Origin: Pirellulales bacterium | GTDB lineage: Bacteria; Planctomycetota; Planctomycetia; Pirellulales; PALSA-1355 | Reading direction: 5' to 3' | NCBI GenBank assembly: GCA_963733035.1 | Contig: CAVTBU010000005.1 | Span: 2,880,001 to 2,944,000, forward strand | DNA length: 64,000 nt | Shown: piece by piece, positions 1 through 64,000 of the stretch | How positions within the stretch are numbered: position 1 is the stretch's first letter | Layout of the letters: each line of letters opens with the position of its first letter | The notes under the pieces: model-generated | What the model was told of the DNA's origin: nothing | The model's database searches: none | Seen by the model: the letters and a program-made list of their open reading frames with translations, nothing else | Translations under genes and position numbers: made by a program

Positions 1-407
1 ACATCGAGCGCAGCAAGTATGCCGATCAGGTCGAGCACTTTCTGACGTTATTTGAGCGCGACCAGATGCATTTCCTGGTGTTCATGCACTTGATTTCCCA
101 GCCGCTGGAGGAACTGAACAAGGTTCTCCGTTTTCTCGGATTGGACGAATTCGAGGCCGAGCCGCCGCCAATGGCTTCGAACACGACCACCTTGCCGGCC
201 AGTCCGTTATCGATGTGGGTCACGAAAAAAGTTTTCGGCAGCGAAAGCAAGCCTTACCGCTTGATGCGGCGCATCAATTACTTGTATCCGCGTCCGAAAC
301 CGAAGTTTCCACCTGAGCTGAAAGAGAAACTGGCACGGGAATTTGACGCTTCCAACGCGCGTTTGGCCGAGTTGACGGGGTTGGACTTGAGTATTTGGAA
401 GAGTTAG
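1..407 (+). CDS. Sulfotransferase-family protein, C-terminal part (5' truncated by window edge)
   Basis: Frame is open from position 3: IERSKYADQVEHFLTLFERDQMHFLVF...LNKVLRFLGLD...LKEKLAREFDASNARLAELTGLDLSIW, a typical Sulfotransfer_1/3 C-terminal pattern. Confidence 0.7.
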   Translation, partial: IERSKYADQVEHFLTLFERDQMHFLVFMHLISQPLEELNKVLRFLGLDEFEAEPPPMASNTTTLPASPLSMWVTKKVFGSESKPYRLMRRINYLYPRPKPKFPPELKEKLAREFDASNARLAELTGLDLSIWKS

Positions 408-421
408 CAAAAGGGCCGATC

Positions 422-832
422 ATGAACGAGCAACCCCCGTTACGAATTGTTCTCGCCAAGGTTGGCCTGGACGGACACGACCGCGGGGTCAAGGTGGTGA
501 CGCGCGCCTTGCGCGATGCTGGTTTCCACGTGATTTATCCGGGACTCTGGCAATCGCCGGAGGCGGTGGTGCGCACCGTGGCGGACGAAGACGCCGACTG
601 GCTTGGCATTAGCCTGCTCAGCGGCACGCACATGACGCTGGTGCCGAGAATCATCGAGTTGCTGAAAGCCGAAGGCCTGGACCATGTTGGTGTATTGGTG
701 GGTGGAATCATTCCCGAGGCCGATATTCCGAAGCTCCGCGAGATCGGCGTGGCCCGGGTGTTTGGGCCCGGCACGGCGATGAACGAGATTATCGCATTCT
801 TGCGCGACGAGGGGAGCCGGACGCATGCTTAG
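422..832 (+). CDS. Cobalamin B12-binding domain protein (methylmalonyl-CoA mutase C-terminal/small-subunit type)
   Basis: KVGLDGHDRG (DxHxxG base-off motif), GISLLSGTH, LVGGIIP, VFGPGT; next to a MeaB homologue. Confidence 0.92.
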   Translation: MNEQPPLRIVLAKVGLDGHDRGVKVVTRALRDAGFHVIYPGLWQSPEAVVRTVADEDADWLGISLLSGTHMTLVPRIIELLKAEGLDHVGVLVGGIIPEADIPKLREIGVARVFGPGTAMNEIIAFLRDEGSRTHA

Positions 833-1720
833 CGATCTGTTGGCGCGTCTGGAGAATAAGGATCGACTGGCCCTGGCTCGGTTGCTTACCCTGGTTTCGC
901 GGAACGAACAACTCGAGGAAATCCGCGCGGCGGTTGGGCCGCGGTCGACCGGGACGCCCGTGGTGGCGATTACCGGCAACGCCGGCGTCGGCAAGAGCTC
1001 GCTGGTCGGCAAGCTGGCTGAACATTTGCGCCAGCAGGAGCAGTCGGTGGCCATTTTGGCCTGCGACCCGCAGAGTCCGCTGACAGGTGGAGCACTGTTG
1101 GGAGACCGGATTCGCATGCCCAACCGGCCGGATGACGCCGGCTTGTACATTCGCAGCCTGGCGGCGGCGAGCGGACATCAGGCCGTGGCCGAGCACGTGG
1201 AGCTAATGATTCGCCTGCTGGCCAGGTTTGGCTTCGACGTGATCCTGCTCGAAACGGTCGGCGCCGGGCAGGGAGACACGGCCGTCCGCGACCTGGCCGA
1301 CGTCGTGGTGTTGCTCGTGCAGCCCGAGAGCGGCGACGAACTACAGTGGGAAAAGGCCGGGTTGTTGGAAGTGGCCGACGTGGTCGTGGTGCATAAGGCG
1401 GATCTGGCCGGGGCCGAGAAGACCGAGGGCCAGGTGAAGGAGCTGCTCAGTCTGCCTGGCTGCCGCGATATCGCGGTGCTGCGCGTCAGTTCGCGCACGG
1501 GGCAAGGCATCGATAAGCTCTGGGAAGCCGTTGTTCGAGCGCCGCGGCGCGGCGCCCCAAACGAAGACGCGCCGAGCTGCTCCGCCGCGCGCAACAAGTC
1601 CTGGCCGAGCGGTTCCACAGTCGAGCCCAAAGCGTGGAAACCGTGATCGACCGCTGGAAGCGTCACGAACTCGACGAAACGCAAGCGGCCGACGAGTTGC
1701 TGCACTTGCTGGCTCGCTAG
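825..1720 (+). CDS. meaB: Methylmalonyl-CoA mutase-associated GTPase MeaB/ArgK; 1-nt indel near 1570
   Basis: GNAGVGKSS P-loop, DPQSPLTGGALLGDRIRM, LETVGAGQ, HKAD; after the indel another frame gives AELLRRAQQVLAERF...LLHLLAR* ending at TAG 1718-1720. Confidence 0.88.
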
Positions 1721-1731
1721 CAGCCGCGCAC

Positions 1732-2088
1732 CTACAGCGGATGGCTGCGGGCGCAATCGATGCACCAGGCCGTGTACGGGACGGCCTTCAATCGCGCCCG
1801 AGCGATTTCGCGATCGCAGTCCTCGCAGGTTCCATAGGTTCCCGCCTCGATTCGCTCGAGCGCCGCTTCTACCTGCTCGAGGAGTTGCTCTTCGTTTTGA
1901 GCGAGGACGAGTTGCTCGTCGAGTCCTTCGACATCCTGATCGCCGGGGTGCATCCGCGAAGCGCTATGCCCACCTGCCGACATGATATCTTCGCGGAGCG
2001 CTTCCTCGGTGGAAGTGACGTCGCTAATAAGTCGTTTGCGGAGGGCCAGCAGCCGGGGCTTCTGCTCGCGTTGGTCGTTGAGTTCCAC
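1732..2088 (-). CDS. TraR/DksA family C4-type zinc-finger protein
   Basis: ALERIEAGTYGTCEDCDREIARARLKAVPYTAWCIDCA; AAGGAG RBS before GTG at 2088. Confidence 0.9.
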   Translation of the reverse strand: MELNDQREQKPRLLALRKRLISDVTSTEEALREDIMSAGGHSASRMHPGDQDVEGLDEQLVLAQNEEQLLEQVEAALERIEAGTYGTCEDCDREIARARLKAVPYTAWCIDCARSHPL

Positions 2089-2205
2089 TTGCGTCTCCTT
2101 GGTTTGGCGGATGCTTCGTGACAACCGAGGGTACGACTAACGCGATCCTGCCGGCGCGTTGGTGTAAACATCTTCTTCTTCGACTAGCTTGGCATTGACC
2201 GGGAT

Positions 2206-2221
2206 GGCTATTCTCTTGCCA
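2206..2221 (-). promoter_or_regulatory. Putative sigma-54 (-24/-12) promoter of the TraR/DksA gene
   Basis: Minus strand reads TGGCAAGAGAATAGCC (GG-N10-GC), about 120 bp upstream of the start. Confidence 0.55.
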
Positions 2222-2364
2222 GCCAAGTTGTCGTTCATTTTAGCACCTTCGTTGCGATTCCGCCTTGTTGCGCGAGTTGCGGGCGAACCTTTGACTTTTG
2301 CATCCGGATAGCAAAAAATGCGCCAGACCGAACGTCGCTGACACTGGCAAGGTTGGCGGGCTCA

Positions 2365-2380
2365 CGGCATGTGCTTTGCA
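2365..2380 (+). promoter_or_regulatory. Putative sigma-54 promoter of hsp20-lon
   Basis: CGGCATGTGCTTTGCA, near-consensus YGGCAY-N5-TTGCW, about 80 bp upstream of the ATG. Confidence 0.72.
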
Positions 2381-2459
2381 CCCCGAGGGACTTGGGGTGG
2401 CAGCGAGGCGGATCTCCTTTGTCCCTACCGGTTCCACGGCGTCTGACCCACTGAGCCAC

Positions 2460-2828
2460 ATGGATTCTCACTCGCGGCACTTTGGCGAACTGTTTGTGGC
2501 GGCGGCCGGCTCGTTTGGTCGGCCGTTTTGGCGTCCGGCGGTCGACGCCTATCAAACGGTGCACGGGTGGCTGCTCAAGTATGAGCTGGCCGGCGTGGCG
2601 CCCCAGGACGTCGAGGTGTTGTTGGCAGGGCGGACGGTCACCGTGCGCGGCATGCGCCGCGACTTGCGAGTCGAAGGGAACCAGCAGTCGTATTGCATGG
2701 AGATTTCCTACAACCGCTTTGAGCGATCGTTGGATCTTCCCTGCGAGGTCAACACGATGGACGTCGCCACGCGTTTTCAAGATGGAATGCTCTTCGTGCA
2801 GCTTACGTGCAAGGAGAATCCCCGGTGA
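2460..2828 (+). CDS. Hsp20/alpha-crystallin family small heat-shock protein
   Basis: WRPAVDAYQT...YELAGVAPQDVEV...VTVRGMRRD...MEISYNRFERSLDLP...ATRFQDGMLFVQL; stop overlaps the lon GTG (GTGA). Confidence 0.9.
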   Translation: MDSHSRHFGELFVAAAGSFGRPFWRPAVDAYQTVHGWLLKYELAGVAPQDVEVLLAGRTVTVRGMRRDLRVEGNQQSYCMEISYNRFERSLDLPCEVNTMDVATRFQDGMLFVQLTCKENPR

Positions 2829-5238
2829 ATGCCCCCGAACAAACTCGCACGCTCCCGGTGCTACCGATCAAGAACACGGTGCTCTATCCGTATCTGCTGA
2901 TGCCGTTGTCGGTGGGGCGAGAGCGTTCCATCGCCGCGGTGGAAGCCGCCTCGGCGAGCGAGGATAAGACGATCCTGATCGTGGCCCAACGAGACGGACG
3001 TGTCGAGGAACCCACGTTCGAACAGCTCTATACGGTGGGGACCGAGGCCGTTATCAAGCGGCTGGAGCGGACGACGGGCACGATCCAAATGATCGTGCAG
3101 GGAACGCGGCGGATGGAAATCGTCGAGCCAACCGTGGGCTCTCCGTACTTGCAGGCCAACGCCCGAGAACTGGCCGAGCCAGACGACAAGGGAGACGAGA
3201 TCGACGCGCTGGAGCGCAACATTGTCGATCAGGCCGGGCAAATTCAGGCGATGGCCGGCGCCGAGGCCCAGCTCAGCATCGCGCAAATCTTGTCGCAGTT
3301 CAAAGACCCCCTGCACAAAGCCTATATGTTGGCGTCGATGCTGAGCCTGGAACTGGAAAAGGAACAGCAGCTGCTCGAGGCGAACTCGCGGCTGGCCGCG
3401 CTGCGGCTCATGCATGAATTCCTCGCGCACGAAATGCAGATTACCGAGCTGCGACAAAAGATCGCCAGCCAGGCCCAATCGGAAATGAGCCGCGAACAGC
3501 GCGAGTATCATCTGCGGCAACAACTACGGGCGATCCAGGAGGAGTTGGGAGAAGGGGGCGGCGAGCAGGGGGAGGTCGATGAACTTCGCAGCCGGCTGAC
3601 CGAGACCGAACTGCCCGACGACGTGCGCAAGGAGGCCGAGCGCGAGTTGGGACGCCTCGAACGCTTGCCCACCGCGGCGCCCGACTATCAGATTACGCGT
3701 TCCTACCTCGAGCTGATTCTGGAACTCCCCTGGACCAAGACGACCGAGGACAATCTTGACCTTGCCCGGGCACGGCAAGTTCTGGACGAGGATCACTATG
3801 ACCTCAAGGAGATCAAGGAGCGGATCGTCGAGCAGTTGGCCGTGCTGAAACTCAACCCGGGCGCCAAGGCTCCGATCCTCTGTTTCGTGGGGCCGCCGGG
3901 CGTCGGCAAGACGTCGCTCGGTCAATCGATTGCCCGGGCGCTGGGACGCAAGTTTGAGCGGATGAGCCTGGGCGGCATGCACGACGAGTCGGAATTGCGC
4001 GGGCATCGCCGCACGTATATTGGGGCCATGCCCGGGCGGATTTTGCAGGCGATTCGCCGCGCCGGGGTGCGCAATCCATTGCTGATGCTCGACGAGGTCG
4101 ACAAGCTGGGACGCGACTATCGCGGCGATCCCTCAGCGGCGCTGTTGGAAATTCTCGATCCGGCGCAGAACTTTGAGTTTCGCGACAACTACTTGAATCT
4201 GCCGTTCGACCTGTCGCGGACGTTCTTCATCGCCACGGCCAACACGCTTGATACCATTCCGCGGCCACTGCTGGACCGCATGGAAATCCTGCGGCTCACC
4301 GGTTACAGCGAGGAAGAGAAGGTGCAAATCGCTCGCCGCTACCTGATTGCCCGGCAGCTCAAGCAAACCGGGCTCACGGACGAGCAAATTCAGTTTCCGG
4401 ACGAAACCCTGCGCGAAGTGATCACGCATTACACGCGCGAAGCAGGCGTGCGGCAGCTTGAGCGATTGATCGGCCAGTTGGCCCGCAAAGTGGCTGTTGG
4501 TTTTGCCGAGGAGAAGGGGCAGGCGACAACGATTCGTCCCGAGGATCTGGGCGACATGCTTGGTCCCGAGCGGTTCTTTCTCGAACGCGTTAGAGAAACG
4601 TTGCCCGCCGGCGTGTCCACCGGGCTGGCCTGGACCGAGACCGGCGGCGAGGTACTTTACATCGAGGCGCTCAACTTGCCCGGCGGACACGATCTGATGC
4701 TCACCGGTCAACTGGGTGAAGTGATGCGCGAGAGCGCCGAGCGGCGCAGAGCTACATCTGGTCGCAGGCGGCGGCGCTGGGTATCAGCGAGGAAGCGCTC
4801 AAGTCGTCCGGCGTACACATTCACGTGCCGGCCGGCGCGATTCCCAAGGACGGCCCGTCGGCCGGAGTGGCGATGGCCGCGGCCTTGGCCTCCATGTACA
4901 GCGGAGAACCAACCCGCGGCGACACGGCCATGACCGGCGAAATCACACTCACGGGCCTGGTGCTTCCGGTCGGCGGCATCAAGGAAAAGGTGCTAGCCGC
5001 CCGGCGTGCCGGCATCCAGACGGTCATTCTGCCCGAGCAAAACGCCAAGGACTTACCCGAGCTGCCGGACGAAGTGCGCAAGGAGATGAAGTTCGTGCTG
5101 GCCAAGCGGATCGAGGACGCGCTAAGCGTGGCAATTCCGGCGCTCGCCGAGCGGCTGAGCGGCCGAGCATCGATTCGGTATGCCGATGTGCCCCAAGGAA
5201 ATGGGAAGCAAGCGGGCAGAGAACAGAAGGTGAAGTGA
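2825..5238 (+). CDS. lon: ATP-dependent Lon protease (endopeptidase La); 1-nt indel near 4737
   Basis: LON N-domain [22 protein letters not shown] Walker A, MLDEVDK Walker [14 protein letters not shown]; second frame has PKDGPSAG (catalytic Ser) and VGGIKEK (Lys). Confidence 0.95.
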
Positions 5239-5297
5239 CCAAGCCTTGCGGGCCGCAATGAAATTCAACCAGCCAGCGGTGAGTCGGCGAGAGTGAA

Positions 5298-6257
5298 ATG
5301 ATGAGGCGAGTGCTCCCCTCTTTTCGATTGCGAACTCTGCTCGCCGTAACGGCAATTCTCTGCGTAGTGCTAGCCATGGTTGTTCGACGTTGGCAACAAG
5401 TTAACCGTGACGTGGCCATTGCCCAAACTCTTGAGGCACACGCCAAGAGCGAAGGGCGCATCGCGTCAACGACGCAATTTTCTGGAGCCATCCACAATGG
5501 CTGGTATGTGTGGAAGGATATCGGAGACGGACGCACTACGTATCCGCCGCGAGCGACATTTCTCGAGGCCGCGTGCTTTTGGCTGCCGCTGGGAGAGTTT
5601 CATGTTGCAACTTCATCTTTGACTCGTGTCACGGATGATGACATCCGACTTTGCAACGAGTTTGGTCGAGTTGTTTCATTGTCGATTGGCAACCGATTGA
5701 TCTCTAATGAACAGTTTCAACTTTTCACAGCCACCGACAACGTGACCTATCTGGATCTCGCACGGAACGCACTTACCGACGAAACCGCGATCCGCATTGG
5801 AACCTTCGAGAAGCTTGAGTGTCTCCGCCTAAGCGACACTGGAATTGGGGACGCTGGAGTTTGCGCCATCGCCAACCTGACGAAGCTGCGATTTCTTGAG
5901 TTGGCATTGAATCCAATCAATGACGAAGGGGCGCGTTGCCTAGGGCGGCTCACGGCCCTCCGGTATCTTGATCTCGATCACACGTGGCTGACCGACGCGT
6001 CGGCCGCGGAACTCGGCAAGTTGGGAAACCTTGTTGAGCTTCGGCTAAACGGAACGGATATCTCGGATGCTGGACTAAGACAGTTCGCGGGTTTGAAGAA
6101 TCTCAAAAGGATTACTCTTAGCAACACGCGTATTACGAATGACGCGATTGCAATTCTCGAAAAGCTGCCAGGTTTGAGGGAGGTGAACGTGGATTCTGGG
6201 GATGTCGATCACGCTCAAGCGGCTGCACTAGAGCAAAGGCTATCCAAGCGTCCTTAA
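5298..6257 (+). CDS. Leucine-rich repeat protein with an N-terminal membrane anchor (planctomycete type)
   Basis: N-terminal FRLRTLLAVTAILCVVLA, then 24-aa LRRs (LxxLxLxxTxIxDxG). Confidence 0.85.
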   Translation: MMRRVLPSFRLRTLLAVTAILCVVLAMVVRRWQQVNRDVAIAQTLEAHAKSEGRIASTTQFSGAIHNGWYVWKDIGDGRTTYPPRATFLEAACFWLPLGEFHVATSSLTRVTDDDIRLCNEFGRVVSLSIGNRLISNEQFQLFTATDNVTYLDLARNALTDETAIRIGTFEKLECLRLSDTGIGDAGVCAIANLTKLRFLELALNPINDEGARCLGRLTALRYLDLDHTWLTDASAAELGKLGNLVELRLNGTDISDAGLRQFAGLKNLKRITLSNTRITNDAIAILEKLPGLREVNVDSGDVDHAQAAALEQRLSKRP

Positions 6258-6276
6258 CAGTCGAGTACTGCGAACT

Positions 6277-7323
6277 CTACGGCACGGCAATTCCAAACCG
6301 AACGCACAGCTTTGCCAATAAGTCCCAAGTCCCTTCCTCCACGAAGATTCCTTCACGCAGGCGGGCGGCTCGGCGTTCGAGTTCGATCTCGCCTGGAACG
6401 TAGACTTTCTCGACGCCTTCGATGGTTGGCGAGCTGTGGATGTAGTCGGCTAGCGCGGCTACCTCGTGGCGGAAATCGGCTAGCGGCCGGAAGCGCTCGA
6501 CGTCGACGGCGACCAGGAAAAAGCCATCGCCCGGGTATTGCCGATCGGGCTGGCAGCCGCCGGCTCCGCTAAGGATGCCGGCCAGGATGTCGATCATCAG
6601 GCTCAGCCCGAATCCTTTGTACGCCACGATGCCGCCGATGGGGACCAGGGCGCCGGGCGGGTCGGCATACAGTTGTCCCGCATCGTTGGTCGTTTGTCCT
6701 TTGGCGTCCATCAGCCAGCCGGTTGGGACAGGCTTACCGGCTTGAAACGCGGCGCGCACTTTACCCTCGGGCGCGACGGTCGTTGCCATGTCGAGCACGA
6801 TCGGGTGCTCGCCGCCGGAGGGCACGGCGATAGAAATGGGGTTCGTGGAGAGTCGTCGGCCAAGTCCTCCAAACGGCGGGACGACCTGAGCTCCGCCGCC
6901 GGAATTGACCACCGCGATGCCGACGAATCCGGCTTTTGCGCACATTTCGGTGTACGTCGCGATGCGTCCGGTGTGATGGCAGTGGCAGGCAGTGACCGCA
7001 CCGACGCCGGTGGCCTTGGCGATTTCCATGGCCAGGAGCGTTGCCTGCCGGCCAATGACCTGGCCAAAGCCGCCGCCACCGTCGACGACCGCTCCGGCCG
7101 CGAAGCGGTTGACCACGGTCATCTCGGCCGCCGGGACGATCAAGCCGCTTTGAATGCCATCGACGTATTGCAGCACGCGGAGCACGCCGTGCGAGTCGTG
7201 TCCGGCGAGATTGGCGTTGATCAGGTGCTCGGCGACGATGTGCGCAAGTTCGGCCGGTGCGCCGGCCGAGGCGAGTAAGTTAGTGGCGAGACGTTGAAGA
7301 TCCGGAGCGTCAAACGTGGGCAT
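6277..7323 (-). CDS. Ldh_2 family (type 2 malate/L-lactate dehydrogenase-like) oxidoreductase
   Basis: ANLAGHDSHG, HHTGRI, LSTNPI, LDMATT, YKGFGL, VYVPGE motifs. Confidence 0.9.
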   Translation of the reverse strand: MPTFDAPDLQRLATNLLASAGAPAELAHIVAEHLINANLAGHDSHGVLRVLQYVDGIQSGLIVPAAEMTVVNRFAAGAVVDGGGGFGQVIGRQATLLAMEIAKATGVGAVTACHCHHTGRIATYTEMCAKAGFVGIAVVNSGGGAQVVPPFGGLGRRLSTNPISIAVPSGGEHPIVLDMATTVAPEGKVRAAFQAGKPVPTGWLMDAKGQTTNDAGQLYADPPGALVPIGGIVAYKGFGLSLMIDILAGILSGAGGCQPDRQYPGDGFFLVAVDVERFRPLADFRHEVAALADYIHSSPTIEGVEKVYVPGEIELERRAARLREGIFVEEGTWDLLAKLCVRFGIAVP

Positions 7324-7505
7324 GGGGACATCTGCATGTGGATCGACGAACTTCGTAAAGTTCGCGGGGTGATTTCCTGCGTCAGTCTAGCTGGATCGCG
7401 CGGCCGGTGAAAGTTGACACTGAACAACGGCAGGGTCATGATTCAGTTTCGTTGTTCGCTCGGTCCCGGCATTTCTTTGGCTCGCGATTGGCCCAGGCGG
7501 AGTTC

Positions 7506-8496
7506 ATGCGTCGAGGAATTTCACTGTTATTGTTGGTCGGGCTGCTGATGGCCGGGTGTGGCGCGGCCAACTCGGCGTCGAACGGCGGCGCGAAGCGCGA
7601 CAAGCCGCTTATCGCGGTCATTCCGAAGGCGGTTTCGCACGAGTTCTGGAAGTCGGTGCATGCCGGCGCGGTTCACGGTGCCGAGGCGGCCGACGTCGAC
7701 ATCATTTGGAAGGGTCCCATCACCGAGAGTGATCGCGAGGCACAGATCAATCTGGTGCAGGACTTCATCGCCCAGGGTGTCGATGGCATTTGCCTGGCGC
7801 CGCTCGATTCGCAGGCTTTGATTCCGGTGGTCCACGAGGCCAAAGTCGCCGGCGTTCCGGTGTTGATTTTCGACAGTGGACTGGACGACACGGCCGACAT
7901 CGTCAGCTTCGTGGCAACCGACAATTATCACGGCGGGCAGATCGCCGGCCGCCACTTGGGCGAGCTGCTGGGCGGCAAAGGAAAAGTGATCGTGCTGCGG
8001 CAAGTCGTCGGCAGCCAGAGCGCCGAACGTCGCGAGCAGGGATGCATCGACGCACTGACCAAGGAATTTCCCGGAATCGAAATCCTCTCGTCGGGCGAAT
8101 ATGCCGGCGACACGGCCGACAAGGCGCTCGTCAAGTCGCAGCAGCTTCTGCTGAACTTCGGCAATCAGGTCGAGGGCATCTTCACGTCCAGCCAGCATGT
8201 GGCCACGGGCATGTTGCGGGCGCTTGAGGAACAGGGACTGGCCGGCAAAGTGAAGTTCATCGGCTTTGACGCCGGTCCGGAACTCGTGGCCGCGCTGGCA
8301 ACCGGCAAGATGCACGGCATCGTCTTGCAAGATCCCGTTCGGATGGCCGAGTTGGCCGTAACCACGCTCGCCGATCGCATCCGCGGCGAACACGTCGAGC
8401 AGCCGCATTAGCACCGGTGAAACCTTGGCCACGCCGGAGAACATGCACGATCCGGCAATCAAGAAACTGCTGGAACCGGAGCTGTACGAGGAGTAG
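7506..8496 (+). CDS. Sugar ABC-type (RbsB-like) substrate-binding lipoprotein; 1-nt indel near 8404
   Basis: Lipobox LMAGC; IAVIPKAVSHEFWKSVHAGA, VATDNYHGG, IGFD, LQDPVRM; other frame continues RISTGETLATPENM...LEPELYEE*. Confidence 0.88.
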
Positions 8497-8544
8497 CCGT
8501 CGGAGGAGTTCGCCCCTCGTGCGAATCGAGTGCGGCTGTGTGGA

Positions 8545-9024
8545 TTAAGCCCGCTTCTCCAACTGCTTGCCGGTGACCATCATGTAGATCGAATCGCCGA
8601 GAGCGACTTGCTTGCCTTCGTCGTTGGTGACCACCGCGTCGGTGTGAATGATCTGGCGACCCATGCGCACGACGCGGGCATCGCAGAAGATTTTGCCGCT
8701 GGAGACGGGGCGGAGGTATTTGAGCCGCAGGTCGACCGAAACCATTCGTGCGCCATGCTCATCGCGGAGAGCGCGATGTTCGGGCGTCAGGAGTATGGAA
8801 TGCGCAATCGCCGTATCGACTAGCGAGGCGATGGCGCCGCCGTGGATGATGCCGGCCGGCTGACAAATGTCTTCGCGCCAACTCATGGAGAGCCGAGCTC
8901 GGCCGGGGTCGATTTCCAAGAGCTCCATCCCCATCAGTTGGTTGAAGGGAAAATTGCGAAAGAACGCAAACAGGGCTTGGCGATCCTTTTCCAGCGACTG
9001 GTCATCGGACGCTGACTCACTCAT
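8545..9024 (-). CDS. PaaI family (hotdog-fold) thioesterase
   Basis: PFNQLMGMEL...GIIHGGAIASLVDTA...VSVDLRLKYLRPV. Confidence 0.9.
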   Translation of the reverse strand: MSESASDDQSLEKDRQALFAFFRNFPFNQLMGMELLEIDPGRARLSMSWREDICQPAGIIHGGAIASLVDTAIAHSILLTPEHRALRDEHGARMVSVDLRLKYLRPVSSGKIFCDARVVRMGRQIIHTDAVVTNDEGKQVALGDSIYMMVTGKQLEKRA

Positions 9025-9174
9025 GGTCGTTATTTCCGTGGAAGTACTTCGATAGGGGACTGGGTCCAACTTATCAGAACGCAGGGCCGTTGGGGACCGC
9101 GGCCGCGGCGATTTGCACTCGCTCCGGGCTGCCAGGCAGGCGATAATCGGCGGCGAACTTTACAATCAATGCCG

Positions 9175-9234
9175 GCCCGAAATGCGAGCGCGGAGAGGTC
9201 ACGCGCGTTCCCCTTGCTTGCCGTTCGGGTTTGT
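9175..9234. repeat. Degenerate REP-like inverted repeat
   Basis: Arms GCCCGAAATGCGAGCGCGGA and TCCCTTGCTTGCCGTTCGGGT pair imperfectly; intergenic between divergent genes. Confidence 0.4.
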
Positions 9235-9278
9235 ATCGGGGCTAGGTCGTTGCCTTCTTGCATCAGGAGTTCCCTTCC

Positions 9279-9845
9279 ATGAAATACGGCTCGTCGCTCT
9301 TGGCTTTTGCATTGGTTGCCGCGGCAGGTATTTCCACCGCGTTTGCCGAACCCTACACCGTCGACGCCATTCACTCGACCGTGCTATTCCGAATCAAGCA
9401 CATGAACACCAGCCATGCCTGGGGTCGGTTTAACGAAATGCAAGGCACGGTCGACCTCGACGGCGCCCAGCCCACGGTGGACGTGACGTTGGTGGTCGAC
9501 AGCATTGACACGGCCAACGCCAAGCGCGACGAGCATCTCGAAGGCCCCGATTTCTTTAACGCCAAACAGTTCCCCACGATTGCGTTTAAGAGCAACAAGA
9601 TCACCAAGGTCGACGACGATCACTACGACGTCGAGGGCATGCTCACGCTGCACGGCGTCAGCAAGCCCATTGCGGTGCAACTGGAACGCACCGGTACCGC
9701 CCGTACGCCGATGACCGGCAAGATCACCGGCTATGCCACGGAGTTCAAAATCAAGCGCAGTGACTACGGCATGAAGCTGATGGTTGGTCCGATCGGCGAC
9801 GAGGTGCTGTTGATCGTGAGCCTCGAGTGTGCGGCGAAGAAATAG
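9279..9845 (+). CDS. YceI family periplasmic lipid/polyisoprenoid-binding protein
   Basis: Signal peptide; YTVDAIHSTVLFRIKH, GRFN, SIDTANAKRDEHL, DFFNAKQFPTI, LTLHGVSK, RSDYGM. Confidence 0.93.
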   Translation: MKYGSSLLAFALVAAAGISTAFAEPYTVDAIHSTVLFRIKHMNTSHAWGRFNEMQGTVDLDGAQPTVDVTLVVDSIDTANAKRDEHLEGPDFFNAKQFPTIAFKSNKITKVDDDHYDVEGMLTLHGVSKPIAVQLERTGTARTPMTGKITGYATEFKIKRSDYGMKLMVGPIGDEVLLIVSLECAAKK

Positions 9846-9876
9846 TCTCGCACGACGCGGGAGAGGAACCAGCGTA

Positions 9877-10740
9877 ATGTTCACTTGGGGCGAAATGCTG
9901 GCCGGCGTGGTCTTGTCGGCCGCGGCGACCGGCGGCGTGCTGTTTGTTGGCTGGCGACTGGCGCGGCACCGCCATTCGGCTCGCGACAGTCGCTCCTGGG
10001 CCGGACCGCCGGCCGTGGCAGCGGGCTTTGTCGCCGGCTACCTGGTCCTGTTTGGCTGGCCTGGTTTTCCGCCGCTCGATGCGGTCGATTGGCTGCTGAT
10101 GCTGGCGGTTCCGCTGGCGGCGCTGGGCTTGGCCGATTCGTACTTTCGGGTGCCGCCGCCGGGACGCGTGCTGCTGATCGCGCTGGCCGTGCCCGCCAGC
10201 TTTCTGCTCTTGGCTCGGCCACTGCTATCGCTGGCGGGGCAAGACGAACTGTCGTTGCAGCTGTTCGTTGCCACGGGAGTGACCGTGGCGGTGCTGGTTG
10301 CAACCGACATGCTGGCGGCTCGAAGTTCGGCCGGCAGGTTCAGCGCGATTCTGCTTGCCGTTGCTATACCGTCGGCCGTGGTGTTGGGTTGCTCGGGCAG
10401 TGCCCGGCTGGGAATGATCGGCGTGTTGCTGGCTGCCACGCAAGCCGGAGCGCTCGGCATGAATATCGTGCTTGGCCGCGCCGGTTTGGGGCGCGGCATT
10501 GTCGTCGTGTTCGGGACGCTGTTGGCCGGATTGCTACTTTGTGGAAGCCTGTACGCGGAGTTATCGACGAGCAACGCGATGTTGCTGGCGGCCGCGCCAA
10601 ACATGGCTTGGCTGGGCAGGCATGGCCCGCGACGCTTCGGTTGGCTCACCCACGTGGCCATCCAGGTCGGGCTTGTGTTGGCGGTTGCCGGCCTGGCGGC
10701 GGTCCGGGCATGGAACGCGCTTCCGGATGACGCGTGGTGA
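9877..10740 (+). CDS. Hypothetical polytopic membrane protein
   Basis: About 10 hydrophobic segments; directly follows the YceI gene. Confidence 0.7.
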   Translation: MFTWGEMLAGVVLSAAATGGVLFVGWRLARHRHSARDSRSWAGPPAVAAGFVAGYLVLFGWPGFPPLDAVDWLLMLAVPLAALGLADSYFRVPPPGRVLLIALAVPASFLLLARPLLSLAGQDELSLQLFVATGVTVAVLVATDMLAARSSAGRFSAILLAVAIPSAVVLGCSGSARLGMIGVLLAATQAGALGMNIVLGRAGLGRGIVVVFGTLLAGLLLCGSLYAELSTSNAMLLAAAPNMAWLGRHGPRRFGWLTHVAIQVGLVLAVAGLAAVRAWNALPDDAW

Positions 10741-10756
10741 TGTCAGCCGCCCGGGC

Positions 10757-11758
10757 TCAGTCGGCTGGCGGAACGAGCACGGCAGCGCCGCTCAGCCGAC
10801 CCTCGCGAAGATCGGCCAATGCTTCGTTCGCTTTTTCCAGGGGATAGGGAGTCGCTTGCGGCCGCACGCCCGCCTGGGCGGCGAGGGGCAGGAATTCATC
10901 GCCGTCGCGACGGGTGAGGTTGGCGACCGATCGCACGATGCGCTCGCCCCAGAGAAGTTTGTACGGGAACTGAGGGATGTCGCTCATGTGGATGCCGGCA
11001 CAGACAACCGATCCGCCCTTGGCCGTGGCCGCCAAAGCCGCGGGGACGAGCGACCCGACCGGAGCATAAATAATGGCCGCATCGAGCAATTCCGGGGGCA
11101 ACGCCGTGGAGTCGCCGCTCCAGTCGACGCCCAATTGTCGGGCGAAAGCCTGGGCCTGCTGATCGCCCGGCCGCGTAAACGCAAAGACGTTCCGACCTTG
11201 GAACTGGGCAACCTGCGCAATCAAATGGGCGGCGGCTCCGAACCCATAGATGCCCAGCCGCTTTGCGTCGCCGGTCATGGCCAGCGAGCGGTAGCCAATC
11301 AGACCCGCGCAGAGCAGGGGCGCCGCTTCGATGTCGCCGTAGTGCGCGGGAATGGGGAAACAGAATTGCTCGTTGGCGACTGTGAATTGGGCGTAGCCGC
11401 CATCTCGCGTGTAGCCTGTGAACTCTGGCCGGTCGCAGAGGTTTTCTTGACCGGCCCGGCAGTAGCGACATTTGCCACAAGTATTGCCGAGCCAAGGAAC
11501 TCCCACGCGATCGCCCGGCGCGAAGCGACGCGTACCCGGCCCAACGTCCGCAACCTCGCCGACAATTTCATGACCGAGGATCAGCGGGAGCTTCGGATCT
11601 GGCAGTTCGCCGTCCACCACGTGCAGGTCGGTCCGGCAGACACCACAGGCCAACACTCTCAAGAGCACCTCGCCCACGCCGCAGGTTGGCTTGGGCAACT
11701 GGCGAGCCTGAAGTGGCGAATGCGGCTGGTCGAGCACCATTGCCAGCATGGTTGTCAT
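10757..11758 (-). CDS. Zinc-dependent alcohol dehydrogenase family protein
   Basis: CGVCRTDLH, GHEIVG, CGKCRYCRAGQENLC, APLLCAGLIGYR, GIYGFGAAAH. Confidence 0.93.
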   Translation of the reverse strand: MTTMLAMVLDQPHSPLQARQLPKPTCGVGEVLLRVLACGVCRTDLHVVDGELPDPKLPLILGHEIVGEVADVGPGTRRFAPGDRVGVPWLGNTCGKCRYCRAGQENLCDRPEFTGYTRDGGYAQFTVANEQFCFPIPAHYGDIEAAPLLCAGLIGYRSLAMTGDAKRLGIYGFGAAAHLIAQVAQFQGRNVFAFTRPGDQQAQAFARQLGVDWSGDSTALPPELLDAAIIYAPVGSLVPAALAATAKGGSVVCAGIHMSDIPQFPYKLLWGERIVRSVANLTRRDGDEFLPLAAQAGVRPQATPYPLEKANEALADLREGRLSGAAVLVPPAD

Positions 11759-11869
11759 TGTGTCACACCAAGCGGTTCGTTGATTGTCATTCGCACAGCT
11801 GGCGCGGAGATCGCACATCGATTATGCACTTACATCGCAAAACTTCGAAATTGGCTCCATTTTCGCACT

Positions 11870-11885
11870 CGGCATGAAATTCGCT
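11870..11885 (+). promoter_or_regulatory. Putative sigma-54 promoter of the BON-domain gene
   Basis: CGGCATGAAATTCGCT (GG-N10-GC). Confidence 0.55.
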
Positions 11886-11938
11886 AGATGGTGGGCGTCA
11901 TGTCGACAAGCCGCCCTCGCACCCGACAGGATTCGAAA

Positions 11939-12247
11939 ATGATTGCACCCCGCTATGCGTGCCAGCGCCAGTTTGTATCCGATCGCGACCGCGAATTGTA
12001 TGCCGCAGCCACCGAGGTGCTCGCCATGAGCAAGTACACGGCGCTACGGCAACTGACATGTCGGGTGCAGGGGGGCATGGTAGAAATTTCGGGTACCGTT
12101 GCAACTTTTTACTTGAAGCAGTTGGCCCAGGCGGCCATGTTGCGACTTCGGCCGGAGGGCAGAGTACGGAATCTGGTGGAAGTGACGGGTGAGCCATGGG
12201 CTGTCGTGGCGACCAGTTGCGCGCCAGCCCCGGCCTCGGCGGGATAA
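11939..12247 (+). CDS. Small BON-domain protein (planctomycete type); alternative starts at 11888 and 11900
   Basis: ALRQLTCRVQGGMVEISGTVATFYLKQLAQ...VRNLVEV; AGGA precedes ATG 11939. Confidence 0.8.
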   Translation: MIAPRYACQRQFVSDRDRELYAAATEVLAMSKYTALRQLTCRVQGGMVEISGTVATFYLKQLAQAAMLRLRPEGRVRNLVEVTGEPWAVVATSCAPAPASAG

Positions 12248-12299
12248 GGCAGAGAAAATACAATTTAGAACGTCTACGGCCGCCGGGTCTAACGATCTG

Positions 12300-12330
12300 C
12301 CGCCGTTTTCGTTTTCCAGACGGCGGGTTT
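12300..12330. terminator. Possible intrinsic terminator hairpin between the convergent BON and USP genes
   Basis: CCGCCGT (12300-12306) / ACGGCGG (12320-12326) stem followed by GTTT. Confidence 0.35.
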
Positions 12331-12355
12331 GAGTGTGTCGATGCGGCGACAAGCC

Positions 12356-13271
12356 CTAACCGACTTGCGGCACAACCAGCACGGAACACGGGGCATGATT
12401 GAGGACCGCTTCGGTCGTGCCGCCGAGCAGCGTGGTGGTCAGCCAGTTTTTGTGATGGACGCCCACGACGACCACGTCGATGTTCTCCTTGGCGACGGTT
12501 TCGAGGACAGCCTTGGCCGGTTCCCCTTCGGTCACCACCGGACTGCAGTGTTCGCATACGCCGGGCAGCTTTTTTGAAAACTCGCTCATTTGGTCTCGCA
12601 CGGCTTGCAGTTCCTGGTCGTGTTCCCGAGCCCAGGCCTGCACCAACTCCTCGACATCAGGGCTGCGGGCCTGTTGCTGAAGCCAGTCGGGCACCTTGCC
12701 GGCAAACATCGAGGGAACCACCGTCAGCGTATGGCAGGTGGAGCTTTCGGGCCACGAAAAGGCGCTAAGAACTTCAGCCTGGCGACATCCCTTCTCCGGG
12801 TTTTCGCACGCCACGAGTACATTTGCGCCGGGATGCCCCAGGTTCTTCTTGCCGGCCCTGGCGACCCAAACCGGAACTTTTGCAGCGTGCACCACAGCCC
12901 GCGAAACGCTTCCCAGGAGCATGCGTTCGAGCGTACCCAGTCCGCGGGCGCCGACGACGATCAACTCCGCGCCCCACTCGTCGGCCGCCGTGACGATGCC
13001 GTGCCGCGCGTCGTGGGACCCGGTGATTGTTTGCACGCCCGACCGCAGCGATTCGGGCAGCTGCTTGCGAGCCTCTTCGAACACGGCGTCGACCAATCCC
13101 TGCCGCGCTCGAGTGATCACCTCGCTACTGGCCGTAGTGACCAATGACGAAGTGTCGGGCGGTGCGCAGGTAGAAAGCTAGCTCATCGTGCTCGGCATTT
13201 AAGAGTTGCCCCACTTGGGCAACCGCATCAAAGCAGCCGGACGATCCGTCGACGGCAAACAGCACTTTCAT
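12356..13271 (-). CDS. Tandem-domain universal stress protein; 1-nt indel near 13168
   Basis: N-terminus MKVLFAVDGS in one frame; IVVGARGLGTLERMLLGSVSRAVV and a second domain GEPA...VVVG...LLGGTTEAVLNHAPCSVLVV in the other. Confidence 0.9.
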
Positions 13272-13320
13272 TGCACTCAATCTCCCAAACGAACGGGCTG
13301 CACGACCGCCAGCGCCGCGG

Positions 13321-13725
13321 CTACTTCAGGTCCAAGCTGGCCATGCGGACGTCGCGCACGTATTTGTGGCACTCGACGCAACGCAATGTAACGAGATTGA
13401 AGGCCTTCGTCGCCGCGTCGAGGTTCTTTTTCTTAGCCGCGTCTGCGAGCGCGTCAGAAGCAGTGCGGAACTTCTTGCTGTACTCGATGTATTGCGGCGT
13501 CTGCAAAACCTGCCAGGTTTCGGCCAGGCTGAGCAGGCTCATATCCTGGGCATTTTTGGCGATCTTGTCGAAGTCGCCGGACACCAGGCCTTCGATGACG
13601 TTTTGCGAGTGATGGAGTTTCACTTCCATGAAGTCGCTTAGGTCTCCCTTTTGTTTCGCATCGCTGGTGGAAATGGCGACCATGCATGCAACCGCCAAGA
13701 TGCTTCCCGTGGCTACTCGTTTCAT
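13321..13725 (-). CDS. Secreted monoheme cytochrome c, cytochrome c'-like (C-terminal CxxCH)
   Basis: Signal peptide, helical body, RCVECHKYVRD near the C-terminus. Confidence 0.75.
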   Translation of the reverse strand: MKRVATGSILAVACMVAISTSDAKQKGDLSDFMEVKLHHSQNVIEGLVSGDFDKIAKNAQDMSLLSLAETWQVLQTPQYIEYSKKFRTASDALADAAKKKNLDAATKAFNLVTLRCVECHKYVRDVRMASLDLK

Positions 13726-13791
13726 CGATCCGCTCCCATGGATTTGATCGCGGTGTTGAGACCGCGTCTGAACTGCGATTGAAAACTCGGT

Positions 13792-14229
13792 TTACTCGGG
13801 GGCATGCGTGGCATGCTTGACCGTCAACACGGGGCACTTCGCATAGCGCATCACCGACTCCGCCACACTCCCCATCAGCACGCGCATCAAGCCCGTGCGA
13901 CCATGCGTGCCGATGACGATCAGGTCGGCCTTCTCATCTTCGGCAACACGAACGATATCCTCGGCGGCGGCGCCCATCACCAGCCGATGTTCGAACTTGA
14001 CATTCTTATCGGGGGGCACGACGGCGTCGAGCATTTTTCGCACTTCGGGATTGGGATACTCGGGCTGCGCGAAATACATCTCCCCGCCGGCATAAGGCAT
14101 CGGCATTTCCTCGACGTGGGCAATCACCAAAACCGCGCCAGAATCGCGGGCCAGGGCCGTGGCGTACTCCAGAGCGCTTTCGCTGGCCGGAGAGAAGTCC
14201 GTCGCGAAAAGGATTTTTTGGTAGTGCAT
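13792..14229 (-). CDS. Universal stress protein (single domain)
   Basis: KILFATDFS, DLIVIGTHGRTGLMRVLMGSVAESVMRYAKCPVLTV. Confidence 0.95.
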   Translation of the reverse strand: MHYQKILFATDFSPASESALEYATALARDSGAVLVIAHVEEMPMPYAGGEMYFAQPEYPNPEVRKMLDAVVPPDKNVKFEHRLVMGAAAEDIVRVAEDEKADLIVIGTHGRTGLMRVLMGSVAESVMRYAKCPVLTVKHATHAPE

Positions 14230-14327
14230 CGCTTCGTACCTTTATGACTGAATTGGTTATCTACCCGACAGGTCGAAGAACTCTCAGACGGTTATGGCTT
14301 GCGCGGATCGACTACCCCTCGAAGTGA

Positions 14328-14343
14328 AGCAAACTCAGTGCCA
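14328..14343 (-). promoter_or_regulatory. Sigma-54 promoter of the usp-cytochrome-usp operon
   Basis: Minus strand reads TGGCACTGAGTTTGCT, a perfect TGGCAC-N5-TTGCW match, about 100 bp upstream of the ATG. Confidence 0.8.
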
Positions 14344-14544
14344 TGGCCAAGCGGCCAACGCAACATTCGCGTCGCCGCGCTGGGTCCGCGACCTCGGCAG
14401 TCGTCAGCGCCTGAGGCACATTTACCGGGCGGCAGTCCAAATCTATCGCGCAATCGGCGTTTTTCGTGCGTAAATCCCTCACTACGAAGAGAATTCGGAT
14501 TCACCGTTGGCGGTGTTTGATCATCCATAGTGAAGTATACTCGA

Positions 14545-14582
14545 TATGTGCGTATTCGCACATACGGGCACATTTCCGCACG
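14545..14582. promoter_or_regulatory. Putative enhancer (UAS) for a sigma-54 activator
   Basis: Palindrome TATGTGCG-TATT-CGCACATA (14545-14564) plus a second CGCAC half-site 20 bp downstream, between two divergent sigma-54 motifs. Confidence 0.55.
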
Positions 14583-14672
14583 GGCGGGGGGCGCCCGGGG
14601 TTCGATTGCCTTCGGGGAAACTCGCCGGGAAATCACGGCACTTTCCTGCGTTCGGGTCCTCGGGGTCGTTCT

Positions 14673-14688
14673 CGGCACGGAGGTTGCG
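14673..14688 (+). promoter_or_regulatory. Putative sigma-54 promoter of the response regulator (autoregulation)
   Basis: CGGCACGGAGGTTGCG, near consensus, 40 bp upstream of ATG 14729. Confidence 0.65.
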
Positions 14689-14728
14689 AAGCAGTGTGTT
14701 CACCCACTTTCAGCGCGCGAGTTTCGCC

Positions 14729-16127
14729 ATGAATTACGATCCCAAGAAGATTGATCTGATGCTCGTCGACGACGATGCTGACTTCCGCGAGACGGTTGCG
14801 CGGCGATTCATGCGGCGCGGCTTTCAGGTGCAAGAAGCGACGCACGGCGAGCAGGCATTGCAATTGGCCGATTTGCGCCAATTCGACGTCGTCGTGCTCG
14901 ATATGGTGATGCCCGGCATGTCGGGGATTCAGGTTCTTGAGCAGCTCAAGCTCAAGCACCCCGAGTGCGAGGTGATTTTGCTCACCGGCCAAGGCACGAT
15001 CGAAACGGCCGTCCAGGCGATGAAGCTGGGAGCATACGACTTTTTAACGAAGCCGTTTCCGTTGGCCGAACTGGAAGTCCTCATCGAAAAGGCCTACGAA
15101 CGCCGGCAACTCCGCAAGGAGAACGTGCAGCTCAAGGCCGTGCTCAAGCGCGAACAGGCGACGCCCGAGATTATTGGGAAGTCGGGGGCGATGCAGGAGG
15201 TCTTTCGGTTGATCGAGCGCGGGACCGACGGAAAAGTCGATCTTGATTCAGGGTGAAAGCGGCACTGGCAAGGAGCTGGTGGCCAAGGCTCTGCAGCGCG
15301 CCAGCAATCGGGCCGATAAACCGATGGTCACGATCAATTGCGCCGCGCTGCCTGAAACGCTGCTTGAAAGTGAGCTATTTGGGCATGAGAAGGGGGCGTT
15401 TACCGGCGCGATTGCCACCAAACCAGGTCTCTTTGAAGTGGCCGACGGCGGCACGCTGTTTATTGATGAAATCGGCGAATTGGCCGGCCCGCTGCAGGCG
15501 AAGTTATTGCGCGTGCTGGAAGACGGTTCGATGCGGCGCATCGGGTCGCTCAAAGAGCGGCGCGTCGACGTGCGATTGCTCGCGGCGACAAATCGTGACA
15601 TGGACCAGGAAGTGGCCGAAGGGCGGTTTCGCGAGGACTTGTACTACCGAATCAATGTGATGTCGCTGCAATTGCCTCCGCTGCGCGAACGACACGGCGA
15701 CATTCCCCTGATCGTGCGGCACATTTTGGGCGACGAATGGACCGTGACGTCCGACGCCCTGCGGGCACTTGAGTCTTATCATTGGCCCGGCAACGTGCGG
15801 CAATTGATGAACGCCATCGAGCGCGCGCAGATCATGGCGGACGGCAAGTGCATCGACATCGACGCGCTTCCGCGTGAAATTTCGGCCGGAAAATGCCCAA
15901 GCGCGCAGCGGACCGAAGCCCATCGTCCGGACGGAGAGTTCCTGGCCGACATCCAGCGGGCGCACATCATCGAGGTGCTCAAACGCGAACGCGGCAACAA
16001 AGCTCGGACCGCTCGGGCGCTGGGCGTTAATCGTCGTAGCCTATACCGGCTGCTCGAAAAATATCAGATCGAGCTGCCGTCCGAAAATGAGGGCGGGCAC
16101 GTGACGGCCATGGCGACGAAGTCCTAG
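14729..16127 (+). CDS. Sigma-54-dependent response regulator (NtrC/AtoC family: REC-AAA+-Fis HTH); 2-nt deletion near 15220
   Basis: REC: LVDDD, VLDMVMP, LTG, FLTKP; AAA+: [76 protein letters not shown]. Confidence 0.94.
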
Positions 16128-16384
16128 AGAACTTGCCTGGCCGGGCAACGAACTTGGCAGTTCGTAACGCCCGCCGTTCAAAGCGAGAGCCCCGGTTTAC
16201 GCGAAGGCACCGGCGGCTATTCCGAGTTGCGTGGCCGCACATGTGACGTGCGGCTGTGTCAGGCCGACGCGCCCGTGGACGACGCAGCGGGGCGTTTTTC
16301 GCGTGCCACGCCTTGCGCAACAGGTTGCCGCACAAGCAATTAGGCGACCATCGTGGGTCGGTAGTGAGCAGCACATCTGGAGAG

Positions 16385-16400
16385 TGGCACGGTGGATGCA
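16385..16400 (+). promoter_or_regulatory. Putative sigma-54 promoter of the small membrane protein gene
   Basis: TGGCACGGTGGATGCA (GG-N10-GC), about 50 bp upstream of the ATG. Confidence 0.7.
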
Positions 16401-16448
16401 ATGGGTTTGAATGGTCCGTCGTTATTCCATTGAAGGGAGCAATTAGTC

Positions 16449-16676
16449 ATGGCAACCGTTGGCCCAACCCGCAGCAGTCTCGTCGATAAACTCACGTGGT
16501 ATAAGAGCACGGCTCGTCACAGCGTCTGGGATCGGTTTACGAAGGACGAGCAGGAACGGATGCTTGCCGACGATATGGCGGCCGGAACACGGGTGTCGAT
16601 CGAGTTGACAGCCTTGATCGCCACGGGGATGGTGCTTTGCATCGTAACTGTCTTGGCGGTCGTGTTGCTGCGGTAG
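16449..16676 (+). CDS. Small hypothetical protein with a C-terminal transmembrane helix (75 aa)
   Basis: GAAGGGAG RBS, its own promoter motif, hydrophobic C-terminus; fits between convergent genes without overlap. Confidence 0.7.
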   Translation: MATVGPTRSSLVDKLTWYKSTARHSVWDRFTKDEQERMLADDMAAGTRVSIELTALIATGMVLCIVTVLAVVLLR

Positions 16677-16680
16677 ACAA

Positions 16681-17925
16681 CTAGCGTGTTCCGGCTCGTT
16701 TGAGCAGCACGAAGAACGAGCTGCCAGCGCCGACTTCCGATTCGACCCACACGCGACCCTGCTGCTGTTCGACCATGGTCTTGACGAAATAGAGACCCAG
16801 GCCCGAGCCGGGGATTTCGCGGTGGTTTGGAAGCCGGCGAAATGGGACGAAGACGCGGGCCAGTTCCTCGGAAGGAATGCCGGGCCCATTATCGGAAATG
16901 CTGAATACGCAATCGCCATCGCGAAGTTCGCAGTCAATTTCAATGCGGCCGTGGCGTTTGTCGCTGAACTTCACGGCATTCGACAGCAGGTTGTAGAACA
17001 CCTCGCGAATTCGGGTGCGATCGCCAAGTACCTTCGGCATGTCGTGGGCGACCGTCAATTCGATCTTCTTCTGTTTGACGAGTGGTCGCACTTGATCGAC
17101 AGCCTCGGCCATGACTTGGTTCATATCCACGATGTCCTGGGGAATGTCGGCATGAAGCGACATGGTCGAGTGCAGGAGTTCGTCGATGGTTGTGCTCATG
17201 CGAAAGGCCCGTTGACGTGCCGCTTCGATCAACTGAGAGGCTTCGCTGGGCATCTGGTCGCGGAATTCGTCGAGGGCTTCGTCGCACAGATTTGCCATGG
17301 TGGCTAGCGGTGTTTTCAGGTCGTGCGACGTTAGCTGGGCAAATTGCCGCAATTCGGCGTTGGCCTGATAAACCAGATCCAGCGCCTTGCGAAGACTTTG
17401 CGTGGCTTGGCTGAAATACGCTTCGAGCGTGAGCCCGATGTCGAGGAAAACCGCCTTCTGCAGCGATAGTAACTGATCGGCGCAGATCTTGGCCGGACCG
17501 TCTAAATGCGCCGAGAGCTCGCGCAAGCAGAATTGCAGATACTGGTTGTAGGCTCCCAAGAAGATTTGCGGGCTAATGCCGACTTGGGCATGTGCATCGC
17601 CGACACGGTAGCGGCGATCGATGTAATCGTCGTTCCATTCCGCCGCGAGCATCGACTCCAAATGCAACTGCTGTGCCAGTTTAAGTCGTTCGACGAGTTG
17701 CGGATCACGCAGGAATTGAGCCGTTTCCTCAAAGGCAAAGAGGTGCTTGTAGAACGATTCGACGAAATCGAGGCCGCGTGCGTTCAGCGCGGGGGCCAGC
17801 TCGCGGAGTCGCTCGCGGTCCGCTTCGGCGATATCGAGAAAGGCCAACTTGCGTGCCAGCGATTTGATTTGAGACGGGTGCGGCGACGCATCGTTGTTTA
17901 GCGACGTTTCGGACGGCGAGGTCAT
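16681..17925 (-). CDS. Globin-coupled (protoglobin-domain) sensor histidine kinase
   Basis: Globin: DFVESFYKHLFAF...VERLKLAQQLHLESML...DDYIDRRYRVGDAHAQVGISPQIFLGAY; HisKA SHDLKTPL; HATPase NLLSNAVKF, DNGPGI, GSGLGL; no TM segment. Confidence 0.9.
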   Translation of the reverse strand: MTSPSETSLNNDASPHPSQIKSLARKLAFLDIAEADRERLRELAPALNARGLDFVESFYKHLFAFEETAQFLRDPQLVERLKLAQQLHLESMLAAEWNDDYIDRRYRVGDAHAQVGISPQIFLGAYNQYLQFCLRELSAHLDGPAKICADQLLSLQKAVFLDIGLTLEAYFSQATQSLRKALDLVYQANAELRQFAQLTSHDLKTPLATMANLCDEALDEFRDQMPSEASQLIEAARQRAFRMSTTIDELLHSTMSLHADIPQDIVDMNQVMAEAVDQVRPLVKQKKIELTVAHDMPKVLGDRTRIREVFYNLLSNAVKFSDKRHGRIEIDCELRDGDCVFSISDNGPGIPSEELARVFVPFRRLPNHREIPGSGLGLYFVKTMVEQQQGRVWVESEVGAGSSFFVLLKRAGTR

Positions 17926-18608
17926 TTGCAGGATACCCGTCAGTGCGGCTGGTTCCTCTTCGCGAGGGCAGGTAACGCTCGATGCCACACAGTTTATCGC
18001 GCCCGGTTGGCGCTTGTCTGCCCCCGAGTGGCAACAGGCGATCGGGTTCTGCGTGCCACGGGAGACAAATATCGTCACCACCAGTTGCGATCGCCGCGGG
18101 CGAACGCGGAGTCCGTTGATGAAAGGTGTCCAATACGATCAAGCCGTTGCGGCTAGTGCAGGAAGCCCGTCACTGGGCAGGGTCGAAATGGAAAATGTCG
18201 ACGCCGGAAAACCGCGGCACGCGCGGCCAGGTTGACGCATGGCACGAGACTTTCCGCGTCGAAAGTCAAACGGTAGCACGTCGACGTCAACGTATCGCAC
18301 GCCGGTCGCTGGTATTCGAATGAGCCCGATTGATCGCTTGAATCGGCAAAGCGCCAGCGGGCACACGACGCTTAACCTCAATCTGGCATTGGTCTTACTG
18401 CATTTCGTGCATATGCAAGGCATGGATCCCGCGTGCCACTGCTGGTTTAGGCGCTTGATTGCCAGTGCGTTCTCAAGGGAATCTGAATGTCCCCCGATGT
18501 TTGGAGCTGCGCCACCGCATCGCTAGAATGACCGTTACCCGCCTGTTTCCCCGCCCTGGCTCGCCCGCCGCGTCCAACGCATCAAAACCCTCCGAGTAAT
18601 CCCTGCCT

Positions 18609-21237
18609 ATGAGCCGCACGTTTTGGCTGATTATGCTCGGCTGTCTATCCGTCGCACCGCCTCTGCGGGCGGCCGATGACGAGCCGCTGACGTTCGAAAA
18701 GCACGTTCGCCCGATCTTCAAGGCGCATTGTTTTCGCTGCCACGGCGGCGAGGAAGAGGCGAAGGCCGGCCTCGATTTGCGTCTGCGCCGCTTGATGGCC
18801 GCCGGTGGCGAGTCGGGGCCGGCAATTGTGCCAGGTAACCAAGCCGAGAGCCTGTTGGTCGAGCGGCTGCGAAGCGGCGAAATGCCCCCCACCGACAAGA
18901 AACTCTCGCCGGAAGAGGTGGCCCTGATTGCCGCCTGGGTCGAATCCGGCGCAAAGACCGCTCGGGCCGAGCCGGATTCGGTTGACGAAGGTCCTGAGGT
19001 GACGGCCGAGGAGCGGGAGTTCTGGTCTTTTCGGCCGTTGCCCGCGGAAGTGCCGATCCCTGGCTTTGATTCGGCCGATCGGGTACGGACGCCGATCGAT
19101 GCGTTCTTGGTGCGGCGACTGCGAGCAAAGGAGCTCGCGTTTTCTCCAGACGCGGAAAAGGCAACGTTGTTGATTCGCGCGACGTTCGACCTGACGGGGC
19201 TGCCGCCGAGTCGCGAGGAGCTGGCGTACTTTCTAGCGGATACCGATCCGCAGGCCTATGAGAGGGCGATCGATCGGTTGCTCGACTCGCCGCACTATGG
19301 CGAGCGGTGGGGCCGATTCTGGCTGGACGTGGCTGGTTATGCGGATTCCGATGGCTATACGTCCGAGGATCGCGCGCGGCCATTCGCCTACAAATATCGT
19401 GACTATGTAATTCGCGCATTCAATGCCGACATGCCGCTTGACCGCTTCATCACCGAACAATTGGCGGGCGACGAACTCATCGAGGGCGACCTGAAAAATC
19501 TCACACCCGAGAACATTGAAAAGTTGGCGGCGACGGGATTCTTGCGAATGGCGGCGGACGGGACGGCAACCGGCGGCATCGATCAGGACCTGGCCCGCAA
19601 CCAGGTTTTGGCCGACACGATCAAGATTGTCAGCACGTCGCTGTTGGGGTTGAGCGTCGGCTGCGCAGTGTCACGACCATCGCTACGACCCGATTCCGCA
19701 GAAGGACTACTATCGTCTCAGGGCCGTATTCGAACCGGCGTACGACTGGAAGAATTGGCGCGTGCCCGACCAGCGACTCGTTTCGCTGTGGACCGATGCC
19801 GAGCGGGCAAAGGCGGCGGAAGTCGACGCTGAAGTGGCCGAGGTTCGCAAGGATCGAGACGCCAGGCAGGCGGCGTTTCTTGACGAAGCGCTCGAAATGG
19901 AGCTGGCCAAATTCCCAGAAGACCAGCGCGGGCCGCTGCGCGACGCATTCAAGACACCCGGCGACAAACGCTCCGAAGAGCAAACGAAGTTGTTGGATGC
20001 CAACCCCAGCGTTGGCCGGATCTCGGCGGGGGTCCTCTACCAATACAAGCCAGATGCCGCCGAGGAACTGAAGAAGATCGATGCCAAGATCGCGGAGATT
20101 GCGGCCAAGAAGCCCTTCCAGGACTTTATTCCCGTGCTCAACGAAGTGCCGGGACAGATTCCGCCCACGTTCCTGTTTCACCGCGGCGATCATCAGCAGC
20201 CGAAGGACGAAATTGCGCCCGGCGGTTTGACGGTGTGTTCGCCGCCGGGGGAACGACTGGAAATCGCGGCCAACGACCCGCAGTTGTCGACTTCGGGGCG
20301 CCGGCTAGCATTCGCGCGATGGCTCACGGGCCCAGACAATCCATTGACGGCTCGAGTTCTAGTCAATCGTGTGTGGCTCAATCATTTCGGCCGCGGCCTG
20401 GTGAATACGCCGGCTGATTTTGGCGCCATGGGCGAGTTGCCCTCGCATCCGAAGCTGCTCGACTGGCTGGCGCGCGACTTGATCAGGGGCGGCTGGAAGC
20501 TGAAACGCTTGCACAAGCTGATCATGACCTCGACCGCGTATCGTCAAAGCTCGGCGCGGACGCAGCAGGTGGCCGCGTTTGATCCGGACGATCGTTTGTA
20601 TGCACGGATGCCCGTGCGACGGCTCGACGCCGAGGCCGTTCGGGACCGCATCTTGGCCACCGCCGGTGTACTGACCCGCAAGATGTTCGGATCGGCCGTG
20701 CCGGTGAAGGAGGATGCGGTGGGTCAGATCGTGGTCGGCGTCGATGTGCCGGACGCGGGCGAGGCGCCTGCGGGAAACGAGGCGTTTCGTCGCAGTGTCT
20801 ATGTGCAAGTGCGTCGCAGTCAGCCGTTGGCAATGTTGCACGTATTTGACCAGCCGGTCATGGAGACGAACTGTGAGAGGCGCGCGGTATCGACAGTGGC
20901 CACGCAGGCACTGATGTTGATGAACAGCGATTTCGTGTTGCAGCAGGCCGGCTACTTCGCGAAGCGGATTCGGCAGGAAGTTGCCGGCGATCCGGCCAGG
21001 CAAGTCCAGACCGCGTGGCAATTGGCTTTCGGTCGGTCGCCCGAGCCGGCGGAAGCCGAACGGGCGCTCGCATTCTTGGCGGCCCAAACGGCGCCGAGCT
21101 CGACAGCAGCACCACCTGCCACGGCGGGTGCCAATCCTCCGCCGGCGACCGAGACAGCCACCACCACCGCGATCGACCCGCTCGTCAACCTGTGTCAAGT
21201 GCTACTGAGTACGAACGAGTTCCTGTACGTTGAGTAA
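18609..21237 (+). CDS. PSD1/planctomycete cytochrome c domain protein (DUF1549/DUF1553); 2-nt deletion near 19665
   Basis: Signal peptide; HCFRCHG; PHYGERWGRFWLDVAGYADSDG; GCA[Q]CHDHRYDPIPQ across the indel; NPLTARVLVNRVW, PSHPKLLDWLA, NEFLYVE. Confidence 0.92.
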
Positions 21238-21249
21238 GAGGTCTTCAGC

Positions 21250-22686
21250 ATGTTCCCTAGCCGTCTGTCTTCGCGACGCGACTTCTTGTCCACGAGCGCC
21301 TTGGGCATGGGCAGTGTGGCGCTCGCCTGTTTGCTCCGCGATCAGAACCTGCTTGCGGCGCCGCACATGCCGAAGGAAAACCCGGCCTTCGACCTGACCG
21401 CCAAGCCGCCGCATGCGCCGGCCAAAGCGCGGGCCATGATCTCCCTGTTCATGCACGGTGGACCGAGCCACGTCGATTTGCTCGATCCCAAACCTGAACT
21501 TACCAAACACAGCGGCGCGGACTATCAAGGCGAAGTCGTTTATAGCTTTGCCAATCGGGCCAGCAAGAAGCTACTGGGTAGTCCCTGGAAGTTCTCGAAG
21601 CAGGGCGAATGCGGAACGGAAGTCTCGGAGCTGTTGCCGCATGTGGCCTCGATTGTCGACGACATCGCGATTGTGCGGTCGATGCACACGGACATCAACG
21701 GCCACGAACCGTCGATCTGGTACATGAACACGGGCAAAGCGCAGCCGGGCCGCCCGGCGCTTGGGTCGTGGTTGACCTACGGCTTGGGATCCGAAAGTCA
21801 GGATTTGCCCGCCTACTGCGTCTTGAGCGATCCGGGAGGACACCCGGTCGACGGCGTGCGCAATTGGTCAAACGGCTGGTTGCCACCTTTGTATCAAGGG
21901 ACGGTCATTCGGCCCAAGGAGCCACGGATTCTAAACCTTGATCCGCCGGCTCATCTCCGCGGCCTGCGGCAGCATCAGAACCTCGAGCTACTCGGCGATT
22001 TGAACCGGATGCACTTGGAACGACATCCGGGGGAAACAGACCTCGAAGCGCGGATCGCCAGCTACGAACTGGCCGCCCGGATGCAGTCCGCGGCCAAGGA
22101 GGCGCTCGACATCACGGGCGAGACGCAGGCCACGCGGGAACTGTACGGGCTGGATGATCCGGAAACGGCCGAATATGGCACCCGGTGCCTGATCGCCCGC
22201 CGGCTGGTGGAACGCGGTGTGCGGTTCGTCCAGCTGTTTTTAGGCGGCCAGCCGTGGGACAACCACAATAGCTTGCGGACGTCGCTGCCGGGTATTTGTC
22301 GCAAGACCGATAAGCCGAGCGCGGCCCTGGTGAAGGACCTGAAGAGCCGCGGGCTATTGGATACGACGCTGGTGCACTGGGGCGGTGAAATCGGCCGCTT
22401 GCCGGTTACCGAGGGCGAAGGTGACCAGTGCGGCCGCGACCACAACGGCCAGGGCTTTAGCATGTGGCTTGCCGGCGGCGGGATCAAAGGGGGCATCGCC
22501 TATGGCGAAACCGACGAGTTTGGCCACAAAGCAGCGGTAAATCCCGTGAGCCCCAACGACTATCAGGCTACGCTCCTGCACTTATTTGGCATGGATCACA
22601 ACCGCCTGGCATATTTTCACAATGGCCAGGAGCAGAAGTTTACCGACAACCGGCCCTGCCGCGTGGTCGAAGAGTTGCTCGCTTGA
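21250..22686 (+). CDS. DUF1501 domain protein (Tat signal)
   Basis: SRRDFL, FMHGGPSHVDLLDPKP, ARRLVERGVRFVQ, WGGEIGR, GRDHN. Confidence 0.92.
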   Translation: MFPSRLSSRRDFLSTSALGMGSVALACLLRDQNLLAAPHMPKENPAFDLTAKPPHAPAKARAMISLFMHGGPSHVDLLDPKPELTKHSGADYQGEVVYSFANRASKKLLGSPWKFSKQGECGTEVSELLPHVASIVDDIAIVRSMHTDINGHEPSIWYMNTGKAQPGRPALGSWLTYGLGSESQDLPAYCVLSDPGGHPVDGVRNWSNGWLPPLYQGTVIRPKEPRILNLDPPAHLRGLRQHQNLELLGDLNRMHLERHPGETDLEARIASYELAARMQSAAKEALDITGETQATRELYGLDDPETAEYGTRCLIARRLVERGVRFVQLFLGGQPWDNHNSLRTSLPGICRKTDKPSAALVKDLKSRGLLDTTLVHWGGEIGRLPVTEGEGDQCGRDHNGQGFSMWLAGGGIKGGIAYGETDEFGHKAAVNPVSPNDYQATLLHLFGMDHNRLAYFHNGQEQKFTDNRPCRVVEELLA

Positions 22687-23687
22687 CGCTTGAAGTTGGC
22701 GATGTGGTTCGGCAACCACCGTTCGATGCACTTATAGTCCGAATGCACGTCGTTGTTCGTGGCAACGGCGGCATTGGTCACTTGAGATTCGCCGTCGTCG
22801 ACATGCATCTGGCCGTGCGCGTCGGGGTGCAGGATCTCAGCCATTTTGACGGCCAAAGCGTTGAACTCGCGGGGATTTGTGGGCGCTAGCGCCAGTCGCA
22901 CGTTTTCGTCGCTGCGCGGTGCTTGCGGATCGACGGGCATACAGACCTGGTGATTGCGGATGTTGTGCACGCCGTAGAGCACTTCGATTTCCCACTTGGC
23001 GTTGCGTTCCACTTCCTGACGCAGGTTGAAGGCGGATTGCGCGGCGTTCAGGCCGACGGCCGTTTCAATCAGGGCTTCGCGGTGGCCCGGCATTTGCCGA
23101 GCGTTGGGGCCCCAGACCTGATCGATCGCGTTGGCCCCTTCACGCACGGCCACAAAGATACTTTGGATCAGCGTGCGCAGCATCGGCGAGAGCGAGCGAG
23201 ACCAAAACTTCGTGGGTTGCAGGTAGGCGTCGACCGCGGCGGTCACCGCGCCGCAACCGCTGTGTCCGAGCATTACGACGGTGCGGACGCTATCGCTCAG
23301 GGCGCTCAGGGCAAAGTCAATGCTCCCCATGCAGACGTCGCCCAGTACGTTGCCCGCCACGCGGATGACGAACATTTCGTTGAATCCCTGGCCGAACAGC
23401 ATTTCAGTAGGCACGCGGGCATCGGAGCATCCGACCACCACGGCAAACGGAGTTTGCTTGGGCATCTCACCTTGCGTGCGGCGCATGCCGACTTCCAATC
23501 CGTTGCAGGAGACGACATAGCGGGGCTCGCCCTCGCTGGTGGTGCCGGTGCGGCAACTTTCCATCCACCGCGAGAACATCCGGTTGCCATCCTCGAGGAT
23601 GCGACGGGCCACTTCGGCGTCGCTGGGGATCGGCTTGGCCGAGGGGTTCTTGGGGTCGAAACGGTAGATGTAGTCGATCGTCTTCAT
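22617..23687 (-). CDS. Beta-class carbonic anhydrase
   Basis: Zn ligands VVGCSDARVP and MLGHSGCGAV; IRVAGN; 3' end overlaps the convergent DUF1501 gene by 70 bp. Confidence 0.9.
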   Translation of the reverse strand: MKTIDYIYRFDPKNPSAKPIPSDAEVARRILEDGNRMFSRWMESCRTGTTSEGEPRYVVSCNGLEVGMRRTQGEMPKQTPFAVVVGCSDARVPTEMLFGQGFNEMFVIRVAGNVLGDVCMGSIDFALSALSDSVRTVVMLGHSGCGAVTAAVDAYLQPTKFWSRSLSPMLRTLIQSIFVAVREGANAIDQVWGPNARQMPGHREALIETAVGLNAAQSAFNLRQEVERNAKWEIEVLYGVHNIRNHQVCMPVDPQAPRSDENVRLALAPTNPREFNALAVKMAEILHPDAHGQMHVDDGESQVTNAAVATNNDVHSDYKCIERWLPNHIANFKRQASNSSTTRQGRLSVNFCSWPL

Positions 23688-23907
23688 GTTCGCACCGATT
23701 TCGTGCTTGACGTGGCTCGTGTCTTCGGCAGGCAAACGCCATTCAAACGTGGCGTCAGCTGCTGACGTCGGAGGGAGACAGGGTAGAGCACAGCACAAGT
23801 CGGGTGGCTGCTCTTACCTCCCCAATTGTACCACGCAGATTGACCGAGCCAATTGATTGGAGAATTCGGACCCGGCGGGGGCCGGTAGGCAGGGATGTGA
23901 ATGCGGC

Positions 23908-25353
23908 TCAATCACTTGAGGGGGTTTTCACGGCGTCTCTTGCCGCTTGCAACGCCGGTTTGGCAGCCAAGGCCGGCTTCTCGACGGCGAACCGCTTGGC
24001 ACGCTGGTCAATCAGTTCGCGGGCAACTCGATATCGGGAAGCAACACCCGGTTGCGGATACAATCCGCCTCCCACGATCAAAAAGCTAAGCACGAGCACG
24101 GCAAAGCGTTCTGGCGGGCGGCAGCGCAAGTCGATCGTTCCCGGATGGTGAGTACCGGTAAAGACCAGGAAATAGGCGTGCATGACGGCGAGGCTGTTGA
24201 GCGCCGCAGTGGTCACAATTGCGACGCCAACCAATGGATAGAGTTGCACCGCACCCTCGATGAGTAGCTCGGAGCCGATGAATCCGACCGTGCCGGGAAA
24301 ACCAATACTGGCCAGGCCGGTGATCAAAAACAACGCTGCCAGCAACGGAGTCTTGCCGTAGAGACCGTGGTATTGATCGAGCGAAAGTCGTCCCGTGCGG
24401 GTTTCCACGGCACGGAGCACGAGGCCAAAGCCTGCCATCGACAGGGCGACCGCCAACCAGACGCAAAGCGCGCCGGCGAGCCCGACCGGAGTGACGGTTT
24501 CGAGGCCCACGAAAACGAGCGACGAGTGGCTGAGGAAGATATAGCAAAAGAATCGCCGGGCCTCGCGCTGCACAAGCGCCATGCAGGCGGCGTACAGGGC
24601 TGTTACCAGCGACAGGATGGCGATGCCGTGTAGAGCCCAGTCGGGGGCGATTGGCAACACGAGCCGCAGTGCCGCATAGGCACCAACCATGGGCGTTACA
24701 TACAGCAGACTGGTTCCGAACGAGGCGTGTTCGAATAGATCGGTCATCCAGCAGTGCACCGGCACAATGCCGCTGCGCACCAGTACGGCGGCCATCAACA
24801 GCGCGATTCCCACAATCGATTGCTCGTTGGCGTCGAGCATGAGCTGCCCGGACACCAATAGCGCCACAAACAACAGCATATGAAACGCAAATACGCGAGT
24901 GGGTTTCTTTCGCTTGCGCAATTCAAGCCAGGGCGGAACGACGCCGATCGCCAGCAGCGCGATGATCAGCCACGCTTGATTGGTGGCCAGCGTCCCCAAG
25001 AGAATTGCTTCGGAGGCCAGCGACGAGGCAAAGGACAAATTGCGTACTTTGGTGCCCAGCGTGGCTAAGAAGGTGAGCAAATACAACAGGGCCGCCAGCG
25101 GCAGCAGTGGTGCGTTCAACGAATCAACCACCAGCAGTCGATCACCGAAAGTGGTTAATCCGTCATGGGCTTCGGTTCCCGTCAGCGTTGCAAAGTCGCC
25201 CCAGGCCGCCATGGCGCAAAACAGCGTCGCGGCGGCGATTAGCAGGCTGTGCGTGCGAGCCACGTCCGGGTTGCGCAATCGGCATACCCAAATTGCCCCC
25301 AGCAGGGGCAAGGTCAAGACGGCTTCGATCCACGGGAAGTGAAAGGAGCTCAC
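23908..25353 (-). CDS. Proton-conducting membrane transporter subunit (NuoM/MrpD-like)
   Basis: About 14 TMs; [38 protein letters not shown] overlaps the stop of the upstream NuoL-like gene. Confidence 0.85.
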
Positions 25354-26746
25354 GTCAGCTCCTCCCCAACCGGCACCGGCGCCATGGCTGGGACTCGATC
25401 GGACTCGCGTGATTGCGTGCCCGACAGAACATCCGTCCACCCGCGCTCCATACGGTCGCACCAGCGGAAGACCTTCAGGAACGGAGCGACGACATATTCG
25501 TCAATCAGGGCGTCGAGGTTCCCGCGCTCGAGTGACAACCGGTAAAGATCCAGACGCATCCGCACGGGGATCCAACGTTGCGATTCTTCTCCGCTGGAGG
25601 GCAGGTGCGAACCGATGGCGTTTTCGAGCGCCCGGTAGTCATGCAACAGCGACGGTGCACGCACCAACTGCATGGTCCGCAGACAGGCATGGCCGATGAT
25701 ATGGATCAAGGGGATATAGCGGAGGCCCAGGCCAATTTCGGCGGTGATGATGCCGACTTGCGTCAGCGAGGCAAACGCCAGGGCACTCTTGGCATCGGAC
25801 TGTACCCGAGCCGTCATCGCCGCGAAAACGGCCGTCGCCAATCCTAGCGTCACGACGATGCCGCTGAGTAGGAGCGAGAGGTCGAGGATCGGGCTGACGC
25901 GCAAGAGCAGGAACGTACCCAGGTGCACCGAGAGCGCACCATAGAACACGGCGCTGGAAGGAGTGGGACCCTCCATGGCGCGGGGCAACCAGCCAGAAAA
26001 TGGAATCAACGCCGATTTGCCAGCAGCAGCCACAAGTAGCAACAATCCGACCAGCAGGGCTTCGGCGCGGTCAGGGCGGCGATGCCCTCGGGCCAGGCGC
26101 CTTGTCCCATCAGGTGGGCAAAGTCACCCTCGCCCGTCATGTGATGCAATGTCACGGCGGCGATCAGAAACGCGGCGTCTGCCACGCGATAGATCGACCA
26201 GATGCGCTGGCCGTTAACGACCGGCGCCGGTCGCTCGTGGAAATAGGCCACCAGCAGCGCCGACGACAGGCCGACAAGTTCCCAGCCGAGGAACAGCATC
26301 TCGATCGTGCCGGCTAGCGAAGCCACGATCATGCCGAGCAGAAAAACGGCATACAACAAGAAGAAACGGTGGAACGCAGGCTCGCGATGCAAGTACCGCT
26401 GGGCAAAAGCGCCGATCGTGCCGACCAATACAAACGACAAGATGGCGAACGGGACCGAGAGCCGATCAAACATCAATCGCAGATGAAAGTGAAAATGCTC
26501 CTCGGCGATCGTCATGAAATTGCCGATCTCGATCGACACGTTTCGCGTGTCGGAAACCAACATCAAGGCCAGAATGCCAATGGCCATGAGCAAACCGGCA
26601 ACCACCGAAACCTGCGTGCAGCGGCAGACGGCATTTTCGCTCAATCGCAGGCCGACGAGCATCGTCAGGCCGATCAGCGTGAGCAGCGCCAATGGGGCAA
26701 TGACGGTGCCAAGCCCGAGGATTGTGAACAGGGTGTCGTAGTTCAT
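25350..26746 (-). CDS. dabB: NuoL/MrpA-like membrane subunit of a Dab/Mps inorganic carbon transporter; 1-nt indel near 26066
   Basis: [49 protein letters not shown] overlaps the dabA stop (ATGA). Confidence 0.8.
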
Positions 26747-29700
26747 GCCGCGGGTTCTCCCGCAGGCCTGGCGTTGGGCTCGCCCCCGGCAACGATGGAG
26801 GCAAAGCCGAGATTCTGCCGCCAGCCGCGATACCAATCGACGGATGAACCGACCGAGGGGAGCGACGTCGTTTCCGGCGTGTAGGGTTCGAAGCGCCCGC
26901 GCCGGAAAACTTGCACGCGCGTTTTGGTCGGGCGCCTGCACCGCCAATTGCACCCACTCGTTGCGCACGAGTTTGCTCAAGCCAGGATTGCGATCAAGGA
27001 TCTCGAGCATGGCTTCCGGCGTGGTTTCGATGACGAACAGAATTCGGACCGGTTCATGAATTTCGACCATTTGCCAGGGGAGCCCACAGCGCAGGTCGCT
27101 GGCGGCTCCGTCCATCACTCCCAACAGGGAAGCGATGTTGTGCGGCAGCTTCGAGCCGCATCCATAGCCAACCGGATCGACGAACGAGAACAGGTATTCC
27201 AGGTTGATTCCCGCGCACACCGGAATGACGGCCTGCAGAATGCGCTCGAGAATCCGATGATCCGGATCTTGGGTGGGGTCGTACGAGGTCAAGAATACGC
27301 GGCGGTCGAAGAACAGGCCTTTGACTCGATTGCGCCGTCCGACGTGGCAAATGGCGTTCGTGGCGTGGCCGAGTTCGGGTCGCACTTGCGAGAGATCCTC
27401 GGACCGACTTTGCACGTGACGGAGGGCAGCCTCGGTGGAAATCGAGAGCTCGGCGGTTTCGAACCGGCGACAACGCTCGTGCGCGTTGCGGCGGCAGGCT
27501 TCATCGATGGTGCGTTTGGCCTGCTCGAAGTCCTCGCGGTGCGTCGAGGGAAGACGATCGAGGTCGGAGTAGCCGACGCTGTCGTCGCACGTGTTGTGGT
27601 AAGCGCCGACAAACACCGTGCTGCGGGGAATGACCAGACCCTTGGAAAACAGGCGTTCTCGAACCCGCGGATCATTGAGCATACCCGCCAGAGCCCGGGC
27701 ATTCGGACCCCCGCGACCGCCGCCGCAGGCACCGCAATCGTACGCCGAGCCGTGTGGATTGTTGACGCTCGAGGAACCGTGACCGGCAATCACAACCAGC
27801 CGGGCGAAACGAGTGGTCATGCCCATGTCCTGCAGAATGCGCAGGCAGATGGCAACCATTTCATCAAGCGAATAGCCGTGATGTCCGTTCCTTGGTCCGG
27901 GCGGCTCGTCCGCACGTTCGATCAGCAACCGCGTCACCGGCGGAGTCTGCACGAAGCTGCCAAACAGGCGTCGGATGCGGGAAGTTAGCCGGGGAAACAG
28001 CACACGCCCTAGCAGCGGCACGGACATGAGCGTGCCAAACAGCGCCGTGAGAACGCCGCCGACGATCGAGCGGCTGCCGGTGTGCAGCCTGTGGCGGGTA
28101 TGTCCGAAGGCGCGGCGGGTGAGCGCGCGGCGTCGATACGACTCCTCGAACGAGTAGACGACTTCTTCTTGCACATAGTGCGAAGGCTTTACGACGACCG
28201 GGCAGAGCGGTACGTAATGGGCGTCGGCGGCGCCGCGATAATACATGGCCACACCGTAGAAACCCGCTACGCCGAAAGTTTCGCAATTCGGTTCGATCTC
28301 TTCCAAGTGGCGGCGGAAGGACTCCTCTCGATCGTCAATGCAGCAGAGCAATTGAAACACGGGCCGCTCGACCGGGGGTCGCACGTGAGCGGCATGGGCC
28401 AATGTCGCGTCAAGGGTTTGAATGCGATAGCGCCGCTCGTAGGCCAGGTGATAGACGCGGCGACGATGGATCGCGGAGAACATCTCGATCTCTTCGACAA
28501 GATGCGCCCATTGGTTCTTGGTTTGTTGATAGAGTTGCGAGGGCTTCCAGCCCATGATCTGGGCCAGTTGAAAGACGAGAAACGCCCGCTGCTCGACGCT
28601 GACTCGCGGAGCGCTCGTAATGCGGCGGTGCAGGCGGGACCTCAACTCGCGAAGCGGTCGCTGGCCGCCGAGCGTCTCGTCTGAGACGTGCGTGAGGGCT
28701 AAGCGTTCAAGCAGCAGTCGCACGGCGAGGTATTCGACCAGTGTGCCGGTCGGTGCCGGATGCAACGTCCACTCGGCATTGGTTTCCATTTGCCAGAGCA
28801 TGCCGGCCCAGCCGCGCAGGCCCAGGAGCGTGCGGGTAATGAATTCGTCGCGCTCCGTTTCCACAACACCAAGCCGCTCGAGCGATTCTTCAATGATTTC
28901 GAGCGGACTCAAGTTGGCCGCTTCAATGCGCCGAATTTCGGCTGGCAGCGCGTGCAGCCAGCGTTCGACTGGCCGGCTGCTGCGATACAATTTCAGCCAC
29001 GACCGGAAGAAACCATCCTCGCGATTCGGCAGCCTCCAAGTGGCGATTCCCTGGTCGAGAAACACCGCGCAAAAACGAATTAAGAAATCGTTCACCAAAC
29101 GGTCGGTGTCACGGCCGGTCACTTCCAGCAGCAGATCGCGGTGCCGAATGGCCGGTGCCGTCGACGCGGCGAAGCGACGCACGCCGTGCACGCCCGCATG
29201 ACAGACCTTCCAGAGCAAGTGCAGCGTGAACGATTCCCAGGTGGCATCGCTCCAGTGCTCGATGCGGGCACCATCAAAGCGGTCGTACAACGATTTGGTG
29301 AGGTCTGAGAGCCTGTGGTCTGGTGCATGTCCGCCGGCCGCCAGATTGCGCATCACCCAGCGCCGGGTGTCGTCGATCATCTGCTCGCGGACATCGGCAC
29401 CGGCGGCCTTGCGAAAGTGGTGCAGCGACTCGGTTTGCGTAATCAGCCAGCGCAACTCGTCGTCGGAACCCAGCCGCAATGGATGCTGGAGCATCGCCAG
29501 GCGGAGACGATACCGCGTGGCCAGGTTTCCAATCTCGCGATCGGCCTCCTCTCCTAGTTCTTCTGCCAGGACGGCCGACAAGTCAGTGGGTTTGATACGC
29601 CCACTGGCGAGCTTCTCTCGATAGTCGATCTCCGCCAAGTACGGATTGCAGCCAAAAACGCTATTCCCATGTCGTACCGCATCGAAAAATAGCTCGTCTT

Positions 29701-29911
29701 CGAAGGCGTGCAGCGTGTTGTGATGCACGAAGACCTGAATCGGATTCTGGGCGGGCAACAGATGGGCCGCGTGGTGAATCTCCGCTTCGAGAGAACGAAG
29801 TCGTTCGGGCAGCTTGCCCGACGCCGGCAGATATGCCTCAATCGTCGCTGGATGAATCACGGTGTGAGGTGGACCCTTGTTCTCAGGTTCCGAAGCGGAT
29901 GCGGCTTGCAC
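26743..29911 (-). CDS. dabA: DUF2309/UPF0753 probable inorganic carbon transporter subunit DabA; 1-nt indel near 26918
   Basis: [74 protein letters not shown]; true C-terminus ...[15 protein letters not shown]...EPAA* is in another frame. Confidence 0.9.
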
Positions 29912-30107
29912 AGAAGGCAGGCAATTTTTGCGGGAAAGAAATCGAAGGTCGCCCGCACCGCCTGTCGTGCAATTCTAAGATCGCTTCTCAAACGGTGTCC
30001 AGATTGACAGTGCAAAATTAAGAGTTTGTCATTTCAACACGCCGTGGTCAGGCAATGTATGCGCGACGACATTACATTTGCTTCTGATAGGCAATTATTT
30101 GCAACAG

Positions 30108-31225
30108 CTATTGACAGCGGTGTTGTTGCACCAATTGCCAGTCCACCTCGATACCCAAACCGGGGAGCCGCGTAATGGTCGTGAGTGGGCCTAAGATTTC
30201 GATAGGTTTCTTAGCGATTCGTAAGGTGTGGTAGTCCGCCCCGAGCATATCGCCCGGATATTTCTCGACCTGCATGTTTGCGCAAGCCACCACAACGTGG
30301 GCCATTGCAGCCGTGGCCACATCGAGTTCCAGATTCGAGCCGATCGAGCACGCAACGCCGTTTTTCGCCGCAAAATCGACGATTTGTTTCGCCTTGTGGA
30401 TTCCACCTTGTTTGCCCGGGTAGACGCTGATCACATCACAGCAGTCGTTGCGGACGAGTTCCTTTGCGTGCACGAAGTCGAAGCAGATGTCGTCGGCCAT
30501 CACCGGCACGTTCGTTTCTCGACGCACGCGAGCCATGGCGGCATAGTCACCGTCGGGTGTCGGCTGCTCGACAAGTGCCAGCTTGCAATCATGTAATTCG
30601 TGTACGCAGTAAATGGCCGTGTCGGCATCCCACCCGCAGTTGGCGTCAACCGTTAGGGCAATATCCGGGCCAACCGCAGCGCGCACAGCGCGCCACTCGG
30701 GCGACGTCGGCCGCCGCGTCGCGACCAACTTTGATCTTGATGGTCGTGAAACCGAGTGCGACGAGTTCTTTGGCGCGCGGCCGCGTGCTTGGGTTCGTAG
30801 GCGCCCATGCTGTAGCGGCTGCGGACGGTGAGCGGTCGGACAGCTCCGCCGAGCAGCTCGAAGATTGGCTTGCCCGCGGCTTTGCCGGCGACATCCCAGC
30901 AGGCCATCTCGATCGCGCTTTTGGCGAACCAATTGTGCGCGGCTACGGCGTCCATGCGGCGGTCGATCTCGTCGACATCGCGCGGATCGCAACCAAGCAA
31001 CTGCGGCGCGAGCACGTGATCGATGAGCGCTTGCGCGCCCCACACCGTCTCTCCGCTCCAGCGAGGCATCACGGTTGCTTCGCCAGCACCCTCCCGTCCG
31101 TCGTCGGTCAGCACGCGCACGATGACATAGCGAGAGACGACGTGCTCGCCCAGTGAACTGAGAATGCGGCGTTCGGGCTTGATGGGAATTTCGACGGGAT
31201 ACGTTTCAATCCGGGCGATCTTCAT
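30108..31225 (-). CDS. Enolase-superfamily (muconate cycloisomerase/mandelate racemase-like) enzyme; two indels near 30690 and 30775
   Basis: GREGAGEA, AKSAIEMACWDVAGKAAGKPIFELLGG, TIKIKVG, VDANCGW, VEQP, MADD, PGLGIEVD. Confidence 0.88.
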
Positions 31226-31413
31226 GGCAGAATCTCGTAATGCCTGGGAGGGTGACTCGCGGCGGGTAACAACAGAGAGGAGTAAGTTGTACCGCGCCGC
31301 CGAGGCGACTTCGACGGCCTGCGGATGGTGCTGCCAATCGAGTATGGTACAACGAGCCTACCGAATTCGTGGTACCTGTTGTCTCATCATGACAATCCCA
31401 AGCGGGCGCAGAA

Positions 31414-33001
31414 ATGTTGGTCGGATATGTTAGTGACGAGCGCTACGTGGCCTTGGCCGATGTTTTGATCGAGTTTGAAAGCGCGGCTGGCTCGGTCGAA
31501 ACGCGTTCACGGGCGAGCGGGGCAGTTTACGCCGATATCGGACCGGGCACCTATCGCGTCACGTTGCAAAAGCCGGGCTTCGGGGCCAAACGTACGCAAG
31601 TTGCGCTTGGCGACGATCCGCACCAGTTTCGTTTGCTCGCCGATGGACTCTTGGGTTATGCCTGGCCCAAATGGGTTCGCTCCGGGGAGCAAGCGGAGTT
31701 CCGCGTCCACTCGGTCGAGCCCTATAAGATTGAGTTGTGGCGCTACGGCTGGCAAAAGCAACTCGCGAAAAAGATTGGCTGGTTCGACGAACACGGGCCG
31801 CTGGCCACCATGCAAATCACGCCCGACGGAGACTACACCCGCACCGGTGTGGAGTGGAACAAGGTGGGATATGGGAGCTGGCAACATCATCAGCGCGTCA
31901 ACGCGCCCGCGGCCAGCGGATTGTATTACTTCCACGCGCGGACCGACAGCGGCCGGTTCTTTGCGTTTCCCTGGATCGTGGCGCCGGCGAAGCCAACGGC
32001 TGCGATAGCAGTATTGGCTTCAAATATCACCTGGAATGCCTACAACAACTTTGGCGGCCGCAGCAACTATATCCATGCGGACGAGTTGCCCTCCGCGCCG
32101 ACGGTGAATGCTCGCTCGGAACTGCCTCGCTACAACGATCCAACTTTTGGCACCTGGAATGCGGAGCAGTATGCCGCCACTGTCGTTCGACAGGCCGGAG
32201 CCGATCAACCACGTACCCGAACATACGGCGATTACCGATCCGATCGAAGGCCGCGCGGCGTGTCACGTGGCGCCGACCGAGTGGCGGCTGTTGGGTTGGA
32301 TGGAGCGAGAACAGTTTGCGTATGATCTGTATGCCGAAACGCAATTACATGCCGGAGAGCTGGATCTCGATGCGTATCGCGTGCTGGTGGCCAGCACGCA
32401 TCCGGAGTATTGGTCGCGCGACATGTACCAGGCGGTGAAACGCTGGGTGTTCGAACGTGGCGGTCGGCTCGTCTATCTCGGAGGCAATGGACTGAACTGC
32501 GAAGTGTCGTTTCCGGATGCGTACACGATGATCGTGCACAACGGGGATAACCGCAAGCTACAGGCCAATTTGGCGAAGTACGAAAGCCGCTTCGGCATGC
32601 GCGTCGAGTCCGAGGCGAATCTGTTGGGCGTGGTCTATACCGAGGCAGGCGTCATGACGGCGGCGCCTTACCGCATGTTGGCTGCGGATCATTGGGCAGT
32701 GGCCGGCACGGGGCTTTCCAACGGCGACACGTTCGGCCAGGCCAGCCTGCACGAGCGAATTCCCGGGGGGGCCAGCGGTCACGAGACCGACAAGATCTCC
32801 CCAAGTTCGCCCGTCGGAGTCGAACATCTGGCCAAGGGGTTGAACCCCGATGATGGCGGCGGCGACATCGTGCACTTTAGCACGCCGAGCGGCGGCGCGG
32901 TGTTTTCGGTTGGGTCAATTGCCTGGCCCAGCAGCGTGCTGGTCGATGCCGCCGTATCGCGTATCACGGCGAACGTCCTGCGACGGTTTTCGCAAAAGTA
33001 G
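31414..33001 (+). CDS. N,N-dimethylformamidase beta-subunit-like protein with an N-terminal carboxypeptidase-regulatory-like domain; 1-nt indel near 32175
   Basis: SGLYYFH, TWNAYNNFGGRSNY, LSFDRP, THPEYWSRDMY, LVYLGGNG, GHETD, VFSVGSIAW, RITANVLRRF. Confidence 0.8.
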
Positions 33002-33156
33002 AGAGTGCTCTAGTTCTGTCCTCTTGGCGTCGCGTTGAAACCGCTTGAGCGGATGGGTCCCACTGACACGGTCCGTTGTCGGTTTCGTGGGCGCGACCGT
33101 GCGTGTCTGAAGCGAATTGCTTGCCGGCGGGCATCGGCTGCTCTACACTCCGCGTC

Positions 33157-34512
33157 GTGAGTTCGAACCGCGTTACTTCCGTCGAAGTGCTCGCCTTGCC
33201 GGGTGAGCCACCAACACGAGCTCGTTTTGGCGTCCTCGCATTCCTGTGTTCGCTTTCGTTCGTGCTCTATATCGATCGGGCTTGCATCGGCAAGGCGGCA
33301 ATTCCAATCAGCGATGACTTGGGGTTGAGCGAAGCGGAACTCGGCTATGCATTGGCTGCCTTCACGCTGGCCTACGGACTGTTTGAAGTACCAACCGGCC
33401 GCTGGGGTGACCGCTTCGGTTCTCGAGGCGTCCTGGCGCGCATCGTTGTCTGGTGGTCGATGTTCACGGCACTGACGGGAGCGGCAACCGGCCTGTGGAT
33501 GCTCGTGTCGGTGCGATTCTTATTTGGAGCGGGCGAGGCCGGAGCCTATCCGAATGCCGCGCGGGTGATTGCCCGCTGGTTTCCGATTTCCGGCCGCGGC
33601 ATGGCACAAGGATTGATGCTCACCTCGGCGCAGATTGGGGCGGCCGCAGCGCCTCCGGCGGCGCAGGCGCTGATCGACGTAGTCGGATGGCGCGGCGCGT
33701 TTGCGGTGTTCGGCTCGCTGGGCATCGTTTGGGCGCTGGCGTTCTACTACTGGTTTCGCGACGAACCAGCACAGCATCCGGGCGCGAATGACGCCGAACG
33801 AGCCCTCATCGAGCGGGGCCGGCCGGCCGCGCCCACGACCGAGCATCCGCCGATTCCCTGGCGGAGCATTTTGAAGAGCCGCAACATCTGGCTCTTGGGA
33901 CTCGTGCAAACCTGCTCGTCGGCGATCTACTACATGTTCATCAACTGGTATCCGAGCTACCTGCAACGGGGGCGCGGCGTGACCGGGCAACAGGCGGCGT
34001 GGCTGGCGTCGCTGGTGCTGGCCGGCGCCGCCCTAGGGTGCATTACGAGCGGCTACGTCAACGACAAGCTTGCGCGGCTGACGGGTTTTCATCCGGCCCG
34101 ATTTCGCCTTTACGGTTTTGCCGGAACGGCAATCGCCGCGGTATGCTTGCTCCTAAGCGTACGGGCCGAGTCGCCGCTGGCATCGAGCCTGTGGGCGGCG
34201 GCTGCCTGCGTGGGCACCATGTCGCAGCAGGCCACGTTCTGGTCGGTGACAACCGAGATCAGCGGTCGCCACCTGGGTTCGATTTTTGGTCTGATGAACT
34301 CGCTGGGCGTGCCAGGCGCGTTTGCTTCGACGCTGTTCCTGGGGCAGTTCGTCACCTGGATGAAATCCGAAGGGTACCTGGGACGGGCGCAATGGGACCC
34401 GGCGTTCTATGTTTATGCGGCCGTGCTGTTTGTCGGTGCTTGTTGCTGGCTGGCGGTGGACGCCGGCCGGCCGATCCCCGACAGTGACGCATCGGCGAGC
34501 AACGATTCCTAA
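33157..34512 (+). CDS. MFS transporter (anion:cation symporter-like)
   Basis: LYIDRACI, FEVPTGRWGDRFGSR, RFLFGAGEAGAYP, WFP; 12 TMs; start codon uncertain. Confidence 0.9.
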   Translation: MSSNRVTSVEVLALPGEPPTRARFGVLAFLCSLSFVLYIDRACIGKAAIPISDDLGLSEAELGYALAAFTLAYGLFEVPTGRWGDRFGSRGVLARIVVWWSMFTALTGAATGLWMLVSVRFLFGAGEAGAYPNAARVIARWFPISGRGMAQGLMLTSAQIGAAAAPPAAQALIDVVGWRGAFAVFGSLGIVWALAFYYWFRDEPAQHPGANDAERALIERGRPAAPTTEHPPIPWRSILKSRNIWLLGLVQTCSSAIYYMFINWYPSYLQRGRGVTGQQAAWLASLVLAGAALGCITSGYVNDKLARLTGFHPARFRLYGFAGTAIAAVCLLLSVRAESPLASSLWAAAACVGTMSQQATFWSVTTEISGRHLGSIFGLMNSLGVPGAFASTLFLGQFVTWMKSEGYLGRAQWDPAFYVYAAVLFVGACCWLAVDAGRPIPDSDASASNDS

Positions 34513-34524
34513 GGTTGTTTCGGT

Positions 34525-35061
34525 CTACTTCTTCTGCACGCCGAGCTCTTCCAGCATGGCGGCCATTTCGGCGGCGGCGCCTTTGGTGTTGACCATCTTG
34601 TCGATCGCTTTGATGACACCATCTGGTCCGATGTAGAACGTCCACCGCTCCGCCACCGGGCGGCCTTCGTGCACGACGCCGTAGGCGGTGGCCGTTTTCT
34701 TGCTGGGATCGCTGAGGATCGGAAAGTCGAGGTTGAGCGATTCGGCAAATTTGGTGTTTGTGTCGTTGTCGTCGACGCTGGCAGTGAAATAGGCCACGTC
34801 GTAGGCCTTGATTGCCTTGCCGTTTTCCTTCATGTTCTTGCACTCGGCCGTGCAGCCCCCGGTAAAGGCCTTGGGGAACCAGGCAATGACCACGGCCTTC
34901 TTGCCCGCGAAATCCGCGAGCGAATACTCCTTGCCATCAGACGCTTGCAGCTTGAAGTCGGGGGCTTTTTCGCCGACCTCCGGGGCCGCGGCCTGGGCGA
35001 CACTCGAACCGACCAACAGACACGATGCGACAAAGGCGAGCGGGTGTTTCATGATGACCAT
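34525..35061 (-). CDS. Exported peroxiredoxin (BCP/PrxQ-like)
   Basis: Signal peptide; APDFKL, WFPKAFTGGCTAEC, FPILSDP, RWTFYIGPDG. Confidence 0.9.
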   Translation of the reverse strand: MVIMKHPLAFVASCLLVGSSVAQAAAPEVGEKAPDFKLQASDGKEYSLADFAGKKAVVIAWFPKAFTGGCTAECKNMKENGKAIKAYDVAYFTASVDDNDTNTKFAESLNLDFPILSDPSKKTATAYGVVHEGRPVAERWTFYIGPDGVIKAIDKMVNTKGAAAEMAAMLEELGVQKK

Positions 35062-35073
35062 CTCCTGAAGGAA

Positions 35074-36273
35074 TTATGTCGGAGCGCCGCAATAGAGCGA
35101 CGGCTCTGGAGCTCGGTAGTGAACTTTGAGTTCGGGGGTCGGCAGGCGGCGATGGCCTTGCACCTTGGAATCGAGACAGCGGTCGAGAATGCCGCATACC
35201 AACTGCGTCCGTTCGACGGGGTAGGGGGGCACACCGGTCGTGATCATCTCCTCGACGCCGTGCATCAGGCATGTGGAATACGCCACGTTCGGCGTGACGG
35301 GCAGCAGGAATTGCGTCGAGACGATCGATTGATCCTCACGCAATCGGCTGGCGAACGTGTAATCCTGCACGGCGCCGTTGAGCATCAGGAGCGTGGCACG
35401 CAGGCCGTCGTTGTATTGGATCAAGTACGCCGCCGGATTCTCGACAAGACTTTCCACTTCACCGCCACGAGTCCAATCCTGCGTGCGGCCGTCCTGCATT
35501 CCGAGTCCACTCCGCGAGGTCGATCGCGAGAGGGCCGCTTCCAGTAAACGTCGCGACCAGCGTCCGTCGGAGCCGGCTTTCCAGACCTCGGGACCTTCAA
35601 TGAGCTGCACGGCGCGGACGCCCGTTTCGCCTCCGCGGCGGCGTTCGAGCATGCACTGCATGGCTTCGAGCGCGTGGAAGTCCATCGCGTCGGATCCGCC
35701 AACCCCGATCATCAGGGCTTCGTCGATCATCGCGCCATAGGGCACGTCCACCGGCGGCAATCGCCAAGTGACCGGCAAACTCGATCCGGCCAACATCGGA
35801 AAGCCGAGTCGCTTCGACGTCGCGACCATCTTGCTCGCCTTCTCGAAGCTGTACGACAAGTGCTTGTCATTGAAGACCGGTACGCTACGGCCGTCTTCCT
35901 CGAAAACCTGGGCCACCTGCTCGAAGAATTCGTAGCGCGGATATTGAATTTGTCCCTTTTCATTGACGGGATAATCACCATGCTCGCCGATGACCACCAC
36001 GCCGTCGACGGCCAGCTTGTCAGTACCGCAGCGCAGTGCCTCGGCGATCGTGGGATAGACCTCGAAGCCGAACTCCTTGGCGCGGGCTTCGCTTTGATCG
36101 CCTTCAGGATGCTGATCGACGTATAGCGATACGACCTTGAGCGGTGATGTATGCCAACGTCCATCCCACGGATAGCCGACTAGAAAGCGATCGCCCATGT
36201 GCTGGGCGTGCGACAAATATCGCCAGACAGTGGTGACGATGGCAATCCGTTTGTCAGGTTGCTGTTCGTTCAT
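35074..36273 (-). CDS. Conserved hypothetical protein, possibly Gfo/Idh/MocA-like oxidoreductase
   Basis: SLYVDQ, LAVDGVVVIGEHGDYP, PVFNDKHLS, AGSSLPVTWR, FHALE; paralogue of the adjacent gene; no signal peptide. Confidence 0.7.
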   Translation of the reverse strand: MNEQQPDKRIAIVTTVWRYLSHAQHMGDRFLVGYPWDGRWHTSPLKVVSLYVDQHPEGDQSEARAKEFGFEVYPTIAEALRCGTDKLAVDGVVVIGEHGDYPVNEKGQIQYPRYEFFEQVAQVFEEDGRSVPVFNDKHLSYSFEKASKMVATSKRLGFPMLAGSSLPVTWRLPPVDVPYGAMIDEALMIGVGGSDAMDFHALEAMQCMLERRRGGETGVRAVQLIEGPEVWKAGSDGRWSRRLLEAALSRSTSRSGLGMQDGRTQDWTRGGEVESLVENPAAYLIQYNDGLRATLLMLNGAVQDYTFASRLREDQSIVSTQFLLPVTPNVAYSTCLMHGVEEMITTGVPPYPVERTQLVCGILDRCLDSKVQGHRRLPTPELKVHYRAPEPSLYCGAPT

Positions 36274-36278
36274 CGCGG

Positions 36279-37592
36279 CTAGCTCCTGCGAAACGTCGAT
36301 TGCGGGTTCGGCTGGTAAGCGATCTTCAGGTGTGGCGTGTCGAGCAGTTTGCTCTTTTGCCAGAGGGATTCGACGCCAGCGTTGACCAGTCCCGAGGTCA
36401 GTAGCGTGCGCTCGAGCGGTTGCGTTGGCTGGCCGGAATGGATGAACTTCTCGATTTGCCAGACCAGGGCGTCGAAGTTGTGCGGCTGGGTTTGCCGTGT
36501 TCCGCCGAGGTAGAACTGCGTGGAGAGCGGATCGGTCTGGTTTTTCAGCCGGGCGGCGAACGTTATATCGCCGACCAGGCCGTTCAAGAGCAGCATCGTG
36601 GCCTTCAGGCCGTCGTAGTACTCGAAACGATAGGCGACCGGGTCCGCCACCATCCGGCGCATGTCGGCCGCGGTGGGGTATATGTGGCTAAAACCCTCGC
36701 GAGCCGGAGTCAGTTCGTGGCTGCGGCACAGACAGGCTTCGAACAAGTCGCCGTCGCAACCGCCGCTATTCCAGTTGCCGGCTTCGAGAAGTTTCCAGAC
36801 GTCGTCGCCCCGCAGAGCCTGCAATTGCTTGACGCCGCATTCTCCCCCCTTGCGTCGCTCGACCAGCGCCTGGATGGCTTCCAGAGCGTGGAAGTCGTAG
36901 CTGTCGACGTTCCCGTTGCCGACCGACACGACCTCTTCAACCTCGGACCCCAGCGGCATTTCAACCGAGGGCAGGCGCCATGTGAGGGGCACGCTGGAGC
37001 CGGCGGCAAACGGAAACGGCATTTCGTGAGCGGTATCGAACATCTCTCGCGACCAATCCCAACTCCAGGACAGGTGCTTGTCGTTAAACACCGGCACGCC
37101 GCGGTTGCTTTTTCGAAAAACGTCAACCGTTTGCTGAAAGAATTCGTAGCGTGGATAGAGCGTCTGGCCTTTTTCATTGACCTGGTAGGATCCGTGCTCG
37201 CCGATGATCAACACGCCATCGACGGCCAGTTTATCGCCCCCCAGGCACAGCGCTTCGCGGATCGACGGGTAGATTCCCAACTGCTCGAAGCGGCCGGCAC
37301 GCTCGCGGCTCAGGTCTCCCTCGGGGAATTGGTCCACGTACATCGAAACCAGGTCGAGCTGCGGCCGATAGTGAGCACCTTCCCAGCCGTAGCCCTCGAG
37401 AACACGATCGAGGATCACCTCGGCGTGCGTGTTACGGGTGAAAATGGTGAGTAGGGCGGCGATCTTGGGACGCTGCTTCGAAACCGCCTTTTCGTCGCCG
37501 AGTACCAGCTGCGTCGGGTTGAGTGCCAACAGCGCCGAGGCAGGCATCGCGGCCAGGACGCTACGGCGGGAAACTTTCAGGGGTTCTGACAT
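36279..37592 (-). CDS. Conserved hypothetical protein, possibly oxidoreductase-like, with a Tat signal
   Basis: VSRRSVLAAM twin-arginine leader; same motifs as 35074..36273. Confidence 0.7.
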   Translation of the reverse strand: MSEPLKVSRRSVLAAMPASALLALNPTQLVLGDEKAVSKQRPKIAALLTIFTRNTHAEVILDRVLEGYGWEGAHYRPQLDLVSMYVDQFPEGDLSRERAGRFEQLGIYPSIREALCLGGDKLAVDGVLIIGEHGSYQVNEKGQTLYPRYEFFQQTVDVFRKSNRGVPVFNDKHLSWSWDWSREMFDTAHEMPFPFAAGSSVPLTWRLPSVEMPLGSEVEEVVSVGNGNVDSYDFHALEAIQALVERRKGGECGVKQLQALRGDDVWKLLEAGNWNSGGCDGDLFEACLCRSHELTPAREGFSHIYPTAADMRRMVADPVAYRFEYYDGLKATMLLLNGLVGDITFAARLKNQTDPLSTQFYLGGTRQTQPHNFDALVWQIEKFIHSGQPTQPLERTLLTSGLVNAGVESLWQKSKLLDTPHLKIAYQPNPQSTFRRS

Positions 37593-37598
37593 CGCAGG

Positions 37599-38354
37599 TT
37601 AACTCCAGCGGCTGCCGTTCCAGTCAATTACGCGGCGCAGCAGATCGACCACGCCGGCCGAGAAACCAGCCAGCAGCGTTTCCCCCTTGGCGGCAGTCGC
37701 CACCGCAGGGTCGCCAATGTGTCCGGCCTCGCTACGGTCTTTTGTCGTCCAGGGGCGCATCGCCGGTTCCAGCCCATGATGCGGGTTTACGGGTTGAGCC
37801 TTTTGGTAATCGCCCGCGAGCTGCGGTGTGAGTGCCAGGATCATCGACGTCTCCCACTCGCAGGCATGCTGCATGGCTGTTTGCTCGATGGAGGAGTCGG
37901 CCTCATGTGGCGGCGCGCCGAGTGTCCAGTAGGCGGCGAACAGCAGCAACAGGTCGTCGCGTTCGCGATACCGCTGGCGGATTTCAAACAGCGCCTGTTG
38001 ACCGGGGACATTGTTGCCGCCGTGGCCGTTGACGATCACGATCCGCTTGAATCCGTGCTTGAGGAAGTTTTCGACCATGTCGACCACCAGGTCGATATAC
38101 GTCCGCGGGGCGGCGGACATCGTGCCGGCGAAGTCGAGATGATGGGACGAGTTGCCCAGCCACATCACTGGCGCGAGCAGGATCTGTTCGCTTAGCTCGG
38201 CTTCCGCGCGGCGCGTGACTTCGCCGACGAGCATGCTGTCGGTAAACAGCGGCAGGTGATGCCCATGTTGTTCGAGCGCCGCGGTGGGTATTACCACGGG
38301 CACGTTCGGCGACAACGCGGCCACCTGGGGCCAGGACATTTCGGCGAGTTTCAC
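37599..38354 (-). CDS. Creatininase family amidohydrolase
   Basis: ALEQHGHHLPLFTD, GNSSHH, VNGHGGN, HACEWETS. Confidence 0.92.
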   Translation of the reverse strand: MKLAEMSWPQVAALSPNVPVVIPTAALEQHGHHLPLFTDSMLVGEVTRRAEAELSEQILLAPVMWLGNSSHHLDFAGTMSAAPRTYIDLVVDMVENFLKHGFKRIVIVNGHGGNNVPGQQALFEIRQRYRERDDLLLLFAAYWTLGAPPHEADSSIEQTAMQHACEWETSMILALTPQLAGDYQKAQPVNPHHGLEPAMRPWTTKDRSEAGHIGDPAVATAAKGETLLAGFSAGVVDLLRRVIDWNGSRWS

Positions 38355-38409
38355 GGTGGGCTTTCGTCGGCAGGGCGAGGGTGTGGCGGGGCGGCGACCA
38401 AGCGTGCTG

Positions 38410-39798
38410 CTAGGGTGCCCCGATGCAGTATAAATGCTCGCGGCCGCGAAGGAAAATTTCGTGCCCCACGATGGCCGCCGAAGCGTCGATTCGATCGTCA
38501 AGCTGGTTGGTGGCGATGATCTTCACCTCGGACTTGTCGCCAACGGTTTCAAACTTGCCGCTCTCGAAGACCACGGTTGTACCCTCGCGGCTCGTGAAGT
38601 AAATGCGTCCGGCCGCTCCGACGGGGGAGGAATAGATGTTGGAGATTCCCTGGAGCCGTTGCTTCTCGACGATGGGCTCACCCGTGGCTGCGTTGTAACA
38701 GGAAAGGATTCCCTTGTTGCCGGCGGTAAAGTACAGCAGTTCACCGTCGATGAGCGGCGAGGGGACGTAGGGAGTGCCGACCTTACGGGTCTTCCAGGCA
38801 ATCTTCTCTTCGTCCGTGGTGATGTCGCCGCTGCTTTCCAGCGGAATTGCATAGAGCGAGTTGGTGATGAAGCCGGTCATGGCGAAGATGCGCTGCCCGT
38901 CGGTGACGGGCGTGGGAATCGCGCTGGGACCCTGACCGCCACAGGCCCAGATCAATTCGCCCGTTTGGAGATCGTAACTACGGACGCGCGTCGACCCGTT
39001 AATGACGACTTGCGTGCGACCACCCACGTCGACGATCAGCGGCGTGGCCCAGGTGGTGTTCTCGTCGCGATCGACCTTCCAGCGAGTGTCCCCGGTCGCG
39101 GCGTCGAGGCAGATCAGGAATGAGCCGCCCTGGTGATCCCAATTCACGATTACCGAATCGCCGCGGACGACCGGCGACGTACCTTCACCGAAGGCGTTGA
39201 AGATCCACATCCGTCCAAGGTCGCGGTTCCAGAGTTGCTTGCCGTCGAAATCGTAGCAGTAGATGCCGCGTGAACCGAAGGAAACGTAGAGCCGCTTGCC
39301 GTCGGTGCTGGGCGAAGCCGAGGCATAGCTGCCGTCGGGGTGATGACCTTCGTGCGGGACGTCCTCCTTGGCGACGTCCTGCCACAGTGTTTTGCCGCTG
39401 GCGCGATCGACGCACAACACGACGAACTGAAAGTAGTGCTTCGGTGGCTCGCCCATATTGCGAAAACCACGCTTCGAACTTGGCGGTGCCTTGCTCGCCT
39501 CGGCCAGTGCTTCGGGCACCGGCTCGGGCTCCCCGTCACGATCCGTTTCGATGGCCGTGGTCAGAAAGATCTTGTCGCCCCAGATGATCGGCGTGGCCGT
39601 GCTATCGCCCGGAATCTTGCTCTTCCAGCGAACATTCGTGTCCTCGTTCCAATGGGTCGGCGGATCCGCGTGCGGAGCCAAACCGTTGGCGAGCGGCCCG
39701 CGCCATTGGGGCCAGTTGTCGAGGGGGATGTTGTCTTGTGCAAATAGTGTCGCAACGAGGAAATAGCTCGTGCCAAAAACAAATGCTGCCAGTCGCAT
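38410..39798 (-). CDS. PQQ-binding-like beta-propeller protein (BamB-like, planctomycete-expanded)
   Basis: NWPQWRGP, ATPIIWGDKIF, ASASPSTDG, WATP, YVPSP, YSSPV. Confidence 0.85.
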   Translation of the reverse strand: MRLAAFVFGTSYFLVATLFAQDNIPLDNWPQWRGPLANGLAPHADPPTHWNEDTNVRWKSKIPGDSTATPIIWGDKIFLTTAIETDRDGEPEPVPEALAEASKAPPSSKRGFRNMGEPPKHYFQFVVLCVDRASGKTLWQDVAKEDVPHEGHHPDGSYASASPSTDGKRLYVSFGSRGIYCYDFDGKQLWNRDLGRMWIFNAFGEGTSPVVRGDSVIVNWDHQGGSFLICLDAATGDTRWKVDRDENTTWATPLIVDVGGRTQVVINGSTRVRSYDLQTGELIWACGGQGPSAIPTPVTDGQRIFAMTGFITNSLYAIPLESSGDITTDEEKIAWKTRKVGTPYVPSPLIDGELLYFTAGNKGILSCYNAATGEPIVEKQRLQGISNIYSSPVGAAGRIYFTSREGTTVVFESGKFETVGDKSEVKIIATNQLDDRIDASAAIVGHEIFLRGREHLYCIGAP

Positions 39799-39925
39799 AC
39801 CGCTGTCCCCTGACTTGAATGGTTGCCGCACGCCAGCCGAAATTGCGAGCGCGGAACGAATCGAGGAAGTTTGCCTCAGGCGCGTTCCGGGCATGCACTG
39901 CTGGTCGTGCACGTCCCGAATAAGC

Positions 39926-42900
39926 TTACCGCAACGAGTGTAAAAACGCGATCAAATCGGCAAGCTCTTGCCGGCTCAGCTGGGCTTCCATCCCCTCGGG
40001 CATGATCGAAACCGTGCTTTGCGACAGCGTTTCGATGTCGGAGCGGGGTACGCGCGTCTCGACACGCTGGGTCGAAAACAGGTAGATCGCGTCCGGAGTC
40101 TCGCGAGTAATGACGCCGGTATGCACCTGTCCGGACGAGGTGACCGCGGTAAAGGCCTCGTAGCCGCGAGCGAAGCTGACGCTGGGGAGCACAATCGCTT
40201 CCAGCAAGTCGCGAGGCGTCCGGATGGCGCCGATCTTGCTCAGATCGGGGCCGACGCGGCCTCCCTGGCCTTGGACGGTGTGGCAGGTGGCGCAGATTGC
40301 TTTCTGGTTGCCGAAGAACAAGTCGCGTCCTCGCTGGATCTCGCCGCCGGAGACGACGTCGGTGAGCGAAGCAAGTTTCGCTTGCTGCTTGGCGACGTCA
40401 ACCGTCAGCTTGTCGAACACCGGCCGCGCGGCCTCCTTCACTTCACTCGGGTACGCAGCAAGGACGCCAATGAGTAGTTCGCCCTGAATACTCCGCAAGC
40501 CTGGCGAGCGATCGAGCGCGGCGACCAGCTTGCGGCCAAGTTCGGCATCGCGCGATTGTTCGAACGCCCGAACCAATCGCGGCACCTCAAGAACGCTGCT
40601 CGTGGCAATTGCATTACACAGTGACGATAGTTGCTGCTGATTGAGCGCGGCCTTGCCCAAGGCATCGGCGGCATCGAGTCGCACCAGTGGTGGTTGTTCC
40701 TGGTCAAGACTGGCAAGCAGGAATGCGAACATTTCTGGCGTTACCGAGGATAGTCGCAGCGCAACCGTTGCGGCGGCCTGAGTTCGCAGTTCGGCCGGCC
40801 GGTTGGCATCGAGCACGATTGTCAACAGTGGTCCGTCGAATGCGCCAGCGTTAACATCCGGCAGTGCGTTGTTGGCGCCGCGATAGAATTCAGCCACCAG
40901 GCCGGGTTCGAGCGAGTCGCTGCTCGACGCGTGATGGAAAAGCACTTCTGCCGGAACGACCTGCTGTGAATCGCCCTGAACCATCCAGGAAAGAATGCAG
41001 CCTGCCCCACCACCTTCCTCGATGAAGTCGAGGGTGATGGGATGATCGCCGGCCTGAAGTTGCAATTCCGCCGACCGCTCGCGCATGCCATGGGAACCGC
41101 TGTTGTCGACGACGAGCTTGCCGTCGATGAACAACTGGGAGCCGTCGTCGGAATTGGTGGCGAAGCTATATTTATCGTCACGGGGAATGCGAATCACGCC
41201 GCTCCAACGGACGCTGAACGCGCCAACCAGTTCCGTGCCGGCGAAAGGACCCTCGGTGACGGAATAGTCGACCTGCCGATCCGTGCGCGTCAAAACCGGG
41301 CGGCTGTCTTGAGGCCTGGCCCGGAGCGTGGCTACGGCCTGCTGCACGACCCTCGCGTCGCGGTCGGCCAACGATTGCTTGATTGCCGAGACCCAGGCCG
41401 GCGGCAAACTTTCCGGCGCCGATTGAGCCATGACTTCCAAGCAAAGCAGCCGTGTTTCCGCGGGCGTCTGGCGAATTTCGATCGCGCCGGCCAACAGCGT
41501 TTGCACGTCCGCATCACCGGAAAATGCCAAGAGCTGTTGTCGCAAGGCGTCGCGCTGGGCATCGTCGTCACTCTTGCGGGCCAACCACTGGCGAAAGTAG
41601 GGAAGCATCGCCTGGCCCCAATCGGCATGGTGGGCGATGACCCAGAGTGCGGTTTGCCTCAGTTGTGGTTCCGCCGGATCGAGAAACGGCGTCACCTGCT
41701 CGGGAGTCAAACCACCCCCGTCCATCTGATCGAGCGCGATCAGGGCGCCGCGCTTCGTCGCCGCCGCGGTCGCTTTCAAACCCTTGGCTGTCTCCGCCGG
41801 ATCATCAATGGAGATCAACGCGAAGATGGTGGCATGTTCCAGAAAACGGTCGACGGGTGTTCCCAGCGCTTCTGAGCAGCGCGGGCACTGACGCGGCGTC
41901 ACCGATTCGACCCAGGGCAGTTGCCGCTTCACGCCGCACGGGGGCGTCGTCGTCCTTGGCCAGGTTTTCCAAAATAACCCGCGCTGCGGAATCCCGATGT
42001 AGACCTGCGGAGCGGGCTGCCGCCTGACGCACGCTAGCGTTGCGGTCAGCAAGTGCAGTGCGAACCGCTTTCCGCGCGGACTCGTCGTCAATGCGCATGA
42101 GCGCCCACACGGCGGCACATTTCATGTCGGCGTCGTTTTCGGAAGCAATCACGTGTGCAAGCGCGGGAACCGCTGCGGATCTCAGGCGGGCGATTTCAAC
42201 CATTGCCCGCTCCTGCACGGCGAAACGTTCATCGCCGAGCAGATCGCAGAGTCGTTCGGGACTGAGCGACTTCCAGGCGATCTTGAGCCCGCGAGAGTCG
42301 TCTAGCTTCTTGGCATCCTGGCGACGGACACGATAGATGGCGCCCAAAATATCGGGTTTGGCAACTTGCGAGGTGGGGCAGCCAATGCGGAACCAACCGC
42401 CCGTATTGATCACCAGCAGGCTGCCGTCGGCATCCTGAAACACATCGGTCGGATGGAAGTCGGGGTCGCTGGAGACGAGAAAATCTTCGTTGCGGCAAGC
42501 GAACGTCGCGCCATTGGGCGTGATATTGTGACGCACGATCTTGTGCATGTTGAACAGGGCCGAGAACAACTGCCCACGTGAGGCTTCACCGAGCGCATTT
42601 CCCCGGCAGAGCATGATGTCGCTGGAAGCCGAAACGCCCAGGTGCGTCAGCGGTGGCAGCAAGTCGCCGGTGCGCTTGTGCTCATCAGGGTCTCGACCAC
42701 GGACCGGATACTCTGCGCCATCGATGCAATGAACAACCGCATCGCGCAGGCCGGCACCCATCGAGTCGGAAGCCAGAAAGGTGCCGCTGGAAAACATGTC
42801 GCCCTCGCGCGTGAAAGCCACGCCCACGGCATTGCCCTGAGAACCACAGACGATCTCCAGGTCGGAACCGTCGGGCCGACAACGGAGCACGAGCGGAACC

Positions 42901-43511
42901 GTGCCGCGACGTATCACTTTGCCGCCGGGGCGGTGGATCTCGTGCGGGAAGCGGCCTGCGCACCAGTACAGGCGGCCGTCGGGGCCGAGGCTGCCGCCAT
43001 GTAAATCGTCGGCCACGCCGGTGTTGGCGAAGCCGGTGACAAGCTGCTCGCGTGTATCGGCTTTGTCATCGCCGTCGGTATCGGTCAATTTCCAGAAGCT
43101 GGGAGGCGAGGAGCAATAGACGGCGCCGTCATGCCACACGATGCCTTGCGGAAACACCATTTTGTCGGCAAACACCGTGCTCTTGTCGAACCGTCCGTCG
43201 CCATCGGTGTCCGTGAGCAGGCGAATCACGTGCGGAGGGTTCTTGCTAAGCTCAGCTCCGCGCAAATTCACGCCGGCTGAATCGCATACATAGAGCCGCC
43301 CCTGGTCGTCGAATGCCGCCAGCATGGGCCGCTCCACGAGCGGCGGCGCGGCGACGACTTCGACGGTGAACCCATCAGGGACGGAAATGCTGGCCACTGC
43401 GCGGTCAACCGTTTGCGCGGGCTCGTCGCACTTCGCCGGCGCGGCGAGCGCGATAATCGCCAAGACGAGGTGCAACGCGAGCGGCCGATACGGCGAATTT
43501 GATCGCGACAT
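39926..43511 (-). CDS. PVC-type heme-binding CxxCH protein (dehydrogenase-like propeller, HEAT repeats, PA14, cytochrome c); 1-nt indel near 41872
   Basis: DGFTVEVVAAPPLV, DTDGDGRFD, FHPTDV; HEAT repeats; PA14 FSVRWSG...SDDGSQLFIDG; CATCH...GPDLS...SIMPEG. Confidence 0.88.
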
Positions 43512-43592
43512 GAATCTTCTCAAGCTTACAGTTTGAAACCTACTAATACTGCACGATTGTAATCGAAAGCCGGCCTCCGCGACCGGCGCGGT

Positions 43593-44951
43593 CTAGAAAA
43601 GCTGCTGAATCACCTGGCCGTCGGTGATCGCCAGGGGCCGGCCCAGGGGATCGTGCATGAGGGTGTGCGGCGCGAGCCCTAACGCATGGTATATGGATGC
43701 CACGACGTCGGCCGGACCGACAGGCAAGTCGGTTGGATAGGCACACGTCGCGTCTGACTTTCCAACCAGGTTACCACCGCGCACGCCGCCGCCAGCCCAC
43801 AACACGCTGGAACAGAATCCCCAATGATCGCGACCGCCGTCGCGGTTCACCTTGGGGGTCCGGCCGAACTCGCCCATCGTGACCACGAGCGTATCGTCGA
43901 GCAGACCTCGATCTTTAAGGTCGCCGAGCAGCGCCGACAGTCCCTGGTCTAGCAGCGGCAAGAGTTCGTCCTTGAGTGCCGGGAAATTCTGTTTGTGCGT
44001 ATCCCAACCGTCGCACTTGGTCATGTGATTGAAGTGCACGCCGACGAATGATACGCCGCACTCCACCATCCGCCGGGCCAGCAGGAGGCTTTGGCCAAAG
44101 CGATGTTTGCCGTAGCGCTTGTGCGTTTGAGGCGACTCGCGGTCGAGTGCAAACATGCCGTCGCCCGCCGAGCCGACTAAATCGGCAGCCGACTGGCGGA
44201 ACGTTCGATACTCCTGCATCGCGGCCGATCGAGCGGTGTGGCCGTCGAGCACTGCCAGCAGCGATTGACGCCCGGCGAACCGGTCGGGTGACATGTCGTC
44301 CGTTAGCTTCAAACCCAAGGGAGGCACGCCTGGGTCATCGTTGATCGCCAGTGGATCGTAGGCCGCACCCAATAGTCCCGCGCGCCCACCGCCCGCAACC
44401 GGCGTGGTTTGCTTTCGCACCTGTACTTCCGGAATGGCCACGTAGCCGGGGATACCACGCTTGCGATGCTTGAACTTTGCTACCACGGCACCCAGGTGCG
44501 GATCGTCAGACCGTGAGGGCGGCAGCACGGTGTTCGCACCCAGCGGTACACGCGACGCTCGCCCGGTCAGGGTGTGGTAGATCATGAACGGGTGATCGTT
44601 GTTCGGAAACGTGACGCTCCGCAGAATCGATAAGTCGGGCGCATGCGCTGCGAGCCGTGGTAGGTGCTCGCAAAACCGCATCCCAGCCACGGGCGAGGCA
44701 ATCGATTGGAATGGGCCGCGGATCTCCGCGGGTGCCTGGGGCTTCATGTCCCACATGTCGATCTGCGGCGGTCCCCCGAGCAGATAGACGAGAATGCAGC
44801 GCTTCGCTCGGCCAAAGGAGGCACTGGCCTGCGAACGTTCGTGGGTGAATGCGTTTGCGCGGCGAGCCTGCGAGAGTCCGGCAAAAAAAGTTAGCGTGCC
44901 GGCCTGCAGGAAAGTTCGTCGAGTCGGTCGGAAAGGGATGCCGCTGCTCAT
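43593..44951 (-). CDS. DUF1501 domain protein
   Basis: TRRTFL, YLLGGPPQIDMWDMKP, LLARRMVECGV, MGEFGRTP, GRDHW. Confidence 0.92.
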   Translation of the reverse strand: MSSGIPFRPTRRTFLQAGTLTFFAGLSQARRANAFTHERSQASASFGRAKRCILVYLLGGPPQIDMWDMKPQAPAEIRGPFQSIASPVAGMRFCEHLPRLAAHAPDLSILRSVTFPNNDHPFMIYHTLTGRASRVPLGANTVLPPSRSDDPHLGAVVAKFKHRKRGIPGYVAIPEVQVRKQTTPVAGGGRAGLLGAAYDPLAINDDPGVPPLGLKLTDDMSPDRFAGRQSLLAVLDGHTARSAAMQEYRTFRQSAADLVGSAGDGMFALDRESPQTHKRYGKHRFGQSLLLARRMVECGVSFVGVHFNHMTKCDGWDTHKQNFPALKDELLPLLDQGLSALLGDLKDRGLLDDTLVVTMGEFGRTPKVNRDGGRDHWGFCSSVLWAGGGVRGGNLVGKSDATCAYPTDLPVGPADVVASIYHALGLAPHTLMHDPLGRPLAITDGQVIQQLF

Positions 44952-45031
44952 GGGTCTGATTGTACCGGACGCCACCACGACACGACAAATCACTTGCCGC
45001 CGTGACGGACTCCTACGAGGTGCACCGAGCG

Positions 45032-49414
<4,383 letters not shown>

Positions 49415-49553
49415 GCCCTTCATCATAGGCGTGCCGTGGGGCGATCGGCGAGTACCCCGTTGGCCAACTCGCGTGGATTGCTGCTGCGAGGGCGAACAGT
49501 ATCCGGATGAGGTAGCGGTCGAGTTTTCAAACCCTAAGTTTTGTCGGACAAGA

Positions 49554-50579
49554 TCAAATCTGTACCGTGGGCTCGGCCACTTTGACGATGCGCTTGCCGA
49601 TGTTGTCTCCTTCGAGCATGCCGATAAAGGCTCGAGGCAGGTTTTCGAATCCTTCCACGACGTCCTCGCGGTACGTGAGCTTGCCCTCCTTGATCCAGCC
49701 GGCCATTTCCGCGGCGGCCGGGCCAAAGCGGTCGAAGAATTGAAACACCAAGAACCCTTCGGCCCGGGCTTGCTTGACGATCAATGCCCATAGCCAGCGT
49801 GGGCCGGTTTCGGGTTTTTCGACGTTGTACTGCGAGATTTGTCCGCAGATCGACATGCGTGCTTTGACGTTCAACAGCGGGATCACGGCGTCCGTAATCG
49901 CACCGCCCACGTTGTCGAAATAAACGTCGATTCCCCTGGGGCAGAGCTCCTTAAGCTTCTCGACGTAGTTCTTCGTCGTCTTGTAGTTGAAGGCATCGTC
50001 GAAACCGAGCTCATTTACCAGGTATTGAACTTTCTCATCGCTGCCGGCAATGCCGACGACGCGACAGCCTTTGATCTTGGCGATCTGGCCGACGATCATC
50101 CCCACGGCTCCAGCAGCGCCCGAAACGACGACCGTTTCACCCGCTTTCGGCTGACCGATGTCGAGCAGGCCGAAGTACGCAGTGAGGCCGGGCATGCCGA
50201 GGACGCCGATGGATGTCGAGATCGGCGCGATCGATCTGTCGATTTTGCGCACACCCTGGCCGTTGGAAAGCGCATATTCCTGCCAACCGAATTCCCCCTG
50301 CACGATGTCGCCCACGCGAAACTTCGCATTGTTCGAAGCGATCACCTGGCCGACGACCCCACCGACCATCACGCCGCCGATCTCCACCGGCGCGGCATAG
50401 CTTTTGGCGTCGTTCATCCGGCCGCGCATGTACGGGTCGACCGAAATATAGAGGGCCTTGACGACCATCTCGCCAGAATTCGGTGAAGGGACCGGAGACT
50501 CGATGAGCTTGAAGTCCGACGGTTTCGGCATGCCCGCCGGCCGGGCCGCGAGCGTGAATCTGTGGTTCGTGAGTGCCAT
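49554..50579 (-). CDS. NADP-dependent oxidoreductase (CurA/prostaglandin-reductase-like MDR)
   Basis: LAARPAGMP, SVDPYMRGRM, LGMPGLTAYFGL, VSGAAGAVG, YFDNVGG, CGQISQYN. Confidence 0.92.
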   Translation of the reverse strand: MALTNHRFTLAARPAGMPKPSDFKLIESPVPSPNSGEMVVKALYISVDPYMRGRMNDAKSYAAPVEIGGVMVGGVVGQVIASNNAKFRVGDIVQGEFGWQEYALSNGQGVRKIDRSIAPISTSIGVLGMPGLTAYFGLLDIGQPKAGETVVVSGAAGAVGMIVGQIAKIKGCRVVGIAGSDEKVQYLVNELGFDDAFNYKTTKNYVEKLKELCPRGIDVYFDNVGGAITDAVIPLLNVKARMSICGQISQYNVEKPETGPRWLWALIVKQARAEGFLVFQFFDRFGPAAAEMAGWIKEGKLTYREDVVEGFENLPRAFIGMLEGDNIGKRIVKVAEPTVQI

Positions 50580-50810
50580 GGATCGTGATTTGTGGTTGGT
50601 GGTTCGTGGAACAAGGGGGGCGCGAACTTTGAAGTTGTTGGCGCCGACGTCGACCGGATCATTGTCCCGATCCGCCGGCCCACTGGCAACGATAACCCGC
50701 GTTTGCGGCAAAATGCTTCTCAGCCCGACCAACGCGCGGTAGGATAAGCCGCGTTTGATGCGTTTGAGCGAGGAATTTCCCACCTCCGTTTTCTGCGTGG
50801 GGGCCATGCG

Positions 50811-52199
50811 ATGCTCCACCGACGCGACGCGATGATCCGGCTTGGCCAGGCCGGGTTGGGCGCTCTGGCCCTGCCAAACTTGCTACGGGCGGAAGCGGCC
50901 TTCGCGACGCCGGGGCTTCGACCCACGGCCAAGAGTTGCATCCTGTTGTATCTGTGGGGCGGTCCGCCGCAACAGGACATGTGGGATCTCAAACCGGAAG
51001 CGCCCGAGGGCATTCGCAGCCAATTCAAACCGATCGACACGGTCGTGCCGGGCATTCAGATTTGCGACCAATTGCCGCACGTCGCCCAGCACACCGACAA
51101 GATGGCGATCATCCGCTCGTACACGCATCCGAGCAACTTGCACGAGGTCGGGGTCTATCACACGCTGACCGGCAAGATCAACAACACGTTGGTCGTGCCG
51201 CGGAATCAGCGCAACCGGAACGATTTTCCGCATCCGGGCTCGGTGGTCTCGTATTTCAGCACGCCCGGCGCGATGCCGGCCAGCGTGACGATTCCCTCGC
51301 CAATTGGTCATGACGGCGTCATTTATTCGGGCACCTATGCCGGCTTCCTCGGGGCCCAGCACGATCCGATGGAGCTTAAGCCGCCCGGCGAAGTGAAAAA
51401 GGCCGCGCCGCATAGCCTCGACCTGCTCGATGGGATTGACTCCACGCGACTGCAAGCGCGGTTTGGATTGCTCAAGATACTCGAAGAGCAAGATCGGCTT
51501 GTACAGAAGCAGGGACCGATGCAGGGTGTGGCCGGCCTCGAACAGTTCCGCGAGCAGGCCTATCGCATGCTCACGTCACCCGAGTCGCGCGGTGCATTTG
51601 AACTGGCGGGCGAAAGCGACAAACTGCGCGATCGCTACGGTCGCAATGAATATGGCGAGAGTTTTCTGCTCGCCCGCCGGCTAATCGAGTCGGGTGTGCG
51701 GCTGGTGACCGTCGTCTGGTCGTACATCTGTCCCGATGGCAACGTGGCCAACGTGTGGGACAACCATGGCGGCACCGGCTCGCTGGGCGGCATCGGCGGC
51801 TATGCGATGCTGAAGCAAAAGTATTGTCTGCCGCCCTTGGATCTGGCCTACTCGGCGCTGCTCGAAGACCTGCAAGCTCGCGGGCTGCTGGACGAAACGT
51901 TGGTGGTAATGCTCGGCGAATTCGGACGCACCCCGCAGATCAATAAAGCGCAAGGTCGCGATCACTGGGGGGCGTGCCAGAGTGTGATTCTTGCCGGCGG
52001 CGGCGTCCGGGGCGGCCAGGTCCACGGCTCGAGCGACCAGCACGCCGCTTATCCACGCTCGAATCCCGTGGCGCCCGAGGACGTAATCGCCACGATGTAC
52101 CACGCCCTGGGTATCCCGCCCGAGAGCCTCATCCACGACCGCGAGAATCGCCCGCACCGCATCAGCGAAGGTCGGCCGCTGGTGGAGCTGTTTGGGTGA
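50811..52199 (+). CDS. DUF1501 domain protein
   Basis: HRRDAM, YLWGGPPQQDMWDLKP, LLARRLIESGV, GEFGRTP, GRDHW. Confidence 0.92.
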   Translation: MLHRRDAMIRLGQAGLGALALPNLLRAEAAFATPGLRPTAKSCILLYLWGGPPQQDMWDLKPEAPEGIRSQFKPIDTVVPGIQICDQLPHVAQHTDKMAIIRSYTHPSNLHEVGVYHTLTGKINNTLVVPRNQRNRNDFPHPGSVVSYFSTPGAMPASVTIPSPIGHDGVIYSGTYAGFLGAQHDPMELKPPGEVKKAAPHSLDLLDGIDSTRLQARFGLLKILEEQDRLVQKQGPMQGVAGLEQFREQAYRMLTSPESRGAFELAGESDKLRDRYGRNEYGESFLLARRLIESGVRLVTVVWSYICPDGNVANVWDNHGGTGSLGGIGGYAMLKQKYCLPPLDLAYSALLEDLQARGLLDETLVVMLGEFGRTPQINKAQGRDHWGACQSVILAGGGVRGGQVHGSSDQHAAYPRSNPVAPEDVIATMYHALGIPPESLIHDRENRPHRISEGRPLVELFG

Positions 52200-52418
52200 G
52201 TATGCCAAACGGGGTCTAGCAAGCAAGCCGCAGTGTAATGCCGCGGAACCCGCTACGTTGATTTTGCGCGGCAGGGGGGATGATGGGGGGCCCGTCTTCG
52301 GGTAACTTCGCGACTGACGGAATGCCTACGAGTGCCGGCAAAATCACGCTAGCCGCGTGACTTGCTCCCAGCGTTGATTCTTTTTCCACCACCCGTAAAC
52401 GTTTCACCGAGACTCGAC

Positions 52419-52772
52419 GTGCGTGACAAAGCAACGCTGATATTTCCCGTCCTGATGATCGCGGTCGGAAGCGGGTGGCTTCTCACCACGCTCGGAATTG
52501 CTCCTGGCGTCGATTGGATATGGACGCTGCTGTTGGCGATCGTCGGGCTGTTAGCGTTCGTCGTGGGGGGCTTCGACAAAGTGACGGCCGTGGTTGGGAC
52601 ATTTCTGATTATCGCCAGTTGCTTGTCACTTTTACGTCAAACGGGACGTTTGGCTTTGGATATCGAGGTCCCCATCCTGGTGATCATCGCCGGCGCGCTT
52701 GTCCTGATAGCTCATCTGCCCGCCATCCCTTCACCAAAGTGGATTATTCGGGATCCGAATTCGCGGCGGTGA
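52419..52772 (+). CDS. Small hypothetical membrane protein (4 TM)
   Basis: Four hydrophobic segments; start codon uncertain. Confidence 0.65.
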   Translation: MRDKATLIFPVLMIAVGSGWLLTTLGIAPGVDWIWTLLLAIVGLLAFVVGGFDKVTAVVGTFLIIASCLSLLRQTGRLALDIEVPILVIIAGALVLIAHLPAIPSPKWIIRDPNSRR

Positions 52773-52941
52773 GGGTTGTAAATCAGGTACCACCAGGAAT
52801 CAACGCGCTCCGTCGAGCGTGGTTTCGATAACACGATCGCTTGGCCAACATCCGCTTTCTTGCCTCGAGTTCGGCAACTTGCTCGTGATGCATGTCTTTG
52901 GGCGAACGATGGGGCTGCGGTTGAGTTCTCACAACCGGCCC

Positions 52942-52971
52942 TTGAATTTGGGCCCCCGGCCATGCTAACCT
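52942..52971 (+). promoter_or_regulatory. Possible sigma-70 promoter of carB-crcB
   Basis: TTGAAT-N18-TAACCT with a TG extended -10. Confidence 0.3.
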
Positions 52972-53057
52972 TGAGGGATTTTAGACCGGAACCTGGGCCA
53001 TTGGGGGCTTCGGGTCATGGTCACTTGCTCGACTCCTTGGGGGAAGGTTCACCAACC

Positions 53058-56000
53058 GTGCCGCGACGCGACGATTTGCACAAAATTCTGATCCTTGGCT
53101 CGGGCCCGATCGTGATCGGTCAGGCCTGTGAGTTTGACTACTCGGGTACGCAGGCCTGCAAGGCCCTTCGCGAGGAAGGCTACGAGGTCGTGCTCGTGAA
53201 TTCCAACCCGGCCACGATCATGACCGACCCGGGCATGGCCGACCGGACCTACATCGAGCCACTGACCTGGGAGGTCGTGGCCAAGATCATCGAGACCGAG
53301 CGGCCCGACGCGGTGCTGCCGACCCTGGGCGGGCAGACGGCGTTGAACCTGGCGATGGAACTCTCCCAACACGGCGTGCTGGAAAAGTACGCGGTGGAGA
53401 TGATTGGTGCCCGGCCCGACGTGATCGACAAGGCTGAGAATCGCAACCGGTTCAAAGCGGCGATGGAAAAGATTGGGCTGGAGGTGTGCCGCGGCGATAC
53501 CGTGCACAATTTGAAGGAAGCCCGTGAAATGCTAGGCAAGATCGGCTTGCCGTGCGTGATCCGCCCTAGCTTCACCATGGGGGGCAGTGGCTCGGCCATT
53601 GCCTACAACCGCAACGAGTTCGACCAGTTGGTGACGCGCGGCCTTGAATCGTCGCCGGTGACCGAAGTGCTGATCGAGGAATCGATCATCGGCTGGAAAG
53701 AGTACGAAATGGAGGTGATGCGCGACGCCGACGATAACGTCGTGATCATTTGCTCGATCGAGAATTTCGATCCGATGGGTGTACACACGGGTGACTCGAT
53801 CACCGTGGCTCCAGCCCAGACGCTCACCGACAAGGAATACCAGCGGATGCGCGACGCTTCGCTGGCGGTGATTCGCGAGATTGGCGTCGAGACGGGCGGC
53901 TCGAATATTCAATTCGCAATCCACCCGCAAACTGGGCGGATGATCGTCATCGAGATGAATCCACGCGTGAGCCGTTCGAGCGCCCTGGCATCGAAGGCCA
54001 CGGGCTTTCCGATTGCCAAGATCGCGGCCAAGCTGGCCGTCGGCTACCGATTGCACGAACTGCCGAACGACATCACTCGCGAAACGCGGGCTTGTTTCGA
54101 GCCGACGATCGACTACGTGGTGACCAAGATTCCGCGGTTCGCCTTCGAAAAGTTCCCCGAAGCCGATCCGATGCTCACCACGCAGATGAAGAGCGTCGGC
54201 GAGACGATGGCCATCGGACGCACGTTCAAAGAGTCGTTTCAAAAGGCGCTGCGCGGGCTGGAAGTCGGCAGCTTTGGCTTCGGTTGCGACGCCAAGGACC
54301 GCTGGGGCACTCCCGAGCAACCCGACCACGATGAGATTCGCGTCAAACTGACCACGCCTGCAGACGACCGCGTTTGGTTTATTCGTTATGCATTCAAGAG
54401 CGGGATGTCGATCGACGAAGTGCACAAGCTTTCGCACATCGACCCGTGGTTCCTGCAGCATTTGCGCGAGATCGTCGAGCTGGAAGAAGAATTGCGGACG
54501 CATGATGGCCCTGCCGCGGCGAGCGACGAATTGATTCGACGGGCCAAGCAGGCAGGCTTTTCGGATCGCCAGCTGGCGACAATTTGGAGCACGAACGAAA
54601 TCGCGATTCGCAACGACCGGAAGAAGCGGGGAATCGTGGCGACGTTCAAATCGGTCGACACCTGCGCCGCGGAGTTCGAGGCCTACACGCCGTACTACTA
54701 CTCGACCTATGAGGATGAGGACGAAACGCCGACCAGGCGACCAGGTCAGAAACGGATCATGATCTTGGGGGGCGGGCCAAATCGCATTGGCCAGGGCATC
54801 GAGTTCGACTACTGCTGTTGTCACGCGAGTTTCGCGCTGCGAGAGATGGGCATCGAGTCGATCATGGTCAACTCGAATCCCGAGACGGTCAGCACGGACT
54901 ACGACACGAGCGACCTGTTGTTCTTCGAGCCGCTGACGACCGAGGATGTGCTGAACATCTGCGATCGCGTGCAGCCCGATGGCGTAATCGTCCAATTCGG
55001 CGGCCAGACGCCGCTCAACCTGGCCCGAGCGCTATCGAGTGCCGGCGTGCCGATCATTGGCACCAGCGTCGACACGATCGAAGATGCCGAGGACCGCGAA
55101 AAGTTCCAGCGACTGCTGCAGCGATTGGGGCTCAAGCAGCCGGCCAACGGCATCGCCCGCACCATGGCCCAGGCACGCACCGAAGCGGCCAAAATCGGAT
55201 ATCCGGCGCTGGTGCGACCGAGCTTCGTGCTGGGCGGCCGGGCGATGGAAATCTGTTACGATCAGACGCAGCTCGAACGCTTCGTGGCCGAGGCATTTAT
55301 CGTTGCACAAGGACAGCCCGTACTGATTGACCGGTTCTTGGAAGACGCGATCGAGGTGGACGTCGACGCCATCAGCGACGGACAACAGGTGGTCGTGGCC
55401 GGCGTGATGGAACACATCGAGGAGGCGGGCGTTCACTCGGGCGATTCTGCTTGCGTGATTCCACCCTACAGCTTGCAGGGCCCGATCCTGGCCGAGATTC
55501 GGGCCGCCACGCACGCGCTAGCCAGGCAGTTGCGAGTCGTCGGCCTGATGAACATTCAATTTGCCATCAAGAAGGAAGACGGCAAGCAGATTCTGTACGT
55601 GCTGGAAGTGAACCCCCGCGCCAGCCGCACGGTGCCGTTCGTATCGAAGGCGACCGGGGTGCCCGTGGCCAAGATCGCCGCCAAGGTGATGGCCGGCATG
55701 ACGCTCGCCGAATTGGGCTGCGAGCGCGAGCCGATCCCCAGCCACGTGTCGATTAAGGAAAGCGTGTTTCCGTTCCGGAAGTTTGCCGGCGTGGATATCG
55801 TGCTCGGCCCCGAGATGCGGTCGACGGGCGAAGTGATGGGGATCAGCGAGCGGTTTTCGATCGCGTTTGCCAAGGCACAATTGGCCGCCGGCACGGTGCT
55901 GCCCAGCGAGGGGATGATCTTTATAAGCGTGGCCAAGCCGGCCAAGGAACACATGGTTGGACTGGCCGGGCGGTTGGCCAAGCTGGGCTACAAGCTGATG

Positions 56001-56330
56001 GCGACCGAGGGGACCGCGCGGCGGCTGGAGGCGGCCGGCATTCCGGTGCAGCATGTGAACAAGCTGCAGGAAGGTCAGCCGAATTTGCTCGACTATTTGG
56101 TCGACGGGGCGATTCAACTGATCATGAACACGCCCAGCGGCAAGGGAGCCCGCACCGATGAAGGCCGGATTCGTGCGGCCGCGGTGGCGGGCGGCGTGCC
56201 GTGCATCACGACGATTCAGGCGGCCGACGCGGCCGTGCGCGCGATGGAGGCGCTGCGAAACGAAGAGATCACCGTGCAGTCTCTACAGGATCGCTTTGCC
56301 CCCGAGCCGCGACGCAAGCAACCCGTCTAG
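53058..56330 (+). CDS. carB: Carbamoyl-phosphate synthase large subunit
   Basis: [74 protein letters not shown] domain. Confidence 0.97.
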
Positions 56331-56352
56331 CCAAGCGAGCACAAGGCACCGC

Positions 56353-56748
56353 ATGCTCCCTGAACTTTCCCTGTGGCAGAAGCTGCTGTTGATTGCTGTC
56401 GCTGGAGCCGCGGGAACGCTAACGCGATTTTTCGTTGCAACGGTCGTGCAGCGCAATCAGCCCTTTGACTTTCCGATGGGAACGCTGGCGGTCAATGCGC
56501 TGGGGTGCTTGCTGTTTGGCATTGTTTGGTCGCTGGCCGAAGGGCGGATGGTCATCAGCCCTAGCACCAGGCTCATCGTGCTGGTCGGCTTCATGGGCGC
56601 CTTTACCACGTTCTCGACGTTTAGTTTCGAGACCGCGGAACTGCTCGAGCATTCCCGCTGGTTCACTGCCGCCGGAAACGTGCTGCTGCAGAACATAACC
56701 GGCATTTTGTTGGCCATGGCGGGCATGGCCTTGGGGCGGCTGTTCTAG
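56353..56748 (+). CDS. crcB: Fluoride efflux channel CrcB/FluC
   Basis: AGAAGTLTR, FPMGTLAVNALG, GFMGAFTTFSTFSFE. Confidence 0.95.
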   Translation: MLPELSLWQKLLLIAVAGAAGTLTRFFVATVVQRNQPFDFPMGTLAVNALGCLLFGIVWSLAEGRMVISPSTRLIVLVGFMGAFTTFSTFSFETAELLEHSRWFTAAGNVLLQNITGILLAMAGMALGRLF

Positions 56749-56842
56749 TCGCGGCATCGCCGGGGAGAAAAGATTGCCTCCGGCCGCCATGGAGTGTTAT
56801 ATTCCAACTCTTCCTATCGCCATCCAATGCGGAGCCGTCGCC

Positions 56843-57587
56843 ATGCGCACTCTTCTGGTTGCTCTGGTATCGCTGGTTTCATTCCACTCGTCGTTTGCCG
56901 AGTCGCCGGATCCGCCGCTCGATAACAAGCGGCTGACCGTGCACACGCTGGTGCGCGAGGACATCTTTGCGGGCTGGCGCAAAGAACATGGAACGCTTCG
57001 AGCGCGGCGAGAAGAACATCGACCTGTTGCTCGAGCAGCGGCCCCAGTCTCGGGCGGAACTTGTGGCTTGGAAAGGTGGCGCGAAACTCTTTCGCGCGGT
57101 GCTGGCGCTGGAAGCCGGCAATCAAGATGAGTTTCAGAAAAACTACGACGAGGCGGTCGCGCTGCTGGATGAGGCCAAGAAGCTGGGCCCCAAGATTCCC
57201 GGCGTGGCTGCCGTGGTTGGCGGAAGCTACCTGACGTTTGGCGATCGCCTGCCCGAAGTGCATCGCGCCGACGCCTGGCAAAAGGCCTACGACAACTACC
57301 AGGTTCTGTGGAGTCAGCAGGGCAAGCTCGTCGAGCGACTCCCGCTGCATATTCAGGGTGAACTGCTGGCCGGCATGGTGCAATCGGCCCAGCGCACCGG
57401 CCGTCAGAAGGAATACGAGGAGTTCCTCGACAAGGTGATCGAGGTCATGCCCGACACGGCCTACGCGCGAGTCGCAACCCGCTGGAAGAGCGAGCCGGCG
57501 GCCGCGGCCACGGGTAACATTTCTTGCAAGAGCTGCCATGCGGACGGTCGGCTGGAGGCGCGGCTGGCTGTGATTGAGGGGAAGTGA
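56843..57587 (+). CDS. Secreted helical hypothetical protein with a C-terminal CxxCH; 2-nt deletion near 56980
   Basis: Signal peptide MRTLLVALVSLVSFHSSFA; continues in the second frame to SCKSCHADG. Confidence 0.7.
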
Positions 57588-57714
57588 TCGTCTTACTTGT
57601 CAATCGAATGGCGGCGTCTAAACCGTCACGCTCCGTCAATCGCGTGCAGTAAGGCGCAGTCTCGGTCAGGCTGGCGACGAGCGCCCTGTTGCGGAAGCAC
57701 GACTTTGTCCGCCC

Positions 57715-59286
57715 CTAGCATTTGAACCTGAGTGCCCGCCCCGGTTGTTCAGGGCCGGCGATTGTCACCGGCCGACCATGGCTTACGATCTCTGTGCCAG
57801 CCACCAGAACGTGGTCGATGCCGACGCAGTACTGGTGTGGGTCATCGTAAGTCGCCCGGTCGGCGATGGTTTCTGGATCGAAGATTACCAGGTCGGCAAA
57901 CGCCCCTTCGCGGACTTCGCCCCGATCGACCAGGCCGAAGCGCTCGGCCGGGATGCCGGTCATCTTTTGCACGGCGGCTTCGAGCGAAAAGAGCTTGCGG
58001 TCGCGCACGAGTGGTCCGAGCATTCGAGGGGCGGAGCCGTACATCCGGGGATGTACCAGGCCGTCGGAAAAATAGATGCCGTCGGTTCCCATCATAAACT
58101 TGGGATGCTGCAGGAACGGGTCGACCAGCGAATCGTCGCCGGCGACCAGCACCGAGAGGGCGGCCAGGTTTTCCTCGATCAACAAGTCGCAAACGGCCTC
58201 GGCCGCCGGTTGACCGCGGCTGGCGGCCACGTCGGCCAGGGAGCATCCTCGATAGCGGGCGTTGTCTTTCGTCGCACACCAGGCAAAGCGGATCTTTTCG
58301 GGCGGCAGTGGAAAACATTCAAGCAGCGTCGCAAAACGCTCGCGCACGGCCGGATCGCGGAGCTTTTCGCAAACGGCCAGCGGCCCGTCTTCCCACACCT
58401 CGTAGGGAAGCAGGTAGTTGAACATCGTCGAACCACTGGAATAGGGATAAATATCGAACGAGAAGTCGACCGCGTGCACGGCGACCCGATCGACGTAGTC
58501 CAGCAGCTCCTCGGCATCCGCGGGGGTGCCGGCCTTGAGATGCGAAATATGCACCGGCACGCCGGCGCGCTGGCCAATCTCGACGGCTTCTTGCATGCCG
58601 CGAAGCGTCCCCTTCTTGTAACGCACATGGCTGACATAGATGCCGCGCCAGGGAGCCATGGCCGAGCAGACTTCAACCAGCTCGTCGGTTGTGGCAAAGC
58701 ACTCGGCGACATAGTCGAGCCCAGTGGAGATGCCCACCGCGCCGGCGTCCATGGCCTTTTCGACCTCGCGGCGCATGATGTTGATCTGCGTATCGTCGAG
58801 CGGTCCGCGCCGCCAACCGGCCGCCAGCACGCGGACGTTCGCATAAGGGATTTGAGCGATCACGTTCTGCGCCGTGCGGTGATCTAGCAAAGCCAGATAG
58901 TCGGCAATCGACCGCCAGTCCTGGTAATCTTCGAGCACCAGGCCATTCAGCGCACGCTGGTAGCAGAACCAATCTCGCCAGTTGTGCGGCGAGACCGGAG
59001 CATAGGAGATTCCATCGCTCATCAAGATTTCGGTGGTGAAACCTTGACTCGTCTTGGGTAACAAGTTCGGCGTCTTGAGCAGCCAGCCGTCAGCATGCGT
59101 GTGAACGTCGATGAATCCCGGGGACACGACGCGGTTGGCCGCATCGATGGTGCGCGTCGCCTCGGCTGCGGCCAGGTTGCCAACCGCCGTGATGCGAGCG
59201 CCTTGAATGCCGACGTCGGCCGAGAACCGAGGGCCGCCTGTGCCGTCGACGATCGCGCCGCCGCGAATGACCAGGTCAAAAAACAA
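57715..59286 (-). CDS. N-acyl-D-amino-acid deacylase (D-aminoacylase, amidohydrolase family)
   Basis: DLVIRGGAIVDGTG, PGFIDVHTHAD, SHVR, HISHLK, HPRMYGSAPR, ADLVIFDP. Confidence 0.92.
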   Translation of the reverse strand: MFFDLVIRGGAIVDGTGGPRFSADVGIQGARITAVGNLAAAEATRTIDAANRVVSPGFIDVHTHADGWLLKTPNLLPKTSQGFTTEILMSDGISYAPVSPHNWRDWFCYQRALNGLVLEDYQDWRSIADYLALLDHRTAQNVIAQIPYANVRVLAAGWRRGPLDDTQINIMRREVEKAMDAGAVGISTGLDYVAECFATTDELVEVCSAMAPWRGIYVSHVRYKKGTLRGMQEAVEIGQRAGVPVHISHLKAGTPADAEELLDYVDRVAVHAVDFSFDIYPYSSGSTMFNYLLPYEVWEDGPLAVCEKLRDPAVRERFATLLECFPLPPEKIRFAWCATKDNARYRGCSLADVAASRGQPAAEAVCDLLIEENLAALSVLVAGDDSLVDPFLQHPKFMMGTDGIYFSDGLVHPRMYGSAPRMLGPLVRDRKLFSLEAAVQKMTGIPAERFGLVDRGEVREGAFADLVIFDPETIADRATYDDPHQYCVGIDHVLVAGTEIVSHGRPVTIAGPEQPGRALRFKC

Positions 59287-59301
59287 AGGGACCTCCCGGG
59301 C

Positions 59302-62300
59302 TCAAGGCAAACGGTGTCGAACGGTGTAGAAGGCTTCGGCCGGGAAGAACGTCTCGCCGCCGACCAGATTACTCAGGTGAAACTCGTACACAAACCCTTC
59401 GCGCAGTTCGTCCAGCTCGAGCTTCACGCCGCGGGCATCGTCGGCCACCTTGACGCCGCGCACCTTTTCGGCGCGGCGATCGACGTCTTCACCCCCGTAG
59501 GCGGGCGTTGAGATGCGGCGATAGGAGACGACCGAATAGTTTGATGGGTTGGCAGCCTCATCTGTGTTTACGGAGGAGGTGAATTCGATAATGAATCCCC
59601 TCCGGTCGACCCGAACTTCCGCTATCCCGGCGCAAACTCGTGCTTGCGGCGAAGCCGAACGAGTGAGCCGGTGTTCGAGCCGGCGCCCCAGCCGCTGTCA
59701 CGAATGCTACCTAGGTACAGGTCGCCGTCGGGGGCCACCTGGCAGACGAGCGGTCCCTCAAAGGTCGGCTCCTCGCCCATCGGCTCGCGCGAGAACGGAT
59801 ATACGGCGCCTTGATACTCGCCGGCAACGCGCTCGAGAGTCATGCGCACCAGACGTCGGGTGTCGTACTCGCAACCGATGGCGTGTCCCGCGAAGGGGCC
59901 GAAATACTCGGCAGCATTCGTCCGGTCCATATCTTCTGGGAGGACAAGAAAACACAGCCCGTTGACGCTGCGAGTCCAAGGATGCGGGATCTCGATCGCC
60001 GCTGTCTGAAAAGGCGGGTTGAAGCCCGGTTTGTATTCGAGGCGATTGATGAACCCGTAGCGGGCGCCGGGCACGAGGTGATTCAGCTCATTGAACGGGT
60101 TGTAATTGCCCTGGTTGTCCGTGGCGAAAAGTTCGCTGGTGGGCGAGAGAGCAATGCCTTGCGGAAAGCGGAGTCCGGCACAGATTTCTTCGATGGTGTA
60201 GCGTTGGGGATCGTCGTCGGATGGCTCGCGTGGCACGAGCTTGATTGCCCGGCCTCGCAGATTCGCGGCCGCTTCGCTGCGATGATCTTGTTGGCACGGG
60301 AGCGCGACGTAGTAGTTGCCCTCCGCGTCACGCGGCAAGCCGATGGCCCAGTCGTGATAATCGCGGGTGTGACCCCAGCCGGAGGCGATGCATTCAATGC
60401 GGTCGGCCGTGCCGTCATCATCGGTGTCCGTGAGCCGCAGTAGGCCGAACTTGTTGATCACGTCGATGGCATCGCCGTTGGCCGCTACCCCGTACGGCGC
60501 GGCCAGATCGTCGCTGAATGGCAGCAGCTGGTCCTCGATTTCGTCGCCATCGGTATCGTGTGCGAGCCACACGCGACCTTCGAGCGAGCTGACGACCAGC
60601 GTTCCATCGGGTCGCCAGCACAAGCCGGTGGGCATCACCTCGTCTGTTACCGGCAATTGCACCGCGTCGAAGCCCGGCACGACCGCCAGTTCCATGCGCT
60701 CGAGCGTGCGGTCGACCTGGGGCAGCGGTGGAAACCGATCTGGCGTGGCCTCGGAGCGATATTCGAGCGTACAGGTCGCAGGTTGACCGCCCTGGGCGGC
60801 AAATTCGATCGCGGCGCCAAGCGGCGATTGTTCGAATCGTAGGTCGGGTTCGCCAACAGCGGAAAGGGAAACCTGCACGCTGCCGCGAGGACCGTTCAAA
60901 ACAGCCGCACGGCCATCGGCTGCGATGGAAACCTCGCCCGGCAAGGCGAGCAAGCGCCAACGAGCATCGCTGGGGGCGTTGGCGAGAGTTAGTTTACGGC
61001 GGAAACCGGTGGGCTGATCGGCTTGGTTGGCGAGCGGGTCGAACTCTTGTGTCACGTGAATGGCGGTGGGCTTGTCCGCCAAGGAAAAGTGGAGCCGTTG
61101 TGTAAACCTTAGCGCCGTCCCTGTATGCTCGACTGTGTCGAACTCCGTCACGAATTGGCCGATCCGGTCAGGCAGAATCGTCTGCTTGCCGTGTAAGAGG
61201 GAGAGATCGCTGGTCGCGTTTTCCGAGGCCCTTACCGACAAAAGCTGCGGCATGCCGGCTTCCCAATACCAGCTCTTGCCGCGAGTCTGCTGGCGGGCCG
61301 TGTCACCGATCCACCATGCTGCCATGCGCGAGGTGGCCAGGTCGATGAGCACGTTGTGCCGGTTTGCCATTCCGATGACCAGCGGCTTAATGAATAGTTG
61401 GTCGCCGATTTCAATTACCTCGGTCAAGACGGCCGCCGGTTCGGCAACTTCCGGCAAGTTTGCCCGCCGCACGACCCGCAGCGCGTTGGGGCTGGGGGGA
61501 GTGAAATCTGGGCGATTGAGAACGCGCCAAACGGCCGCCAGTTGTTCGTCGAGCCTGGCGTCGAGCACGCCGCGCACCGGCTGTTGCACGGAGGGCATCT
61601 CCATCTGCGGCACAATCCGTGCCGGGTTGCGAACCCACCGATCAAACCACTCGCGTCGCACGCGCTGGCCGATATTCGACAGCGCGCTGCCGTGTGCGTT
61701 CAAGGCGACTTTTTGGGGCTCCCATTTGCCGATGGCGTGACAGCTTGTGCAACCGAAACCATCGGCGGTGACGAGCCGCGGTCCGGCGGCGTCAAGTGCG
61801 GACGTCGAAAGTGAGGCGTCTTGGTCCAGCAGGTTCGCGTCGGGACTTGGTGGGATTCGGTCGGCGGCGATGAAGTGATCGACGATCGTGGTGGTTTCTT
61901 CGGGGCTCAGATCAAACTTCGGCATGCGAATTCGGAGCCACGGCCGCCGCGGACGATCGGGGGCGTCGAGCGACGCAACGAGCGCCCTATCCTGAAGCTT
62001 GTCGCCGATGCCGTGCAATGCCGGCGGTTGAAGTGCTGGAAGCACGTCGGCCAGGGACGCATCGGCGTCGGCCACCGCGGGCAGCCGACCGGCAATTCCG
62101 GGCGTCCAACCCCGGGCGTGACATGCCAGACAATTTCGCTCGGCGAGTAAATCGTGACCACTACGATTGGCCGGCGCGCCTTTGTCAGCGGCCACCTCCT
62201 TCAGGAACGTGCGAATCGCGCGGCGATAGTCCTCGCTCAGCCTGTAACCTGGGCGTTTTCCATCAGCAGACGGATCAGCCAGGCAAGTGTCTTCATTGCG

Positions 62301-63674
62301 AGTGATCGAGGTCGGCGAGAGCGGCGTTTTGTGAATCGAGGTGTCGGAAGCGAGTAATCGGGGAAGTGCGTGACAACTTGCGCAGCCGGCCTGACGCACG
62401 AGTGACATGCCATCGACATCGGAGGGCGATGCGGCGATCTCTCGTGCCGCGGGTGGTTCCTCCAGGGTTTGGAGGTACAGGCTCAGGCTGGTCCGCTGAT
62501 CAGCCGTGAGTGGGAAGACCGGCATCCGATGATCACGGTTGAATCGCGCAGGTTCGTTCAGCCAACGTGCGAAGAACTCGGCCGGGCGCTTTCCGCCCAC
62601 GTGCGATAAATCGCCGCCGCCGAAAAGTCCATCGGTGCCCAGGTTGCCGACACGATGGCAGGCGAGACAGCCGATGCTGCGAAACAAGGTAGCTCCCAGT
62701 TCGGCACTTGGCGGAGGAGGTTCGGGCTCGACACTTTTCTGCTTTTTATTTCGTGACGGCGGCGCGCTTGTGGCTGACTCGCGCAACGTTGAAGGTGGCA
62801 ACGGGTCAGACGCAGTTAAGAGCGTGTCGGCGATGGCTGCGGCTTGAACGGTGCTGAAAGCGAAATGCGGCATGCGACGAGGTGCTCGGTTGTTCTCCTG
62901 CGGCGCACTCAACCACCGAACCAGCCAGTCGCGCGATAAATTATCCGACAATGAAGTCAGCGCTGGCGCTGGCAATGCTTCGGCTTCGCCGGGCAGTTCG
63001 TGACAAGCGGCACACCGCAGGCCGCGCACCAAATGCGCGCCGCGTTCGAAGTTCGGCGAGGGAGTCTGATCGCGATCGTGCAGCAGCCAGCGACTGGCGA
63101 CCGGCTCGAAGCGAAACTGCGGACCTTCCCAAAAGAGCGCGATCCTCGCCGGTTCGGTGGTACGGCGGTACTGAACTTCGAGCCGGTGGAATCCAAATCC
63201 GAGTTCGATTGGCTCTGCCGCCAGCCAGTCCGGTTTGTCCGAGTGACTATCCAGAAGTCGCTGGCCATGGACCGAAAGTTGCACGTGCCCTGCCGCATAG
63301 ACGCGCAACTTGTAGATGCCGGGGGCCTGCGTCCACAACCGACCGGTAAGGGTGACGGAAAACGGACCGGGCGGCAGACGGCGGTCGGGGCTTAAGTTGT
63401 TCCAAACATGCGACAGTCCGTCGACCAGTTTCACGTGTTCGACGCCGTCCGGGCCGCGAAAGCGTGCGATCAGCCCCGGCGCAAACGGGTTCTCTTCCTC
63501 ATCGAGCGCTGCTTCGGCATCTTCGTCGAACCATTGTGCTCGCGCGGGGAGCGCGGTGACGTTGAACAGGAGCACCGCGGCCAGCAGCGTGACGCACCAC
63601 GACAACAAAGCCGGCTGCCTGCATCCAGACAACCGGCCAAGTGTTTGCACGCCAGTGCTCCATAGACGCGTCAT
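59302..63674 (-). CDS. Large secreted PA14 + penta-heme cytochrome c + dehydrogenase-like propeller protein; 1-nt indel near 59628
   Basis: CxxCH x5 (CAACH, CLACH, CASCH, CLACH, CTSCH); N-terminal PA14-like domain; DTDGDE, GLRFPQG, TDNQGNY; C-terminal GIAEVRV...YRRISTPAYGG...YTVRHRLP* lies in another frame (not in the ORF track). Confidence 0.85.
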
Positions 63675-64000
63675 CCAGGCAATCCCGCAACGAGGGCCGC
63701 GCTGGTAGCGGTAGGACACCAGTGACGCTCGACATGCGCAATGACCAGTGCCGTGCCTTGGTCGTGCGGCACAAACGGTTTCATGCGCGGGTTGTACATC
63801 GTGTCGGTCAGGTCGCGCACCAGCACGGAATTCAGTCCGAGCCGGCTCATTTGACGGATGCCGAACGAACGCCCGAGCACGCACATGTTGGTGTGCACAC
63901 CCATGTACAACACGTTCTTGATGCCTTGCTCGACGAAGTAGCTGTAGACCTGCTTGCCGTCGTCGGAGATGAAGTCGCCGTCGGCAATCTCAATGGCCGG
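63671..64000 (-). CDS. Isochorismatase/nicotinamidase-like cysteine hydrolase domain protein, C-terminal part (5' truncated)
   Basis: DFISDDGKQVY...NVLYMGVHTNMCVLGRSFG...VLVRDLTDTMYNP; stop overlaps the next ATG (ATGA). Confidence 0.8.
   Translation of the reverse strand, partial: PAIEIADGDFISDDGKQVYSYFVEQGIKNVLYMGVHTNMCVLGRSFGIRQMSRLGLNSVLVRDLTDTMYNPRMKPFVPHDQGTALVIAHVERHWCPTATSAALVAGLPG

Follow-up and report, generated by a model that had tools for sequence, protein, structure and literature searches.

The closest described relative of the circuit considered here is NmpRSTU of Myxococcus xanthus (PMC6211767, PMC11841059), which already joins a globin kinase, an NtrC-type activator, sigma-54, universal stress protein (usp) genes and a cbb3 oxidase; the design itself is thus not new, and it is the wiring that differs. 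Homologues of nmpSTU in Planctomycetes were already noted in 2018 (PMC6211767); an earlier, sequence-only reading of this DNA knew of no description of such a circuit in planctomycetes. That reading had likened the locus to the mycobacterial DosR regulon; the universal stress protein (USP) and small heat-shock protein (HSP) output is analogous, but NmpRSTU is the right comparison. A study that predicted the sigma-54 regulon of Planctomycetia (PMC12316311) reports an enrichment of sites upstream of usp genes and of genes for ATP-dependent proteases and regulators of the NtrC family; its main text contains no occurrence of globin or cbb3, and its passages on those regulators assign them to ZraR and name no enhancer for them.

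All characterised globin kinases that we found are turned on by oxygen (PMC8697598). A kinase of this type that acts directly on the activator could give a hypoxia response only if its polarity were reversed, a point that the earlier reading had missed. In the window analysed here (64,000 nucleotides from a Pirellulales bacterium) a circuit of this kind is real at the sequence level, as far as sequence can show, and we lean towards its being a one-step low-oxygen switch, in which an O2-inhibited globin kinase would directly drive a sigma-54 regulon. Low-oxygen survival genes of these planctomycetes (among them those for a high-affinity oxidase and stress proteins) appear to be switched on much as in Myxococcus, with a different haem-containing sensor kinase that seems to stand in place of the known three-protein relay.

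Genes, promoters and enhancer of the window

The globin kinase, the REC-AAA+-HTH activator, two usp genes, the cytochrome c'-like gene and the genes for TraR/DksA, Hsp20 and Lon had all been correctly recognised in the window (Table 1). The protein labelled BON is without a Pfam match, but BON occurs in 21-56% of the members of its Atlas neighbours. One feature was overlooked: as assembled, the activator gene is split by a frameshift after 15216. In three of the four sequencing runs (X1, X2 and X4) the matching contigs have two extra bases at this point and lack the break, and the orthologues in relatives are mostly intact genes; the frameshift is most likely an assembly error.

Table 1. Positions of the genes and regulatory elements in the window
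Feature	Position	Strand	Remarks
Overlapping elements outside the regulon: TTGAC-N17-AAAAAT facing hsp20-lon and ~2311-2325 facing traR	2291..2327	.	No enhancer
Zn-dependent alcohol dehydrogenase	10757..11749	-	Syntenic, divergent from BON-like gene; regulon membership uncertain
Sigma-54 promoter of BON-like gene	11870..11884	+	Enhancer half-sites at 11792 and 11812
BON-like small protein	11900..12247	+	Start 11900 or 11939, predicted from promoter position
usp2, tandem universal stress protein	12356..13271	-	Frameshift near 13145-13170 as assembled
Cytochrome c'-like protein, C-terminal CxxCH	13321..13725	-	PF01322 slightly below cut-off
usp1, single-domain universal stress protein	13792..14229	-	Pfam, synteny
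Sigma-54 promoter of usp1 - cytochrome c' - usp2 operon	14329..14343	-	Kept in relatives
Enhancer TGTGCG-N4-CGCACA	14546..14563	.	Common to divergent activator and usp promoters
Sigma-54 -24/-12 promoter of activator	14673..14687	+	Leave-family-out score 18.4; autoregulation predicted
Sigma-54 enhancer-binding response regulator (activator)	14729..16127	+	REC Asp58, AAA+ with GAFTGA, Fis-type HTH
Sigma-54 promoter of small membrane protein	16385..16399	+	Scattered enhancer half-sites only
75-aa single-helix membrane protein, no known family	16449..16676	+	Usually adjoins globin kinase
Globin-coupled histidine kinase of 414 aa, in the clade "type B"	16681..17925	-	Pfam, residue alignment, homologue survey

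Six GG-N10-GC strings had been read as sigma-54 promoters, and all six are present where they had been placed. They were scored by a leave-family-out test, in which each family was dropped from training and the score compared with 4400 gene upstream regions; in relatives, a match was a site within 450 bp upstream of an orthologue with at least 9 of 11 positions of the sigma-54 consensus. Four of the six are conserved, namely those before the activator (kept in 27/27 relatives; 0.0016 of upstream regions score as high), usp1 (15/20; 0.0055), the BON-like gene (10/12; 0.029) and the small membrane protein gene (13/18; 0.025). The hsp20-facing site is equalled by 0.014 of upstream regions; among 22 relatives it recurs with a good score in no more than 6. 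The traR site at 2206-2221 is at chance level, since 0.134 of them score as high. Another minus-strand sigma-54-like site, at about 2311-2325 and facing traR, is kept in eight of ten traR-bearing loci. Both traR and hsp20-lon had been counted as regulon members; the activator's enhancer is absent at traR and at the window's hsp20-lon, so neither is supported as a member. The alcohol dehydrogenase gene has no positionally conserved sigma-54 site among relatives, and upstream of the kinase gene, which served as the negative control, only 2 of 29 orthologues have a match of at least 9/11. The claim that comparable motifs are lacking past 18 kb largely holds, as only one intergenic, correctly oriented site there scored 12 or more (12.6, at 42047) and one 9/11 match lies before 32171.

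The enhancer dyad, derived from relatives only, occurs in 17 of 27 relatives against a shuffled mean of 0.14. The window's copy scores 22.4, the best in the genome, with a weaker second site about 22 bp downstream. BON-like promoters have enhancer half-sites at fixed distances, 60-61 bp in 8/11 and 80-83 bp in 5/11.

The predicted regulon and the link between kinase and activator

The genome carries rpoN, and a genome-wide scan places the enhancer and sigma-54 pair before 18 of 5549 genes. Outside the window it marks a cbb3 oxidase operon, further usp genes and another hsp20 (C5:1789084-1789554, distinct from that of the window); a PAS hybrid kinase on C9 is also enhancer-marked. Among 29 scorable cbb3 loci, that of this genome included, 12 have the pair ahead of the first gene. 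Conservation failed for several other predicted targets, with acs kept in none of five genomes, the prkA enhancer in none of five and the ybaK pair in one of four. Compared with published hypoxia regulons (PMC11841059, PMC3721108), the predicted cargo is akin to theirs.

In the mechanism that we propose, the soluble globin kinase would bind O2 at its haem, judging by conserved residues, and would be a net kinase toward the neighbouring NtrC-type regulator in its deoxy form and a net phosphatase when O2 is bound. Once phosphorylated, the regulator would occupy TGTGCG-N4-CGCACA sites that lie some 95-210 bp upstream of -24/-12 promoters. From there it would activate sigma-54 polymerase at the regulator's own gene, at the BON-like gene and at the operon usp - cytochrome c' - usp, with the small membrane protein gene a probable further target. 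The sites present elsewhere would add, as predicted unlinked targets, the cbb3 oxidase and its copper ATPase, more usp genes, the second hsp20, a phosphoribosyltransferase, YbaK and acs-PDH.

Orthologues of the activator were found in 43 of the 61 related genomes surveyed, 31 with a type-B kinase and 12 without, and GAFTGA or GSFTGA is present in 42/42 orthologue loci. The activator co-occurs with the type-B kinase in all 31 genomes that carry this kinase, and in 27 of 30 relatives lies within about 1.5 kb of it (the two are unlinked in two relatives and 5 kb apart in one). Their adjacency is kept in varied orientations across at least eight families, plus a distant family. This synteny, the conserved promoters and enhancer and the low-oxygen-type gene set support the earlier suggestion that globin kinase, enhancer-binding protein and sigma-54 are linked. 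If kinase and regulator were mere neighbours and a real sigma-54 regulon answered to another kinase, this would suit a kinase subfamily unlike the usual NtrC partners, a kinase gene without a sigma-54 promoter and the two relatives in which the genes lie apart; it fits poorly with the varied orientations of the conserved pair, with 31/31 co-occurrence and with the alternative globin kinases present where type B is missing, and we consider it highly improbable.

Polarity of the globin kinase and alternative wirings

The kinase comprises a protoglobin domain (PF11563, above the Pfam cut-off; Tyr59 distal, His112 proximal), a continuous helix, HisKA (His201, SHDLKTP) and HATPase, the residues being assigned by alignment to AfGcHK, HemAT and GsGCS. 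His112 is kept in 120/120 homologues and Tyr59 in 119/120; His201, Asp202 and Thr205 are found in 120/120, and the N, G1 and G2 boxes are present. It is the sole protoglobin of the genome. In the structure model helix 144-224 is continuous, the linker being modelled as one helix. From proximal His to phospho-His there are 89 residues, as against 84 both in 8/8 aligned NmpU-like kinases and in O2-activated AfGcHK (His99 to His183; PMC8697598), a difference of five; the anchor-to-His distance is 26 in 10/10 type A kinases, 31 in 117/120 of type B and 38 in the sister clade. The window's kinase is about 26% identical to the planctomycete NmpU-like kinase and falls in a separate globin clade, and its H-box is of a different subfamily from that of NmpS-like kinases (AHESGNA). 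The regulator's receiver domain is nevertheless nearly alike between wirings, so co-variation does not show direct kinase-regulator pairing.

Elsewhere in Pirellulales the same regulator (~63-77% identical) sits beside NmpU/T/S-like relays, in which an O2-activated kinase would shut off a second kinase. Because the window's kinase would replace such a relay, the opposite polarity is expected (oxygen off, not on), and we propose the five-residue shift in the signalling helix as its cause. A shifted linker register is able to reverse the output of a kinase (PMC6798134; PMC11164954), but inverted phytochrome variants are spread over several registers (PMC11164954), so the register rule is not universal, and +5 itself has no established sign.

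Among the 12 activator genomes without type B, 11 have another globin input: eight an NmpU/NmpS-like relay and four a globin-PAS-kinase fusion, one having both. A full-length NmpS-like kinase, the inverter, is present in 3/31 type-B genomes vs 8/12 others (Fisher p 0.0004, an overstatement given the relatedness and incompleteness of the genomes). In a FastTree phylogeny, two regulators from relay-type genomes are nested within 14 from type-B genomes (support 99). We give about even chances to the fuller reading, in which an O2-inhibited globin kinase with a five-residue helix shift would by itself take over from the NmpU-NmpT-NmpS inverter. Pirellulales would then have swapped three or more globin inputs (the window's kinase, the relay and a fusion of globin and PAS) onto one enhancer and one conserved sigma-54 activator.

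If O2-activated like AfGcHK, the kinase might act indirectly on the model of NmpRSTU, by silencing an unlinked second kinase or draining a phosphate sink; phosphorylation of the regulator would then fall to that second protein. That would agree with the polarity of the characterised globin kinases, with a divergent, unlinked NmpS-family receiver-kinase on C8 of this genome and with one sister-clade locus where a lone receiver gene separates the kinase from the regulator. We nevertheless think it unlikely: two queries found no NmpS-family kinase in 19 of 30 type-B relatives, near-complete same-genus genomes among them, the C9 PAS hybrid kinase is without a full-length orthologue in five genomes, where the best match reaches 36% across most of the protein, and the linker register is unlike that of AfGcHK.

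Alternatively, an O2-activated kinase might phosphorylate the regulator directly and thereby inhibit it, the unphosphorylated form activating in low oxygen. HoxA and HupR are regulators inhibited by phosphorylation. No change of kinase polarity would be needed, and adjacency and the absence of NmpS would both be accommodated. This seems quite improbable, in that the same regulator sits with NmpU/S-like relays, where the Myxococcus logic requires activation by phosphorylation (PMC11841059), and no receiver signature clearly splits the wirings.

There is also a small probability that a directly acting kinase takes its physiological signal from NO, CO or haem redox state, or that the regulon serves general stress and stationary phase and is no oxygen response. 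The cytochrome c'-like and usp genes of the operon are compatible with NO or general stress. Moreover, AfGcHK responds to CO and Fe(III) too (PMC8697598), and a paralogue of the regulator that shares its recognition helix and enhancer pairs with a PAS kinase in a genome without a protoglobin match. Oxygen is favoured by the O2-recognising Tyr in 119/120 homologues, by the cbb3 oxidase as a conserved predicted target and by hemerythrin genes that adjoin the activator in several relatives.

The low-oxygen regulon predicted here (activator, enhancer and targets) belongs to an abundant planctomycete order. It would also be a natural experiment on how the sign of a sensor kinase is determined, in which two globin kinases that share haem residues and downstream regulator are set apart by a constant linker shift of five residues, one acting via an inverter and the other apparently not. 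If so, the polarity of the window's kinase would be the opposite of that of characterised globin-coupled histidine kinases.

Comparison with known systems

The locus shares with NmpRSTU (PMC6211767, PMC11841059) a soluble protoglobin histidine kinase, an activator of NtrC type and a dyad enhancer at sigma-54 promoters. Common to both, too, are autoregulation (predicted here from conserved sites before the regulator gene) and targets that include usp and the cbb3 oxidase together with a P-type ATPase (here predicted from sites). It differs in that NmpT and NmpS are absent from the window's locus, its kinase lies outside the NmpU/AfGcHK lineage, and direct pairing is proposed for the window's kinase and activator, while NmpR is not phosphorylated by NmpU. 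The DNA sites differ also: the predicted enhancer is GTGC-N6-GCAC, and the NmpR-type site GCGCA-N5-TGCGC is found in 0/27 promoters (core GCA-N5-TGC in 4, vs 1.8 in shuffles). AfGcHK of Anaeromyxobacter sp. Fw109-5 (PMC8697598; PDB 5ohe) has the same globin-HisKA-HATPase order with distal Tyr and proximal His, but oxygen activates it, and its signal goes to a protein with two receivers. In comparisons with the AfGcHK globin, the planctomycete NmpU-like kinase gives E 5.9e-21 and the window's kinase only 1.4e-8.

Mycobacterial DosRST senses through the haem-GAF proteins DosS/T, and its NarL-type regulator DosR works without sigma-54; it has no regulatory component in common with the protoglobin kinase and AAA+ regulator found here. 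The likeness to DosRST and to the lxa locus of Burkholderia cenocepacia (PMC3721108) lies in the cargo, with several USPs, a small HSP and a cation-transporting ATPase. The genes of lxa further include those for phospholipid-binding proteins, a Zn alcohol dehydrogenase and cytochromes. In polarity, the nearest counterpart to what we propose for the window's kinase is FixL-FixJ. There a one-step haem kinase, active without O2, leads to cbb3 expression, through a PAS haem sensor and a LuxR-type regulator in contrast to the globin sensor and sigma-54 activator of the present locus.

Sigma-54 promoters and a shared enhancer

All of the genes named in the sequence-only reading are present in the window, and rpoN, which its proposed sigma-54 circuit required, is found in the genome together with roughly a dozen enhancer-binding proteins. 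The reading frame of the activator (the NtrC-type response regulator) is broken after position 15216 in the assembly. Contigs from three of four sequencing runs, one run being from a near-identical strain, have two additional bases there, so the break is treated as an assembly error, and the reading of the activator as a pseudogene is rejected on these bases. Three other genes in the window are split, and indel errors appear to be frequent in this assembly.

Coordinates of the features discussed (window positions unless a contig of the own genome, G000, is named)
Feature	Position	Strand	Remarks
Back-to-back promoter layout	2291-2327		Conserved; sigma-70-like element to hsp20-lon overlaps sigma-54-like site to traR
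traR-facing site	about 2311-2325
lon, split	about 4740
usp2, split	13145-13170
Enhancer dyad	14546-14563		TGTGCG-N4-CGCACA
Activator	14729-16127	+
Small protein	16449-16676		75 aa, membrane, planctomycete-restricted; conserved Trp and Tyr motifs
Globin-coupled kinase	16681-17925	-
Planctomycete cytochrome gene, split	19670
DabA-family inorganic carbon transporter subunit	26006-29860	-	1284-aa frame, exceeds Pfam model length
Divergent NmpS-family kinase	C8:509383-510502 (locus L148, about 6383-7502)		Receiver degenerate, frameshifted
Flavoprotein	C5:1673669-1674928		By eye resembles sulfide:quinone oxidoreductases; borderline enhancer and sigma-54 pair
Small His-rich protein	C5:1777600-1778010		Borderline enhancer and sigma-54 pair

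Six sigma-54 promoters had been proposed, and four of them are retained. In relatives, the 450 bp upstream of orthologues were scored against a sigma-54 consensus, and sites that match it at 9 or more of 11 positions stand before the activator in 27/27 cases, usp1 in 15/20, the BON-like gene in 10/12 and the small protein in 13/18; the kinase gene, taken as control, gave 2/29. When training excluded the family under test, the window sites fell in the top 0.2-3% of 4400 upstream regions, except the proposed traR site (13%).

The traR and hsp20-lon promoters are thus the two removed from the regulon. The best enhancer score at the window copy is only 5.9, a search of the traR-hsp20 interval for the enhancer found none, only 1 of the 10 sites of this type found has an enhancer-level score upstream, and in four relatives the block sits 86-135 kb away from the kinase. 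Instead of the proposed traR site, a different traR-facing site is conserved, being kept in 8 of 10 traR loci; it is overlapped by a TTGAC-N17-AAAAAT element directed toward hsp20-lon (present in 8 loci). Of 22 relatives, 6 also have the proposed hsp20-facing sigma-54 site. The overlap of the sigma-70-like element with the traR-facing site suggests that the hsp20-lon and traR promoters may be mutually exclusive and governed by some other regulator.

The activator and usp promoters share a predicted enhancer. In an unsupervised dyad count, GTGC-N6-GCAC occurs in 17 of 27 relatives' activator promoters (shuffled mean 0.14, maximum 2). With a matrix trained on relatives only, whose seed pattern came from an alignment with the window among its rows, the window enhancer is the genome's best site; the divergent activator and usp promoters flank it, and the BON promoter has enhancer half-sites at fixed spacing. 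The binding site of NmpR, the corresponding regulator of the Myxococcus NmpRSTU circuit, was sought in the same 27 activator promoters and was not found. The activator recognition helix is conserved among orthologues and unique among the 7 helices recovered by pattern in the own genome.

The predicted regulon

The enhancer and a sigma-54 site occur as a pair before 18 of the 5549 predicted genes of the own genome, part of which are probably due to chance. Genes so marked include a cbb3 oxidase operon with copper ATPase, ybaK-usp, another usp, acs-PDH, a second cytochrome c'-like gene with metal ATPase, a phosphoribosyltransferase, a DUF2934 gene and a second hsp20. The pair is kept at 12 of 29 scorable cbb3 loci (30 fetched, own genome counted), at 2 of 2 phosphoribosyltransferase loci and at 1 of 4 ybaK loci. 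The prkA enhancer is conserved in 0 of 5 genomes, no acs orthologue was found in 5 genomes, and most usp paralogues of five relatives are without enhancer or sigma-54 sites of their own. Regulator or globin-kinase loci of other genomes (L034, L044, L141, L144 and L155) have recurrent hsp20, CBS, BON-like and release-factor-like (baeRF) genes, which suggests a wider core regulon. Judged by sequence, a sigma-54 regulon of the Nmp kind is real and conserved, with predicted distant targets added to the set originally proposed. Upstream sigma-54 sites of planctomycete usp genes have been predicted earlier (PMC12316311).

Kinase wirings around one regulator

We surveyed 61 genomes, related and often incomplete, and took matches of at least 59% identity as the regulator; each search scored a set number of candidates per genome, and counts are among the matches listed. 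The window's kinase clade (type B) is present in 31 and the regulator in 43, including all 31 with type B, and the two adjoin in 27 of 30 relatives. Among the 12 regulator-bearing genomes without type B, eight have an NmpU-like plus NmpS-like relay (type A) and four a fusion of an NmpU-lineage globin, PAS and NmpS-family kinase (type C; L135 in G047, L150 in G058, L153 in G042 and L156 in G036), one having both and one neither. The fusion is a third, single-protein input onto the same regulator. The same enhancer and promoter precede the regulator in 6 of these 12, with one further borderline case. In quick trees (FastTree, four near-identical rows left out), two regulators from type-A genomes branch within those of type B, which suggests repeated swapping of input modules.

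A full-length NmpS-like kinase is listed in 3 of 31 type-B genomes versus 8 of the 12 others. Two queries for the NmpS family gave none in 19 of 30 type-B relatives, among the matches listed, and full, fused or partial matches in the other eleven. The own genome has one divergent member, unlinked from the locus, for which the three genomes of the same genus gave no counterpart; it is clustered with a CheB/CheR-like and a BON-like gene, a NarL-type regulator and a paralogue of traR. A PAS hybrid kinase on contig C9, considered as a conserved intermediate, has no full-length orthologue in 5 genomes.

In a phylum-wide draw of 300 genomes only two distant kinase copies were among the matches listed, so type B appears largely confined to Pirellulales; both copies have a related regulator within 1 kb. 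Genome G056 has no protoglobin match, yet it has the window's enhancer, in strong form, at a regulator paralogue that shares the recognition helix (L147, contig C12), beside a PAS kinase and hemerythrin. The enhancer therefore tracks the recognition helix and not the globin, and this arrangement is possibly a fourth input.

The small protein adjoins globin kinases across several gene orders, and family searches with it gave none. It was rejected as a type-B-specific partner, homologues being present in genomes with other wirings as well; it could be a feedback modulator.

Kinase polarity and comparison with NmpRSTU

The O2-activated globin kinase AfGcHK of Anaeromyxobacter is reported to be inactive in its deoxy form (PMC8697598). 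Type-A kinases are collinear with it (Tyr45, His99, His183). Type B keeps the haem residues and has five more residues from globin to phospho-His, the anchor-to-phospho-His distance being 31 residues in 117 of 120 type B versus 26 in 10 of 10 type A. In a sister clade it is 38, one heptad beyond type B; of 150 distant representatives 40 could be parsed, and 29 of these have that register. A monomer model predicts a single helix over residues 144 to 224, in which the linker is modelled at moderate confidence. In engineered photoreceptors linker register is reported to be able to invert kinase output, by no simple rule (PMC6798134, PMC11164954).

The predicted regulon includes cbb3 and should therefore be switched on when oxygen is low. 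In the absence of an inverter, this would be achieved most simply by a kinase active in its deoxy state. Against it, the kinase core is of another subfamily than NmpS, and the receiver is nearly unchanged between wirings. Receiver and kinase co-vary between wirings weakly, in a Thr/Ser preference at one helix-1 position that is confounded by kinship, and the predicted complex of kinase core and receiver domain scored 0.26 against a mark of 0.32; neither result is counted for or against direct pairing. Alternatively, an unlinked inverter may act between kinase and regulator, or the regulator may be inhibited by phosphorylation. We favor a deoxy-active, oxygen-inhibited globin kinase, as inferred from sequence, and the main value of the analysis is this testable prediction.

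A literature search by title and abstract opening, with most subscription papers outside its scope, found nothing on the type-B clade, the enhancer or an O2-inhibited globin kinase; nmpSTU homologues in Planctomycetes have already been noted (PMC6211767). In Myxococcus, the O2-activated protoglobin kinase NmpU is reported to silence the hybrid kinase NmpS, which without O2 phosphorylates the NtrC-type NmpR; NmpR, via sigma-54, induces usp, cbb3 and its own operon (PMC11841059), and is reportedly not phosphorylated by NmpU (PMC6211767). The window's circuit is of the same type and would work like it, but it departs from NmpRSTU on three tests of membership, those for the NmpU lineage, for NmpS and for the binding site, and is thus a variant of a known circuit type.
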